From Moniliella sp. 'wahieum' (taxonomy: Eukaryota), in the NCBI GenBank assembly GCA_003971905.1, contig RSEE01000026.1, positions 558,001 through 622,000 on the forward strand: DNA of 64,000 bases, written 5' to 3'. Shown one piece after another: positions 1 to 64,000 of this stretch. The notes below the pieces were generated by a model. The model was not told the origin of the DNA, searched no databases, and saw only the letters and a program-made list of their open reading frames with translations. Made by a program: the position numbers and the translations under genes. Each line of letters begins with the position of its first letter. The first letter of the stretch is position 1.

Positions 1-2038
1 GTATGGGACAGTCTTTTGAGACTCTTGCTTGGCCGCAACATGCGCGTCACAACGTTGGGCTTGTGTACGGGCGGGTTGGCCAGATCGACGGCGTGAATGG
101 CACTGCCCATGGATTGGAAACTGACGTTAGACTCTGAGGGGTGGTGATGCGTGCGCCGCCCCAACTCGTTCACGGGCGAGTTGGCGGCACTCATTCGATA
201 CACTGGCGAGGTGGCTGTGCCATGAGCAACCGCTACGGCCACTGCGGCCGCTTCCTCTTCCACGCGCATCTCAGCTTCGGCCGCAGTTTTGTGATGAACA
301 CGGTCGTGTACGCCCGCCGCATCCTTCGCTTGCTTTTTGAGGGCACGGCGCTGCTTTGGAGTCATGGTTGCCTTGCGGTCAATCTTGTGAGCCTTGTTCT
401 TGGCCTTGAGTTTGGCCACCTCATCCTCTGCCGCTTGAGCCGCTTCTGCCGGAGGGAGGTGACGGCGACGATTTGTGTCGTAGAGACGATAGGCATAGGA
501 CCTGGGAATGTCATTGTTGTCCGGGAGGGGCAGCATACCGAGTTTTGTCCTGCGTCGAAGGGCCCGGCGACGGAGCATGGTAATGCGGAACATGCGATAC
601 GAGTCGCGCAGTCGCGACGGGGCCAAGAGGAAACCGGTGAGGTTGAACAGCACACAAAATCTTGTCGATTCTCTCGATCCAAAGACGCCGATGAGGCGGA
701 GTCCACCAATGGACAATCAAAATGAAGATGGCAATGCCCCACGCGGCCACCAACAACCCGTAAAAGACCATCAAGAATCCCAGAGCTGGCAAACAATGAA
801 CGAAAGGCATGGTGAGTATAATTAGAACGGAACGAGAGGGAGGGGTATCCACATACGAGTCCGGAGGTATCGACCGAACCCAATCAGGCCCCGACGGAAG
901 CGTTCGCGCGGGGTTTGAAGTCTGGTAATCGCCGCCTCTACTGCCTCATCCTCCTCGGCTTGCTCTTGAGACAAGCGTGCTTCGTCCTCCAACTTGCTTT
1001 TGGGAGAGGCGGGAGCGTCAGAATTAAGTATCTCTTCCTCCGCCGGCGGAGAGAGGCTGTCCAAGGCATTGAAAGGGGGAGGTGGTGGTACCGCACCAGC
1101 CTCCTGTGTTGTTGTCTGCCGCCAGCACCCAGTAGTGGGACCTGGCCCAAAAGTCCATGTCGCTGGTCCGAGCCAGGCTGCCCTGGGGAAGGAAGAACCG
1201 CAGATTGACCCACTGCCTCGCCAGAATATGTGGTGTAAGTGTAGGGGACACCCAAGGGCGTACCCGTGGTAGGGTCAATTTTTGCATCGCCGGGGGATTT
1301 GGCAGTGGACTCGTCCGAAAGAACAGGGTTCAACTCCAACTGGGGCTTACCCAACAGATCCGAGGCGTCCCCAATTGTTTGCCCTGCACGCATATCTCCA
1401 TGGGACGCAAGGGGATCCACGGCGGGAGGAGGCGCTGTCGTCCCAGACGGTCGGTCAGGTGTGGTGACGCCCAAAGGGTCGGCGGCCTGTGTGGCAACGT
1501 CTTCTGTCATGGGCGTTAAGGCCTTGGGGGGAGGCACGACCTTGGGAGAGGCTGCCGCGGTTGACTGCCACGACGGCTAAACGACCCGAACAGCGGCGCG
1601 GCGGCGGCTGGTCAGGAGAGTCAGGGTCGTGACTAAAAGAGGGAAGGCGGGCACGGAGACGGCTGTGGGTCGAAGCGGCCGAAGCGCGGCGGGAAGACAG
1701 AGCGACGGGTAAGTGCTGAGGGCTGTTGGGCGTGTGGGCGAGGGTGAGGTGGAAGGGTGGAGAGGGTCGGTACCCGGGGCGGCAGGGTCGATTTCATGGT
1801 CATCATAGCCATCGCGGAGCGTCCCCGGGACAAGGTCAGACCAGGAGGGAATGGGGGGCGGGTGAAAGGAGGGCGCAAAGAGCACGCCCTGGATGTTGCT
1901 CCATGTGTTCATGGCGGCATAGGCTGGGTCTACCACGTCCCATACATCGGCCTCCTGGGCACGCTGGGCCTCTGCATCGGCCGCAGCTTCGGCGCGGGTC
2001 TGGCTGGTGGCATGAGCGCGGGAACGGATGCCGCGCAT
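1..2038 (-). CDS. DUF2985-family membrane protein (3' end runs off the window; frameshifted)
   Basis: Joined frames give 'DVWDVVDPAYAAMNTWSNIQGVLFAP' and 'LGFLMVFYGLLVAAWGIAIFILI..RRLWIERIDKILC-LFNLTGFLLAPSRLRDSYR'. These match the fungal DUF2985 pattern as I recall it (LDVIDP..L.NVQN.LF.P; YG..V.AWG; WIE..Q.L..LF..TG....P.R.RD). ATG at 2038. Confidence 0.7.
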
Positions 2039-2220
2039 GGCGTTGAGGCCCAGGCGCGTCGAGTAGCTGGGGAGGCAGTGGCAGTGAGGGGGGGGCGGCC
2101 GTCGGGAGAAGAGGGAGGCGGTGGATGGAAGAGGCTCATTGTGTGGGTCGGAACAGTGTGGAGGGGCGCAGCTCCCGGCGAGGGCGGCGAGGCGGCTGTG
2201 AGGGAGGCAGGTGTGCGTGT

Positions 2221-2320
2221 GGCGGTGCGCCTGGGGGTGGCGATGCGCCTGGGGTGGCGATGCGCCTGGGGGTGGCGATGCGCCTGGGGTGGCGATGCGC
2301 CTGGGGGTGGCGAAGCGCCG
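2221..2320. repeat. Minisatellite, 17-18 bp unit GGCGATGCGCCTGGGG(G)T, about 5 copies
   Basis: Read directly; lies upstream of the DUF2985 start. Confidence 0.9.
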
Positions 2321-4177
2321 GACATGGCGGGTGGGCGGGAGACGCCGGCGGTGGCGGTGGCGGTGGCGGTGGCGGCAGGGATGGATGGATGCGGGCGGAC
2401 AGAGCGAGGCAGGCCGAGCGAGGCTGCAGACGGCGATGCATGCGGTGAATGGTGAATGTTGAGCCTGGCGGGTGGGCACGGGGGCACACTGGCTGCTCGC
2501 TGGCTGGGTCTGATCTGCGGTCCGTCGCAGCCTGTCGCAGCCACAAAGCGACCATCGCTGATCGATCGCATGCATGACATGTGACGCTGCCATCGCAGAT
2601 GCCCCCGCAGGCTGTGCTCGTGCCCAGCGCCCATACGCGCGCACGCCCGTAGGGTTGGGCATTTCGTCACGCGTCTGTAGTCACTAGTCACTGGTCCTAG
2701 TCACTAGTTGTGCATGATGCATGAGTCACACTCGGCAATCACATACCCGTCACCGGCCTTCCGCCTGCGCCTGGCCGCCTCGTCCGACGGGCCATCCCAC
2801 TCCTTCCCCAACAGCAGTCCGCCTCGACCATTGCATACCAGCGCCCAGCCCACCACCATACAAACACGAATCCCTGCCAGGGCACAGCACAGCAGCCGCA
2901 TGGTAGGAGCAACAGAACAACTTGTCCCGTAAAAAAAAGATGCACTGCAGGCACTACTGAACTACTACCGGACACTCTTTGCTGCACCTCTCTCCCTGTG
3001 GGCATTGATGGGGGTCAGAGGGTGTGCCTCAGTACGTTCAGTGGGCTATAGTGGCAAAAATCTAATGCAGTAGATCGATGATTGATGATCGTCGATTGGC
3101 TTGTTGGTCGCTGCTGGCCCACCGAAACCAAAGCAGGCTAGTAGCTGTTCCTCTCAATCGAGAGAGGGCAAGTTCATCGTTCGGATGTGTCCGCCACTTC
3201 ATTCGTCGTATCCAACTAATGGCAGACGCCAGAGGGTCCTAATCTGTTGCTGGCGGATCCCTTGGCTTCCTAGAAGGGTTTGACGCGCGCCAACAACACA
3301 CACGTCGGATGAGCAGTCGGTTTAGACGCAGTGCTTCTTCGTCCCAGCCTTAGGCTCTGTCAATGATAAGGTCACACTGTATACACCTTATACCTTCACA
3401 ACCGTCTGAGAGTTCTGAATGCTGGATGCTGAAGAGATGCTGAGGGTCCAGCATGGGAATCACAAATGGAAGGTATACTGTGTAGATGAGGGAAAGGGTC
3501 GGGGCTTAGGAGGGCACCGTGTGGCCTGCCAGGCGAGATTAGTACTAGTAAGCAAACCAGATGGGCCTGTACATGTATTTTACACGGGGGTTTGTGTTCT
3601 TTTTGACGCATTATCATATTGGTTCCAAAGATGGAATACCTATACCACGCAGATCGAGGGGGCTGGGGGGGGGGGTATTGGGCACACGTTAAACACCCAA
3701 CCGCAGTCGTGTCGTGGGAAGTCAAAAGCGATATTCACCTCGGGAAGTAGACGCGCTGGTGCCGAGGGAAGACGGTTGTGGATGCCATTGCTGTGTGGGT
3801 GTCAACGTTGCCAACGGCGTCCATGTGGGCAGAACAGACGAGACGATGCTGGGGCGATGTGAGAGAGGGTATCATCATAGAGTGCTAGGCGTCCCTGGCT
3901 GCACTCTTCCCCATTGATCGGGGAGGGTGGCGCTGAGGCTCACTTGTGACATGTGGCATGTGAGCAGACAAGCGAGGTGCGGGGATTGCAATGTTCAACA
4001 CCCACTGGCCCCAGCCCAACCCTAATGCTGAATGCGCAGAGACCAACTGCGGGGGAGGAGCGACTGGCGACTGCCACTCACTTATCAGGGCGTCAGGGCG
4101 AGCGAGGCAGACCAACGGGTGTGTGGTTGGTGCGCACCACAAGGCTGAATGCTGCCAGTGAATGCTACTCGACGCTC

Positions 4178-4305
4178 TGGATGGCGATGGATGGATGGGA
4201 TGGATGGGATGGATGGATGGATGGTGAATGCGGGATGTTGGATGCGGGATGCTATGCTGGATGCTGGATGCTGAATGCTTGATGCTGAATGCTGAATGCT
4301 GGATG
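4178..4305. repeat. Compound microsatellite: (GGATG/GGAT)n followed by 7-mer (ATGCTGR)n
   Basis: Read directly; upstream of LCB2. Confidence 0.85.
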
Positions 4306-4483
4306 GGACGGGACGGGGGGACGGATGGGCTGCTGAAGCTGAGGATGGCAGGGACTGTCGTTGGGACGTGCACGTGAGGCCAGTGCGCGAGCGCTCTGTT
4401 TTGGCGCAGCGCCGCAGCAGAATCAAGCACCCACCACCCTCCGCCTATCTTCTTCCCTTCTCCCACCACCACCTCCTCTCGCC

Positions 4484-6485
4484 ATGGCGGCCAAACCCGC
4501 CACCACCTTGCCGCGCGGCCTGTCCGAGCCCGATACACCGCCTGCTGCCACCGCACCTGTTGCTGCCCTGCCTGCGGAATCCGAGGGCACCCGCCTCATC
4601 CATCAAGAATTTGGCTACGACCCCAACCCCGCCTACCGCTACACAAGCCAGCACCGTTCCAGCGACCCGTTCCCCGCGCCATTTGAAGAAGAGCCGGCAT
4701 ACAGTGTTCTCATCTGTACCTACCTCACCTACGCCGTGCTCATTGTGATTGGCCACTGCCGCGACTTTGTGGGCAAACGCCTGTTCCCCAAGCACTACGA
4801 GCACTTGGTGGAGCATGAAGGCTATGCGGCGCTCAACTCGGACTTTGACTCGTTCTACACTCGTCGGCTCAAGAAACGACTGGACGATTGTTTTGCCCGT
4901 CCGGTCACGGGTGTGTGTGGGCGGACGGTGGCGCTGCTGGACCGGGTCAGTTGACTACTTTGATACGTTTGAGCTGACCGGCACGCAAACTCGTAGCCTC
5001 AACGTCACGCCTACAATTACCTTGGCTTTGCCCAGTCGCACGGCGGATGTGCGGATGCAGTGGAGACGTGTTTGCGTACGTATGGTCTTTCGTCGCTGGG
5101 CAGTCGCTTGGGGGCGGGCTACTTGGATCTACAGCAGCAGTCCGAACGCTTGGTGGCCCAGTTTATCGGACAAGAGGATGCCTGTGTGATCAGCATGGGC
5201 TTTGCCACCAACTCGACCACCATCCCTGCCCTCGCCGGACCGGGTACTCTCATCATCTCGGACGAGTACAACCATTCTTCCATTCGATTTGGCGCGCGTC
5301 TATCTGGTGCGCACATCCGGCAGTACCGCCACAACGACATGCACAACTCGAAGCCCTGTTGCGCGAGTGCATTTCCCAAGGCATGCCTCGCACCCATCGT
5401 CCTTGGAAGAAGATTATTGTCATGGTAGAGGGCTTATACTCCATGGAGGGCACACTGGTCAATTTGCCCGAAATGATTCGACTCAAACACGGTATAAGGT
5501 ATGTGGTACTATTCCTGTTCCCTTCTGTTGCGTGCAACGAGCTAAGGACCCCCCCCCCCCCTCCCATCGCCCCTTCTCCCCCCCTTTTCAGTTCTACCTC
5601 TATATCGATGAGGCCCACTCAGTCGGTGCGATTGGTCCCAACGGACGCGGGGTGTGCGACTACTTTGGTGCAGATCCCAAAGAGGTGGACGTCTTGATGG
5701 GCACCTTTACCAAATCATTTGGTGCGGCGGGCGGGTACATTGCTGGGTCAAAGGAGTGGTGGCGCGGGTTCGTCTGATGAACCATGCCAACAACTTTGGG
5801 GAAACACTTTCGCCGCCCGTGTTAACTCAAATCGTAGCTTCCATGAGCAGCATTATGGGTGTGGGTAACCACACGGACCAACTGGCCTTGGTGCCCTCCT
5901 TTGTCCGTGAGGGCCTGCCGCGCGACATGCTGACCGGTCAGGAAGGCCATGAACGCTTGCGTCGGTTGGCGTTTAATGCTCGCTACCTATCCTCAGGTTT
6001 GCGCAAACTCGGTTTCATCATCTATGGGCACCGTGACAGTCCAATTATTCCTCTTCTGTTGTTCCAGCCAGCCAAGATGCCCATGTTTGCACGGATGATG
6101 TTGGACCGATCGTTAGCACTCCCACCGTCGCAGCGGCGCGTGCAAGCTGCTCACCTTGCGCACCTCTCGCCGGACGAAAGGAAAAAGTGGTGGGGATCGA
6201 CAACCCGGCTCACTTGATCCCTGAACAGGTCCCGTCGCGTCCGCCAATCAATGTGGTGGTAGCCTACCCCCCGCCACACCGCTCGTCTCGTCTCGTGTGC
6301 GCTTTTGTGTGTCCGCGGCGCATACCAAGAAGGACATGGACGATGTGTTACGTGCATGTGACGAGATTGGAACGTTGATTCACCTGAAGTACGGGTCGGG
6401 AGGACCGGGCGGAAGATGGTCGATTGAGCAGGTGATTGATCGGTGTATGGATCTGGTGGCCTGGGATGGTGTTAGCCCCATCTAA
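4484..6485 (+). CDS. LCB2: Serine C-palmitoyltransferase catalytic subunit (Lcb2/SPT2)
   Basis: Motifs '[26 protein letters not shown]', 'SMGFATNST', '[13 protein letters not shown]', '[17 protein letters not shown]', 'YLYIDEAHS', and PLP-lysine motif '[14 protein letters not shown]'. Intron about 5499-5591 (GTATGT...TTTCAG). Several indels. Confidence 0.95.
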
Positions 6486-7077
6486 GCTGCAACCCTTCTA
6501 ACTCTGCACTACCCCTTCGAACCCATCTACCCCCTCCCTCCCCTCTTCCTCACGCCCTTCTCGGTACCTTGTCTTGTCTTTGGGCGGGGAGGACATCCCG
6601 CTTCGCTGCGACCAGATCCGCATCGCCTCCCCCAGGGTGTGGGGAGATGATGGTTCAAGGTTGAACAGGTAGCACTTTGCCGAGCCCACTGTTTAAACAC
6701 TTGGCAGCCCACATTCTGTTCCCCTGGTGGTTTTTTGTTTTGTTTCTTGACGCCCCTGTTTTTGACCTGACCTTGGAGAAAGCTTGGCTCTCCTGCCCTC
6801 CCTTCTCTCGCATTAAGCATTGCTCATGACCCCTGTCCTAATCTCTCCGCTACGTTCCTACCCAAGCCCCCTCCTCTCCTTTCCCCACAAGGCCTCGCCC
6901 ACAGTCCATGTCCAAGTCCATCTGAGCCCCAGATTCTCATACTACCCACAGCTTGATGTTGGAACAATACATATAACCTCACCCCCCGCGTGCGCGTCAC
7001 ATAGCATATGCACCTCCTGCCCATAAGCCAACCACGGTGCGTGGGTCCTCTTCTTGGCTGGCCGATTAGCCGAGTCA

Positions 7078-10000
7078 TCACTCCAACAACCCCCCCACAG
7101 TTCCACCCAGCAACTCCAACCAGCGCGCTAACTCCTCCACCCGTGCGCCCAACGCCAAGCTGACTTGTTCCTTGGACGTGAGAGCGGCCAAGTCCAAAGC
7201 CACCGGGGGCGGGACGACAAGGGCCGACGTAGCGGACGAACCCGACGCCCCCGACGCCCCCGATGCACCGGAGGGAACACCTGGGCGCACCTCGCTTCGT
7301 CCTTCGCGGCTCGTGGTCCGAGCCGGACGAGGCACGGAGACAGGACCGGCGCCACTGGTGGGATCCGATCCGCCATGGGTGCCACGGGTATGCACGCTGC
7401 CCCTTGAGTGAGGTACGGGCGGAGGTGGTCCACGGCCTGTCCCGCCGATTGCGGGGGTGGGGCCTAAGGAAGCCGGTGGATCAGGTGCACTTTCGGTACG
7501 GGAGCGACGTTGAGTGGTGTGGGTGCTGTCGGGTGGGGAATCGGGCGGAGGGGGCACGGGGGTGGTGGGCGTACCTGTCCCTGGTCCCGATCCGGACGCT
7601 GATCCAGATGAAGGGAGAGGGGGCAAGTACGGTCCCGGGGAGGGGGAAGCGCTCCGAGCTGGCCGAGTGAACTTGGCTTCTTCCAAACTCATACTCGACG
7701 GGAATGTCCCCATGCTGTTTGCGCCAATAGAAGGGGAAGCCGACTGTCCGCGCGCATGACCATGGCTGCGGGCAGATACGCTGCTTTGACCACGGCGATG
7801 CACCGCCGCTGCCCCCCGTATTCGTTGCATTGGTCATGGCAATCAACTTTTGCGATGCTGGGGTGGGAAGGGGCACAGCAGGAACCTCTCGTTCCCTCGT
7901 ACCGGCCGACGGGGTAGGTTGAGAATCTGTCTCGGACGTCCGTGGGCTCGACACCGACCTTGCTTCCTCCCGACTTGGCATGACCACCATCGATTCTGGC
8001 GACAAGGTCTGAGTCCGGCCCGGAACCAAGGCTACCGACGCACCCAAACCCGCCATCGAGTTCGCCGGTGTGTTTGCGACTGTACTCGCGCTCGTTCCCG
8101 AGGGCAAAGGCACCGCAGCTGCGCCCCCGCCGCCTCCAAAACGGAACGGGGTGCTACCTGTGCCTGAGAATCCAGCCACGTGGGGTTTCGCATCCGCGCT
8201 CATCGGGGCGGTTTGGGCGCGTGTGATAACAGGTGGTGGGGGTCGTGGAGTTGGGGTCAACGTAGCCGCCGATTCGGATGAGGTGAGGGGCGTAGCTACG
8301 CCGCCCAAAACAGGTGGTGGGGGCGCTCCATGCTTCCATGTTCACCCCAATGGGAGGTGGGGGACGTAGTGTGCTGCCGAGCGAGTAGGGGGAAGAGGTA
8401 CCTGCAGTGCCCCACTCTGGCAAGGTGATGGCCGACGAGCCGGGAGCGAGCCCAAGGGTGGAGGTGGCAAGAGGGGCATTTCTGCCGTGGTGGGATCGTT
8501 TTCGTCGGCAAAGAGGTGCATCAATGAATTGGCCCGCGAGGGGGTGGAGGAAGAGCAAGAGTCGTGTTGGACCCCCCTTGCCCGAGCGTGGCGGAAGTAG
8601 TGGCGCGAGGGGTGCGAGTCGAGTTGTCGAAATCGAGTGGGTCGTCGACATCTACCTTCCCCCCATCGGGGCGGATGCGGACGTCAGCATCCGAGTCGGA
8701 TCCCGAGCCAGTGCTGGAAGCAGCACTGCTGAATTCCCATCCGAAGTCACTTTCCACGCCATCGTATACGAACGAGTCGCGTGAATGCGAAGTGGTACTG
8801 TTTTTGCTGGGCTTGCGTTCGACGTCAGCACCATTGGTAGCCAACCCACCAATCAGACTGAATCGCAACCCCCCCTGTTTGACCCAAGTATTGTAGCGTG
8901 TCAGCAGCTCGGTGAGAGCGGTTGTAGGTACTTTGGCAGTCCCCTTGATCCACTTAAATTTGGATAACTCTTCCGCTGTCGGACGTTCGCGAGGAACCTC
9001 GTTCAAACACGCTTGGACCAATTCACGGCACTCTTTGGAAAACCCACTGTCGACGCCTAAGCGAGGAGGGGTATTTTTGGGAATAAGCTGAATCACCCTT
9101 GCTTGATCAATCGATGCAAGCGGTGGGTTGCCCAACAGCATTTCCCAGATCGTGATACCCAGGGACCATACATCGGCGCTTTGGTCGTACAGCGCGCCAC
9201 GCACGATCACCTCGGGTGCCATCCAGTATGGGGTACCGATCATGGTCGTCCGTTTCCACCCTGCATCCTGGGCCGACGTATCTCGGGCCGGTTCCTTTTG
9301 GTTGTGGAATTGTACATCCTTGTGACCAGCCTTTTCGGCTGCGCGCGTCAAGGCACCCAACGCAGTGGCGTAGTTACCGCGGGGATGCTTGTGATCCTTG
9401 TGATCGTGGGCGTCTCCAGCGCCAGCAGGGCGGTAATTGGATCCACTCCATGCCAAGTTCGCCGCCACACCAAAATCACAGAGCATGATCTTGCCCGCAT
9501 TGGTGAGGAGCAAATTGGCAGCCTTAATGTCGCGATGGATCACACCCTGACGATGGAGCCAAGAGGGCCACCAGCGATTCGCGCACCACAAGCGCACTCA
9601 ACCGTTCAGGGATGGGACCGGGTTTCATCTGTTTCCCAGCTGAACGTTAGCAGCAGAATGGGGGGGGAGGGGGGGAGGAGATATTAAGTGTGCGTGGAAA
9701 AGGGTACATACTAAAGTGCGGATGCTGCCGCCCTCGGCCAAGTCCATGACAATCCACACCTCGGGTCCCCGCATCCAGCAACCCCAGTATTTGATGACAT
9801 TGTGGCTGGTGGCATCCTTGAGCTGAGAGAGGAGTGCCACCTCCTGCTGGATATCCTGCGCATCATCCTCTGGCGTGTCGAGGTTGACGACCTTGAGTGC
9901 AACGGGGGTGCCAGTAGCGATGTGCATGCCCTTGTACACAGCGCCATACGCACCGCGGCCAATGAGCTCGATTTTGCGGAAGACGGAGGAGACCGACACG

Positions 10001-10250
10001 GCCGCGCCGGGAGTCAGGGCCGGGGAGGATGCGGAGGGGGCCTGGGTGAGGCCGGAGCGGGTGCTGCTGGCGTATCCGCCACTGTCCTTGGACGCCGAGC
10101 CCTTGCCGCGGGCATGGCCGCGACTGCGGGGGCGGCGGCCTGAGCGATGCGAGTGCGGACGGCGCGGAGGCCAGGACTCCCGGGAGACTCGGACGAGCCG
10201 GGCACCTTGCTTGGGGGCAGTGGCAGCGGAAGGGAGCCCGGCGAGGGCAT
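7078..10250 (-). CDS. KIC1: STE20/GCK-family Ser/Thr kinase, Kic1/Nak1 type
   Basis: 'IGRGAYGAVYKG..VALKVVNLDTPEDDAQDIQQEVALLSQL', 'HRDIKAANLL', 'DFG', 'GTPYWMAPE', then a long low-complexity tail ending 'LDLAAL...ARVEELARWLELL'. Intron 9640-9711 (GTATGT..GCTAAC..CAG). Confidence 0.88.
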
Positions 10251-10933
10251 GGCCACGGGGGTGGTGCGGGCGAGGAGGAGGCGAGGTGGGGTGGCGGTGG
10301 TGGCGGTGGCGGCTGAATCTGAGATGTGATGTGAATGCTGGCTGCCGAGTGAACATTGAAGCTTGAAGGCGCAATGCTTTCGATGGCGGCGCCGCGCAGC
10401 TTGCAATGTTGCAAACCTCCATTCCGCCCAGTCTGCCCAGCAATAGTTGCACGTGACGCGTAACCCCCACCTCAGTTGCTCACTATGCAACCGGGCGGTT
10501 TATCGAGTGCTCTATCGAGAACTGCCCAGTCGATAGAGTGACACTAGTCAAGTGAGTAGTCAAATGGTCTTCATGGCCGGTGAATAGGCCAATGGCCCAG
10601 CTCTGGCGGCCCAGACTGAAGCAACGCACCCGCGCAGCCCCTATGAGCCCGCAGATGCTGCAAATAAAAAGCACAAGAAACCGAGCCACCGGGAGAGAAC
10701 TGAGAGGGGAAGAAAGCGCGTCCTGCATTGACGACAATATACACAGTGAAAACGGTTGCTAGACAACCGAGAGTGGACGGGCCCTTGCCTTGCGCTCACT
10801 TGATCGAGGTGAGCGAGTAGCCTGTCGAGTAGGAAGGCCGCTGGTATATACATTGGGATTGGTGGGAACGAGTTCCATGTTGGCTTGGAGTGGAGATCTG
10901 AGAGCCTCTGCTCACGCCTCTCAGGTACCCCTC

Positions 10934-11130
10934 GTCGCTAGTCGCTAGTCGCTAGTCGCTAGTCGCTAGTCGCTAGTCGCTAGTCGCTAGTCGCTAGTCG
11001 CTAGTCGCTAGTCGCTAGTCGCTAGTCGCTAGTCGCTAGTCGCTAGTCGCTAGTCGCTAGTCGCTAGTCGCTAGTCGCTAGTCGTCGCTAGTCGCTAGTC
11101 GCTAGTCGCTAGTCGCTAGTCGCTAGTCGC
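10934..11130. repeat. Heptanucleotide microsatellite (GTCGCTA)n, about 27 copies with one 3-nt interruption
   Basis: Read directly. Confidence 0.98.
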
Positions 11131-11149
11131 TTGTTATTGAGGGAAGACC

Positions 11150-14120
11150 TCTTGTGCCTGGTTCCAAATCCGTGTCGTCCAACCTGATGGGCTGCTTGAC
11201 ATCCAACTTGCTCCAAGGGGCGACACCGGGAATCTGAACTTGCACCCCACCTTTCTTCATGGGTTGCGGGTCCAGGAAACAATCGTGTGCGAATTGTCCA
11301 GGCGTAGAACTGCACGAGGACTCGGGTTAATAGGGTACACAACAAACATACCCCATCATCGTGGGATCTGGATCTGAGGACAAACGTACTTCTCGGAACG
11401 TAGCTGAGACCAAGCAGGCCGGAAGCTACAAGCGGGATCCCCCATGTACGGCGTCCTGGTGGGCTACGGGGGCAAAATCGAGCAAGGCAAAGCACCAAAG
11501 ACTTACCAAGCTGCCCAATGCCAAGAAGCGCTCGTACAACAACCATGAGCGAGCATCGTTCAGCTCCGATTCAAGAGTCGCTTCGAATCTTGGCAACGAA
11601 CTAGGAACCAAGATTTGGTACACGGCGACCACGAAGGTCAGCATCATCATGAACAACCAGCGGAATCCCCGTAACAGAGAAGGGGATGCACCCAAGACTG
11701 GATTACGGTCAGTCTATCGATGCGCTGTGATCCGGTCTGGAAGGAAGAAGGGAAAGTACGAACGGTAGGCTGATCCGGTAAATACGAGCAAGAGGAGCAG
11801 GTCGAAGCGAGTCAAGTGGACCCAGGAAATGTAGTACGTGTCTTGGTTGCCACTGGTAGATACCAATACCTCGGTACATGGGTGAGCGGTGGTAGAATGC
11901 AACAAGCCCAAGGCCAGCATCAAGACTGGAGCAAGCACGGGTACAAACCAAGCTTGGTACGATTCCCAAACTTGGCAGGGCAAGAGAGGAGAAACGGCAA
12001 AGTTGGTCAGGGCGGTGGCCCATAGGGAGCGGCTGGCGATCCCGATGATGGGCACAGGCTCCTGGTCTGAGGCCCATTCAAAACTCTCCCGCAAGGCAGC
12101 GTAGAAAACTGTAAACTCCCGTGTGGCACAATGCCGAAGAGAATGGGGACAAGGACAGCTGTTTGTGTGGTGAATGGCGGCAGAGCGGTTGGGGACTTGG
12201 CCCTGAAGAAGATAAAGAGCAGAGGTAGCCACTGCATACAACCTGCGCGATGGAGACAATGTTAACCCAGCGCCGCAGCGTGCCAGGCGGCAGTTTGGTC
12301 TCCAGGGGTGAGGTGGCCCGTGATTGGGATGGCGGGGGTACCCGCGTACGGAGAACGAAGACAGGCCTGGACCACATGCGCCCAGCGGGATGAAGTTGGA
12401 ATGGTGGGAGGGTGGGAGGGAGTGGGCGGGGCAGGATCAATCGAGCGGTCTTCAAAGCGATGATTACGATAGGAGAGGTAGTGCTAGGGTTACGTTCATT
12501 AGGGGCGGGGGACGGATTTGCGGCTCGCAGGCTGTGCAATAAGCAAAACAAGTCTATATGCAGCCCCTGGATCTCCTCAACGTACTTCTCCATGCCCCTC
12601 CCGCCTCTGTCTGGGCATGCTTACAGAGGCCTGCTGGCTCAGCGCTCACCCATCTCTGTCTCGCGCCACCCAGAGTGTTCCCCAGACGCACTCCCATGGT
12701 ACTCACAGCATGCCAGTGTCAGTGTCGGTACCAATCATTACAACCATAGAGGAGTTGGACCAGGTGTCGCCCCCTTAGTTGAAACCTACGCCAGTTGATT
12801 AGCAGTCCACGCGCCACGTCCACTGCATTAGTTGGCCGCTCACAACGTCCGACTGGGACGAGTCTGCACCCGGACCAAATGCGAACAGACCTGGCGGCCA
12901 GAATGTGTGGGGACAACGGACACTCCAGCACGACCCCCCCTCCTTCTCCTCTTATTGCTTCCGCCTCCCCATCTCGTACCAGATGGTGGTGATGCGAGAC
13001 AGGGCGTGGGTGGGGCGCCTCGATCCTGCGGGAGTAGGCCAAAGGGTGCCCAGGGCACGCAGAAGCGGGAGGCTTAGGGGGAGAGCCAAACCATCCGATG
13101 CGAACGCTTTGATCAACACGATCACTTCCAGTGGCGATTGATGCAGTAGGCCCAAGGCCAACAACGCTTCCAATGGCGAGAGTGGGGGGACGCTTGTCCT
13201 GATCTTGTTCCTTTTCCAGCTGTTGTTGTCGTCGTTGGTAGTGGGGATGGTAGGGGAGCAAACGGAGGAGGTGGGAGTTGTGTCAAACGCAGCACCGCAC
13301 TACAAAACAGCGGCATAGAGACAATCGTGACGACAGAGTAAGGTGCCAAGACGAGGTCGATGGCATGGCTGGCCACGGAGTAAGGGGGGAGGAAGAAGGC
13401 CACTGATGGCCCTGTCCCTGCCGCTCCACCTCGTCGAGCAAGAGCGGGCAAGGGACGCATCGTGATCGGACACCTGAACGCCCAAGTGGTCCAAAGCGGC
13501 GCGAACCTCGAGCTGTTGCAACAACTTTTCCGTTCCTGTGCACCGCAACCTTTCCCCTTGCTCTTGCGCCTGGGTTGCCGGAGGGACACGCGTGCGATGG
13601 AGGTGGGAATCAACCCGATCAACGAGCCACGGAGCAACAGGGCAGGGTAAGTTCCCGGTCGCAGTCGGACCGAGCCTGCCGAGGCCGGGGGGGGGAGCCA
13701 AAGTGGGTCCAAGTGAACTGGGGGATCGGCCTGGGTGGAAGTATTAGAGGGGAGGGAAGAACCGTGATGAGAGGCGGAACAGGGAGGCGGGTTGTACTGC
13801 CCGAACGCCGTACTGCTCTTCCGTGGTGAGAGGGGTCGGTTCGGGCGGGGGTTGGACGGCGGGTGGGGCGTGCAAGCGGGGCACTGCTCGTGGGTCCAAT
13901 TGCTTCCATGCACGCAGTGAGGTTAACTGGAATGTGCATTCACCTCCAAAAGGGAGGAGATGTGTCGGGCGAGGAAGGCCCGGCACGTTGGCCCACGCAA
14001 CGGTGGCGGGGCGCTGTGGATTTGGATGTATGCGGAGGACCGTGCTGGTCTGCCAGGCTTATTGTGCGGATGGGGGACCGCAGCGGAAGGGCTTCTTTGG
14101 CTTGATTGTGTTCAGCTGCA
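11150..14120 (-). CDS. Hypothetical protein (fragmented across frames)
   Basis: Consecutive minus-strand ORF pieces with protein-like, Leu-rich helical text ('MEKYVEEIQGLHIDLFCLLHSL', 'LWATALTNFAVSPLLPCQVWESYQAWF', 'EKLLQQLEVRAALDHLG'). No family recognised; boundaries are guesses. Confidence 0.35.
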
Positions 14121-14200
14121 TGACAGGGCGTGGTGGCGGTGGTGGACTTGCATGGAGAGGTACGTTGAATGTGAGGGTGCGGCGGTCCAGCTTGGTGCGC

Positions 14201-14264
14201 GGTGGTGTTGGAGTTGGAGTTAGAGTTGGAGTTGGAGTTGGCGTTGGAGTTGGAATTGGAATTA
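14201..14264. repeat. Hexanucleotide microsatellite (GGAGTT)n, degenerate
   Basis: Read directly. Confidence 0.85.
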
Positions 14265-15097
14265 GACCAAGGAGGGTGAGGCTGAATGCCAGCTGAGCCT
14301 GAGGAACCAATGAGCCGGGGTCGTTTGTGCTCTTGCTCAGGTTGGGGCGGTGGGTCTCTTGCGCGGCAGGGGGACGGATCGTTTGGTCCAGCTGGGTGGA
14401 AGACGGAGTTTGGCCGGCATGCAGGGTCACAGTCACAGGCTAGACAGACGAGGCGTTGGACGAGGAAGGTGTGGTGGGTGTGGTGGGTGGGCCAAGGCAG
14501 AAGGCAGAATACTAAGGCATCTCAAAACACGCGTACTAAAAGGCGAATCATAATCAGGCCCACTACGGCAACGCAGGCAGGTAAGAGCATCTACGCTTCC
14601 TCCTATGTGGCTGTGGGTACGCCGCAGAGAAGCTGTGTCCCATCGCACAATAGCCAGCCCTGGCCAGCCACTAGCCGACCTCCACGTCGGTGGCTTCCGC
14701 TTCCCAGACGGCTGGGACCCTGTCTTCCCGTCCCCACCTCAAGCGAGCATCGCAAGTCCAACCATGTGCCTCCGACCCCCACCCATACACCATACACCAC
14801 GCCTCCTACTAGTCCTGCTCCTCGGGCGAGACTATCTGCGTCGGAACGATGCAACTACATTCACTAGCAGCACAACTAGCCTGGCAAGACGGTTGGTACT
14901 GCATACTTGTTCGGGGGCAAACGAGTGGGTGTGCAGCACCCACACACACCCCCATAACCAAAATTCAAAATACCATAGACAGGCCCTTGGGCACAGGGGC
15001 TACCCCCCCCCTGGCCAAGTACTTTCCGTTGGCACCCACAGATATATAAAGACGACACCACACACCACTTGCACCATCTTAGATCTTTACCTCAACC

Positions 15098-16810
15098 TCA
15101 GGCCTCACTCCTCACTCGAGTGCCTTGAGTTCCGGCAGGGCCTTGGTCAAGCCACCGTGTCAGCGAGGACTTGAGCGCGGCTGGAGCCGAAGCTGGGTCG
15201 AGCAGGGCGGCGAGCGGGTCAGAAGGGTGACGTGACCTACGGGTCAGCGTACTGTGCCACTTGGCCTGGCCAAGCGACAAGCTGTTGCCACAACAAGGAG
15301 GGCACGGGACCAAGTGAGCGAGGAAGGAGTGTGGTGCCATGCGAGATGGGTTGGGTGGACCTGGATGATGTACCCAGAGGGTACCAGGGGGAGAGAGAGG
15401 CGCCTTCGACTTGGGTCGACCCAGTATCCCGTTCGAACCACTGCGTTAGCGTCGGCCGAGAGTGCCGAAAGCCACAAGAGCGTACGAGGGGAGGGTGAGC
15501 GCCCAGGCTGCTGTACGTCCAAAGCGCGATGAAGCGGGGGCTTGTCCATGTGCCAGTCGACGCTGGTGCCACAAGAACAAGGCAAGACAAGACGAAGTCG
15601 GTGCAGCACAGCTCGTCGACCAGGACCGACCACAGGAGCTCCTGTCCGTTTCCTCTTCCTCTCGTCGGGGGCGTGGTTGGGACACACTGCTCATTGACAA
15701 GGGTGCTGAGCCAGAGAGCAAGTGAGGTGAGAGGGTAAGCAGGAAACCATACCCCCATACGACGGGAGCAAGGATCTGGTTGGCCATGGTGAAAAAGGGC
15801 GTTTGAAGTAGGTCGAGAGCCCGCACTAGCCTCGCCAGCCACACCAAGCAAAAGCCAGGTACCAATACTGAACCGGCGGGCGCTCTGTGCCACCTCGGCC
15901 CGTGACGATCCCAATGCGTGGGGCCGCTGGGCCCCAGCGCACCTATCCGGGCCACCGCTTGCCACAAGGTAAAAGCAACGCAACGTGGATGCCTACTGCC
16001 GACACGAGCGCATTGACCGGTGTATGGCGCACATGGCCGAGAGCGGCGCAGAGTGCAGCCAGCGCCAAGCCAAGGTGGTCCAAGCGTACAGTGTCGACAG
16101 TGGGAAAGCCGTGTGGGAGGTCTGGGGGCCAAAGGGTGTGGCCAGTGCTGCCTTGCCAGAAACGAAGGAGGTAGGAGATGAAGAAGCGAGCTGAGGCAGA
16201 AGCCCAGCACAGTCAACGGTTCTTCGATGCCCCTCACGGACAAAGACCCAATGGCCATGGAACTGACCATTTGTTTGCGCAGGGGGGCAAGACGTCGAGC
16301 GCTGCTTGGGCGCGCGCCTGCTTGGGCTGCGACGGTGGCGGAGCTAGCAGAGGCGGGCAAGTCGGCTTTGGCCTGGACCAGGGCATTGTGGCGGATGAGG
16401 CGGGTGCGTTGGAGCGCATCGTTGGTGAGGGTGTGGGTGCAGCGGTAGCTGTGTCCGAGAGGCAGTCCCAGTGGGTCCAGCGATGGTCCAGGGTGGCTAC
16501 GTGCCCAGCCCTTGTCGCCGCGTCCTGTCCCGTCGTCGACGCCGTCGGGGCCACAGACATCGTCGAAGCGGGACTGGACACAGAGACGGTACTCGGGGGT
16601 GAGGGCGCCGTCGCTGGGGGGGAGAGGGCAGTCGTCGAGCGGCGCGGGCAGGGCGGGCCAAGGCGGGGGAGGCCGGCGGGCACAGCATAGCGCGCGGCGT
16701 GGGGTGGGGTGGGGGCAGGGCGTGGCGTGGGCGGCGAGGGCGAGGGCGAGGGCGAGGGCGAGGGTGGCGGCGAGGACGGGCGCCAGGCGTGGCAGGGAGG
16801 AGCCACGCAT
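15098..16810 (-). CDS. Per1/PGAP3-like (CREST family) membrane protein, divergent
   Basis: Signal peptide, Cys-rich lumenal part 'YRLCV..C..YRCTHTLT', 'QMVQFHGHWVFVR.GIEEPLTV' (Per1 QFHGKWPF.R..G.QEP after frame repair), and 'MDKPPLHRALDV' (cf. DFPP...LDAH). Stop position uncertain. Confidence 0.75.
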
Positions 16811-17503
16811 GGGGCGTTTGGGCGCAGAGAAGAGGGCGGGGGGGGTGGTGGCGGAGGCAGCAGACGTGAGAAGCTGTGTCTGGGGGCGGGGGGGGGATGG
16901 AGGGTGATGAACGCTGGGGTGAACTTCAACTCAACGGTGAGGATGAGCGCGGCGCTCCCATGGGCGCAGCGCAGGCAAACGCAAAGCAAAAGCAAAAGCA
17001 ACAGCAAAAGCAACAAGCGACTGCCGATGGTTTGCAATCAGGCACTGCGCCTGCGCTATCACGCATGCGCATGCGCCATCGATCACCGATCGTCTGCGCC
17101 GGCAACGCGGCGGAGCGCCGCGGAGGGTTCGCCTGGAGCCGACACTGGCGCCGCGCCTGGGCGGAGCGTCTCGGGCGCGGATCGATTCCATATTCACTCA
17201 ATATTCACCCGTCAATATTCACCACCGTCAATTTCACCGTTGTGGTGAATCCAGCATCCCAGCCTCCCAGCTGCGTCGCTCTGCCGCGTCGCTCCAATTC
17301 TTAATTCTCCCTCTCACTCGACACAGCCACTCCACCACGCCAGTAGTCACTAGTCACGTGCTCCTCGTCACAGCCACGTCACTCGTCACGCGTCACTCCA
17401 TCCCCACTCCATCCCACCACCCACATCACCTGTGCCACATGTGATGTCCCCATCACCCGCCCCCACGTCCAGGTGTTGCTAGCTCAACTGAGTTACTGCG
17501 TAT

Positions 17504-20500
17504 TTACCCCACCATCGCCTCGTCCGCCTCGCCATCCAAGCTGGCTTCTGGGTCCGACTCGGCCCACTCGTCCTCCGCCCGCGCCTCGCCATCGCCCACG
17601 CCCACCCCCACACCCACGCCCACTTCATCCGGCAACACCCGCACGCCGCGTGGCCAGGCCAACGGGTCCGCCGGGGAGACGCTCAAGCTCAAGCTGAGGC
17701 TAGGCAAGTCTGCGCGGTCCAAGGCCGTACTGCCAGTACGCGCAGCGACCTGGATAGCCTTGCGTACACCTTCGCCCATAGCTTTGATGGTACGGACGGA
17801 ACGTGGGTCCAAGTCTGCCGCCACAGCAAAGGTGGTGTGCAATCGCACGTTCGTACCCCGAGTTGCGCACGTACGCTGGTTCGCCTACAGCTTTAGTTCG
17901 GCCTGTTGCGCCTGCTGCGCCTGAGCCCCCGCGGCACCGCCTGCGGCGAGGTGACGACGCACGAAGCCCGCTGCATCGAGGCTGGCAATCGCCTCTGCGC
18001 GGGTCGCGTCGCCGCCTTCCTCTTCCCCAGAGGGCGGTTCGAGCGGGGCAAAGTGACCCCCCGCCAGGCCCATGTAGGACTTGGCAAGTAAGATGTGTAC
18101 GCGAGCTTCGTGTGGGACGAGGGTGCAGGCGCGTAAAAAGTCTTCGTGCGCTTCGCGGACCTGGCCTAGGTCCAATAACAGTTCCCCCCTCTTGAGCAGG
18201 GTCATGGCCATGCTCGGGTCGAGGGATAAGGCTCGGTTGTAAAACCGGATTGCGGTCAACTTGTCTTCGCCCATCTCGCGTACCCAGCCACACAAGTCCC
18301 ACAGCACAGGATTTTGACCATTGATCTCGACGGCTTGGGTGTAGTGGAACTCGGCATAGGCATAGTGACCTTCGAGCAAACTAATTTGTCCGAGACCAGA
18401 CCAGGCATTCCAATGTAACCGATCGCATCGATCGCCGCACGAAAGAAAGCTTTAGCATATCACGTTGGCCCAGCTCCAACGCTTCGTACCCAGCCAACGT
18501 GTACGCATACGCATACCCAGGCGCTACGTTGATTGCCCGACGAAAGAAGCGGAGCGCAATCCCATGTTCGCGCTGCAGGCTAAACGTGTTGCCTGCCACG
18601 ACATTGGCCATCGCACTGGCCTTATCGAGCACAGGCACTCTTGCGCCAGCGCAGCCAGGGCCACTTCGCGGTGCAAGTGGAAGAGCGTAAGGGAATACAA
18701 GTCCATCCCAGCCAAGATGGTAGGATCAACACGACGAGCGCGGGCAAAGTGGCGTTCAGCTTGGGCGTACCGGGCCAAATCATGATTCGCCCTTCCCAAC
18801 AAGACCTGGACCGGAGCCAAGCCCACCACACGCGAATCTAGCACTTTGAACAACCAGCTGTTCTGCCGATTCACCTTGGTCCCGCACTTGGTCCAGCGTC
18901 ACTCCCATATCCTCGTTTGACGATCGCAACAGCCACACCGCCCGACGCGCATGGTACATCCGCACACTGCGATACGCCTCGCCCAAACTCATCAGCAAAT
19001 CCACCACAGCTCGATCCATCGCGTCCACCGCTTAGCTTCCACCACCGCTTGTCGCAGTGCGCGCGAAAGATCCTCCTTGAGATGGAGCACGCTTCGTACC
19101 GGGCCTGAGCGAGCGCAGCGTGGACCCCCCGCATCCCCATCTGCTGGTACGGGGGCAGGGGGCGCAGGGTGTCGGCTGCGCGTGGCAACGCGGTGCGTGA
19201 CCGTGGTCGAAGCAGGGCGAGAACGAGGAGCAGAAGAGATGGAAGCGGTAGACGCGACCGAGGTGGGACGTGGACGTAACGAAGCACGAGTGGAGGTGGG
19301 TGGGGCAGGAGCGGGAGCTGTGGTGGTACGTGATCGAGTGGGGAGAGTGGACGATGTAGTGGAGGCAGGCGGGTGGTGAGCAGAAGAGGTACCGGAACGG
19401 GCGGTACTGCTAAGGATCCGGGTGCTTCGTCGAACTGTACTAGTTTCCGACTCGGTATCCCCTCCCTTACCGCTACCACCAACGGAGCTAGGTGCGTGAG
19501 CGCCGCGCGCATGTCCGTGTGCGGCGCAGAGGCCGCGCCACGAGCCGTATTCATCCGCGTGGTCGTCCTGCATCGTCGTTACCCGGGGCGAGGGCCGAGG
19601 AACGGGTGCGCTTGCTCGTGGCTGTCGCATTAGGAACGCCCGTCACGCGCGAACCAGGGCGTTGGAACGTAGTGCCACTGGTAGAACGAGCCGAGGCCGT
19701 GGCGGCCGACGCGCGAAGGGGCGCCCGAGCAGTTCCCGGTGCACTAGAGGGTGAATTCCAAATCCAAAAGTCAATACGCCGGAACGGGGCTGGGGGGGAG
19801 GGTGGGGGGGGGGGGGTTAAAAGGAAAGCAGGTTTTTGACGTACCTCGTGGTCGAGGCGGCGCGGCCAGCCGCGGCTGTTGTTGTGGTCGGTTTCGCCCG
19901 TGCAGAGGGTGCTCGAGGCCCAGCGGAAGGAGCAGCCATACTCTCCTTCTCAAGCTGAGCCAACTCGTTCTCTAAGGCAACCATTTCCCCATGGCGGGTC
20001 TCGAGGTTGGCGGGTAAAAAGTCAGCGATGCGATGGCCAGAGGGAACAACGAGAGGTCCAAAACGTGAGCTGCAGTCAGGCCCTGTTCCTCGGCCACCTC
20101 ATCATCGGGGATGGGAACTTGGGACAATGTCGAGGAACCACCTGCATCACAATATCCCACCCACGCGCTCCAACACCAACGGTCATGATGTTCCAGCACG
20201 GAGCGATAGGCAAACGACGCGTCGCTTTGCCGATTGCCCGCCAACGCCAGTGAGGCTGCCTGGCACAACCGTTGGGCGTCTTTGGGCGACGCACGGCTGC
20301 CTGGAGGCAAGGGAGGGGTACGGGCTTGGCATGTGCAGAAGACGGTCCAGAGACGGGCGCTTGGGCTTGCAAGGTCCATGCCAGTGCCTCTTCGCCGTCA
20401 CGGAAGCGGCCTAGGCGGCGACACGCTTCGGCATATACAGAGGCAGACTCGGGGTCGCGAAAGGTGGCTGGTCCACCGTGCTCAAGGACGTAGAGCGCCG

Positions 20501-20923
20501 CCTGTGCTGCCTGATCGGTACTCTCCGAGGACAGGGGGGGAGGGCAGTGAGAGCAGCAGGTGGGCGGGAGGGTGCGGGCGCAAAGGCGGAAGCGGCGACG
20601 GCAGCAGACGCCACGGCGCCTGCGGTCGTCGATGGGCGAAAGGGGAAGAGGTGGGCAGCGTCACCGCCATAGAGTGTGGCGTGTGCGAGGATGCGGCGGG
20701 CAGGGACGTGGGTGGGGTCGAGGGCGAGGGCAAGCGTCGCATACAGCGCAGCCGACAGGTGGTCGGGTGTGCCGGCCGGCGGGGTGGCATAGGCGGAGGC
20801 CAGCTGGGCGAGGCGGGCGACGAGGCTGGGCTCGTCGAGTTCGACGTCGAGCGTCTCGAGGAGGGGCACGATGGGGCGGCAGGCGGACAGGACCCAGGCG
20901 GGGACAGCGTCCAGGCCACTCAT
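17504..20923 (-). CDS. CDC27: Anaphase-promoting complex subunit 3 (Cdc27/Nuc2/BimA), TPR protein
   Basis: 'LGRANHDLARYAQAERHF..ARR.DP...GMDLYSLTLFHLHREVAL', 'AGNTFSLQREH..ALRFFRRA....PGYAYAYTLAGYE', 'YAEFHYTQAVEIN..N.VL'; long disordered central linker. Confidence 0.92.
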
Positions 20924-21090
20924 TCTCCTCGTGCGCGCGAAACGCTGATGGTGGTGGTCGTTGCTGGGACCGCGATCGCCGCCCCAAACATTGCCGCGTG
21001 TCGGGCACCGTGACCGGGGGCGCTTACGTCAGGCACTCGGGTATTGCCACACTGGCCGTCCGAGGCACGTGCTTTTGCGCACCAAAAATG

Positions 21091-21185
21091 CGACAATGAC
21101 AGGATTCGAACCTGTGCAGGCAGAGCCTAATTGATGGTTAGACACGCGTTCTAATCAATCCCCTTAACCGCTCGGGCACATTGCC
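21091..21185 (-). tRNA. tRNA-Ser(AGA) with 13-nt intron
   Basis: Reverse complement GGCAATGTGCCCGAGCGGTTAAGGGGATTGATTAGAA[cgcgtgtctaacc]ATCAATTAGGCTCTGCCTGCACAGGTTCGAATCCTGTCATTGTCG. Acceptor stem GGCAATG/CATTGTC, anticodon stem ATTGA/TCAAT, long variable arm, TTCGAAT T-loop, T5 Pol III terminator just downstream. Intron 21136-21148. Confidence 0.95.
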
Positions 21186-21260
21186 TGTATGGTCCGCCGT
21201 TGGCTGTGGGTTGCTGGACATGGCTCCATTCCTCGATCGATAATCGATAACGGCGCATCC

Positions 21261-23613
21261 ATGACATCACCGGCATCACCGCCAGCTGAATTCCGCCGGG
21301 AGGGCGTGAGCGCGTCTGATTGGGCCGCTGGGCTGCTCGCATCGACACGACACACGTCTACCTCCTCCTGCCACACTCACCCACAGCAGCTCGTCCAGGC
21401 CGCCTTCCATCGACACGCGCTGCCGCCATGGGCTGTCGGGGTGCACGACCACACCAGCGTCCCGGCCGCCCCCACCGGTCCGGGCGCCGCAGCCGGCTCT
21501 CCACCCGCAGCCGACGCCACCGCCCGGCAAGCTGCCCTCCGCGAGCGGCGCGCCGCCCTTCTGGGCCGCATCATCCCCGTCACCGTGGTCGTTGCCTACC
21601 TGTGGGTGTACGCCATCTTTGTTGCCCGTCTCGCCTACCCGCTCCTCCACCCCCGTGCCCCGCACTGCTACCATCATCACGCACCCGTCCGCGGCCACGT
21701 TGGGTGTGCTCGCCATCGCGCTGCTGGCATTGTGCTCCTGGTCCTCTTCCATCTCACCTGGGTCCCCACCATGCTCTCGTACGCGTCCTTGCTCTTCCGC
21801 CTCCCTGGTCCAAGGTACACGCCGCGTCCTTCGTCCCATACAGACGAAAAGGGACCAGTGCCCCCCCGCAACCGACACCAGCCGCTGGGTTCAGCGTTAC
21901 CCCGGCCCACGCGGGCTTCCTCCCATCTTTCTCCGACGTTGGGGGGCGAAGCAACTGATGTGGCCATGAAACAAATCACGCTCGAATCTCCTCTTGCTTC
22001 CCCCTCTGCCGTGTCGCACGTGCACTCTCCTTCTTCGGCCGAAGCATCTCATCCCATGGCTCCTGATTGGCCCCAGTCCAACTTGGACGCGCATGCCGCG
22101 CCTGCTCAGGCTGCCACCTCGCATCGTCCTTCATCTTCTCACTTGCGTCGGTCCAACGATACATGGGAACACGCATCACAAGACAATACGTCCCTGCTGC
22201 CTGTAGCGCCCTCGGTGTCGAGCCAGCACAGTGCCCGCTCGTCCCTCGAGCATCCTCTTGACGATCCCCCTTCCCACACTCGATCCCCTACTCACCTACC
22301 TTCTTCATCCCACGAGCCTCTTTCTCTCAGCCAAGCACTGGCTATCGCCGCTCCTCCTCTCGGCCCCTGCCCGCCCCTCTCCTGACAACAGCCCCATTCC
22401 CAATCCGGATTTTGTCCGGCTTCCTCCGGACTTTGGCCCGGCGCCTGTGCCTGTGGCTGCGGCTCCTGGCCCTGCCGCGAGGTCTACTGAAGAGACGGCG
22501 AGCCCAACCGACGATGGTCGAGCGGCTGCGCCTCTGCCGCGTCCAGCTGCCGTGGTGGGCAACTGGCCCTTGTCCGAGGGAGAATTATGGTGTGAGGCAT
22601 GCCACGCTGAGCGTCCCGCGCGTGCGCACCACTGTCGTCGATGCGGGCGCTGCGTGGAGCGGATGGACCACCATTGTGTGTGGATCAACAATTGTGTGGG
22701 ACAAGGCAACCATCGTCTGTTTTGGACGTTTCTGCTGTGGACGTCGGTACTGGAAGGGTTGGTGTTTGGGTCGGCGATTTGGTCCTTAGCCAAGGTCCGA
22801 CTGGATGGACTGGTGATCAGTCTGCTTCCCTTGAGCTTTTGGTTCTTCGTGTTTACCTCTACGTTGGGTGGTATGCACACTTACCTCCTCACGCATGGTA
22901 TGACGACAATGGAGCAGATGCGCATGACCCAACGCAAGAAAGATTCGGCGGTGCGGATCAAGATCTACCTTGGACCGACGGGTGCTGCCGGGGTGGTACG
23001 TCGAGCCATCCAACAGACCGCTATGGAGGGTACCTTGCCCGTCCCGCCGCGACGACCCGAGGAGGTGGTGGGGTGGGATCAGCCGGCTGGGGTGGAAACC
23101 AGTCCTGCTACCTGGACCAATGAGACCAAGTTAGCTGGTTGGGCAGCTGTTGCTCCCTATGCCGAAGTGGCGCTGCAGCAAGCCCTGGACCTTGGTTCCT
23201 CCCCGCTCTGGTGGAGGAAAGTGCGAGGCGGATGCTTGGCGCGGACCTGGGCGCGAAACGAGATCAAACAACTGCGCTCTGCGTGGGAATGGGAATGGGG
23301 GGAGAGCAGTACGGTAGGCAATGTATGGTGGGTGGATCCAAGTGTGCCTGCTACCGTATCTCCTCCCGCGGCTTCGATCAGTGCGCCGATCGGCAAAGTT
23401 GCTGCTCCTATTGGTCATGCTCGTCCGCACGGACCCAAGGTATGGTGGGCCAACGCCCGCCCTGTAGTAGGGTCATGGTACACGCTCTGGATTCCCTTGG
23501 GTATCCCGCGATCGCCTAACCAGCCTGACGCTCTGGCCGGACTCAATCCGCGCTTCAACCCAGCCCAAGGGCAAGCGCGACCGCGATGGGCTTGGCCCAA
23601 GGAGCTGCAGTGA
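21261..23613 (+). CDS. DHHC-type protein S-palmitoyltransferase
   Basis: 'WCEACHAERPARAHHCRRCGRCVERMDHHCVWINNCVG..NHRLF', two TM helices before and two after, and TTxE motif 'MTTMEQM'. Frameshift near 22380. Start could be 21189, 21261 or later. Confidence 0.92.
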
Positions 23614-25544
23614 TCGTCTTGTTGCCCCTTTCTCATCAAGCTCATCGAGGTCATCTCAACCATCACTGGACAATGTGCGTTTGCTCATCTTCGTATCTAT
23701 TCCCTTGCTCCTTCTTTGCTTCCTTTTTGCATGATGGGAGCGCCACTCTATCGCTATACCAACACACACTTTCCTTCTACCTCGCTCCCCACTGTACTTT
23801 TTGACTTGGCGCCAGCCCAAATCATACGCACAATCGCAGTCCACTATATACGTCGTCTTGAAACCAAATGCGGGCACCACGACTTGTGGCTCACCACTTT
23901 GCCTTCACGCCTTGTCTGACGGCTGCTTTGCAGCTGACCCATAGGATCGCGAGTGCTCCCAAGTCGCACTTTAGAAGCTTCGTCTGCTTCGCTCTGTTAA
24001 CATCTATGCCAGTGCGATGGGGCTTAGACAGGAGGGGGTTACCAAAAAGGGGTCGATCAACAGTCAGCATCCTCGATCAGTGGGAATCCTTTATCCCACC
24101 TTCCATTCTGGTCCCTTCCCACCTTTCTTGGCCAACTCCTGATTGAGTATAATAATACAGGTACCCTCTCTCCACTTAGCTGCCTACCTCGTCCTCTAGC
24201 TTTCCATCCGCCCAGTCGCGCGAGCCTTCCTTCAGCGGCGTCGATTCCCCCTACCACAGCGTATCGCGTGGGTTCCGTTTACAGCTACGCCGACAGCCGC
24301 CCCTGTCCAGCTTCACCCCTGGTAGTATTTTCCCTCCACTGCACCTACCCGTCTCTAAGCCCCGGAGGATTCAGACACGGTACTACCCTCACGCCGGCGC
24401 ATAGGCAACCTTGCCAAGCGTGCGGCCGCCTCAGCTTCACGCCCAAAGGCTTCTCCTCGGCTCGGATCCACCAAATAGCCCAAGCCCGAACTACTGTGAG
24501 TCGTGTACCACACTCACATCTCCTCCTTGCTCCACCACTCCGCCTTGTGCCACGGTTACTCTTTGCACCACCGCTCCCCTTTTAAGGTAGTGGAGGGACG
24601 CGTCGACGCGACTCTTGTCATATGCCCGAAATTATTGGCGTAGCCAGCCCCCCCCCCTGTCACGTGCAGGTCGCCGAGCAGTAGGGTTGTTGGCGGATTT
24701 CTTTGCACCCTATATGGAAAGTAGAGATCCTTCTCAAGCTTCAAGCATGCCAGTGCGTGGTGACCGGTGAACGTAGTACTGAACGTACTGAACACGGTAA
24801 AGGGCCCATGAGTACTGTACTGAGTGCGCCTGGGATGAAGAGGCTTGAGGGTTGAAGCTTGAAGCTTGAAGTCAAGCTTGAAGCCAAGTTCAAGATGGAG
24901 GCTCTTAAAGCTATCTTTTGGGAGAAAGGCTTGAAGCTGTGGTCACTGACCACATGACCTGCATGACCGTACAGGTACTGAGCGCTGGGCCTTGACCTCA
25001 AGCCCTCAAGCTTCAAGCCTCAAAGCCTCAAGCTCCTCACCTCAAGCTTCAAGCCTCAGTCTAAGGCGCTGACGGCGCTGAGGCGCTGAGGCCTCACCAG
25101 TAGAGGAAGAGGGCAGTGGAGTGTGGGATTCCTTCGCCGCCACCCCCGTGTGGCGCCACGGACCGATGACCGCGGGGATCGGTGACCGTCACTCGCTCTT
25201 CCGCGTTGCTAGTTCTCGATCTCTATATCTGTTGCTAGTCACATGTCACATGCATCACAGTCACTGGCGCCGCTCTCGACCTGGGTCTTTCACGAGGTGC
25301 CCCATATGCCACAGCTACTGAATCTAAGCGGCTAGCGAGGGCCAAGTTTTCATGCTCGGACCCCCCACCCTTTGATCCTCCTGAAGGTGTTGTTGCAGCG
25401 GGCACAGCTCTGTCCACTAATATGGTAACGCGGAAGAACGCCGAGGCAGTCATGTATTCATGATGGATAGAAGATCGTACTAAGAAATGGGTACGCTCCG
25501 GTGCGGTATCTTGGGGATCTACTGCCTTCTTGTGGGTTTAACGT

Positions 25545-26398
25545 TTAACGTTTAGTGGGCAAATGGGCAGGCTCCGCCCGACTGGGACACGGCGCCCAGT
25601 GAGGGCAAGTGGTCGCCTTGGCAGCCTCTTCGCCTTCCAACGGTTCCACCTCCACGCCCCGCTCGCCCGCTTCGCGCACAATCTCATTGAAGATGGACAT
25701 GGGGTCGTACCAGATCTCGATGCTCTCGATTTGGAATTTGTCATTGACCTTGGCGACCATCAAGCCTTCGATGCTCAGGATCCCACCGTGCGCCTTGACC
25801 CGCACCATTTGGCCGTTATTGTTGCGGCCAGTGTAATCGTTCTTCATCACGCCCCAGTGCCTCCACTTGGCCGCGACGGTAGGTGGCCCCGAGTAGACCT
25901 CAGTCACTTCCCACACGAAGCTGGGGATGGTCCGCTTAAAGCTCTTGTGGGACGCTTCAAAATTGTTGTGCTTGGGGTCGTAAAACTCGCTCGATCCCAG
26001 CAGAGCATTGTACGTCCCAACGCTCAGCATGTCATTCCCTGAGATCTTCGGCCCGCCGTTCATGCTGAACGTGTACTTGCTCTGATCGACCGTGCGCCAG
26101 TCGCTCAGGTTGGACTTGTAGCTAGCCTCAATCTCCCAGTTCTTGACCAGGTTCGACACAAGGTCGGGCAACGACCCGGCTTCCCAGCTGGTCGTCTTGG
26201 CTGGGTACACAGAAACGCATGTGGTTAGTATACCGGAATAAGTGAGGTGGCATAGTAGACAAGTGGGGGGTACTAGGACATACACTGCTCAAAGTACTCG
26301 CGGCTCTTCTTGTAGCTGGGTACCATCTTGTGGCGCCATGTGACGCCCTCGTCCTTGAGGACAGCGTTGGGGTCGGTCATGTAGTCGGGCAGGGACAT
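25545..26398 (-). CDS. 'Pathogen-related protein' family (SnoaL/NTF2-like fold)
   Basis: 'PDYMTDPNAVLKD..V.WR', 'GSLPDLVSNLVKNWEIEASYK...DWRTVD', 'GTYNAL', 'F.WEV.EVYSGPP.VA.KWRHWG'. Intron 26201-26283 (GTATGT..TACTAAC..CAG); TATATATA near 26510. Confidence 0.85.
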
Positions 26399-27118
26399 GG
26401 CGGTAAAGTTGCTGGGGGAAGAGGAAATAGGGAGATGTGGGTGGGTAGAGAGAAGGTAGGCAGGGAAGAAGCACAGATGGTATAGAGGCAACCTACAGAA
26501 CGAGGGTGTCTATATATATACCCCTTCGGGTGAGAAGTGCGGCGGTTGATAATCGCTTTGTAATAAAGGCTAGCAAAAAGGGACCAGTGTCAGATGTGGG
26601 AGAAGGGCAGGATGCACCCTGCCGGAAGCACGCTCAGGCTGAGCGCTGATCGATGTCGATGATCGTTGACCGGGTGGCCAGGAGTCACTTCAGCGATGCA
26701 GTGGAGGGCCTCACGGCTGTGCGCTGTGACCCTCTCGTGCACTCATGTGGGAGAAGAAGGGTTTGTGGGCCTTCAAGCTTCCGAGAGGAAACAAGGGTGG
26801 CTGATACGCAACAACGTTGTTGGCGCGGTAGGGGTGTTACATGTTAGTCCTTAGGACCGCGCAGGTGGGCTGTGGGGCGGGCGGCGCTCTTGGCAACGCT
26901 TCGTAATTAATGGTTGGTGATCGGGCTAGGGTGGGCTAGGGCAGGCTAGTAGGGCCTATAGGACCCAGCCGGGGGAGTGTGGATGTAACATGCGGTGATT
27001 GGCTTTAGAAACGTCACGCGTCAAGCACGTCAGGATCCGCGGCTTAGATCGTGGTGTGGAAAAGGAAACCATGATGGTGTACTCCACATCGCTCAACGTT
27101 TCCAACGTCCAAAGCCAG

Positions 27119-27168
27119 TGAAGCTTGAAGCTTGAAGCTTGAAGCTTGAAGCTTGAAGCTCGAAGCTA
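27119..27168. repeat. (AAGCTTG)n tandem array, 5 perfect plus 2 degenerate units
   Basis: Read directly; an oppositely oriented (CTTCAAG)3 array lies at 27350-27374. Confidence 0.95.
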
Positions 27169-27870
27169 GCGACTGAGATCACTGACTACTAAAGTCACTA
27201 GTCACACTAGCTGGTAACGTTGCTAGCTCTCTACTGATTATTACTCTGGAGGCCCTGAGGCTCAGGTCTGAGGAGGCCGGAGATAGCCGGTAGAAGGCGC
27301 TGAGTGGTCGCATAAATCTGCGATTATTCATCTTTTTTCAATCTTCGGGCTTCAAGCTTCAAGCTTCAAGCTTCTCGTCAACTTCCCATCGGCTTCATCG
27401 TTCCTGCAAGCTTCATCGATCATCGAACATCTTGCTCATACGATCGGTCATCGTCGGAACCATTAATCGGAGCGACACCGCATCAGACATTTGCAACGAA
27501 ACCCCGAAAAGAGGGGATCATCGATCAGCGCTGCTCAGCTACGTGTTATCGGCCCCCGCCCAGCCGGCGCTGGGCACGTTCCGAGTGGAGGCGTGTGGTG
27601 ACAAGTGGCTGTGGCAGAGCCCCCACAGGCGGTGCTGGGTGGTGGCATGGTGTCACCGGCAGCCCCGTTTCGCGTTGTGGGACGGACAACACAAGCCACG
27701 GACACACGCCTGCACGCGCACGTGGAGTATTCCATGCCATGTACCATGTCCCCGGCGTCCAAGCCAGTTGTCCAACCGACTAATCATAATCACCCCCGCG
27801 CGGTGGGGGTACCATGGCGGCCAAACGTCCAAAACCCGCGGACCGGCAAAGCCCTGGATTGCAAAGCCCT

Positions 27871-27920
27871 GGTAAGCCAGGGCAAGCCAGGGCAAGCCAG
27901 ATCAAGCCAGGGCAAGCCCC
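27871..27920. repeat. 10-bp tandem repeat (GGCAAGCCAG)x5, degenerate
   Basis: Read directly. Confidence 0.85.
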
Positions 27921-28403
27921 AAAGCCCAACACGGCCCACCTGCCCCACCGCCATTTCGGATCATCGATCATCGATCACATGTACAAGTAAATTTTCCCGG
28001 GTGCTACGTACACGGTACACGCCCTACAGCGCCACACAGGACCTGAGACATGTGGCCACCCTCCCAACTCCGCCAGTTGCGTCTTTTCCTCGCCTGCCAC
28101 ACTATCTGCACCCTGTCATGGCCACCCTGTCCCGCCTTCTCTACATACTAAGTAAGTCCTACGGGCAGCGCTGAGCGCCTGAGCGCTCACATGTTACAGC
28201 GCTCGCTCAGCGTGGTGCAGCTGGGTTTCACGGGTGGTGCGCACTGGAGGACGACGGCTACCGCGGGGGGGAGTGTTCCTATGCGCTGCCGAAGCAACGT
28301 TGTCTTCCGCGGTCTGTTCTCTCTCCGATTTGCTCTCTCAGGCGCTCAACGTTGTGACGTTGACGTTGAGGCCGTAAGGCCGAAGCTCAACGTTGAGTTC
28401 AAC

Positions 28404-28462
28404 CTTGAAGCTTGAAGCTTGAAGCTTGAAGCTTGAAGCTTGAAGCTTGAAGCTTGAAGCTT
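28404..28462. repeat. (CTTGAAG)8 tandem array
   Basis: Read directly; related arrays at 24853, 25006, 29793, 30275, 30468 and 30502. Confidence 0.97.
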
Positions 28463-31099
28463 TAATTGAGTGAGATGAGCCTGAGAGCGTTTAACGTTTA
28501 ACGTTCGACGCAACGTTCAGGCTGAACGTTGAACTCAACATGCAAAGGACCGTGTTGCGACCCTGCCAGTTGCGGCCTCTAGTCTCCGATGCTTAGCGCC
28601 TTTTGACACCGAGGCTCAGTAACTGAGTCGACTATCAACTCCTCAGGTTCAGCGCTGATTAATGATTAGTCAGGATGACATTGTAAGACCGAAGGAACCC
28701 AAGGGGTTGGGCGATGAACCTCTGGAAATGTAGAGCAATGCAATCGCGGTGGTGGTGGTTGGGTCTAAGCCTTAGGCCTTATGCCACACCTAGAGGAGGC
28801 AGGGGTTCAAACAAGCCTGAGTATACACGGGAGGCTTCGGAGGTCAAATGAGGAGCAAAAGGGGTGATAAGGCGCCTTGACCTATGTACGGGGCCGCGGG
28901 TCCCAACAGACATATAGCAGCACCGACCAGGCCGATCAGGTCCTCACGTCCTCAGACCCCTCAGGACGTTAGAGGTGGCCAGAATGTCGGAGCTCAAGCT
29001 CTCAAGCCCTCAAGGCCTCAAACCTTGTAAACGTTACAAGTAACTAGCAAAGCTAGTAACTATTAACGTTACTATATAGTTACTCTTTTAATTCCCTGAC
29101 GATTCCGGAGCGTCGTGCCGAGCGTCGAGCAAGACACTGCCTTTTACATGTTACACGTTACGCGTTTTACGCGTTACATGTTGCAGCGCACAACAGGAAC
29201 AGAAAAGGGTTGCGTGCTGGATCAGCAACAGCTTCCATATGCTCTCTGTACCGGGCATACTAACAGGGCGTACCTTTTGTCCTTGTATTTACGAGCTTTG
29301 CTCAGCGCTCACTCTCAGACCGTGCATTACATGCACGGTAGGAGCTACGCGTTATGATTATGCGGCCCCTCCGGGGCTCTCTCCATCGCATTCCCACCAC
29401 AACAGTTCATCACATTCATCGACATCGACCATATCGATCATCGATCATCATATACCCTGTACTAACGTTCAGTCGGCACCGGAAGCCCGAGTGCCTGATC
29501 GATGGCCTTCGATGGCTCACTAAGTACTCACCAGTTACTAGTTAGCGCTTAGCGCTTAGCGTCGACCACTCCCTCTATCTCTCGACACCATAGTAGTGCT
29601 TGAAATTGGCGGTAATCTGGTCAGGGCAATGCCCTCTTCTACACTATGGCTTTTGATACACGTTTTTCACGGAGCGATTAACGTCGATCACAATGCCCGG
29701 TCACGCGGTCACGCGTCACGGTGACCCGTGCCGGTCAGGACGACAAGTCAACCATATCAGAAAGAGCTCCGCTTAGATCTCAGAAGAACTCATGAAGCTT
29801 GAAGAGCTTGAAGCTTGAAGCTTGACGCTTGAAGCTTGAAAAGACTTTGGGGCTTACCAGTGGCTTGACCGATCTTGCCGTCCTCAAACAAGCCTCATGC
29901 ACCACCTTTTTTACGCCGCATCGCATTCCACCATCTCTCACACGTGTGAATCTCAACCTTACCATGGATTCCCCGTATCTCACCATCCCACACCTGAGCG
30001 TCTGACCTTCCTTAGGAACTCAGGCAGTCAGGCACTCAGGCACTCAGGCTCCACAAGCCTCACCGGCACCACGCGTTCGGGCCTCAGGCCCTGAGGCTTC
30101 AGGCTTCCCCATAGGCCTTCTTATCGGGCTCATATCTCGGAACGTACCTGCACGGAACGGACTGTGGCCATGGAGCAATATACGGTCTGTTTGTTGGCGA
30201 GATGCACATCACACACTCACCCACTTTTGCCGTCGGCACGATCTGAAGAGGATCTGAAGCTTTTGGAGCTCTTGCTTGAAGCTTGAAGCTTGAAGGGAGC
30301 CCGAAGGCATGAGAGGCTCTTCTTTTGAGGCTTCAGGTTTTCAGGCCTCAGGATCAATGATACGCTGCGAGCGGCGAACGTCACCAGGTTGATCAGGTTC
30401 TTCCATCGAACGTTCAACGTCGTTCAACGAGAATATTCCCGCGTCTGTGCGTTTTCACCCTTCACTTTCAAGCTTTTCAAGCTTCAAGCTGCATAAAGCT
30501 AAAGCTTGAAGCTTGAAGCTTGAAGTACAAGTAGCGTACGTGCCGCTCGATTCCTTTTCAAGCCGGTGACCAAGTCGCCTATCTCTTCGTTCACTTGAAC
30601 CTTCTGTCCATAGATGCCATGGTTAACAAGCCCTTATTCTGAGATCTGAAGTCTGAAGTCTGAAGCTTCATCTGAAGCCTGAACATGAACATTGAACGGC
30701 GGTGAACCCGGTGAGCGGTTCGAACGATGAGTATACGTTTGAGCCTACTATAGGCCGCGCTCAGCTACGCGCGACCAGCAGCATCTCAGTATTCACACTC
30801 CACACAATAGTTGCGTCGGGCCGCATCCTGTACTGACCTCTTTCTCGCGAGCTTGCTGAGGTGCCTACGTTTCTTCCACTATCACAGCGTCCGCGGCGTT
30901 TCTATACACACTTTGGACCATAATACCCTCCACCCTACTTCTCAATATTTTCCCGGGCTATGCGCCGGCGGGACTGAAAGAGAGCTCTCGAGGTGGCGAA
31001 CTTTCGCCCCCCTTAAGAGCTTAGCCCAAATGCGCCAAAATGCTTAGCTGTTGATTGGGTACGTGTTTGTAGGCTCTCTAACCGGCTGGCTGGATGGGG

Positions 31100-32000
31100 C
31101 TGGCATCGATGCAGATTTACTAGATTTACAGGCAGGGAAGGTATTTGTTAGATATGGAATGGATGCATTCGAAGATCGCTGGGAAGCGATTACACGGCAA
31201 CCACGGTTCGGTGGTATGTAGGACAGAAGCACCACAACGTACTAGAGCAGTGAGCGGCACGTACAGAAAGTGGAAGGTTAGTATGAGGGGAGTGTGCACT
31301 ATAGGGAGAAGCTGGCCAAGTCAGCAGCAGCACAGGGTTAGCGAGAAACACAGAAGATGTGCGACGGACTCACGGGTCAGGCGATCAAGTCGGCCAGTAG
31401 CAAGGGCAAGCGGATGAAGTCAGAAGTACACGGTGAGGCGAACAAGGTCAGGAACAACGTCTCGGCATATAACAGAAGGGGAGCACGACGGCGAAACAGG
31501 TCAGATGAGTCGAGGCGAACAAGGCGAGACGAACCAACCGTGGGATTCCGTGCATGCAGCAGCTGGGCAGATAGTGTCAGAGTGGCAGGGCAACTCCAAG
31601 CGCGAAGGACGGGGGACGTATGATGGCAAGGCAGACCAGCCAAGTGAGAGGACCACAGGCTAGGCAAACCATGTAAGCGAGACAGCCAAAGTGAGCAGAC
31701 GGACAAGGGTGGCTCGAAGGCGAGCGAAAAAGGTGCGTGCACATCACGCATGCGACCCACAAGGTCAGCAGAAGCGAGGGGAATGCGGAGGAAACGGGGC
31801 ACGTACGATGGCGCTGCGGACCAGGTGAAACGATGAAACGAGGGCAAGATGGCCTGCGAGGGGCAGTCTGTGTAGGCAAGGTCAGCAACAGCATGGGCGG
31901 GCAAGACAACACGTACGACAGAAGCAATGCAGACACAGTGAGAGGGGGAAGGGCGAGAGGCAGAGGGGGCGTTCAACAGCGATACTGACGAGGCGATATA
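31100..32000 (-). ncRNA. Putative spliced long non-coding transcript
   Basis: Minus strand is pyrimidine-rich with five donor motifs (GTACGT x4, GTGAGT) and about 14 CTRAC branch motifs. Well-formed introns at 31868-31916 and 31312-31373. No convincing ATG-initiated ORF in the putative exons. Confidence 0.45.
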
Positions 32001-32512
32001 GATTTGGTGTCAGTCGTCAGTCGTCAGTAGCCAGGCCATAGGGAGGTGCGCATCCCGGACCCATCGGCGCCAACTGTAACTCTCGAGACGTGTGTGAAGA
32101 TGGGGCCGTGGGCGGAGCTTTGACATGATGCGCATGCGCATGCGCACATACGCTTCTTTTGCCGGCAAATGGAGCCAGATGACGGATGACTGTTACGCGT
32201 CCCACTCGTAGGGGCATGGCTGAAGCGAAGGGGCGGTTATGGAGTAAGAGGCCCGACGGTGACGCGTGGGATGCAGCCCCAAATGGCTGTCGCGACAAGC
32301 GTCTCTCTGCCACTATGCCCGCCCGTGTCCCCAGCTGCGTCACATCCCCCCTCCTACCTACCCTGCACACCGCGCTCTCTCCGTCGCCCAACTGACAGTA
32401 TCGCATCGTCCTCTCGTATCTCATCCTCGCTATGCACACCACACCCTAGCCCTAGAATAAAAAACATTAAAAAACAAAGATGGTTCATGCGCTCTTGGGC
32501 CCATCCACATGT

Positions 32513-33430
32513 TTAGTTGGCAGACGAGATGTAGAACCACTTGTCCACCGACGGGTCGATCGCGGCCGGCGGCAGCGGGTTGGAGCGGGAACCTGGGTTC
32601 CGGGGCAAAGCCCTTGGTGCCCTGGAAGCGACATTGGTGATGGAGATGCTGCCAGGGTCCGAAGTGCCTTCCACCAGACGGGTCCAGGCCTCATGGCACT
32701 CGTGCACAATGCCCGTGGCGTAACGGCGGTTCTTAGCTTCGCCCGAGAACGCAAACTGGTTCTCCGGCTTGCCGTCGGGGATTTGTAGATGCGGAACCAT
32801 TCGTTGGTGGCGCGGATCAGACCTGGCAACTGGGTCTCTACATCCCAATGTCGTTTCAGCTTGGATGCGAGTGGGTCGTTGACATCAATCACAATCACCT
32901 TCCAGTCCGTCTCGCCCTCGTCCAGCAGCGCCATCACGCCCAGCACCTTGACCTGCTTCACCTGCCCGTGTAGCCCACTTGCTCTCCAATCTCGCACACG
33001 TCAACGGGTCATTGTCGCCCTTGGCCTTCGTGTCGGGTGCACTTGCTCCGGGTCCTCGTACGTCTGCGGGAAGGCACCGTAGTTCCAAATGTACCCCTTG
33101 TGCGGGAAGCAGTTGCGCACAAAGCGCAGCTTGCCCTTCTTAGTGTCTTGCTTGATCGGGTTCAGCGCATCGTCCTTGCTGATCTCCTGCTTGGCGTTCG
33201 ACCAGCGCGGAATCTCCACCACCATGTTCAGCACCGTCTTGTCCTCATTGGCGTAGAGCGGAATGTCGTGAAACGGCGACACGACCTTGCCCTGTTTTTC
33301 AATGTAGACGCGGTAGTCTGCGGCGCGTGGGGGTCAGCGGGGGCCGGTGGCACGGGACGGCAGGAGCAGAGAGGCGCAGCGTACCGAGGGTGTTGGCAGC
33401 GCCAACCTGATGGGTCTTGTACTCGGACAT
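32513..33430 (-). CDS. IPP1: Inorganic pyrophosphatase (family I)
   Basis: '[10 protein letters not shown]', '[15 protein letters not shown]', '[34 protein letters not shown]', 'KGDNDPL', 'DEGETDWK', 'PDGKPEN.FAF'. Intron 33318-33384. Confidence 0.97.
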
Positions 33431-33909
33431 GGCGGGAGGTGGTTGGGGAGGGGTCCGAGCCAAGCCGCCGATTCAGAGCAGGAAGGAGGCAGCGACGGGG
33501 TGGCCAACTCACAGCCCCCGCGGCGGCTAACCCTAGAGGCGGTTGCGTGCGTCGTGGGGGCACCTGGCCTGTGCGCCGCCGCGCGGAGAAGCTCGGCCAT
33601 GTATATCGACGCCCAGTTCAGTTCATATTTCATTTCCGCATTGCGCATGCGTGCTCGCTCGCCCTGGCCGCACGTGACGCGTGACCCGTGATTAATGATT
33701 AATGATTCCGCTCGGGGCGCAGGCGGCGAGTGTGGGGCATTTGCCCGGCGCACCCGGCTGTAGCACCCCCGCACGGACCGCGTAACGCACGCGAGCTTGC
33801 AACAGAGGACGCAATCACTAGCAAGACCCCCCGGCCCTCCGGTCCTCCTGCCCCCCCCCACTCCTCCTTCTCCCCCTTCATGCACCTCCAGCCCACCTTG
33901 CGCCAAGCC

Positions 33910-34758
33910 ATGTCCCGCCGCAACCTCGCCTTCTCCTCCTCCGCCCCGCCCCGTCTACCCGCTGGGCCAGGCCCCTGCCCACGCCCTCCCCGTGACCAAC
34001 ACATCGTCGTCGTCCTTGGCGCCGGTCCCGGCGTCGGGGGATGCGTTGCTACCCAATTTGCCCAGCTGGGCTACACTACAGCCCTCCTCTCCCGCAACCA
34101 GGCTCGCCTCGACGAGCAGGCGTCGCAGCTGCACGAACTTGCCTCGCAAGCTCTCGGTACCGACGCCGACGGTGTGCTGTCCAAGGGCTTTGCGTGTGAC
34201 GCCACTGACATGCAAGCCATTCGCTCCGCCATGGACGCTGTCGCGGCCTACTGGCCCCAGAAGAAACTCGGCACGGCAGTATACAATGCCTCGATTCGTG
34301 TTCGTCGCCCCTTTCTTGAACAGACCGACGAGGACATCCGCTCCTCCGTCGCTGGAAGCATCTATGGTGGCTGGGCGTTTGCCCAGGCCGCCCTGCGCGC
34401 CATGTCGGCGCACGGGCAAGGTGGCACGATCCTGGTTACCGGAGCCAGCGCCTCGATGCGCGGCCGGCCCGACTTTGCCTCGTTCAACGCGGCCAAAGCA
34501 GGTCTGCGCGCCATGACCCAGTCCATCGCCAAGGAGTGGCAGCCGCAAGGCGTGCATGTGGCGCACATTGTGATTGATGGCCTGATCGCCTCCAAGCGCG
34601 GCGGAAAAGTTGTTGGCGTTCCGGACGGACAGAGGTTCCCCGACCGCTTTGTTCTCCGTCCCGAGGAAATCGCCAAGACGTACCTCTTCCTCGCTCAGCA
34701 GGACCCGGATGTCTGGACCCATGAGGTCGACCTCCGCCCGGCCAATGAGCACTTTTAG
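33910..34758 (+). CDS. Short-chain dehydrogenase/reductase, intronless
   Basis: Rossmann motif 'VVLGAGPGVG', 'VYNA', 'TGASASMRG', 'FNAAK.GLRA..QS.A.E...GVHVAHIVIDG', 'WTHEVDLRP'. Divergent from IPP1. Confidence 0.9.
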   Translation: MSRRNLAFSSSAPPRLPAGPGPCPRPPRDQHIVVVLGAGPGVGGCVATQFAQLGYTTALLSRNQARLDEQASQLHELASQALGTDADGVLSKGFACDATDMQAIRSAMDAVAAYWPQKKLGTAVYNASIRVRRPFLEQTDEDIRSSVAGSIYGGWAFAQAALRAMSAHGQGGTILVTGASASMRGRPDFASFNAAKAGLRAMTQSIAKEWQPQGVHVAHIVIDGLIASKRGGKVVGVPDGQRFPDRFVLRPEEIAKTYLFLAQQDPDVWTHEVDLRPANEHF

Positions 34759-35357
34759 GATGGAATCTCGCTGGACACTTTTTGAACCCCGATTGAGAGA
34801 TGCACTGGGTTTTGTTTGGCTTTTTGATAGTTCGTTTTTTTAGGTGGTCAGAGAAGATCTCATCACGGCCATGGTTGGTGCCTGTAGATTTTCATCAGAT
34901 CAGATATGTTTTTGAGTCAGAGGTCAGCTCATGCAGGAGCGTGGGCTATAGATGGTCCTGTCGTTTGTGCACTTTTGCTGCGCGGGCAGATCCGGCGCTT
35001 GCGTCTTATTCGCATTCGTATTTGCCCACCGGCCTTAGCCATCCAGCGGGCCGCGTGAAAGAAGGCCCAAAGGTGGAGGTGACTTTTTTTTGGAAGAAGG
35101 CGGCGCTGGGGGCAAGCGGGCGAGGCGGCAGGGCGTGTCACTTTTGTCTGTGTGGTGGTTGCTGGCCTCAGAACTGTCAAGCTTGACTTGCGTATACTCA
35201 GGTGAAGCGTGTGACGTCACATGTACGCTTTAAGTACGATCAATTACGATTCCGCTCTCCATTTTTTTTCGGCAACCAAGACACGCGGAATGGCGGGTGG
35301 ACTAGAGTGGATCTCGGTAGACAACCGAGGCCGCGGCTAGGGCGCCTCTCCACCTCC

Positions 35358-37251
35358 ATGTCGCTCGGCCAGTGCGTTGTCTGCCACACGCCGCCGCCAA
35401 GTACAAATGCCCGCTTTGTGGGGCATCAGGAGCGACGTGCAGCGTGTCCTGCAGTCGCTCTCATAAGGATGGCCACCACGGCTCCAGCGCCACCCAGGCC
35501 GCCGGGAGCACGGGCTCTGTTCTCATCTTTTCCTCAGGTCGCATCCGCCGCTTTGGCCGATGCCCATCCCTCGTCCGTGTCGTCCATATCGTCCACGTTG
35601 CCCAAGTTGGGCGAGCAGGAGCTGCTACAGGACTATGTGTTCCTGAGCCAAATGACCCGACACGTCACCTCGGTCGGGCGCGAGCTGGCGCAGGCACCCT
35701 GGGCGCGCGAAGGCGTGGAGAAGAGTGCCCTGGTCACGCATGCCGGCCCCGCTGCCGCGGCGGAACTGGCACTGCAACAGCGCGAACGGGAACAAAGGAT
35801 GGCTCAGCGAGGCGGCCATGGCGGCCGCGGTCGTGGTGGCCGAGGAGGCGGGTCCGGAACGAGTGCCGTCCCGTCGCGCGTGCAAGCCCGACGAGACTTT
35901 TATGCGAAACAGGCTCGGTACCTCCGTGTCCCCCTCTTGCTCCTACCGCTTGGCATGGAGCAGGCGATGAAGAACCGATCGGGATGGGTGAGAAAGTATG
36001 TGGCCGGTTTGGGTTTGAGTTCATGTGTGGGAGGCATGGTAGTGCTGACCCTGTTCTTTTTGTGTCTGATTTCTTTATTATCGCAGTACGATGCAGATGG
36101 AGTACACGATTCAAATTAGCCTGCCCGGACGCGGTTCCGACGCGCGCGACACAATTTTCGTCCATCATCAACCCCGGATACACTCCCTCTTGCTCTCCTT
36201 CTCGACAAGTTGGAGCGCCAGAGCAGGCCAGGCTCCACTGGCGCCACTCCTCACTCCTCTTCTCCCTCTGAAGCCCAAGCCGGCGGTGGTGGGAAACCAA
36301 GAAAACGCAAACGCAAAGCACCGGACGACACTGCACCAGCCCCGGACATCCCCGCCGCGTCGGAAGCCACGACTGCGCCACGTATCTGGACCGTGACTCG
36401 CACTGTCCTCCTGGACCTTCTCACCCGCCTCGCTCAAGCGTGCGATACGCATCGAACCCCCGCGCAGGCCCAGGCGCGCGCACACAAGCTCTTGCCCACC
36501 CTCCTTTGCCCTCCGGCTGCAACGTCCAATCCCACCTCAGCACCCTCCCCCGAGTCAGACACGGTCTGTGTCAGCCTTGCATCTGTGTCCAGGAGACTGG
36601 CCCTTCTTCTGCCCCTGGCCAAGGTGGCGCTGCGCAACGAGAGTACGACCAAGTACGTCGAGTGGTACCAGCGCCAGCTGGCTTCCGGTCAGGTGGAGCG
36701 CTACGATCCTACCAAACCGGCGGCTGACGACGCATGCAATGCATCCAACGCATCCAATGCCCATTCGTCCACGCCAGCACCCGTTTCGGCACCTCGTTCT
36801 CCTCGGCGCTGCTCAGCAGCTTAGCTGCCCAACTGGGCACCGCGCCTGTCCCGGCCGCCGGGGCGGGCCGCGCCGGCGTGTCGCCAGCCCCGCAGAAGGA
36901 GAAGGACCCCGAACCGTCTCGCCGCGCACGTTCCTCCGTCTTCCTGCGCGGCGCGGGGTGCAGCAGGCTCTGCAGGGCATCCCGCCCGGGTGGGGCATGG
37001 TCGAGTACCCGGCGCTGGAGCTGTGGCTGGCAGACGAACTGCCAGCACACGTCCATGAGTGGCTTCGCCCGCCAGGGCAGGCCGAGGCAGCCTCGTCGGA
37101 GAGCTCGATGGAGGAAGAAGAGAAGGAGGCGGCGGCGGAGGTGGAGGTGGAGGTGGAGGTGGCGCCGGAGCCAGAGCCTCCCACAGCCGCGCCCTCGCTC
37201 CCACTGGGACTGGGACTCGGGGCGTATGGGTCCGACTCGGAAGAGGAGTAA
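35358..37251 (+). CDS. BCD1: Box C/D snoRNP assembly factor Bcd1/ZNHIT6
   Basis: N-terminal zf-HIT 'CVVC....KYKCPLC....TCSVSCSRSHK', 'LLQDYVFL', 'LLLLPLGM....NRSGW', C-terminal 'VEYP.LELW' and 'LGAYGSDSEEE'. Intron about 35996-36086. Confidence 0.8.
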
Positions 37252-38106
37252 TTAAAGTAATTGAAAGGAATTCTTGCCACTGGTTGCGTAGTAGGCTGGG
37301 CCGCCGGATGCCGACGGCGTCGTGCCGGGGTCGGCCGGTCATCGTCATCGATCATCAATCATGGACCACGATGACGACCACGTCTTCAGCTGGTCATATG
37401 ACCAGCATGTCCCACACCGGCGCTTTCGTTCGTGTCCATGTCGTTGGGATGTCCTTACCAGCGTAGCCGCCCCCAGCGCACTCTGTGCTCAGGAGCAGCG
37501 CACCATTGCTCATTAGCTATCGAGTACGCAGGCCGAAGTGAGAAGTGCGAAGTGCGAAGTGCGAATGCTTTGCGTGTCCACGGCACTGACTGGGTTACTG
37601 ATTCCTCGATTCTCCGTCGCTTTGTGGATGTGACAGCATGTGACATGTGACGTGTGACAGGTGACAGGTCACATGACCGGCATGCCACCGTGCCAGCCAA
37701 CGGCTTGCTGGGTGGCATTGCCCCGCACTGCGCCATCACGTGTCACATGTCACGCATCATCGATCAATCATCAATGGAGATCACCGGTTTTGATCACCCG
37801 GCGCCGGTGACATCAGCGATGCCCCGCTCGGGGGAAGAAGTGAGTACGGAGCAGTGCCGATCATCCATGGCGGTGTCGATCGCTGAGGGGCAGACGCTGC
37901 GCAGCAGGGCTGCTGGGCCTCCGAAGAGAGGCGCCACGCTCAGCCGAGGCAGTGAAGCTTCAACTTCAACTTCAAGCTCCAAGTGCAGACCAGGAGGCTC
38001 AACCTCAGGCACAACACCTCCGCCGCCGTTGCGCCCCCGCGTCCTCTGCTCCGCCTGCTCCGTCCCCCTCCCCACCACCACCACCACCACCACCACCGCC
38101 GCTGCC

Positions 38107-39264
38107 ATGGCCTCCTCTGCTGCTTCTGCTGCGGCTGCCCCGCCCGCGCCCCCACCCGCCACGACGGCCCCCTGTGCCTACCGCACCGGCCGTGTCCTGG
38201 GCCAGGGCACGTACGCCGTCGTCAAGGAGGCCCAGCGCATCTCTGATGGCCAGCTCCTCGCCTGCAAGGTCATCTCCAAGAAGCTCATGGCCGGCCGCGA
38301 ACACATGATCCGCCAGGAGATCCAGGCGCTCAAGCGCGTCTCCCAGCACCATCGCCACATTGTCACCCTCGTCGACTACTTTGAGACGCTCAACAACCTC
38401 TACCTTGTCACCGACCTCTGCACGGGCGGCGAGTTGTTTGACCGCATCTGCGATCGCGGCAACTACTACGAAAAGGATGCTGCTCATTTGGTCCGTGTCG
38501 TGGCCGAGGCCGTCAAGTACCTGCACGACCAGGGCATTGTCCACCGCGACCTCAAGCCGGAAAATCTATGTTCCGTGACAAGTCCGAAGATGCCGACCTG
38601 CTCATTGCCGACTTTGGTCTCTCTCTCGCGTCGTCGACAGTACCAAGATCACCCTCCTCTCCACCACCTGCGGTACCCCGGGCTACATGGCACCGGAAAT
38701 CTTTAAAAAGACGGGCCACAGTTTTCCTGTGGACATGTGGGCGTTGGGGGTGATCACTTACTTTTGCTCTGTGGCTATACCCCCTTTGATCGCGACTCGT
38801 CTGTCGCCGAGATGGCGGCAATCGTGTCGGGGGACTATCGTACGAGCCAGAGGTCTACTGGGAAGGCGTTTCAGCCACCGCCCGTGACTTTATCGACCAC
38901 CTCTTGGTCGTTGACCCGGCCCAACGCATGACGGCCGACCAAGCGCTCGCCCACCCTTGGCTCGTCCACATCACTGCAGATGGTCCCGCGCCCAGCGCTG
39001 TGGAAGGTGCTATCGGTGCGCCCGAAAAGGACTTGCTGCCCGGTATGAAGACGGCGTTCAATGCCAAGCGCACCTTCCGCAAGGCCGTCAATGGCATCCG
39101 TCTCATGAACCGACTCAAATCGGTCACCCAGGAGCATCAGCGCCAACTCGCTGAGGCCGAGGCTCAAACCCACTCTGTCCCCCGCGACGACCTGGATGAC
39201 CTCCAACGAGCCATGCAAGCCAACGAGAGCGAGGAGACACCAGAATGTGTTGGTACAGCAATAG
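38107..39264 (+). CDS. CMK1: Ca2+/calmodulin-dependent protein kinase
   Basis: 'LGQGTYAVVKEA', 'ACKVISKKLMAGREHMIR.EI', 'DYFETLNNLYLVTDLCTGGELFDRIC', 'HRDLKPEN', 'IADFGLS', 'TTCGTPGYMAPE', and CaM-binding tail 'FNAKRTFRKAVNGIRLMNRL'. Stop inferred after frame repair. Confidence 0.92.
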
Positions 39265-40974
39265 TCTCATCGTTCGGATCGGCTTTGCCATGCGCAGACT
39301 CGCGCTCTTTCTCTTCCATTCTTCATTTCCTCATCTCTCCTCCACCCTGGATCACGGAGCGCTTGCTCTTTTCGCACTCCTTTTCCCTTCCTTGCCACAA
39401 CCCACCTCTTTGTCGTGGCAGTTTCCCTTTTTTCTCTTTCTCTTTCTCTCTTACCGCCTGCGGGTGTCCGGGTCCCCTTTGTCCTTCCTTGGTCCGTCCG
39501 GGGTTTCCTTTGCTCTACCTCCCAAAGGGGGCTACGCACAGGGCCCCAACTGTTACCCTTTTCCTGCGTTCGACGGTACAGCCAGCACCTTCTGTTTGTG
39601 TACTCGCCTGCTGGCTTGGCTTTTGTCTTGTCCCCTCTCGGTCTGAGCACTCATTTCCCCTTTCTTCTCCCATGCACTACCGCGTGTATTCCCCCCACCC
39701 CCCCCACCCCACCTAGCTCTCCGTGCGCACCTCAATCGCATTGACGTGGGTTGGTGTTTTGTCCTCCTCCTTCTGCGGCCAGAGGGGAGCGGAAACAAAA
39801 GACTGGACCTGCTTGCGCTTCTCCCGCCTCTTCTCACTCTAAGCTATGCACCATCTTGCAACGGACCCTCTACCCCTTGTCGGGTGGCAGAGGCAACTAC
39901 CAAACCGGCACGAACCACCAGACGGCCACGCCACGCATCCTGTATGTGTATCACAGGCAGGACGCCTCGATGCCTCGATGCCTCGATGATCGATGACGCT
40001 AGCAGCGACCTAGGGAGCATACGTTGCCTCCGATCTCATTTGCTCCATGTGCAAAACGGAATGCAGATGGGGGGTAGTTACGGTGCCTTTGTCGTTCATA
40101 GGCCAGGCGTGATCTGAGAGGCAGTGGGGGAACGTGGCCCAGATCGGGGCGGGGAAGGGTGCGGGGCGCGTGGGGGTGGTGGCGCACGGTGGTGGCGCTC
40201 CGTGGCGTGTGATGCATGATGTGACAGAGTTCTGGCCAGGAAGGCAGGGGCGGCCATTACGCGTTACATGTTACAAGGTACGAGAGGGCAATAGATAGAC
40301 CCAGATCCACAGAGGGCGTCGAGAGATGCTTACCGGTTACCACAACACAGATGGCGCCCGCGGCCATCTTGTCGCACGCTATCGACATATTTGTCCACAT
40401 TGCCTCGCTGACCGGTGCCGGTCGGCGGCTAGATGCTGGTCCGCACGAGGTGCCACTCGGGTCAAAGGCTGCTAGCAGCCTCCTCAGGCCTGAGCCTCAG
40501 GCCTCATCGACCTCATCATTGTCTGGCGGGCAAGAGATGACATCGCGCGGCTCCGTACCCAGAAAGCAACGGGCGAGCGAAGATGAGTGCCGGCTGACCG
40601 TGCTGGCCATCAACGGCCATGGCCCAAAGGACGCTTTATATGGCACACACCTCGGCAAAACGCTCGGCCGTCGCCGAAAGAGAATGCTGGCAGATATGTA
40701 CTAGCTACGGCAGGCATCCAAGATCTCTCTATCAGGTGGTGGGCCGCTCGGTGCTGCGATTGGCGTGGGGCAGCAGGAGCTGACATCCCCGCGTAGGTGG
40801 GCCTAAGAAATAGGTTTCGTAGGGTCAAGTCTATCGAGAAGAAGGAGGCGAAGGCAGCCAAAATGAAGGAAGAGCAGAACTCGTTGTAGGTCCATATCAT
40901 AGATCCCACAGCAAAAAAAACAGCTCAACGGGGCTGCCAAAAGCGCGTCATAGGGGTAGGGGGGTGGCTAGAGG

Positions 40975-42293
40975 TTACCGGTAGGCAAACGAGTGAGACT
41001 CGCTCGTCTCGCGACCACGGAGCTTGGGGGGTTCGGAACCCGGAATGTAAATGTCGGTCCACAGCTTGGACATGGGCGGTTCCGGCGACTGTTTCGCCTG
41101 CTCACCGCCTCGTCGACAATCTGTTTGGCGTGCTTGTCGATCGCCTTGATCTCTTCCTCCGACTTAATGCCCCACTCGAGCAGCTTGGACTTGAGGCCCT
41201 GGATGGGGTCGGCCGACGTTCGCATCCGCTGGATCCTCCCGGGTACGGTAGGTCGTGCCGGGGTCAGAGAGTGAGTGGCCACCGTACCGGTACGTGGTCA
41301 GCTCCATCACCAACGGGCCCTTACCCGAGGTGGTGTACTCGCGCGCCCACTGCGTCGCCTGGCGCACGGCCAACACGTCCATCGCGTTGACTTGCAGCCC
41401 AGGAATCACATCCCCACGCTCGTAGAATTTGGTGTTCATCGACGAGCGTTCGGCCGAGGTGCCCATGCCGTACTTGTTGTTCTCGCACACAAACACACAC
41501 GGCAACTTCCACAGCTGGGCCATGTTGAATGCCTCAAACACCTGGCCCTGGTTCGACGCGCCGTCGCCATAAAGCGCAAAGGTGGCGTGGAGGTGCCGAG
41601 GTACTTTGGGTAAATGCCAGGCCGGCCCCGACGGGCACTTGGGCGCCCACAATCCCGTTCCCACCAAAGAAGGTCTTGGTAAACATGTGCATTGAGCCTC
41701 CCTGCCCTGGCTGATGCCGCGTCGCGACCAACAGTTCGGCCATGACTGTAGATTGACCCGCCGCGCAGCACGGCAAACGGATGGCAGCGTACGAGGTGAT
41801 GAGCAAATCCTCTGGTGTCATGGCAAAGTGCATGCCGGTCGCCACGGCTTCTTGGCCAATGGCCAAGTGGCAAAACCCACGAATCACACTTTTGCTTGTA
41901 CAGCGCATCGGCCGCCATCTCCATCCGACGCATCTGGACCATCGTGTCGTACATGTTGACCAGCTCCTCCTTGGTCGTGGGAGCGTCAGACCAGGACCAC
42001 CGCCTGCGCAGCCAGCTTCCACTCATGGAAACTCTGCTGACAAGCTGCACCTCAAACCGTTCCTGGGCGCTCAGGGACGGGCTGGCCAGGTCGCCGAGTC
42101 GGCGGGTGGATGGCGCGCGATAACGACGGAGGCAGCCGGGCAGCCGGCGACTAGAGGTAGATGACCGAGGAGCAGGGAGAGGGTCAGCCGCGCTCCCCAC
42201 TGCACGCACTACACGACGGGCAAACGAAAGAAAGAGCAGAGGACTCACCGTCGTGCGCAGAACAGGACGGACGAAGGGACGGACAAAGGACAT
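40975..42293 (-). CDS. PDA1: Pyruvate dehydrogenase E1 alpha subunit, mitochondrial
   Basis: '[12 protein letters not shown]', '[13 protein letters not shown]', 'GGSMHMF...[13 protein letters not shown]', ThDP motif '[18 protein letters not shown]...ENN', '[17 protein letters not shown]'. Arg-rich presequence; intron after codon 15. Confidence 0.97.
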
Positions 42294-43558
42294 TGGCGCT
42301 CGGTTCGGTCCCAGCGGCGATGGAGAAAGCAGAAGCAAGGGAAAGAAGCACACGGCAGGCAGGCAGAGATGACAAGGTCCCCTTCCCACCAGGCCAGCGG
42401 CCACCGCCGGGCGGTCGACAGCCGCGTGCTTTGTGCTTTGTGCTTCTTGCTTTGAGCTTCTTGAGGTGTGCTTCGTTGCTTGTTGCTTCCTGCGTGCTGC
42501 TGGGCGTGGACGGATGCTTCGCCTTGGGCAGATTGTGCGATCGGCGCTGCCTCGCGTGGCACGGACCACACCGATGCAGGGGGCAGCGGGGGGGGGCGCC
42601 CCCGGCCGCAGCAGAAAACACCCGCCATCAAATTTGCGCCGCCCGGCACGACGCCACTGTTGGGCCCGTGCTCGTTTTTTTCTTGTCTTCCGGCGGCTAG
42701 GAACGCCACCCACTAGCTAGCTCCTCAGTTACTAGTTACTAGGTTACTGCGCTCAGCGCAGCGCGGCGGAAACAGCGTCTCAGTCCAGGCACGACTGGTG
42801 TGGTGCGGCGGACAGCGTCATTGGAAGCTTCACGCTGGTGTCTTTTTAACACCGCTGCTTCCTTGGCGTGGGTTGGGGAGGGAGGCAGAGGTGGCCGAGG
42901 GTGGCTCGTTTCCTGTTCTGCCGTTCATCTTGCCGCCCAACGCCCAGCCCCCCCCTCCCAGCCCACCAGACACGCGTCTGACGCGCTGATGTCGGCCCCC
43001 GCGCGCAAACGTTTGTTGCTTGCACCCCAAAAGCCCGTCTTTTGACTGAGCCTCTGCCTCAAGCCCCAGGGCCTCCAGATCTCAAGTGCCCAACCGTGCC
43101 CGTTCCGTCACATCGACAACCATAGCCACCCGGCTCCACCCGCGGCTGCCGGCGGTTGCCAGTTGCCCACCATGTTCCATCCCCTTGCCCCACCCCCTTT
43201 CCTTTCTATTGTACCTCCTCTCTCCCCAACCGATACTAGCCTTGTGCGACCCGGCCCCGTTCCGCCCCTGTCTCGCCTTTGTTCCGGCCACCTGGTTGCG
43301 CCCCCGAGTGTGCCTTCCCTGTCTTGCCTTGAATGCATCTGCACCACTGCACCCTCTGCCTTGCTGGCCTCGTACAAGCTTCGACCGTCTGACGCTTTTG
43401 GCCGCACCTGCCTCCCTCCGGCCTTGCTCGTCGTCCCTCCCTAAAGCAGTTGAGCCCAGCGCTTCCTACCACGGGGCGTTCCCCCTCGGCGCCAAACAGA
43501 CAGACACAGGCCATGCATGGTGGAACTTCGTATTCAGGAAAGACCTCCCGCTTCCTGA

Positions 43559-44349
43559 TCAGTACATCTCCAACGACATGCCCTGCAGCCCAGCAATAAC
43601 ACGACACAGACGGAAAACAGGTTAGCGCTCCCACTCTCCACGGCAGCCAAGGCGAGGCGAGGCGGGAAGAACATCAAACATCGAACATCGAACATCGAAC
43701 ATCAAACATCGATCGGGACTCACATCATGGATCTCATCTACCACCACGTGCCCCGCACACCAACGTCAACCCCAAAACACGCGCCTGGTCAGTCATCCCA
43801 TCGCATCGATCTGCCGTTCCCACCTTCCACCCCAAGCAAGAGGTGGCGGGGCAGCGGCCAGGAGGGGGGGGGGGTCACTCACAGTCGGCCAACGTGATGT
43901 GGTCTTTAAAGATTTGGTGCCACTTCTTGAGTTGAATCTAGATGCACACATACGCACACACACACAGACCATGCACACCAGGGCCATCGAGATCGAGGGG
44001 GGCAGGCGGTCAGCCAACGCTGGTTCCTTCCCGCTTCGCGCTACGTCGCGGTGCCAAGGAGAAAGGGGGGAAAGGGGCGCAGGTGAACAGGACGTACACG
44101 TTCAGGAATGGTGCCGGTCTGGGCGGCAATCAGCTTCTTCACGTCCCCAATCGTATCTTCGCTGTCGCATTTGACCACGACTGGACGCAGGGAAGGGGCG
44201 AGGGGCGGGAGGGGGAGGGCAGGACGGGTTAGGCACACAGACCAAGGCAGTGCGGCAGGGAGGAAAGCAAGCAAGCAAGCAAGAAAGGAATGAGAACACG
44301 TACCCTTGCGTCCCAGGCGGTCGTTGGCAATGATCTCCATAAACGTCAT
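43559..44349 (-). CDS. HUB1: Ubiquitin-like protein Hub1/UBL5 (5 exons)
   Basis: Splicing four GT..AG introns gives [73 protein letters not shown]. Confidence 0.93.
43670..43712. repeat. Heptamer repeat (AACATCR)x6 inside HUB1 intron 4
   Basis: Read directly. Confidence 0.85.
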
Positions 44350-46315
44350 GGTGCGGCAGGCAACGAGCGGCGCACAGGCAATGGGCAAGGGCGATGGTGG
44401 AGATGGGTGGAGGGGCAGGCTGGTGTCGCAGCCAAGCGGGCGGGGGCTTACGTCAGATGACGTGCGGGGGCTGCATGTCCTGCCCTGCCAGCCTGTCGGC
44501 ACACGGCGAGGGAGAGGGCGCTGGGCTGAGGTAAGCGCCAAGCGCCACCAGCTGGCCTGGCCCAAGCGCTGGGGGGGTGGCGCGCCCCCTCTCCAAAGTA
44601 TAACAGGGGTAGCCGAGAGCCTATCGTTTTACATCCTCCTCACGCCCCTCCCTCGCCCCTCCTCTCCCCCCAGCACCCGTTGGGCAGTGCCAAAGGGGTG
44701 CGATTAACGAATCCCTAGACCACGTCCATTTCATTGACAGAGCTTAAGGCTGGGACAGGGGGAACTACGCTACGTCTAAACCTAACCGTTCATCTTGCGG
44801 TTACTGGAGGCGCCACCAGGGTCAAGGAACCAGGGGGATCGCCAGGATATCAGGACCCTCCGGCTCACGCCATCCGGTCCCGTACCCTAGGAAGCGCGTG
44901 TGGACACGGAGGAACGTGGTTGACATCCGAGCGAGGAACCATTTCCACTGAGACTTAGTAGCCAACTCCTTCCAATGCGCAAACTTGCTCGCCGTCTTGG
45001 TGCCGTAGTATCCTCGCGTCTCTCAAAACCAGGGGGAAAAAACGGCTCTTGAGTGCGTCCCTGTCTTTTTTATATTCTTTTATTAGGCGCGAAAAAGCAG
45101 TTCACCACAGCTTGCAACGTTGATTTCCACCGTCAGAATCGTGTGAAATAAGATGGCGTCAATCATGTATTTGGGACACCCACATTCGCTTCAGTCCCAT
45201 AACCCATATGTAGCTGAATACACAGAGTCTACGGTACTAGAGTGCGACTTCTGGGAGCTTTGAGGAATCCTACGGGATTCGTTGCAAAGTGGAAGGTGGT
45301 GCAGCGAAAAAGAAAAACCAACCGTGCATATCCTCCGGTCCAGGTACGTCTTGTCTGGAGCAGGTATGTGCACAATGCTGCGGCAAAGTGAGTCGAACTC
45401 ACGTTCGTGAAAATGACGATGCAATGAAGATTCCCCCGTCCCCCACAGTGTACAGTAGCAACAGTGGGTGGGATGAAGCTGGGTGTATGTTCAACGTTCA
45501 AGGTACGTTCAAGCTTGAACGTTGAACGTTGAACGCAGGAACGAACGCCCTTAAGAAAGATCGCTCATATTAATGCTAAGGGTTGCCCACCCGTTTACAG
45601 TGGACCCTGGCTCACTTCCCAGCCTCTTTATAGTAGAGTGTGTCCAGACACACTCTTTGCCGCAACTCAAAAAAAGGATATCCAGCCTGCGCTACTGTAT
45701 AGATCCGACGTGACTAATAAATAGTACGAGGGCGAGGGTTGTGATACATTACTATGCTAATAACCGCCCACAACCATAACCGCCTGTGCAGCGGTCAAAA
45801 CGGAGTGTCCTATATGTGGGGCTGGCGGTATGTATAACAAGTTGGGACCTGTTTGGACAATAAAAGTCTAAGCGGTATAGCACAGCTGAGGAGCAGTGAG
45901 GAGAAGGCTAAGAGAATACAGCGTGTTTGATAAGTAGTGGCACAACTAAAGAGGAGCATGTGATCGATGACGATCTGTTAGGAGAAAGAGGCTGTGGGAA
46001 GGGTTCGTGGTGCGCTCAAGTAGTGCAGGGAACGAACGTGACGCGTGAGGCCTGAAGAGGTGAGATGTGTGAGTGTGTGGCGCAGAGCAGCGCCGTGCTG
46101 GTCGCACCCCAGCGCAATTGCGCTGCTGCGCTCGTCTGACGCAGCCATCGAAACGCCAACAGCTGGCGAGAGGAACGCAGATCCATGTGGGAGCGTATTA
46201 ACCGTGGTCTTCTTCGCCTCGCCGCTCACTCCCTCCCCAATCCCCAATCCCATCCTCGCCCTCCTTCCTCTCCTCGTCCTCCTCGCACTCCTGCACTACA
46301 CTTCCCCGCCTTGTC

Positions 46316-48126
46316 ATGCCTAAAAGGCAATCGGATCGACCTCGGCACTTTCTCGTCGTGCGTTGCCGTCTGTGAGAACGACGGGGTCGCGGTCATTCCG
46401 ACGACGACGGAAACCGCATCACCTATTCCCTTGTCGCATTTAACGGACAGGAGCAGCACGTTGGAAAGGAGTTCACTTTCCCGATCGCGATGGACCCGGG
46501 CACCACGATGGGGACGCACGTCAAGCTAATAATTGGCCAAAGTTGGCGCGACGTTGAGGGCAAATCGAACGTGGATGGTTTCCCCTTCCCATTGGTTGAT
46601 GTCGACGGCCATCCCACCATCCTAATAGAGTCAGAAGACCAAAGGACCAGCATTACACCCCTGAAGAATCTCGTCCATTCTACTATTAAAGATGCGCAAG
46701 ATGGTCGAAGCATCCATTGCGAACCCGTAAAAGACGCCGTGGTGACAGTACCTACCCATTTCAATTCCTTGCAACGTCGGGCTACCAATGCCGCTGCCAC
46801 CAATGCTGGTCTCCACGTCTTGCGCATCATGGACGAGCCCGTTGCCGCCGCAACGGCCTATTACGGTTTGAACGCAATCAAGACTGAGAGCCAGCCCACC
46901 GTACTCGTTTATGATTTTGGCAGCAACCACCTTACGCCGTGTCTCTGCTTACTATGCGCGACCAAACGTTCAAAGTATTGGGCACCAATCATGATCGCTA
47001 CATCGGTGGCCATGACTTTACCAGCCGTTTTGCCGATTATTGCGTTATGATTTGCGAAAGTGAATACCAGAATCAGGACACCCATTTCGATGACCAAGGC
47101 TCTACCCGCAACAGCTTTGCCAACCGTTCGGTTAATAAAAAGGCCACGGAGCGAAAGAACAGGAAGAAGGATCATACTTTCAGCGATTCCTTCCGTCGCA
47201 ATGTCTCCTATGAATGCGAGAGAGTGAAGTGCATCCTCTCCTCCACTGTCTATGCCACAATAGAACTCGACGGAGATGCCTCCGACGAAGGCATTGACTA
47301 TTCCTTCGGTATTACCCGAACTCTCTTTGAACAGGTGTGCGAGTACCTGTTCGATGGCATACTCGATCCTCTCGAAAAACTCCTGGAAGACAACCACATC
47401 GAAAAGGATCAGGTCGCGACGAAATCATCATGGTCGGCGGTTCAACACGGATTCCCCGTGTACGGCGTCTTGTCTCTGAGTTCTTTAACGGACGCGAACT
47501 CGCTACGGCAATCGACCCGGACGAGGTGGTTGCCTGTGGAGCTGCAATCCAGGCTGCCATCCTCTCCGGTGAGGTTACCCTGAAACCCAATCAGGAGGAG
47601 GGTTTAAACGACTCGGTAATAGCCGCCTTTTTATGCGGTGCCCTGCACCCCGGCACGATGAAGGCAATACCACTGAGGATGCAAACGTGCAGTGGGGGAT
47701 ATGGAAGTTCCGTGTCGTCCTCGAATCTGAGCAATCGACCCATCCTTGACGACGCGAAGCAGCGGGTGGGGCGGACATGGACATTCCGTGTCACCCTCAT
47801 TGGACCGGAGCAATCGACCCATCCCTGACGACGCGAAGCAGCGGGTGGGGCATGGACGTTCTGTGGCGACGCCTACGAGTGAGAGCCCTCAACCCATCCC
47901 TGATGATGCGACACAGCGGTTGGGGCGTAAAGATTCCGTGGTCTCGTTTACGAATCGGGGCAATGAATCCACCGCTGTCGAAGCAAAGCAGCAGTTGGGG
48001 CACGACCCTTCGGGGGGAGAACGCCCTCGAATCGGGGAAAAGGAACAGCAACCGGCATTGAGGGCGAAACGGAGACACCGTCCGACATCCTTGATGGTGG
48101 AACTGACAAGGAATGGAACGAATTAG
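46316..48126 (+). CDS. Divergent Hsp70-family protein: ATPase domain only, plus C-terminal repeats
   Basis: '[12 protein letters not shown]', '[38 protein letters not shown]', 'LVYDFG', 'IGGHDF', 'CERVKCILS', '[14 protein letters not shown]', '[19 protein letters not shown]'. No recognisable substrate-binding domain follows. Confidence 0.85.
47695..48010 (+). repeat. About 75-bp coding tandem repeat, about 4 diverged units ([15 protein letters not shown])
   Basis: CCCATCC(T/C)TGA(C/T)GA(C/T)GCG...CAGCGG.TGGGGC recurs near 47740, 47820 and 47895, with a degenerate copy near 47975. Confidence 0.85.
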
Positions 48127-48550
48127 TCGAACGGGTCGTCAATATGTACCACACAAACGGTCTTGTCGACGCTGTGGTATTGGCAAAAGTCTCAACCTTT
48201 CTCCGGCCAAATGCAATCGTCTAATCTCTGCGGCCATGGAGACGGTGGCCTGTGGCAGTGATCAGGGGCATCTAAAGGGGGCCCAGAAGCAACACGACTA
48301 ACCCGTTGATGGAAGGACCCACCTCCGGGGCGAGGGACAGACAGTGGTGTTGAATACCTACGGCAACTGGGCGCCTAGATGGAAAGTCATCATGCTTTCG
48401 CAGTGTTCTATTGGTTACGACGGGGGGGGCAGTGGTTGAGTAGGGTGATATGAGGCCATGCACGAGTCGGGGTATATATGTGGGGGGGAAGGGGGGCATC
48501 GAGTGCGACGGGGCTGCCGGTCAGCATACTCTGGACCCTGGTGCTCACGC

Positions 48551-50170
48551 TTAGTTAGTCATGATGTAGCCGAGCCGATTGGAACTGGGCTTGAAGCTGG
48601 TCCAGCAGCACCCCATCTTGATCACGTGCGCTTGGAGCGAGGCAATCGTCGTCTGGAATTGGTCTTGCCTCGCTCCCATCTCCTCTTTTTCCTGCCTATC
48701 GTGCGACAGCTGGGCTTCCACCTGGACCAAGCGCACCGCCATCACGTCCACTTGGGCCTGGACTTCGTTCCACTCGGCCACCACCGCGTGCGACGGTACC
48801 TGGCCTTGGTCCTTGCGCCAGGCCAGCTTGCACTCTGCATCCTGCCCGTGCCGTCTTGACGCGCAATTGGTCCAGCATCAAGTTCACCTGCTCGGCTCTC
48901 CCGGCCACCTTGTCCGCCCGGGCCGTCGCCTGCTCACTGCGCTTTCGCCATCGTTCCGCTTCGGGACGTTGCGCCTCGTGGTGGGCTTTTGTCACTGGAC
49001 CAACTGAGCGCGCTCCGTGTGCCAAGCCGCCTACGCGACGGAATGCGCCTGCGCTTGTTCCGCCAGCACCTGGCAACGCGCTTGGTCGTGCTGCTGGAGC
49101 GCACGCGAATGCGCTGCGCTATAGCTCCATCACCAGCGTGGTACGGTACCTATTCTCGTGGTGCTGCAGGGCAGCGCCGTGCTGCTGCTGGAGCTGGTCC
49201 CGCCGCGCTACGGTTTCACCCTGGTGGGTTTGCGTCGCAGCCAACTCGGAGCGTCCATGGGCCAACTCCCGTTCCAGCCCACCGCGCATCTCGGTCCAGA
49301 CCCGCTCGGTCTCCTGCGCTTGCACCCGCACCTCGTCCCGCTCGGGCGGCAGTGGCAGTTGCACGGGTGTTGCCTCCTCCGTCTGGCCCACTTGGGCTTC
49401 CGCCGTGGCCAGGGTTGCAGACGTGCTCCCCACGGTCGATTTGACATGCGAAATTCACAGCGATTGGACGTCAAAGTGATCCGGGGGGCGCGATTGGTAG
49501 GCGTCTGAGGCTGGGTCGGCGTCGGGGGATTGTGGGATTGGGATTGGGATTGGTGGCGGGTATGGTTGTCGTGCGATGCTGCTTCTCCCTCTCTTCTTGT
49601 TCCTCTTCTTTGTTCCTCTCCAGCTGGAGGCAGGGAGATGGGTCAAGAACGATGGGCTGTCCGAGTACGCTGGTGCTCAGACTCCGCTTCATCCCACCGC
49701 CTAACGACGACACAACGCTACCCCGGGGCCCACGCCTCGTCCTGCGGCACTACTCCAATTGCTCGGACCCAAACGAGCCCGCTGCATCCGAACGCACCCA
49801 GTTGAACGGCCGAGGATGCGTGGTGGCCTCCTCTTATTCTTCCACTTGCCTTGAGTCTTACTCTTGCCCTTGTTCTTTTTGTTCTTGCTCCTGGTCTAGC
49901 GGCAGGAGGGCATCCAAGGTGTGCCAAATGTGGGTCAGATGGGCCAGACCCGAAGATACCTCGTCGTCATTCCACACGTCCCAATGGCTCGACTCGCTTG
50001 ACAGAGAAACCGAAAAGGCGCGGGGTTGGGGCTTGGATTCGAGCAGCGCTCGAGGGCCCAGGTGCGGAAAGCGGTAGACGAGCTGGGTGAGAACGTCGGT
50101 GGCCAAGTGGGAGAGCGGGCGAGTGGAAGAAGACTGGGGGGGGGGGGGGGGGGGCAGGCTATATGATTGG
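48551..50170 (-). CDS. Hypothetical coiled-coil protein (frameshifted)
   Basis: Joined fragments 'LSHLATDVLTQLVYRFP', 'ERVWTEMRGGLERELAHGRSEL', 'EAERWRKRSEQATARADKVAGRAEQVNLMLDQLR', 'EWNEVQAQVDVMAVRLVQVEAQL'. Start not identified. Confidence 0.5.
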
Positions 50171-50788
50171 GTGGTGATGTGGGGCGTGCTGCGGCAAAGC
50201 AGGCGGCAAAGAGGCGGCAGCCCTGTGGCGGTGCTCTGTGCGTGTGGCGCAGTGTGGGCGTGGGGGTGCCATGTGACATGTGACATGTGATGCAAGGGGT
50301 GGGACATGCATGACATGTGACATGTGACATGCGAGGGACGAACGATGATCGATGATTCATCCAGAGACCTACACGCACTGCACGAGTCCACCGCATGCAT
50401 CCACCACTGCGTCGGGGGAGGGCGGGCTGGTGCGGCGGGTGCGGCTGGGGCACCTGGGGGCACAGGCGTGACGCGTGAGATCTGAGAGGCGCACTCGCCG
50501 CACTGGCCCACACTGGCGCCGCGCCAGCGCACCGTGCTTCCGCGGCGGAACGGCAGCGGCGACGGGTGAGCGGGCAAGGGTGGCGGGGTGGGGGACGCGT
50601 GATGGGTGACGGGTGACGCGTGACGTCAAAAGCCGCACGACGACCACCACTTGGAAACAACCACCCCGGCCTTGCGGGGCGTCCACAGCATCTCGGCGCG
50701 CGTCTCCAGCACCACCGCCACCACCCCCGCCGCCCTCCTTTCCCATCGCCACCGCCTCCCGCCCTCCTCCTCCCAGCCCCGTCCCCGT

Positions 50789-53700
50789 ATGCGCCCCAGC
50801 CAGGCCGACCAACACCCCTCGGCCGGCATCTTCCCAGCGCGCGCAGGAGTGGGAGCGTGCGCGGGCGCGCGATTCCCAGAAGCGCACCGCCGCTTACCAC
50901 AGCATCTTTGGCCGCCCTGCCGCCGCCGCCTCTGCCCTTCCTCCAGCGTCAGCGCCCGCACCCGCGCCAACACCAGCACCAGCACCGGCCCCGCTGTCGC
51001 CCGCCTCGCTCCTCATCTATCTGCTCCTGGCCCGGCTCCTCGGCCTTTGCCCCAGCATCCCCGGCCTCTCCCATCCCCATCCCCAGCCCCAGCCCCCGCC
51101 ACAGTCTCTCCCTCACCTTCCCTCCCCCTTCCCCCCTGCCGCTCGTCCCTCACCGCGCCATCCGCGTCGCTTACTCAACCGGCCCCTCTGCCGCCACCCC
51201 CGCCACCTCTAACCCTGCCGCAGGTGGTACCATCCCTTCCTCTTCCCCCACCGGCACGCCTCTCGCGACTCCTCCTTCTATTTCTCGGACGAGGGTGCAA
51301 CTGCCCCCCCCTTTTCCTCCACCTCGCCCCCCCCTGCTCCCAGGCCACTGTGGTCGTCAAACGGCTCTGCACGTCCCCCCTCTCTCACCGCTGCTTGCGG
51401 CAATCCCGCCCCGACCCCTGTTGCCCCTCGCCTCGCCCCGACCTCGCTTCTCCTAGCCCCCCTGTGCAACCCGCATTGGCCCCGCCCCCGACCCCGCTGC
51501 CGCCCGCCAAGCCACCATCCGCAGCCCCCTCCGCAGCACCTGCGCTCAGCGGGCCCTTCTATTTGATGGGCCCCCTCCCCCACCCCTTCCCGCGATCGCG
51601 CCGCACTTTACCTACTCGCCCCCCTTTCCATCCCGCCGATCACCACCGGCATCAACGCCAACCCCGTCAGCGCCAGTGCCAGTGCCAGTGCCAGCACCAG
51701 TGCCAACGCCAACGTCCTAACCCATACCACCAGCACAGCCGCCTCTTCTCCCCCCACCCCGCAGGTATCCGCCTCGGCTAGCTCTGCCCACCCACACGAC
51801 CCTTCAAGTCCCCAAACCGGCAGCAGCCATCACTTCCCGCACCAGCCTATCCATGGGCCGTTGCCAGCCCAGGACGCGCTCAATTGCCCGAGTGGAAACA
51901 ACCCAATTTGCCATCACTCTCTTCGGCCCCTCCAACCCCGCCGCTTCCCGCTGGATTCACCGGTCTGGCCCAGCCGTCGGAAGAGCCAGAGACCATAGCC
52001 GAAGCACAGCCCGTGGTCACGACCCTTGGTTTTTTACCCGACCTCCTCCACTGCCGCCAGGCGCTCCCGCTTCTGCCACGCCCTCTCATCCTACCCCGTA
52101 CCACGCGGTGCGGGAGCCAGCAGCGCTCCCTCCTGATGGCTCCTCCCTTAGCTCGGCCAGTTTTCATCGCCCGCTCAAACGTCATGATACCGCCCCGCCC
52201 CCAATGGCCGACTCTGCCAACCAGCTGCACCCGGCACTTCTCAGTCGTATGGCCCGCGCGTTGCAAGTAAATCGTGCATGTACGGGAACGTGTCAAGGAC
52301 GGGTTAACATACAAGGATGCCTTTGACGGCTCGGAGGCTGTTGACGCGTTGGTCGCGCTCATTGGTCTCGGGCCCGACCCACTTGAAGGTGCACCTGGGA
52401 CAAACAAGAGCTCAAGTCATCGCAACTTGGCTCTCCTGGTCGGTCGCAGTCTCGAAAGCAAACGGTGTTCATCATGTCACCTATGACCGTCGACTCCGCG
52501 ACTCGGACAAGGAGCTGTACCAGTTCCGCGTCCGCGTCCCTGCGCCTACCTCGCGACGACGAGTCCGGCCACGCCGGACTCTCTCCCCGCACATGTATCT
52601 CCAGGATGACACGCCCGCCTCAGCGATGTATTCCGCCGATGGCGAATACGGGGTGGGAGACGAGGAGGAGGATGAGGAAGATGAGGATGAAGATGTGGAG
52701 TACGATGAAGATGGGACACCCTCTCTCGCACTTGCTTCTGCCACTGTCGAGCGCCGAACAGGACGAGACGGAGAATGACGGGTGTCTTTACCCACTAACG
52801 CAGTGCTATTCGCCCACCTGCTCCGATGAGCGGATCTGACTACTCCCTTTCCTGTCCACGTCGGTTAGCCCAGCAAGTGAGGAGAGATCATATGCTCCGC
52901 ACGCCCCATGACCAGACACCCATGGACCTCCACCTCAGCATCCTACCGCCTCCCATCCCCTCCGCGCTGCTTCCACTTCTTCCGGTGCTGGGCCAAGCGA
53001 TACGGACGATGCTGTGGTGGCTGCCGGGCGGAAGCCCGGGCCGACGGGGCATTGGCGGCAGCGGAAGGAACCTTGACATGGCCTCGCCTCCTGGAGAGGC
53101 ACCCAGTGCCGGCACCGCCGGGCGCCGAGCGCACCCGCCTCTTCATGCTGGCCAGGAGGAAGAGGACGATCCAGATATCCGCCGGATGGCGCCGGGTGCG
53201 TTATGGGCGGACCGGGTGAGCGAGCAAGTGCTGGCCAGCGTCGACAACAAGGAGCGCAAGCGGCAAGAACTGATCAACGAGGTAGTCAATACTGAGTGTG
53301 ACTTTGTGCACGACCTGGAATATTTGCGGGACAAGTGGATGCACCTCTGCTGCGGGCCAGCTCGGTGTTGCCCGGCTCGGCGGAGCGGAGGAGTGAGTTT
53401 GTCAGGCAAGTGTTTTGGAATATTGAAGAGATCCTGGAGGTCAACAAGCCTCTGTCGGAGGCCTTGGTGCGGCGTCAGGCCCAGCAAGACGTTGTGCAGC
53501 ACATTGGCGATCTCTTCCTTGCCCATGTTCCCTTGTTTGCTCCCTTTGTCCGCTATGGCGCCCATCAGCTGTATGGCAAGTACGAGTTTGAAAAGGAAAG
53601 GCAGAGAACAGCAAGTTTGCCCGGTTTGTTGATGTACGCATTTCCCTCCGCTACGGTACTTGTGTGGCTACTACAGGCCCCAACTGACCTTTATGCTTTA

Positions 53701-56700
53701 TTGTTTTTTCTTTGGTCCCGCGCTTAGGAAGTTGAACGCCAACCCGAGTCAAGGCGATTGGAGTGAATGGTACCTAACCAAGCCGACGACGCGTTGGCAC
53801 GGTATCCTCTTCTGTTAGGCCAGGTGATCAAGTACACCAAAGAGGGCGACTCGGACAGAGAAGCATTAGAGGAGGTGATCAAGAAGGTCAAACAGTTCCT
53901 TTCCAAGGTCAACGAGGAGACGGGCAAGAGTGAGAACCGGTTTCAAATGACCAATTTGTCCGACCTACTCATCTTCAAGGGGGAGGTGGATCTCCGTCTC
54001 AAGGAGGATGGGCGAGAACTCGTGTTCAAAGGGCCGCTCAAGCGAGGGGAGGCAGCGGACAAGGCGAGACAGCCGAACAAGCCTACCTGTTTGACCATGC
54101 GTTTGTGGTGGTCAAACCCAAGATTGTCCACAAGATGGACATTCTCAAAGTCAACCGGCGCCCATCCCGTTGGAATTGTTAGTCTGCACCATCTACGAGG
54201 ACATCCCCTTGCCCTCATCGGGAGGGGGAACGGGCAAGCCGTCCGGCAAGCTCAAGACGCTCACCACCCGCATGAGTACCGGCAGCCGGCTCACCTCAGT
54301 CTGGCTGCAGGCGTTGGACCCAAACAGGATGCCAAGATCGGTTTCCCACTCCGCTTTACTTACCTGGGCCGCAAGGGCTACTCGATGACTCTGGGCCTCG
54401 ACCTATGTCGGACGCAAAAAGTGGTTTGAGCATGTGGATGAGGCCCAAAGCAAGCTTCGCAAGCGCAGCAACATCTTTGACACCATGCCGTTGGGGCCTA
54501 TCGCTGCCTTTACCCCACCTCCTCCGGCCACGCCTGCGCCCTCCTCGGCCCATGCGCGTAAGCCACCACCTGCCGAGCCAGAGCGAGAGGTGCAGCCAAC
54601 CTGCTGCGTTCCCTTTGACTTTGGCCGCCGCGTCATCTATGGCAGCAACAATGGAGTGTTTCTTTCCGAACTTCGCAAGGACGCCCGCGCCCCGACCAGG
54701 TCCTGGGTCTGCGCGACGTGACCCAGATCGAGGTTCTGGAGGAGTACCAGATCTTGCTCGTCTTGGCCGACAAGACGCTTTGGACTTTCACCCTCGACGC
54801 CCTCGACCCAACACGGCCGAAAGAGTCGCTCCGGCTCGGCCGACGGATCAAGGCACGGTGCACTTTTTCTGTGTTGGCAGCGTCAATGATAAGATGCTTG
54901 TCTGCGCTGTCAAGTCCAGCACCGTCTCGTCCACCATCCGTCTGTTTGAGCCGCTGGATACCAGGCAACGGGCACGCGGCTCCCGTCGGCGGCCCGTCAG
55001 TCTCCAGTGGACCGGCGGCCAAGCGAAAGGTCAAGATGCCTTGCGGATCTTTAAGGACTTTTATGTTTCCACCGAATCGTCCAGCGCCGTTTTTCTGAAG
55101 AACCGGCTGTGTCTCAGCTGCGCCAAAGGGTTCGAGATTGTTGATATCGACACGCTCGATACCCAGGGCATCCTCGACTCGACCGACCCCAAGCTGGAGT
55201 TTTTGACACGCAAAGAGCTGACGGCTCATCCGTTGGCTATGTACCTGGTCCATGGCGAATTCTTGTTGTGCTACGCCGAGTTTGCCTTTTGTCAATCGGT
55301 TTGGCCGTCGTTCGCGGCCCGAGTGGGCGGTCGCATGGGAAGGCCAGCCCGTGTCGTTTGCGCTCTCCTATCCCTTCCTCTTGGCCTTTGACTCGAACTT
55401 TGTTGAGGTCCGCCACGTCAAGACGGGCGCACTGCACCAGATCCTCACTGGCACTCGCTTGCGATGTCTGTTTGCTGATCCCACACCGTATGTGCCATCG
55501 AAAAAGGACCTGCAAGCCCAGCAGCAACACCATCGCGACCCTCCTCACCCTGCCCCTCTCGGCCAGCCGCAGGCCACGGACACATGTCCCGGCCCTCAGA
55601 CGCATCCATTGCCTCGACCGCTAGCACGCTGCCCCCCAACGCTTGCCTTCCTCCCGCCCTGTCACCCCAGCTCGCACTTCCCTTTCCATGGCCCCCGCTG
55701 CGCCCGGCGCTCTGCCTGCCGGAATGAGCATGACCCAGTACCGCCTCCCGCCGGGCCCCGGCCCCGCATCAGCTCAAGCACCCAACCCGGGCGGATACGG
55801 TGCGCCAATGCCCCACCCTGGGCCCAACGGTGCTCCGCCTGGCCGTCCGCACCCGATGCAAGTGAGCATGGTGCCCTATGCATTTAACCAAGCGCACACT
55901 GCGGCGCCCGTCAAGCCGGCGAGTGGGCACAGTCCCATGTGGGAAAGTGCATTTGCTTCGCGCAACAACATCCTTCTTCAGGGCGACAATACGATCTATG
56001 CTCTTCGTCCTGCCAGCGGCGGCATGGGGTTGCTGGAACCACTGACGCTGGCGCACCATTCGGGGCCTCCGCCGGGCCAGCCCTTCCGTCCCACAGGTCC
56101 GCCCAGCCCAAACTTCCCGACGTTCCCCAGTCTGCGCTCTGTTCCACCGGGCATGCCTGCCGCGCTGCCTCCGGGCGTGTCTCCGGGCGTACCTCTGGGC
56201 GCAGGACGGATGGGCGGACCAGGACCCCAACCAGGTGCACAGCCGCCGGGAATGCCGCCTCTTTCTCGGCCCGTGTACCCTCCCGCATACCATGGCCCAG
56301 GCACGGCGTACCCTGTGCCGCCATCGATGTCGGGGCCAGGTGGGCCTGTGCCTGGGCCCGGTCCCGGTCCCGGTTCCGGTCCCGTGGCTGGCATACCGCG
56401 TTACCCGTCTACCCCCCACCCGGACCAGGCTACCCTTTCGTCCCTGGCTTTCCCCCCAATTCAGGCGGGACGATGCGTCCAATGCCGATGGCCATGGCGC
56501 CCTCGCTTCCCCCTGGTGGGACACCTAACTTCGCACCGGGCATGTCCGCTGCCATGCCAGCACCACTGATGCAGCAACCTTTGGGCTTGCCCCACGGCCG
56601 TCCGAGCTCGGTCGTAAGTACCTTCGCTCCTGCCCCGCGCCCGCGCCACGGCTACGCCCACGCCGCGCTGGCCTGACGGACTGGGACCGGGACCGTGGAA

Positions 56701-56812
56701 CGCAGCGGGCATACCGGCTTCCTTGACCCTGGCTCGGTACTCGGTTCCTGCGCCCGGGCCTGGACCTGGGCCCGGACCGGGACCGGGACAGGGACCAGGC
56801 ACCGGGAGCTAG
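50789..56812 (+). CDS. ROM2: Rho1 GEF of Rom1/Rom2/Rgf type (DEP-DH-PH-CNH)
   Basis: DEP 'RVKDGLTYKDAFDGSEAVD..RNLALLVGRSL...HVTYDRRLRDS..ELYQF'; 'LTQCYSPTCS....YSLSCPRR'; DH 'ERKRQELINEVVNTE.DFV.DLEYLRD' and 'LARYPLLL'; CNH 'VPFDFGRRVIYG' and 'KGFEIVD..TLDTQ.ILD'. Pro-rich termini; many indels; stop uncertain (56676 or 56812). Confidence 0.9.
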
Positions 56813-57491
56813 CTTGCTCCCGAAGTACACCAATGGAGCTACGTCTGGGACCTGGTGCGTGAGGGCATGCCCCGTCCCGCGTCCTGCCCTTGCTCTCTCC
56901 TCGCTTTGCCTTGTTTGCGTTGCGTTGCTTTGCTTTGCTTTGCTTTCCGTTCCCTTCCCCCCTTTTTGCCCCTCCCTTTCCCTCATCTTTGCTTTTTGTT
57001 GCCATCTTGGGCTGCACCTTGGGGTCGGCGCCCAGGACGGACTGGATACCATGCTTTTGAACCTGTTCCTTAGATCTCTCCACCTAGTGCTCTTGGGCCT
57101 GGCAGTGGGGTCCCCTACCTCAGCGATGCCTCTCTATCACCTCGGTATCGGTCTTGTCCATCAGCATAGTCTGCTCAAAGACTCTTGACGCTGTCAACGG
57201 CGCGGACAGCAGCGACTAGTGATTAGGTAGATAGTTACACCTGGGCCACTCCTGTATACAGAGATGGTTCCCTTAGACAATGCATCCATTCCTGTTCCTC
57301 ACTGGCATCAGGCTTAGCTAGCTCTCAACGTGTCGACTTTGGACAAACTGACAACTACAACAACCACTTGCACTCACGAACCAGGACAAATGTGGAGAGG
57401 AATGTAATGGGCCTTCGGCCGAAACGGCGACGGAAACAATCCATAACCTCAAAAGAAACAAAGAAGGAACGAGCATCAAACAATGACGAGG

Positions 57492-58154
57492 TTACTGCTG
57501 CGCAGCAGCACGCTGGTGGAGCTTCAGGTTCTGAACGAGCGGGCCGTGGTGGTTGACAAACTGGAGGTAGCAACCGTCCTTGATGATCCGGTTCTCAGCC
57601 ATGGCCTGGGTGAACTGAGTGCGGTCCAACTGGGTAAAGCCCCACTTCTTGGACACAATGATCTTCTGGCGACCGGCGAACTTGTACCGCGAGCGACGCA
57701 GCGCCTCGAGCACAGCAGCCTTGTTGCTGTCCTTGCAGCGGATCGAGATGAGCACCTGGCCAATGTCGACACGGGCGACCGTGTCGTAGGGCTTGCCCCA
57801 GGCACCACGCATACCCGTCTGCAGACGGTCAGCGCCGGCGCACGAGAGCATCTTGTTGATACGGATCACGTGGAAGGGGTGCACACGGATGCGCATGTGG
57901 AACGCATCCTTGCCGGCCGTCTTGACCATGTACTTGTTGGCGCAGATACGCGCAGCCTCGAGCGCCTCCGAGGTGATCTGCTGGTGCTCGTCGCACACCA
58001 TGTGCGCGCAGAAGGGGAAGTCATCCACCGACGCACGCTTGCGGCCCAAGTCAAAGATGCGGATCTTGGGCTCGGGCACACCACGGTTGTAGCGCGACTT
58101 GGGGTAGGGCTTGTTCTTGCAGTAGCGGTAGCAACGCGCAGGACGACGACCCAT
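57492..58154 (-). CDS. RPL10: 60S ribosomal protein L10 (uL16), intronless
   Basis: Intact ORF '[36 protein letters not shown]...[24 protein letters not shown]'. Confidence 0.99.
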
Positions 58155-59255
58155 GGTGAACAGACAACGAAACCGGTGGTGGTGGGGGTGGCAAAACGCG
58201 ACGAACCGCTGCGCTTCAAAAGGCGCCCGCCCCTCCCAGCCCGCCAGCGCCTCGGCACACCGGACGGCGGGGACCAAGCGCCGCGCGACAACCCTAGTGC
58301 AGCCCATGAGTTACACTGGCGCTGTGCGAGGGCGCAATAAAATCGGCGGAGCTCCCCGACCGTCCGTCTTACCTCCGAGCCGCTTCGGTCGTAAGGCATA
58401 GGAGCCTGGGACAACGCCATTGCGTCATTGATCACGCATCGTTCACCATGCATCCCATGACTCGACAGGAATTGAAATTGCACTGGCACGCCGGGGCACA
58501 GAAACAGCAATCTGTGACGCACTGGCTGCCGAGAGGTCGCAATTAGGCCTGAGGCTCAGGCCTGAGGGAGAACAAGGTTATGTGCGCTACGCGATCCGCG
58601 TGGAGCGCAGAGGTGTGCTCGTGAGCAGGCAGGATGCAGCCGCAGAGAAGGGGACGAGATGGGGTGCACACACACACCTTATGTAGGTGCATACGGGCCC
58701 ACTGTTACCAAACCGTGTGCGCTTAAACATCACCTTCTCATCCCACGTGGGGAAGAGAAAGAGGACCACGGCTCGTCCCTGCTCCTTCGTCTTACGGGCC
58801 AGTGTGTAAAGGTATCGAGGAAGCCGGCATGAGGTGGTCAATCACGGTGTTGCCATGAACGTAACGCCGCCCCCGCTGGTGCAGCAAGGTATCGGGGCGT
58901 GATGAACGGCGCAGGGTAAGTACGCTGTGTGAGTTTTGGTTTTGGTTTGAGGGTTGTAAGTTGTGGGATGCAGGCTGGGGTGTGGGCCCCCAGTCGTGCG
59001 CGAGGTCTGTGCGCACAGTGTGGTCTCTTGCCGATGGATCGGGGCAGCGAGGGAATGTGGTGAGGCTGGGTCGTCCTCGCGCGGCTTCCCTCTCATCGGT
59101 GCGCCTAGTCCGTTCCCCCCCTTGCCCTGCTCTTGCACGTTATGATCTACCTGTGGGCCAATTGGTGAGAAGGTGCAGTACGGACGGTACGGATTGCATG
59201 GCAGCTGCTACGCGAGAGCATCGAGAAGTTGGTGGTAATGCAATTAATGGTGAGC

Positions 59256-60162
59256 TTAAGATGGTGGGGCAGCGCAGATGTCTCGATGAGCTGGACGATC
59301 ATGGTAGCCTGAGGCAGGCCCTGGACCATCCTCGGGCGCAATGTGCGCAGGTACATGATGACGGACAAGGCGTAATGGGGGGCTAGGGTGCGAGCCTCGT
59401 CGGGCGAGTAGCCGCCGGTAAAGGTGTCGAGGGCCAACAAGCCCGCAATCACCGTTCCTTTCGTCCCAGGCCGGCAGAACAGTGGATCCAGATTGGGGGT
59501 GGCTGGGCTTGGTCGTGGGACGAGAGGAGGGTGGGGTGCAAGGCGCGGATAAAGGTGAGGAGACTGAGGTAGCGGTCTGCTTCTGCCGCACCCAAGTCGG
59601 GCCAGAAGTGACATGCAACTGTGTCAGTTCGTACGGCGGCTGGCCGGTGGCTTTCGCGAGGGTGAAACGGAGCCGCCGTTGGGTCACCTCCCACCCAGGA
59701 ACAGACGGTTGAGTAACGGCTTCCACCGTTACCGTCCACGCGTCTGTCCGAAGTGCTGCGCCCTTGGTAGGCCAGTAATCGTCCGCCTTGACAACTCCAT
59801 TTTCGACGCTTTGGGTTAAGTTGACGAGGAGCTTGGTGCGGTCCTGCACCAGGCTATTGACAAATGTGGTGAATGTCCATGGGAGCGGGGCTGGCTGGCC
59901 ACATACACTTGCTTGCTCCGCGTCGCATCTGGGATGGGAGGAATGCGGGTGGCGTTAAGGTAGCCTCCTTCGGGGGCTGGACGAGCGCGTGGTCGTACCC
60001 AAACGCGTTGATCCACCGGTTCAGGCCCCCTGCGGTGGCCACCTCAGCAGCGTGGGTGCTAAACGCGGGATCGGCGTTGGCCATGCGCTGGCTGTCGAGC
60101 TGATCGAGCATGCGGAACTGCTGCTCGAACGTGGGCGTCTCCCGGCCGAGGGGTGCACCCAT
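59256..60162 (-). CDS. Classical protein tyrosine phosphatase
   Basis: 'LNRW' (NRY-like), 'YLNAT', 'YVASQ.P', 'LVNLT..VENG..KADDYWP', 'WPDLG', signature 'IHCSAGLGR.GT', 'LRTLRPRMVQ'. Stop could be 59147. Confidence 0.88.
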
Positions 60163-60494
60163 GGTGGTGGTGGTGGTGTGATTGTGGTGGTGGCTGCGGT
60201 GGATTAACGATCCGGATGTGATGGGCTGCGCGTGTCTCAGCCCATCCCCTGCGGATCAGCTTCTTACGTTGCAATTTCAACCCAAGCGCCCCACCACACC
60301 GCGCCCATGCCCCGCCTTCCGCATTTCGCATTTCAACATTCAACTCATTCAACACATGTCCCTCCTCCCTCGCGAGCACCGCCTACACAACTACACAAAC
60401 TACACACCCAACTTCCTATTCCATCGCGTCCATTCATAGCCGGCCAGATACCAACGCAACCGAGACCCGCCGCCTGTTGCGGTGCTCACCTCAC

Positions 60495-62668
60495 TTACGC
60501 CGAGTACGGAGGCGGCGCGCCAGCGCCCGACGCGCTGGGACCCGGGGCGCCAGAGGGTACGCCCCATCGCCCTGGGCAGCGGCCACCGCCGCATCTTGTT
60601 GCCGCTCGCGCTCTTTCGCGTCAATTTCGGCTTGTCGACGAAGCGCCTCCACGTCCTGTGGTGCGGTCGCCGAGCCATACAGCGCTCCACCCGCCGAAGC
60701 GCCCGGCGAAGCGGCCAGCGGACCGTATCCTGCGCCGGAGCCGGAGCCCGGTGGAAGCAGCACCCGTAACCCGACGCGCCGTACCCAGACGTGCCGTACC
60801 CGGAAGGAGCCGAGGTCGGGGCCGGCTGGCCGAGGGAACCGCTCGTCGGTCCCCCAGGCCCGACGACAGGCGCCCCCGTTTCCGCCACCGTCGGCGTGGG
60901 GGCAGCCCCGGCGGCCTGACCCTGCTGAGTGGGAGCAGTAGCGGGAGGGTAGCCGCCCGGAGCAGGGGACGTGACCGCCGGAGTGGGGGCCAGATTCAGA
61001 CGAGTAGCGAACTCATTGTCAACCGACTGGTGAGGTGGGGCAGAAGTAGGAGCGTTCTGCTGCGGGCCTCCATACCCTGCGCAGAAACCGGGGTCGACTG
61101 CGGCTGGTAGCCTTGCGACGGAGTGGACTGCGAAGGGTAGCCCTGAGCGGGAGTGGACTGCGGGGGGTAGCCTTGCGACGGAGTCGGCTGGGGCTGGTAA
61201 CCTTGCGAAGGGGTTGACTGGGGCTGGTAGCCTTGCGAAGGGGTCGACTGGGGCTGGTAACCTTGCGAAGGGGTCGACTGGGGCGGGTAGCCTTGCGACG
61301 GGTAGCCCTGGGCCGGGGAACCTAGGTTAGGTTGGGGGGGAGACTGCGGTGGGCCAGCCGGGGAGGTGGGGCCCGTGGAGCCCGTGCGCCCCGACCCCGA
61401 CCCCAGTTCCAGGTCCAGTTCCAGGTCCAGTTGCCGTCCCAGCTGCAACGCCAGCGCCCGCCACAGCCGAAGCGGCACTCAATTCGGCAGCATGAGTTAC
61501 GCCAAACGAGGCGGATTGGGGGTTGCTGAGCGTAGTTGTGTCGCTGGTAGCGGCAGTAGCAGAGGAAGGGGTGGATTCGATGCGGGTCGGGGGCGCGTTA
61601 AGGCAGCCCGAGGGGACGTGGGGAAGAGTGGTGGTGTCGACCTGCAGTTGATCCAGCGCTGGCTTGATGGCCGAGCGGATCTCGGCCACGCGCACCGCGC
61701 CAGACCAGGCGGGTGTCTTGGTCCGGTCCTTCGGTGTCCGGTCTGCGGGAACAGGAGCGGGTCCGAGTGCTCCCCCTCGGGTCCGATAGGAATCTGCTGC
61801 ACCACCAGTTTCTGGTACCGTCCCAGAGCCAGCTTTTCACCCAGCTCAATCAGCGCATCGGTTTGGGCCAGCCAGTTGGTGCGCAGAACGGCACGCTTGC
61901 CATATGCTGCGGCCACTCCTTGGCAGCCGCTTCGCTCTCGAGCTTCTGTAGCTCGGTCTTGATCTCGTTGAAGCGCTGCGCCTGAGGCGAGGTGGGGCGG
62001 GAGGAGGCTTCGGGCCCAAGCTCGTTAAGCTGGCGAGCGAGGTTGGTCCGCCGCTGGCGGGCATGCAGAATGTCATCCGACTCGAGCGTTTGCTGCAATG
62101 GCGTGCTTCTGGGTTTTGCGAGCCTCTTCGAGCGTCTTCACATGGGCCTGGTACAGGTCGCCCTGCAACGCCGAGTGAACGCCAAGCGATCCAGAACGTC
62201 TACCAGCACCTCGTCACCCACACCATCGAAGCGAGAAGCAGCATTGTGGGATTGACCGAGCTCGTACGAGGCTTTGGCCAGCGAATGACACTCGCGGAAC
62301 AGCGCCTCGTAATCAATGTCGACGCCCTTGAGCGCGCTGTTGTACACGAAGAACGGCCGGTTGAGGTTGAGACGGGGATCGAACTGGGCCAACCCCTGGC
62401 GGATGAGGTGGGGGAAGTTGGTGGAGTACGTGCCAGCGGCCAGCGAGCCGAGGTTGTTGTGCTGGGCGTTTTGCTGGTACGGACGCGGCGGGGGCGGGGG
62501 GGCGGCGCCGGGGGCAGCGCCGGGGTTGGGCTGCTGCTGTTGATGCTGCTGCTGCGGCGGCGGCGGCTGCTGCTGGCTGGGAGCGGCAAAGCCGTACTGC
62601 TGCGCCGCCTGCTGCGCCGCCTGCTGCGCCTTCTCCTTGGCGCGCTCGAACTTGTCGAAGAAGCTCAT
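60495..62668 (-). CDS. Pil1/Lsp1-like (eisosome) BAR-domain protein with low-complexity termini
   Basis: Helical core 'DEVLVDVLDRLAF', 'KRAVLRTNWLAQTDALIELGEKLAL..YQKLVVQQIP' resembles Pil1-family helices as I recall them. Q/P-rich N-terminus, repeat-rich C-terminus. Confidence 0.55.
61088..61312 (-). repeat. 30-bp coding tandem repeat, about 7 x QGYQPQSTPS
   Basis: Seen in both the DNA and the ORF 60996..61478 translation. Confidence 0.93.
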
Positions 62669-63574
62669 GAGGGGGGCTGAAACGGCGGGGGGGGGGGAGG
62701 GCAACAGCGCGGGGAGGCGGAGGCGGGACGAGGGGGCGAGGGACGGGGAGGTTAAGCCTTAAGAGCCGTCGGCCGCCCTCGCCCCGCTCGGCTGCTCTGA
62801 CCCCGTGCCCGGATCTGGGCGGGCCGACGCACGTCTCCGCAGCCGCAGCCAGGGGGAGGCAGAGGGGAGTGTGCCGCACTGCGCACGGACACAGGCACTA
62901 TGCCAGTGTGCCGCGCCAGTGTGCCTCCGGTGGCCCACCGGCACGCGTCATGTATCGATGATCCCCACGCGGTACCTTTTGGGCCTTAGATCCCCTTGAA
63001 CGTACCTTGAACGTTGAACGAAGCAACCGCAGGGGATCTGCGCTGGGCTTCCACGCAGGCCCTGGGCGTTCGTACAGACGCAGTCCAAGCAACCCGACCA
63101 CATTGTGCTGGATTCAGACCCACCGCTCCCTCTGTCGCTCCCTGCCGCTCCGTGGAGACGCTGGCCCAACGCCCTCCGCGGCAGGCGGCGCATCCTCTGT
63201 TGACGCATCCCGACGCCTGTGTTTTCGCCAGGTAGCAGGGTGAGCTCGACATGTACTTGTCTCCACGAACCCCCTGTTCGTATTCGTCTGCGCCCTGCTC
63301 CTTGCCTCACCCAATCGGTCCTCTGCACCCTCTCCCCCCGTCGAAAAAAGCAGTGCAGGCAATGCGTATACAACGACCGCAACCCTCCTTTTTGCCTTTG
63401 GGCTGATCCATGATCTGCATGATCAATCCGTCCACCGTCCCTATCGATGGTAACATGTAAGAAGTGTCATTCAACTTTAACTGCCCTCTCAGTGGCCTGC
63501 TCCTGCTCAATTCATTCCCTGGCGCTGTTGGTTTTCCGTCTCTATCTTCCCCCTTTCGCCTTCGTTTTACGGCT

Positions 63575-63808
63575 CGCATACCTACGGGCAGGGTCCCGCT
63601 ATCATAAGCCCATATCACCAAAAGGATCACTCTCTTTTCCAGAGCGCCAGGATCGCATACCTACGGGCAGGGTCCCGCTATCATAAGCCCATATCACCAA
63701 AAGGATCACTCTTTTCCAGAGCGCCAGGATCGCATACCTACGGGCAGGGTCCCGCTATCATAAGCCCATATCACCAAAAGGATCACTCTCTTTTCCGAGC
63801 GCCAGGAT
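63575..63808. repeat. Near-identical tandem repeat, 3 units of 79, 77 and 78 bp
   Basis: Unit CGCATACCTACGGGCAGGGTCCCGCTATCATAAGCCCATATCACCAAAAGGATCACTCTCTTTTCCAGAGCGCCAGGAT starts at 63575, 63654 and 63731; copies differ only by small indels. Confidence 0.97.
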
Positions 63809-64000
63809 GACATCCAAGTTAAGGGAAGTGAAAGTCGTATTCATGTGGTTGGAAAGCATGCGTGTATCAACGAATTCATGGTGGGTTTCAGCGGGCAAGC
63901 TGTGGCCATGGAAAAGAAAAGCGATCCATAATAGAATTCCAGGATGGGAGTTTGAAGCCATTCCTTTTCCCGTGCCCCCCTTGATGGTGTATATGTAGCT

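Follow-up and report, generated by a model that had tools for sequence, protein, structure and literature searches.

Location of the chains

The window, a stretch of 64,000 nucleotides analysed at its full length, carries many copies of a short motif in which two T-N-A triplets enclose a 4-bp palindrome and successive units follow one another in a phase of 7 bp. Listed chain by chain, 83 such in-phase chains lie between positions 2575 and 63460 and have no strand assigned. About half of them fall into a gene-poor hot zone with a GC content of 53–56% (24734..30670, strand likewise unassigned), and 42 of the 83 are located within the bins from 24001 to 32000, which are gene-poor and of lower GC. 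As a crude coding proxy in place of an annotation, we took any stop-to-stop ORF of 200 codons or more. Such long ORFs span 21.7% of the 83 chains compared with 61.2% of the window positions. By this proxy, the chains are depleted from long ORFs and often lie between genes.

Enrichment and specificity of the motif

Two hundred dinucleotide-preserving shuffles of the window sequence served as the null model. The window contains 114 TNA-pal4-TNA matches, compared with a shuffled mean of 6.33 ± 2.42 and a shuffle maximum of 14. These matches collapse into the 83 chains when an exact 7-bp phase is required, into 70 clusters with a gap of at most 21 and into 90 core events. TNA-flanked 4-bp cores that are not palindromic occurred 92 times (93.5 ± 9.8 in the shuffles), i.e. 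at chance level. The ratio of palindromic to non-palindromic cores was 1.24 for TNA flanks and 0.04–0.13 for the remaining 15 XNY flanks. The TNA-palindrome-TNA pattern is real and very strong, and the palindromic-core motif reported in the initial annotation was reproduced.

An excess was seen at a core length of 4 only, plus 11, which equals two units. Core lengths of 2, 3, 5, 6 and 8 between TNAs gave near-chance counts in the window, and TA-core-TA was not enriched there. The N was the same in both TNAs for 95 of the 114 matches. Directly adjoining triplets with the same N (TNATNA) were only weakly raised (42 vs 29). TGA and TCA are the predominant forms; N, mostly G or C, follows the TNA background of the window.

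Fourteen of the 16 possible palindromes are present as cores, and each of the 14 example sites previously cited for them was found at its position. AATT and TATA are absent from the window, for which the flank dinucleotides predict 4.8 and 2.5 sites respectively. Core usage is not what flank frequencies alone would predict (chi-square p = 3e-7): AGCT is over-represented 3.0-fold and CATG 2.3-fold.

Dependence of the core on the flank

The initial annotation had described the core as any palindrome. The palindromic nature of the core was confirmed, but its sequence is not free: it is set by the neighbouring flank dinucleotide, and the core reproduces the two bases immediately outside one TNA, once inverted and once direct. 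From a sequence abTNAcd two forms are found, ab-TNA-b'a'ab-TNA-cd (left copy) and ab-TNA-cdd'c'-TNA-cd (right copy). The left-copy form was present 34 times (0.34 expected) and the right-copy form 32 times (0.41 expected), each approximately 80–100 times chance, and array interiors contributed a further 30 matches (0.02 expected). Palindromic cores without a flank match numbered just 18, compared with 5.4 expected. In 70 of the 83 chains the period extends into a flank by 2 bp or more; 62 of these 70 are one-sided, and the continuation into the flanks showed no polarity relative to N among the chains of the window.

A model with a left-flank run followed by a right-flank run describes 45 of 77 generalised chains without mismatch (6.9 with random flanks). 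The two-core chain cg-TGA-cgcg-TGA-gatc-TGA-ga (50469..50485, forward strand) has 0 mismatches to this model; its left core is a copy of the left flank cg and its right core of the right flank ga, pointing to an ancestor cgTGAga. The two-core chain ag-TTA-ctag-TTA-gcgc-TTA-gcgc-TTA-gc (29535..29558, forward strand) would go back to agTTAgc. The chain cg-TGA-cgcg-TGA-cccg-TGA-ttaa-TGA-ttaa-TGA-tt (33675..33705, forward strand) combines a left run with a right run and has one mismatch to the model, a single point change of cgcg to cccg.

Selected cis-regulatory sites, such as tandem TGA half-sites of a dimeric factor or stop-codon-rich insulators, would suit the non-coding location, often between genes, and the predominance of TGA and TCA. 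However, N usage merely follows background TNA frequencies and the cores vary freely with the flank, while a binding protein needs no copy of the neighbouring two bases; the 16-mers described below are also unexplained by such selection, which we regard as highly improbable. An assembly or sequencing artefact is scarcely credible: the chains are depleted from long ORFs as judged by the ORF proxy, a strict flank-dependent rule is obeyed, and a small number of independent metagenome contigs (L062, L034, L100 and L091) follow the same rule with other cores. We know of no sequencing-platform error that writes 7-bp inverted-plus-direct copies.

Joint classes and target duplication

The dominant joint classes are P2+del2 (n = 17) and del2+P2 (n = 21), which make up 38 unambiguous P2/del2 events. 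Minor joints were intact+P2 (n = 3), P2+intact (n = 2), P2+P1 (n = 1), P2+del1 (n = 3) and P1+intact (n = 2), each with approximately 0.0–0.1 expected. Intact+intact joints are also present as a minor class; exact non-palindromic 7-bp duplications numbered 11. The five minor classes with P-nucleotides can arise from nothing other than a 7-bp duplication.

Both 7-mers are complete in rare variants, five 16-mers and one 17-mer, all on the forward strand, and the 16-mers contain exactly the two predicted extra bases. In CATGACC-TG-CATGACC (24953..24968; approximately 0.0 expected) the intact 7-bp copies are separated by two P-nucleotides, the complement of CA. CTTGAAG-AG-CTTGAAG (29798..29813) and CATGATC-TG-CATGATC (63409..63424) are likewise of the intact+P2 type, and AGTAATT-AA-AGTAATT (37247..37262) and CCTCATC-GA-CCTCATC (40502..40517) of the P2+intact type. 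The 17-mer GTTCAAC-GT-C-GTTCAAC (30412..30428) has intact 7-mers, two P-nucleotides from the left flank and one from the right. The two complete 7-mers with their two predicted extra bases show the event to be the duplication of a 7-bp target, with TNA at its centre, accompanied by hairpin-type P-nucleotides.

In an unbiased scan covering target-site duplication (TSD) lengths of 4–11 and P lengths of 1–3, the top absolute excess was obtained for a TSD of 7 with two P-nucleotides (86 vs 10.5), and 56 of these 86 were centred on TNA; a TSD length of 8 gave 11 vs 4.0. The 38 reconstructed ancestral targets contain information at T(−1) and A(+1) only. The earlier proposal of a recurrent break-and-repair process that writes a 7-bp duplication and a short inverted copy of local sequence is borne out by the 34 left and 32 right copies and by the 16-mers. 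The cut at a fixed distance from TNA that had been part of this proposal gives way to a duplication centred on TNA, and Spo11 or topoisomerase cuts, also put forward, were discarded because they predict no 7-bp duplication with P-nucleotides.

Period-7 arrays

Exact period-7 arrays are 15-fold over-represented (56 vs 3.6 expected). They are quasi-palindromic, with foldable odd-palindromic units and one mismatch per unit, and 13 of the 56 are without any TNA. The homogeneous chain (TGA-agct) x5 (27119..27156, forward strand) has the odd palindrome CTTGAAG as its rotated unit, and (TGA-agct) x8 with TTA at its end (28406..28464, forward strand) is the longest conforming chain. An array of 28 copies of GTCGCTA (10934..11131, forward strand) differs by one A-to-G change from the conforming unit agTCAct and may represent a mutated footprint amplified by slippage. 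Similarly, a GAACATC array (43669..43712, forward strand) differs by a single change from the conforming unit gaTCAtc, from which it was presumably derived.

Slippage surely contributed to the long arrays, the x8 and x28 examples among them, and arrays were likely extended by it after the birth of the unit. (CNG)n repeats are hairpin-prone microsatellites, and the units described here resemble them in being odd-palindromic, in folding with one mismatch and in their probable expansion by slippage. Ordinary microsatellite dynamics would suppose that odd-palindrome heptamers form mismatched hairpins like CNG triplets and preferentially slip and expand, with no specific break, and the number and quasi-palindromic nature of the period-7 arrays are consistent with this. 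Unlike in (CNG)n, however, unit birth is TNA-specific and flank-templated. Slippage copies units and cannot write an inverted flank dinucleotide, as found in the 38 unambiguous P2/del2 events, and the 16- and 17-mers contain 2–3 extra P-nucleotides that slippage is unable to generate. Furthermore, no preference for T-N-A would be predicted over the more stable CNG/GNC centres, which are at chance, and only one of the 56 arrays is odd-palindromic with another centre (approximately 4 expected). Microsatellite dynamics by themselves are very unlikely. Plain slippage, in which new copies equal the unit whatever the flank or the unit sequence, does not agree with the inverted flank copies and the TNA specificity.

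Transposon excision as a probable source of the scars

The scars were probably left by the excision of a cut-and-paste DNA transposon, or of a family of such elements, that inserts at nnTNAnn and duplicates these 7 bp. The products are seen directly in the sequence, and from them we infer the steps of excision and the agent. After excision, each flank would end in a hairpin whose closure coincides exactly with the boundary of the element. A host nuclease would then nick each hairpin 2 nt 3′ of its tip, giving a 4-nt self-complementary 3′ overhang, cdd'c' at the left end and b'a'ab at the right end, next to a recessed 5′ end beginning at the T of TNA. One overhang would be ligated directly to the opposite recessed 5′ end while the other is lost, and the product would be ab-TNA-cdd'c'-TNA-cd or ab-TNA-b'a'ab-TNA-cd. 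The net result would be a gain of 7 bp, with a 4-bp palindromic core set by one flank and the same N in both TNAs. As each footprint remakes two TNA targets, repeat visits would lengthen the chain in phase, and since this growth starts from two original flanks, at most two core types per chain are expected. The 7-mers are quasi-palindromic, and their slippage would extend some arrays further. An insertion of 7 bp causes a frameshift, and this would account for footprints persisting mostly outside coding sequence.

In the sections of the papers cited here, hAT, Transib, MULE and RAG are described as forming flank hairpins that are opened by host enzymes (PMC5499845), and Ac/Ds footprints in a yeast as P-nucleotide insertions and short deletions (PMC5873905). 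For Artemis:DNA-PKcs, the main position of hairpin opening is +2, with 4-nt inverted-repeat 3′ overhangs as the dominant product (PMC2175297), and 7-bp TSDs are made by the basidiomycete hAT7 and Kyakuja elements (PMC12730594). In view of these reports, the previous statement that no described system has this signature was too strong. We found no description in the literature of such footprints accumulating this densely in a phased 7-bp pattern. A hairpin-forming transposase, one of the agents suggested in the initial annotation, is the best candidate on the basis of the flank-copy, P-nucleotide and TSD-scan results, and the interpretation given there is partly supported.

Comparison with known systems

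Generic features of flank-hairpin footprints are present, namely a flanking 7-bp direct repeat and P-nucleotides abutting the joint. As in the footprints of hAT (such as Ac/Ds), Transib and MULE elements, the target duplication lies on both sides of the joint (PMC5499845, PMC5873905, in the sections cited). An inverted flank copy at the joint with a small loss opposite is shared with these footprints and with V(D)J coding-joint P-nucleotides, and the 4-bp palindrome is identical to the 4-nt 3′ overhang that predominates after +2 hairpin opening (PMC2175297). In contrast to known flank-hairpin footprints, the TSD is 7 bp and not 8, 5 or 9, one joint type instead of dozens dominates, and the fixed footprints number approximately 1.4 per kb of genome and form phased chains. 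Here the palindromes have an even length and their centre falls exactly on the boundary, whereas those of Ac/Ds are centred on the complement of the element-adjacent base; a hAT of the Ac type, with its 8-bp TSD and odd palindromes, does not match. Moreover, 3-nt cores between TNAs in the window were odd-palindromic in 37 of 115 cases (expected fraction 0.25), which is no enrichment, so a classical Ac-like cleavage offset is not supported.

The basidiomycete cut-and-paste elements hAT7 (Pucciniales) and Kyakuja/KDZ (Laccaria) share the 7-bp duplication (PMC12730594), and hAT7 belongs to a superfamily with flank hairpins. The likeness is one of TSD length, the target motif of these elements not being stated in the text and supplement of that paper as available. 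Unlike in these cases, the window shows neither element nor transposase. Its fungus is not a rust; the closest named homologs are from Malassezia, at 49–51% identity.

Canonical Tc1/mariner footprints (TA, element-end bases, TA) resemble the scars in having a short, often palindromic insert between target copies. Their insert is constant and comes from the element ends, whereas the insert here is a flank copy with 14 different cores; a Tc1/mariner footprint was rejected on the chance level of TA-core-TA and on the variable, flank-matching cores. PIF/Harbinger and IS5-like elements make 3-bp TNA/TWA duplications and thus share the T-N-A target triplet. A PIF/Harbinger-type event was rejected because the flank dinucleotides are duplicated as well (7 bp in all) and a 3-bp duplication cannot supply flank-derived cores.

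Arguments against a mobile element

No filled site with nnTNAnn borders and terminal inverted repeats was detected in the window, where every match of the filled-site scan was an array paired with another array. None of the 200 ORFs of at least 130 codons in the window encodes a transposase Pfam domain, and the window is essentially without dispersed repeats. The approximately 90 events in 64 kb demand very many cycles of insertion and excision or a large share of slippage. Experimental hAT footprints in Candida albicans are much more varied, with 28 types among 128 events given in the cited part of PMC5873905; in the window minor classes exist, but one class dominates far beyond that series. 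The departure of core usage from flank frequencies and the 13 period-7 arrays free of TNA are further points against the footprint reading.

The same break geometry might arise without a mobile element if a host-encoded nuclease, e.g. a domesticated flank-hairpin transposase, acted at nnTNAnn, either by a 7-nt staggered cut or by capture and release of the site, with hairpin ends repaired as in the transposon model. This would agree with the failure to find element, transposase or dispersed repeats in 64 kb and with an outcome that is extreme for uniformity as well as density. On the other hand, a 7-bp direct duplication is the classical outcome of integration into a staggered target cut, and a single 64-kb window tells little of the whole genome. 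We know of no nuclease that, with no element inserted, yields hairpins together with a 7-bp duplication. We consider a host nuclease possible but rather unlikely. It is doubtful, too, that a domesticated flank-hairpin transposase repeatedly opens non-coding nnTNAnn sites and, by uniform +2 opening and ligation, writes 7-bp units, thereby providing promoters and UTRs with an inbuilt source of variation in length and sequence.

Implications

If the excision-footprint reading is true, this window alone contains approximately 90 natural repair joints that have become fixed and go back to one type of break, and thousands would be present in the entire genome. Together they would document in vivo, and on a large scale, how a non-model basidiomycete opens hairpins and joins ends, with near-invariant +2 opening and one-overhang ligation. 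Most intergenic short tandem repeats of this fungus would have been written by a locally invisible transposon. Since footprints regenerate their own targets, they would nucleate microsatellites, which would give period-7 repeats and promoter length variation a concrete origin. The flank-copy rule could also provide a computable detector of past activity of elements with a 7-bp TSD in other genomes. The rule can already be seen in a few contigs from metagenomes.

Palindromic 4-bp cores are enriched between TNA triplets

In the window, 114 TNA-N4-TNA matches with a palindromic core were found, compared with a mean of 6.33 ± 2.42 and a maximum of 14 in dinucleotide-preserving shuffles (n = 200). 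The initial annotation had estimated about 70 instances by eye; the enrichment is borne out and exceeds this estimate, and the 14 core sites it cited are all present. Non-palindromic cores remained at the shuffled level (92 versus 93.5 ± 9.8). The palindromic matches form 83 chains, that is, units in exact 7-bp phase, and collapse to 90 core events with 14 different cores. The excess was seen for T-N-A alone: the ratio of palindromic to non-palindromic cores was 1.24 for TNA and 0.04–0.13 for the other 15 flank types, and TA-core-TA showed no excess in the window. It was likewise limited to a core length of 4 bp, with lengths of 2, 3, 5, 6 and 8 near chance and a length of 11 corresponding to two units. 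The same N occurred on both sides in 95 of the 114 matches. Exact period-7 arrays numbered 56 versus 3.6 under a Markov null, and in 29 of these the unit is an odd palindrome with TNA at its centre, as are 2.8% of random 7-mers.

The proposal that the motifs lie mostly outside coding sequence was supported, with 21.7% of the 83 chains located under an ORF of 200 codons or more compared with 61.2% of window positions. This ORF span is a crude proxy for coding DNA used without annotation, since a self-trained codon model reached 30% of the window only and was too weak. Half of all chains are found in a gene-poor 8-kb stretch of lower GC (24000–32000, GC 53–56%) with few long ORFs, which may be an old donor site, a hotspot of local hopping or simply tolerant DNA. 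Between 24028 and 32445, a weak SnoaL-like 'pathogen-related protein' gene (25548–26288, minus strand) provides the sole ORFs of 130 codons or more that bear a domain.

The core is copied from one flank

The core had been described as any 4-bp palindrome regardless of its sequence. This freedom does not exist, as the core matches the neighbouring flank in most cases. With ab and cd denoting the two bases outside the left and right TNA, and b'a' and d'c' their inverted complements, cores equal to b'a'ab (left flank) were found 34 times (0.34 expected) and cores equal to cdd'c' (right flank) 32 times (0.41 expected). Matches to both flanks, which are array interiors, numbered 30 versus 0.02 expected, and 18 palindromic cores matched neither flank (5.4 expected). 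The period of 7 bp continues for at least 2 bp into the flank in 70 of the 83 chains, in 62 of these 70 on one side only, with left and right equally frequent for every N. The flank-matched counts indicate a single type of event, in which abTNAcd is converted to ab-TNA-b'a'ab-TNA-cd or to ab-TNA-cdd'c'-TNA-cd. Each event adds seven bases, five copied directly and two copied inverted. A 3-bp duplication of TNA with cores derived from element ends was rejected because the cores match the flanks, and snap-back or template-switch replication because it offers no route to the direct copy.

A probable 7-bp duplication at TNA targets

For a detailed characterization of the joints, we enumerated products of a 7-bp duplication in which each side has lost 0–2 bases or gained 1–3 P-nucleotides. 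Among unambiguous events with the same N, the two classes with two P-nucleotides on one side and two bases lost on the other lead with 17 and 21 cases, and 11 are exact 7-bp duplications. Six sequences contain two complete 7-mers with exactly the predicted inverted bases between them (CATGACC-TG-CATGACC, CTTGAAG-AG-CTTGAAG, CATGATC-TG-CATGATC, AGTAATT-AA-AGTAATT, CCTCATC-GA-CCTCATC and GTTCAAC-GT-C-GTTCAAC), where approximately 0.0 were expected per class. These joints are decisive, as neither a 3-bp nor a 5-bp duplication can yield them; a 5-bp duplication with two P-nucleotides is thus rejected by the 16-mers. In a scan of duplication lengths 4–11 and P lengths 1–3 that did not presuppose TNA, the biggest absolute excess was at length 7 (P = 2: 86 versus 10.5). 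Of these 86 matches, 56 are centred on TNA and the remainder is near the null level. In 12 TNA-N4-TNA matches the two Ns are complementary, giving perfect 10-bp palindromes such as TGA-ccgg-TCA, which may reflect longer P tracts or have arisen by chance. The TGA-ccgg-TCA at 5931–5940, a perfect 10–12 bp palindrome inside an aminotransferase-domain ORF, is probably one of about six chance matches and not a footprint.

Ancestral targets rebuilt from 38 perfectly fitting chains carry information at T(−1) and A(+1) only, and the usage of N (C 34, G 33, T 12, A 4) resembles that of background TNA sites. Core usage fits the flank dinucleotide frequencies loosely (Spearman 0.51, chi-square p = 3e-7): AGCT (3.0×) and CATG (2.3×) exceed expectation, while CCGG, TGCA and GTAC fall below it. 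This deviation points to a further preference for certain targets or to uneven amplification.

A model of break and repair

The sequence products described so far are observed, and from them we infer the following steps. The direct duplication would be the trace of integration into a target cut with a 7-nt stagger, and the inverted copy of break-adjacent bases that of an opened hairpin. In hAT, Transib, MULE and RAG systems the element is freed via a hairpin on the flanking DNA, which host enzymes open and end joining seals (PMC5499845). Ac/Ds footprints in Candida albicans show P-nucleotide insertions and short deletions (PMC5873905), and Artemis:DNA-PKcs nicks hairpins mostly 2 nt 3′ of the tip, with 4-nt inverted-repeat 3′ overhangs as the dominant product (PMC2175297). 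Here, the substrate would be abTNAcd/element/abTNAcd with flank hairpins opened at +2. This would leave cdd'c' as a top-strand 3′ overhang at the left end, where the bottom strand has its 5′ end at TN'A, and b'a'ab as a bottom-strand 3′ overhang at the right end, where the top strand has its 5′ end at TNA. Joined directly to the right 5′ end, the left overhang would give ab-TNA-cdd'c'-TNA-cd; joined to the 5′ end on the left, the right overhang would give ab-TNA-b'a'ab-TNA-cd. The unused overhang would become a flap. Opening at +2 with ligation of one overhang would explain, without extra assumptions, why the core is a 4-bp palindrome that depends on a single flank, why exactly two bases seem to be lost, why left and right products are equally numerous, why both TNAs share the same N and why the period is 7 bp.

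Whatever the breaking agent, the events are probably 7-bp target duplications at TNA repaired via opened hairpins, a grading that is our own estimate and not computed. The agent itself seems somewhat more likely to be a mobile element than not to be one, in which case the motifs would be excision footprints of a cut-and-paste transposon with a 7-bp target-site duplication (TSD) at nnTNAnn. Weighing against this transposon reading, no element was found in the window (see below), and the joints are far more uniform than those of experimental hAT excision in C. albicans, which gave 28 types in 128 events (PMC5873905). The loose fit of core usage (above) and the period-7 arrays without TNA and the number of visits required (both below) also count against it. 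Ac-type palindromes, which have the complement of the adjacent base at their centre, were not seen here. Since 3-nt cores are at chance, the Ac-type offset hairpin was rejected; cleavage would fall exactly at the boundary, and assignment to classical hAT finds no support.

Chains and arrays

If each footprint remakes two TNA targets, no more than two core types can occur in a chain that arose from a single abTNAcd, with b'a'ab towards the left and cdd'c' towards the right. Generalised chains, defined by a TNA every 7 bp and one or more palindromic cores, numbered 77; the two-core model holds without mismatch for 45 of them compared with 6.9 for random flanks, and with at most two letter mismatches for 63 compared with 34.9. 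Clear two-core chains are cg-TGA-cgcg-TGA-gatc-TGA-ga (50469) and ag-TTA-ctag-TTA-gcgc-TTA-gcgc-TTA-gc (29535); cg-TGA-cgcg-TGA-cccg-TGA-ttaa-TGA-ttaa-TGA-tt (33675) is equally clear with one point change. Nine chains fit poorly with at least four mismatches (e.g. 37736, 30640 and 28399), that at 28399 being lengthened by a chance neighbouring TNA.

The largest tandem repeat of the window, GTCGCTA ×28 (10934–11131), has a unit a single A-to-G step away from the conforming unit agTCAct and, from its sequence, looks like a mutated footprint that was later expanded by slippage. Slippage of quasi-palindromic units surely contributes to arrays, as in this case and in the ×8 array at 28406. Thirteen exact period-7 arrays lack any TNA, indicating that some other 7-bp duplication, or decay, is also at work.

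Occurrence in other sequences and comparison with known systems

A metagenome scan with the pattern (TGAAGCT)3 retrieved 121 loci (543 kb). Pooled, these showed a palindromic to non-palindromic ratio of 0.064 for non-AGCT cores, which equals chance, so that the grammar is not apparent in the set as a whole. Flank-matched non-AGCT events numbered 16 versus 6.1 ± 2.8; by the same measure the window holds 48 events per 64 kb, a density approximately 25-fold that of the metagenome loci. Only the contigs L062, L034, L100 and L091 looked positive, with GATC, CCGG, GGCC, GTAC, AATT and GCGC cores. Although retrieved via an AGCT array, they contain chains such as gc-TGA-gatc-TGA-gatc-TGA-ga, gg-TAA-ccgg-TAA-ccgg-TAA and gg-TCA-ggcc-TCA-ggcc-TCA. 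L062 (1–12021) has split helicase ORFs and looks eukaryotic; L073 is bacterial and its matches are therefore chance. The same process seems to be active in some other organisms, those of the four positive contigs. The higher density in the window and the few positive contigs indicate a strongly lineage-specific signature that is not unique to this assembly, and its presence outside the assembly argues against an artefact.

The individual ingredients are all known already, namely TSDs, hairpins on the flank, opening at +2, P-nucleotides and, among basidiomycetes, elements that make 7-bp TSDs. The latter include hAT7 of rust fungi and Kyakuja of Laccaria (PMC12730594), which match the present case in TSD length; Table S1 of that supplement lists no TSD sequences. 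A full-text literature search returned no paper on the TNA-palindrome-TNA grammar or on genome-wide fixed footprints in a fungus. Nor did it return footprints fixed at approximately 1.4 per kb, chaining in phase or dominating fungal intergenic tandem repeats, or an almost single-outcome repair. Work by Ladendorf and co-workers on Tc1 in Ustilago maydis (2003, Mol Genet Genomics) reportedly mentions footprint-like sequences in that genome.

Element search and gene content of the window

Approximately 90 events in 64 kb imply very many visits. No filled sites or intact elements were detected in the window by TSD plus terminal-inverted-repeat scans, a repeat search or self-BLAST, and none of its 200 stop-to-stop ORFs with 130 codons or more has a transposase Pfam domain. 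The window (64 kb, GC 60%) encodes intron-split genes for protein kinases, DHHC, SDR, aminotransferase, Hsp70, PDH E1, pyrophosphatase, RhoGEF/CNH and uL16 proteins. The closest named protein matches are 59–63% identical (Aspergillus, Vanrija, Trichosporon), and those to Malassezia 49–51%. We regard the source as a basidiomycete-like fungus with no near relative among the sequenced species searched.

The element searches yielded only array-against-array matches and three unrelated tandem repeats. These are 77–79 bp ×3 with two identical copies (63553–63785), 75 bp ×4 with 60–71% identity (47729–48032) and 30 bp ×7 within long ORFs (61060–61353), the last of which may encode a repetitive protein. 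Finally, an inverted 26-nt pair at two distant non-coding sites (3341–3366 and 44731–44756) matches at 25 of 26 positions with dissimilar flanks, which may point to a regulatory site or to a small RNA element.

Follow-up and report, generated by a model that had tools for sequence, protein, structure and literature searches.

Mixed palindromic heptamer chains in a Moniliella contig read as stacked, flank-templated 7-bp scars, with transposon excision as a candidate source

The coding joints of V(D)J recombination and the footprints of RAG and Transib elements arise from blunt hairpins on the flanking DNA that are opened off-centre, and carry an even palindrome composed of the flank and its inverted complement. 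Target duplications of Transib elements are 5 bp long. For the Transib clade, duplications of 2-5 bp are given in the accessible text of PMC12730594, and Artemis:DNA-PKcs is described as opening hairpins mainly 2 nt 3' of the tip, yielding mostly 4-nt inverted-repeat 3' overhangs (accessible text of PMC2175297). Transposons that form hairpins on the flank leave palindromic, flank-derived footprints, according to the portions available of three sources (PMC4561436; PMC5499845; PMC5873905). Ac/Ds and other hAT elements in plants, budding yeast and Candida albicans keep both target duplications, with palindromic flank-derived insertions at the joint and host end-joining repair, and 28 footprint types were recorded among 128 Ac/Ds excisions in Candida (PMC5873905, in the part available). 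Among basidiomycete families, 7-bp target duplications are listed for hAT7 (Pucciniales, the rusts) and Kyakuja (KDZ; Laccaria) in the accessible text of PMC12730594. Finally, PIF/Harbinger elements such as mPing and those of the IS5 group target T-any-A triplets, and heptanucleotide microsatellites form tandem arrays with a 7-bp period.

The window analysed here, a stretch of 64,000 nucleotides of Moniliella sp. 'wahieum', holds chains of TNA triplets separated by 4-bp cores. The initial annotation had pointed to six such triplets in exact 7-bp register at 29521-29558, and the sequence, when re-read, agreed with it letter for letter: TAA-GTAC-TCA-CCAG-TTA-CTAG-TTA-GCGC-TTA-GCGC-TTA, with three palindromic cores (GTAC, CTAG and GCGC, the last one twice) and one non-palindromic spacer, CCAG. 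It consists of stereotyped mutational scars stacked one upon another and is not a microsatellite. These scars resemble V(D)J and Transib joints in their palindrome of 2+2 nt, the size of the dominant Artemis 4-nt overhang (PMC2175297, accessible text), and in keeping the flank without loss; however, coding joints are diverse, whereas the scars are nearly invariant and iterated into chains, and they differ from Transib footprints in an apparent 7-bp duplication centred on TNA and in being known from scars alone, with no element or transposase in the window. Likewise, hAT footprints are heterogeneous, whereas practically one product per side is found here. hAT7 and Kyakuja share the duplication length needed by a symmetric model and have basidiomycete hosts; the accessible text of PMC12730594 does not report them from Ustilaginomycotina, and the window holds no copy. 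The T-any-A triplet is shared with PIF/Harbinger and IS5-group targets, but a 3-bp duplication with precise excision, as described in the available part of PMC4561436, has no means of generating a 4-nt palindrome from the flank. Heptanucleotide microsatellites have the 7-bp period and the tandem arrays in common with the chains, but adjacent units here bear unrelated palindromic cores.

Units of two TNA triplets enclosing a 4-bp palindrome numbered 114 in the window, as against 6.3 ± 2.5 (maximum 11) in 30 dinucleotide shuffles. Cores were palindromic in 114 of the 206 occurrences of the frame T.A....T.A (55%) and in 3.7-11.7% of those in the remaining 15 X.Y frames, and the enrichment was limited to cores of length 4 (length 2, 18/80; length 6, 1/129; length 8, 1/86). 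Fourteen distinct palindromic cores were found. Eight runs carried at least five TNAs in 7-bp register, three of them with six TNAs, including the chain at 29521-29558; in 100 shuffles no run of at least five appeared, and runs of four occurred at 0.07 per shuffle. Only the T and the A of the target are fixed, N tracking the background frequencies of TCA, TGA, TTA and TAA. Complementary Ns, which make 10-bp perfect palindromes, occurred in 12 of 114 units (1.8 expected), and these need a second route, for example hairpin opening further from the tip. Open reading frames with Pfam hits (14,409 bases) contained 5 units where 25.7 were expected, all five outside the matched domains, a shortage indicating that the pattern is mutational rather than coding. 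The stretch at 24-32 kb, richest in units, is without Pfam matches and has a lower G+C content (0.53-0.56).

The core of a unit is made of two flanking bases and their inverted complement. Writing a site as pq-TNA-rs, the elementary event adds 7 bp and gives either pq-TNA-q'p'pq-TNA-rs (left) or pq-TNA-rss'r'-TNA-rs (right), that is, TNA is duplicated and the gap between the copies consists of the two flanking bases plus their inverted complement; every core is therefore a 4-bp palindrome, whose sequence is set by the site and by the side used. Among 64 isolated units, left and right events were balanced, 26 mirroring only the left flank and 21 only the right, while 4 mirrored both and 13 neither. 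The P nucleotides of a hairpin footprint, an inverted complement of the adjacent flank, were thus found in 51 of the 64, compared with 10.4 ± 2.9 (maximum 23) in 10,000 permutations of the cores among sites. The direct target repeat that a hairpin footprint carries at its joint was also present: N was the same in both TNAs of 95 of the 114 units (1.9 expected), 116 of the 124 cases that fitted a flank had T ahead of the first NA, and where a 5-mer pqTNA was repeated at a distance of 7 bp the spacer was inverted pq in 60 of 79 instances. The same spacer test gave at most 12% in 14 of the 15 other frames, the exception (T.G, 25/82) coming from one array.

Since the core depends on the flank and the left and right flanks differ, one TNA yields two core types, and a left and a right event at a single TNA place two different cores next to each other. 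The TNA at which an event acts is retained and a further one arises at a distance of 7 bp, so that repeated events give chains in strict register. The proposal that register, and not unit sequence, is the conserved property is hence borne out, each event adding exactly 7 bp and a new TNA. The accompanying idea of iterative addition is supported in part: the chains keep the register and do not result from slippage plus mutation, the cores are not free but templated by the flank, and either the new TNAs or the ancestral ones may have been the substrates of later events. These rules were applied to the chain at 29521-29558 and to the other mixed chains of the window (Table 1).

Table 1. Positions of the chain components, other mixed chains and arrays within the 64-kb window.
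Positions	Feature	Composition or flank fit
29519..29530	left-flank event, core GTAC	AC (29519-20) + TAA + GT.AC + TCA
29531..29534	spacer CCAG between TCA (29528-30) and TTA	sequence
29533..29544	left-flank event, core CTAG	AG + TTA + CT.AG + TTA; left flank fits
29542..29560	two right-flank units, core GCGC	TTA + GC.GC + TTA + GC.GC + TTA + GC
50469..50485	mixed chain TGA-CGCG-TGA-GATC-TGA	fits with both flanks (left CG, right GA)
40257..40273	mixed chain TTA-CGCG-TTA-CATG-TTA	right flank CA fits CATG
45509..45532	mixed chain TCA-AGCT-TGA-ACGT-TGA-ACGT-TGA	right flank AC fits ACGT
33675..33705	mixed chain TGA-CGCG-TGA-CCCG-TGA-TTAA-TGA-TTAA-TGA	fits with both flanks (left CG, right TT)
24700..30700	hot region	65/114 units within 24-32 kb
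27119..27156 and 28406..28464	TGAAGCT arrays inside the hot region	

In the chain at 29521-29558, the GTAC core joins the inverted complement of AC to AC itself; the TNAs around it are unequal at N (TAA and TCA), which counts against a simple scar model and needs one substitution. CCAG is read as an ancestral spacer that would have separated two ancestral TNAs, the alternative being a CTAG unit decayed by one T>C change; the chance of an in-register TNA is given by P(T.A)=0.035 per position. The last two bases of the spacer, AG, are the template of the neighbouring CTAG core, which is their inverted complement followed by AG itself; in the GCGC core the right flank GC (29559-60) comes first and its inverted complement second. 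Tandem Repeats Finder (TRF) called 29542-29561 with period 7 and 2.9 copies, and either a new event or slippage may have produced the second GCGC unit. Given three palindromic cores and only two obtainable from one TNA, two ancestral TNAs are needed, already spaced 7 bp apart (TCA-CCAG-TTA), as well as four 7-bp events. The simplest history would start from an ancestral 14-mer, AC-TNA-CCAG-TTA-GC, in which a left event at the first TNA would have produced GTAC, a left event at TTA would have produced CTAG, and two right units would have supplied both copies of GCGC. An open reading frame at 29092-29523 ends in the first TAA of the chain; it is without a Pfam match and appears non-coding. A bacterial-type promoter and terminator scan of 29000-30000, of a kind inapplicable to a fungus, gave nothing above shuffle levels.

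The three further mixed chains listed by the initial annotation (45509-45532, 50469-50485 and 40257-40273) were all located at exactly those positions. The one at 50469-50485 corresponds, as judged from its flanks, to what one ancestral CG-TGA-GA site would give after one left and one right event. At 40257-40273 the left flank is CA, not CG, leaving CGCG unexplained unless CG later became CA, and at 45509-45532 the AGCT unit has complementary Ns, which make it a perfect palindrome of 10 bp, and is embedded in a larger array of GTTCAAC/GTTGAAC units. The chain at 33675-33705, between divergently oriented pyrophosphatase and SDR genes, could have grown from a single ancestral CG-TGA-TT site through four events plus one substitution. 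Five of the seven mixed chains fit on one side only, and each of the 19 chains with at least two units had one or both outer flanks fitting.

As the source of the scars we somewhat favour a cut-and-paste transposon that repeatedly inserted, duplicating a 7-bp target with TNA at its centre, and was excised again. Such an element would insert into nnTNAnn with duplication of the 7 bp, and its excision would leave both flanks as blunt DNA hairpins, each of which would be opened 2 nt 3' of the tip by a host nuclease of the Artemis/Pso2 type. The opened hairpins would bear the 4-nt palindromic 3' overhangs rss'r' and q'p'pq, both duplex ends would finish in TNA, and end joining would retain one overhang and drop the other, from which exactly the two observed products follow, in about equal numbers. 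Products keeping both overhangs were not observed (0.35 expected), and those having lost both (TNATNA, same N) showed a weak excess (42, compared with 28.5 ± 5.2). It is the symmetry between left and right products that leads us to infer the 7-bp length of the duplication and its centring on TNA; a counter-model with a 5-bp duplication and two one-sided P-nucleotides yields identical sequences. Isolated units are 5+2 structures and not full 7-bp duplications. Several observations speak against this source: for a window without a visible element, 114 scars in 64 kb, and about 8 per kb in the hot region, make a very high density; known footprints are much more varied; 13 of the 64 isolated units, as counted above, fit neither flank, and five of the seven mixed chains fit on one side only; and the complementary-N units need a second route.

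Searches for the element itself covered the window. Pfam detected no transposase among 270 open reading frames of at least 110 aa in the 64 kb, nor among 81 of at least 55 aa at 23.4-32.4 kb (E<=0.01), and a scan for inverted ends with a 7-bp or a 3-bp TNA duplication, which is blind to elements lacking inverted ends, returned none, the best 30 of 60 and the best 30 of 75 candidates being array pairs. The transposon may reside elsewhere in the genome, outside the window. No dispersed paralogous copies were present among the self-BLAST matches listed (54 hits), which were tandem arrays or local tandem repeats. A metagenome scan with a 24-base TGAAGCT array retrieved at least 120 loci, and among the matches listed none had the window's excess of diverse palindromic cores; one locus (L038) is a weak candidate only. 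A limited search of the accessible open-access literature found no prior description of 7-bp TNA-palindrome-TNA scars in Ustilaginomycotina.

Ordinary heptanucleotide microsatellites, grown by slippage and point mutation with their palindromy kept by selection, for instance as protein-binding or structure-forming promoter elements, would account for the long uniform arrays (TGAAGCT x5 and x8, GTCGCTA x28), for the frequent one-mismatch neighbours (14 pairs) and for the location of units in non-coding DNA beside genes. However, a simulation of slippage plus substitution, the comparison on which the initial annotation had staked its reading, did not reproduce mixed palindromic chains at the observed frequency. 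With the substitution/slippage ratio tuned to the observed proportion of one-mismatch to identical neighbour pairs (14:24), neighbours with different palindromes arose at 0.01-0.019 per identical pair, whereas the window has 7 per 24 (0.29); about 0.2-0.5 mixed pairs would thus be expected per 24 identical ones, 15-30 times below the observed number. Neighbours differing at all four core positions, of which four were observed, amounted to 3 of 66,559 simulated pairs (ratio 0.3). Binding-site selection, for its part, leaves unexplained both the 14 different palindromes and the identity of the core with flank plus inverted complement in the 51 isolated units. The microsatellite account is therefore largely refuted for the mixed chains and highly improbable as a whole, slippage probably acting as a secondary process that lengthened the long uniform arrays.

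The same flank-templated 7-bp scar could be made without a mobile element if DNA is broken at TNA, by a nuclease of the host or by a domesticated transposase, and the gap is filled by end joining or polymerase template switching that adds a direct and an inverted copy of the flank; the lack of both element and transposase in the window, the extremely uniform outcome and a target fixed only at T and A, with N at background frequencies, agree with such an origin. Against it, a duplication of at least 5 bp with an inverted dinucleotide demands a staggered break and a hairpin-like step, fill-in of staggered cuts predicts plain tandem duplications of nnTNAnn, of which there were 11 cases with no excess over other frames, and a template-switch path returning to the original template without microhomology could not be constructed by reasoning, this point not being a computed one. 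We consider this origin possible but rather doubtful. Footprints of classic hAT elements (8-bp duplication), or of PIF/Harbinger or IS5-like elements (3-bp TNA duplication), are very unlikely, even though TNA is the usual PIF/Harbinger target (PMC4561436, in the part available) and hAT excision passes through flank hairpins, with palindromic insertions left behind (available parts of PMC4561436 and PMC5873905). The Ac/Ds palindromes are described in the accessible text of PMC5873905 as odd and centred on the complement of the element-adjacent base, whereas the cores here are even and 4 nt long, and net gain and period are 7 bp rather than 8. As for PIF, mPing either excises precisely via TNA 5' overhangs or leaves both duplications (PMC4561436, accessible text), the latter predicting the TNATNA products whose excess was weak (42 vs 28.5), and a 3-bp duplication is unable to copy the two bases outside TNA that are copied here. 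Among other candidate models, a core formed by the terminal dinucleotides of an element was ruled out, as the core follows the flank; so were a palindromic 7-mer duplicated in tandem, as no more than 4 of 64 units fit on both sides, and a 4-bp duplication with an odd hairpin of the hAT type, as T stands before the first NA 116 times out of 124. The products predicted by a 5-bp duplication with symmetric hairpin opening were not seen (partly by reasoning), and a 3-bp duplication with hairpins predicts TNATN'A, which showed no clear excess.

Excision scars with P nucleotides are already known at single loci and in reporter assays, whereas in this transposon-poor fungal genome a single stereotyped kind of scar is dominant in the non-coding DNA and recurs in chains. 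The scar reading predicts the ancestral sequence at every chain and, if true, the past activity of an element, its target rule and its repair chemistry would be readable from sequence alone with the element unseen, heptamer arrays could be seeded without slippage, and promoters would be subject to a mutational process that remodels them in 7-bp steps. A broader proposal, which we regard as unlikely, is that this smut-related lineage harbours an undescribed, very active and almost error-free DNA writer, a new TNA-centred 7-bp transposon family or a domesticated derivative, moving into and out of non-coding DNA so frequently that scars far outnumber copies. If so, this writer would, beside genes, go on producing 6-bp palindromes of the form A-NNNN-T together with heptamer arrays and variation in length, and would rank among the main sources of change in the regulatory sequence of these genomes.

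The chain at 29521-29558 comprises six T-any-A triplets (TNA) spaced at exactly 7 bp, with palindromic spacers of three kinds (GTAC, CTAG and GCGC, the last present twice) and CCAG as the sole non-palindrome. A direct reading of the window confirmed the sequence, triplets, register and three palindromic cores reported in the initial annotation, and the three further chains cited there were found at their coordinates.

Positions of the repeat features and associated elements in the window
Position	Strand	Feature	Details
5931, 24872, 25087, 28387, 30661, 35177, 37953, 40484, 58556 and others		Complementary-N units	TCA...TGA or TGA...TCA
10934-11131		GTCGCTA array	About 28 copies; TCG-CTAG in the 3+4 grammar, TCG replacing TNA
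21091-21185	-	tRNA, the one found by Rfam	95 bases, with room for an intron; between two protein-coding regions
25548-26288	-	ORF	Below-threshold SnoaL-like match, sole hint in 23600-32000
29521-29558		Six-TNA chain	TAA-GTAC-TCA-CCAG-TTA-CTAG-TTA-GCGC-TTA-GCGC-TTA
29535-29558		Mixed chain	Both outer flanks fit
33675-33705		Five-TNA run	Fits both sides, allowing one substitution
37736-37773		Another six-TCA run, 7-bp register	Cores CATG, CGCA, TCGA, ATCA; in 5' part of a long ORF, protein kinase domain further downstream
40257-40273		Mixed chain	TTA-CGCG-TTA-CATG-TTA
45489-45535		Opposed heptamer arrays	GTTCAAC then GTTGAAC units, junction an AGCT core; together a larger, imperfect palindrome; HSP70-family gene downstream
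45509-45532		Mixed chain	TCA-AGCT-TGA-ACGT-TGA-ACGT-TGA
50469-50485		Mixed chain	TGA-CGCG-TGA-GATC-TGA; both outer flanks fit

In the window, 114 TNA-[4-bp palindrome]-TNA units were counted versus 6.3 ± 2.5 in 30 dinucleotide shuffles, with 14 distinct palindromic cores, AGCT being the most frequent (36). Palindromic cores occupied 55% of the T.A....T.A frames (114/206) against 4-12% in the fifteen other X.Y frames, and the enrichment was confined to core length 4. There were 8 runs of at least five in-register TNAs, whereas 100 shuffles produced none. Pfam-matched ORFs (14.4 kb) held 5 units versus 25.7 expected, all outside the matched domains, and 65 of the 114 units lay at about 24-32 kb; the stretch of ~8 kb at about 23.6-32 kb, which holds the chain at 29521-29558, is without Pfam match and has a lower G+C (0.53-0.56). 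Given its position, the six-TCA run is a 5' leader or a repeat tolerated in coding sequence.

All neighbouring in-phase core pairs in the window were classified: 24 were identical palindromes, 7 were different palindromes (3 with two differing positions, 4 with all four), and a palindrome adjoined a one-mismatch non-palindrome in 14 pairs and a more distant one in 13. Any single substitution breaks a 4-bp palindrome, and one-mismatch neighbours should therefore abound under slippage plus substitution, with hardly any second palindrome. In a simple simulation that granted the first palindromic unit, with substitution/slippage ratios from 0.1 to 4, the ratio reproducing 14:24 yielded 0.010-0.019 different-palindrome pairs per identical pair versus 0.29 in the window, and pairs differing at four positions numbered 3 of 66,559 at ratio 0.3. 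Slippage with point mutation, the explanation against which the initial annotation had proposed to weigh the mixed chains, thus falls 15- to 30-fold short and is rejected as their source.

The cores instead follow their flanks. Among 64 unchained units, 26 matched the left flank only (last two core bases equal to the two bases before the first TNA), 21 the right flank only (first two core bases equal to the two bases after the second TNA), 4 both and 13 neither; the 51 fitting units compare with 10.4 ± 2.9 (maximum 23) in 10,000 permutations of cores among sites. With p, q and r, s as the bases left and right of TNA, and primes as complements, the elementary event is accordingly pq-TNA-rs to pq-TNA-q'p'pq-TNA-rs or to pq-TNA-rss'r'-TNA-rs, a 7-bp gain in which 5 bp are copied directly and 2 nt in inverted form. 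With both flanks matching in just 4 of the 64, tandem duplication of all 7 bp is rejected. The T of the first TNA was present in 116 of 124 flank-fitting cases and is therefore required; the two Ns of a unit were identical in 95 of 114, and inferred ancestral sites displayed no strong preference beyond T and A, N being at background frequencies. Counting 5-mers repeated at distance 7 with inverted pq as spacer, T.G (25/82) was the sole other enriched frame, because of the GTCGCTA array, which probably grew by slippage from a TCA-CTAG unit that had mutated. These units are very probably scars of a mutational, flank-templated and iterated process.

Mixed chains arise because the core templated by the left flank of a TNA differs from that templated by its right flank. 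The ancestral nnTNAnn survives each event and gains a palindromic nnTNAnn beside it, so repeats at one TNA are limited to the form (left core)m(right core)n, and the outer flanks should match. In each of the seven mixed chains there are exactly two cores with a single switch between them; the two outer flanks both fit in two chains, and one flank fits in the other five. At 29521-29558, the left flank AC (29519-20), preceded by its inverted complement, makes up GTAC; CTAG is likewise built on the AG that ends CCAG, and in GCGC the right flank GC (29559-60) comes first and its inverted complement second. The simplest history starts from a 14-mer, AC-TNA-CCAG-TTA-GC, whose two TNAs lay 7 bp apart from the outset, followed by four 7-bp additions and one N change (TAA versus TCA); an in-register TNA has a chance P of 0.035 per position, so that a few are expected over ~80 loci. 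Alternatively, CCAG is possibly a decayed CTAG unit, their likeness being partly built in because AG is the template. The second GCGC unit may be a separate event or a slippage copy.

Left and right products are mirror images of roughly equal frequency, and a symmetric excision model reproduces both. An element would insert with a 7-bp target duplication (pqTNArs), and its excision would seal both flanks as blunt hairpins; nicked 2 nt 3' of the tip, these would give duplex ends both finishing in TNA, with 4-nt palindromic 3' overhangs rss'r' and q'p'pq, of which end joining would retain one and remove the other. We consider this transposon-hairpin mechanism slightly better than an even prospect. 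On coding-end hairpins, Artemis:DNA-PKcs cuts 2 nt away from the tip and yields mainly 4-nt overhangs (PMC2175297), and Pso2, the fungal homologue, is named as the relevant factor for Ac/Ds in yeast (PMC5873905). The model's predicted minor products are rare: retention of both overhangs was seen in 0 cases versus 0.35 expected and loss of both in 42 versus 28.5 ± 5.2, and the window held no excess of plain 7-bp duplications, the product of hairpins opened at the tip. Complementary-N units forming 10-bp perfect palindromes (12 versus 1.8 expected; shuffle maximum 5) point to a second route or product class outside the simple model, perhaps hairpin opening further from the tip. Neither a transposon or transposase nor paralogous copies giving the before state were found within the 64-kb window.

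P nucleotides at hairpin-derived joints share the logic of these scars. Classic hAT footprints, as described in PMC5873905, combine an 8-bp duplication with palindromes centred on the complement of the base adjoining the element and with varied outcomes (28 types among 128 Ac/Ds events in Candida), whereas the scars here are of the even (blunt-hairpin) type; on these three features a hAT footprint is ruled out. PIF/Harbinger elements share the TNA target, but mPing excision is precise, via TNA overhangs (PMC4561436), and a 3-bp duplication could not copy bases outside TNA, so this origin is also rejected. PMC12730594 describes basidiomycete families with 7-bp duplications, hAT7 in rusts and Kyakuja in Laccaria, the latter with CA..TG ends and without inverted repeats. 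A limited literature search found no published description of such scars in these fungi; new here are the explicit finding that the slippage model fails, the account of mixed cores as a choice between left and right flank, the symmetric 7-bp/4-nt-overhang model and the argument for even palindromes against the hAT type.

The window is eukaryotic, with intron-interrupted genes for kinases, a DHHC palmitoyltransferase, inorganic pyrophosphatase, short-chain dehydrogenase, E1 dehydrogenase, HSP70, a RhoGEF/CNH protein, ribosomal uL16 and tyrosine phosphatase. The dehydrogenase has its best named relatives in Pseudozyma flocculosa (53%), Sporisorium scitamineum (51%) and Microstroma (42%), the highest matches overall reaching 72-73%, which places the host within Ustilaginomycotina without a close named relative. 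The metagenome contig WNGR01000687.1 (20 kb, 52% G+C; locus 4291-18763) carries 12 palindromic TNA units versus 34 non-palindromic ones, with cores AGCT, GATC, CCGG and TCGA and the flank mirrored in 10 of 12, and may come from a different genome in which this process acts at lower density. A metagenome scan with the most frequent array, a rough negative control, returned at least 120 loci, and none among the matches listed displayed this grammar at comparable strength, which suggests that the scar process is lineage-specific.
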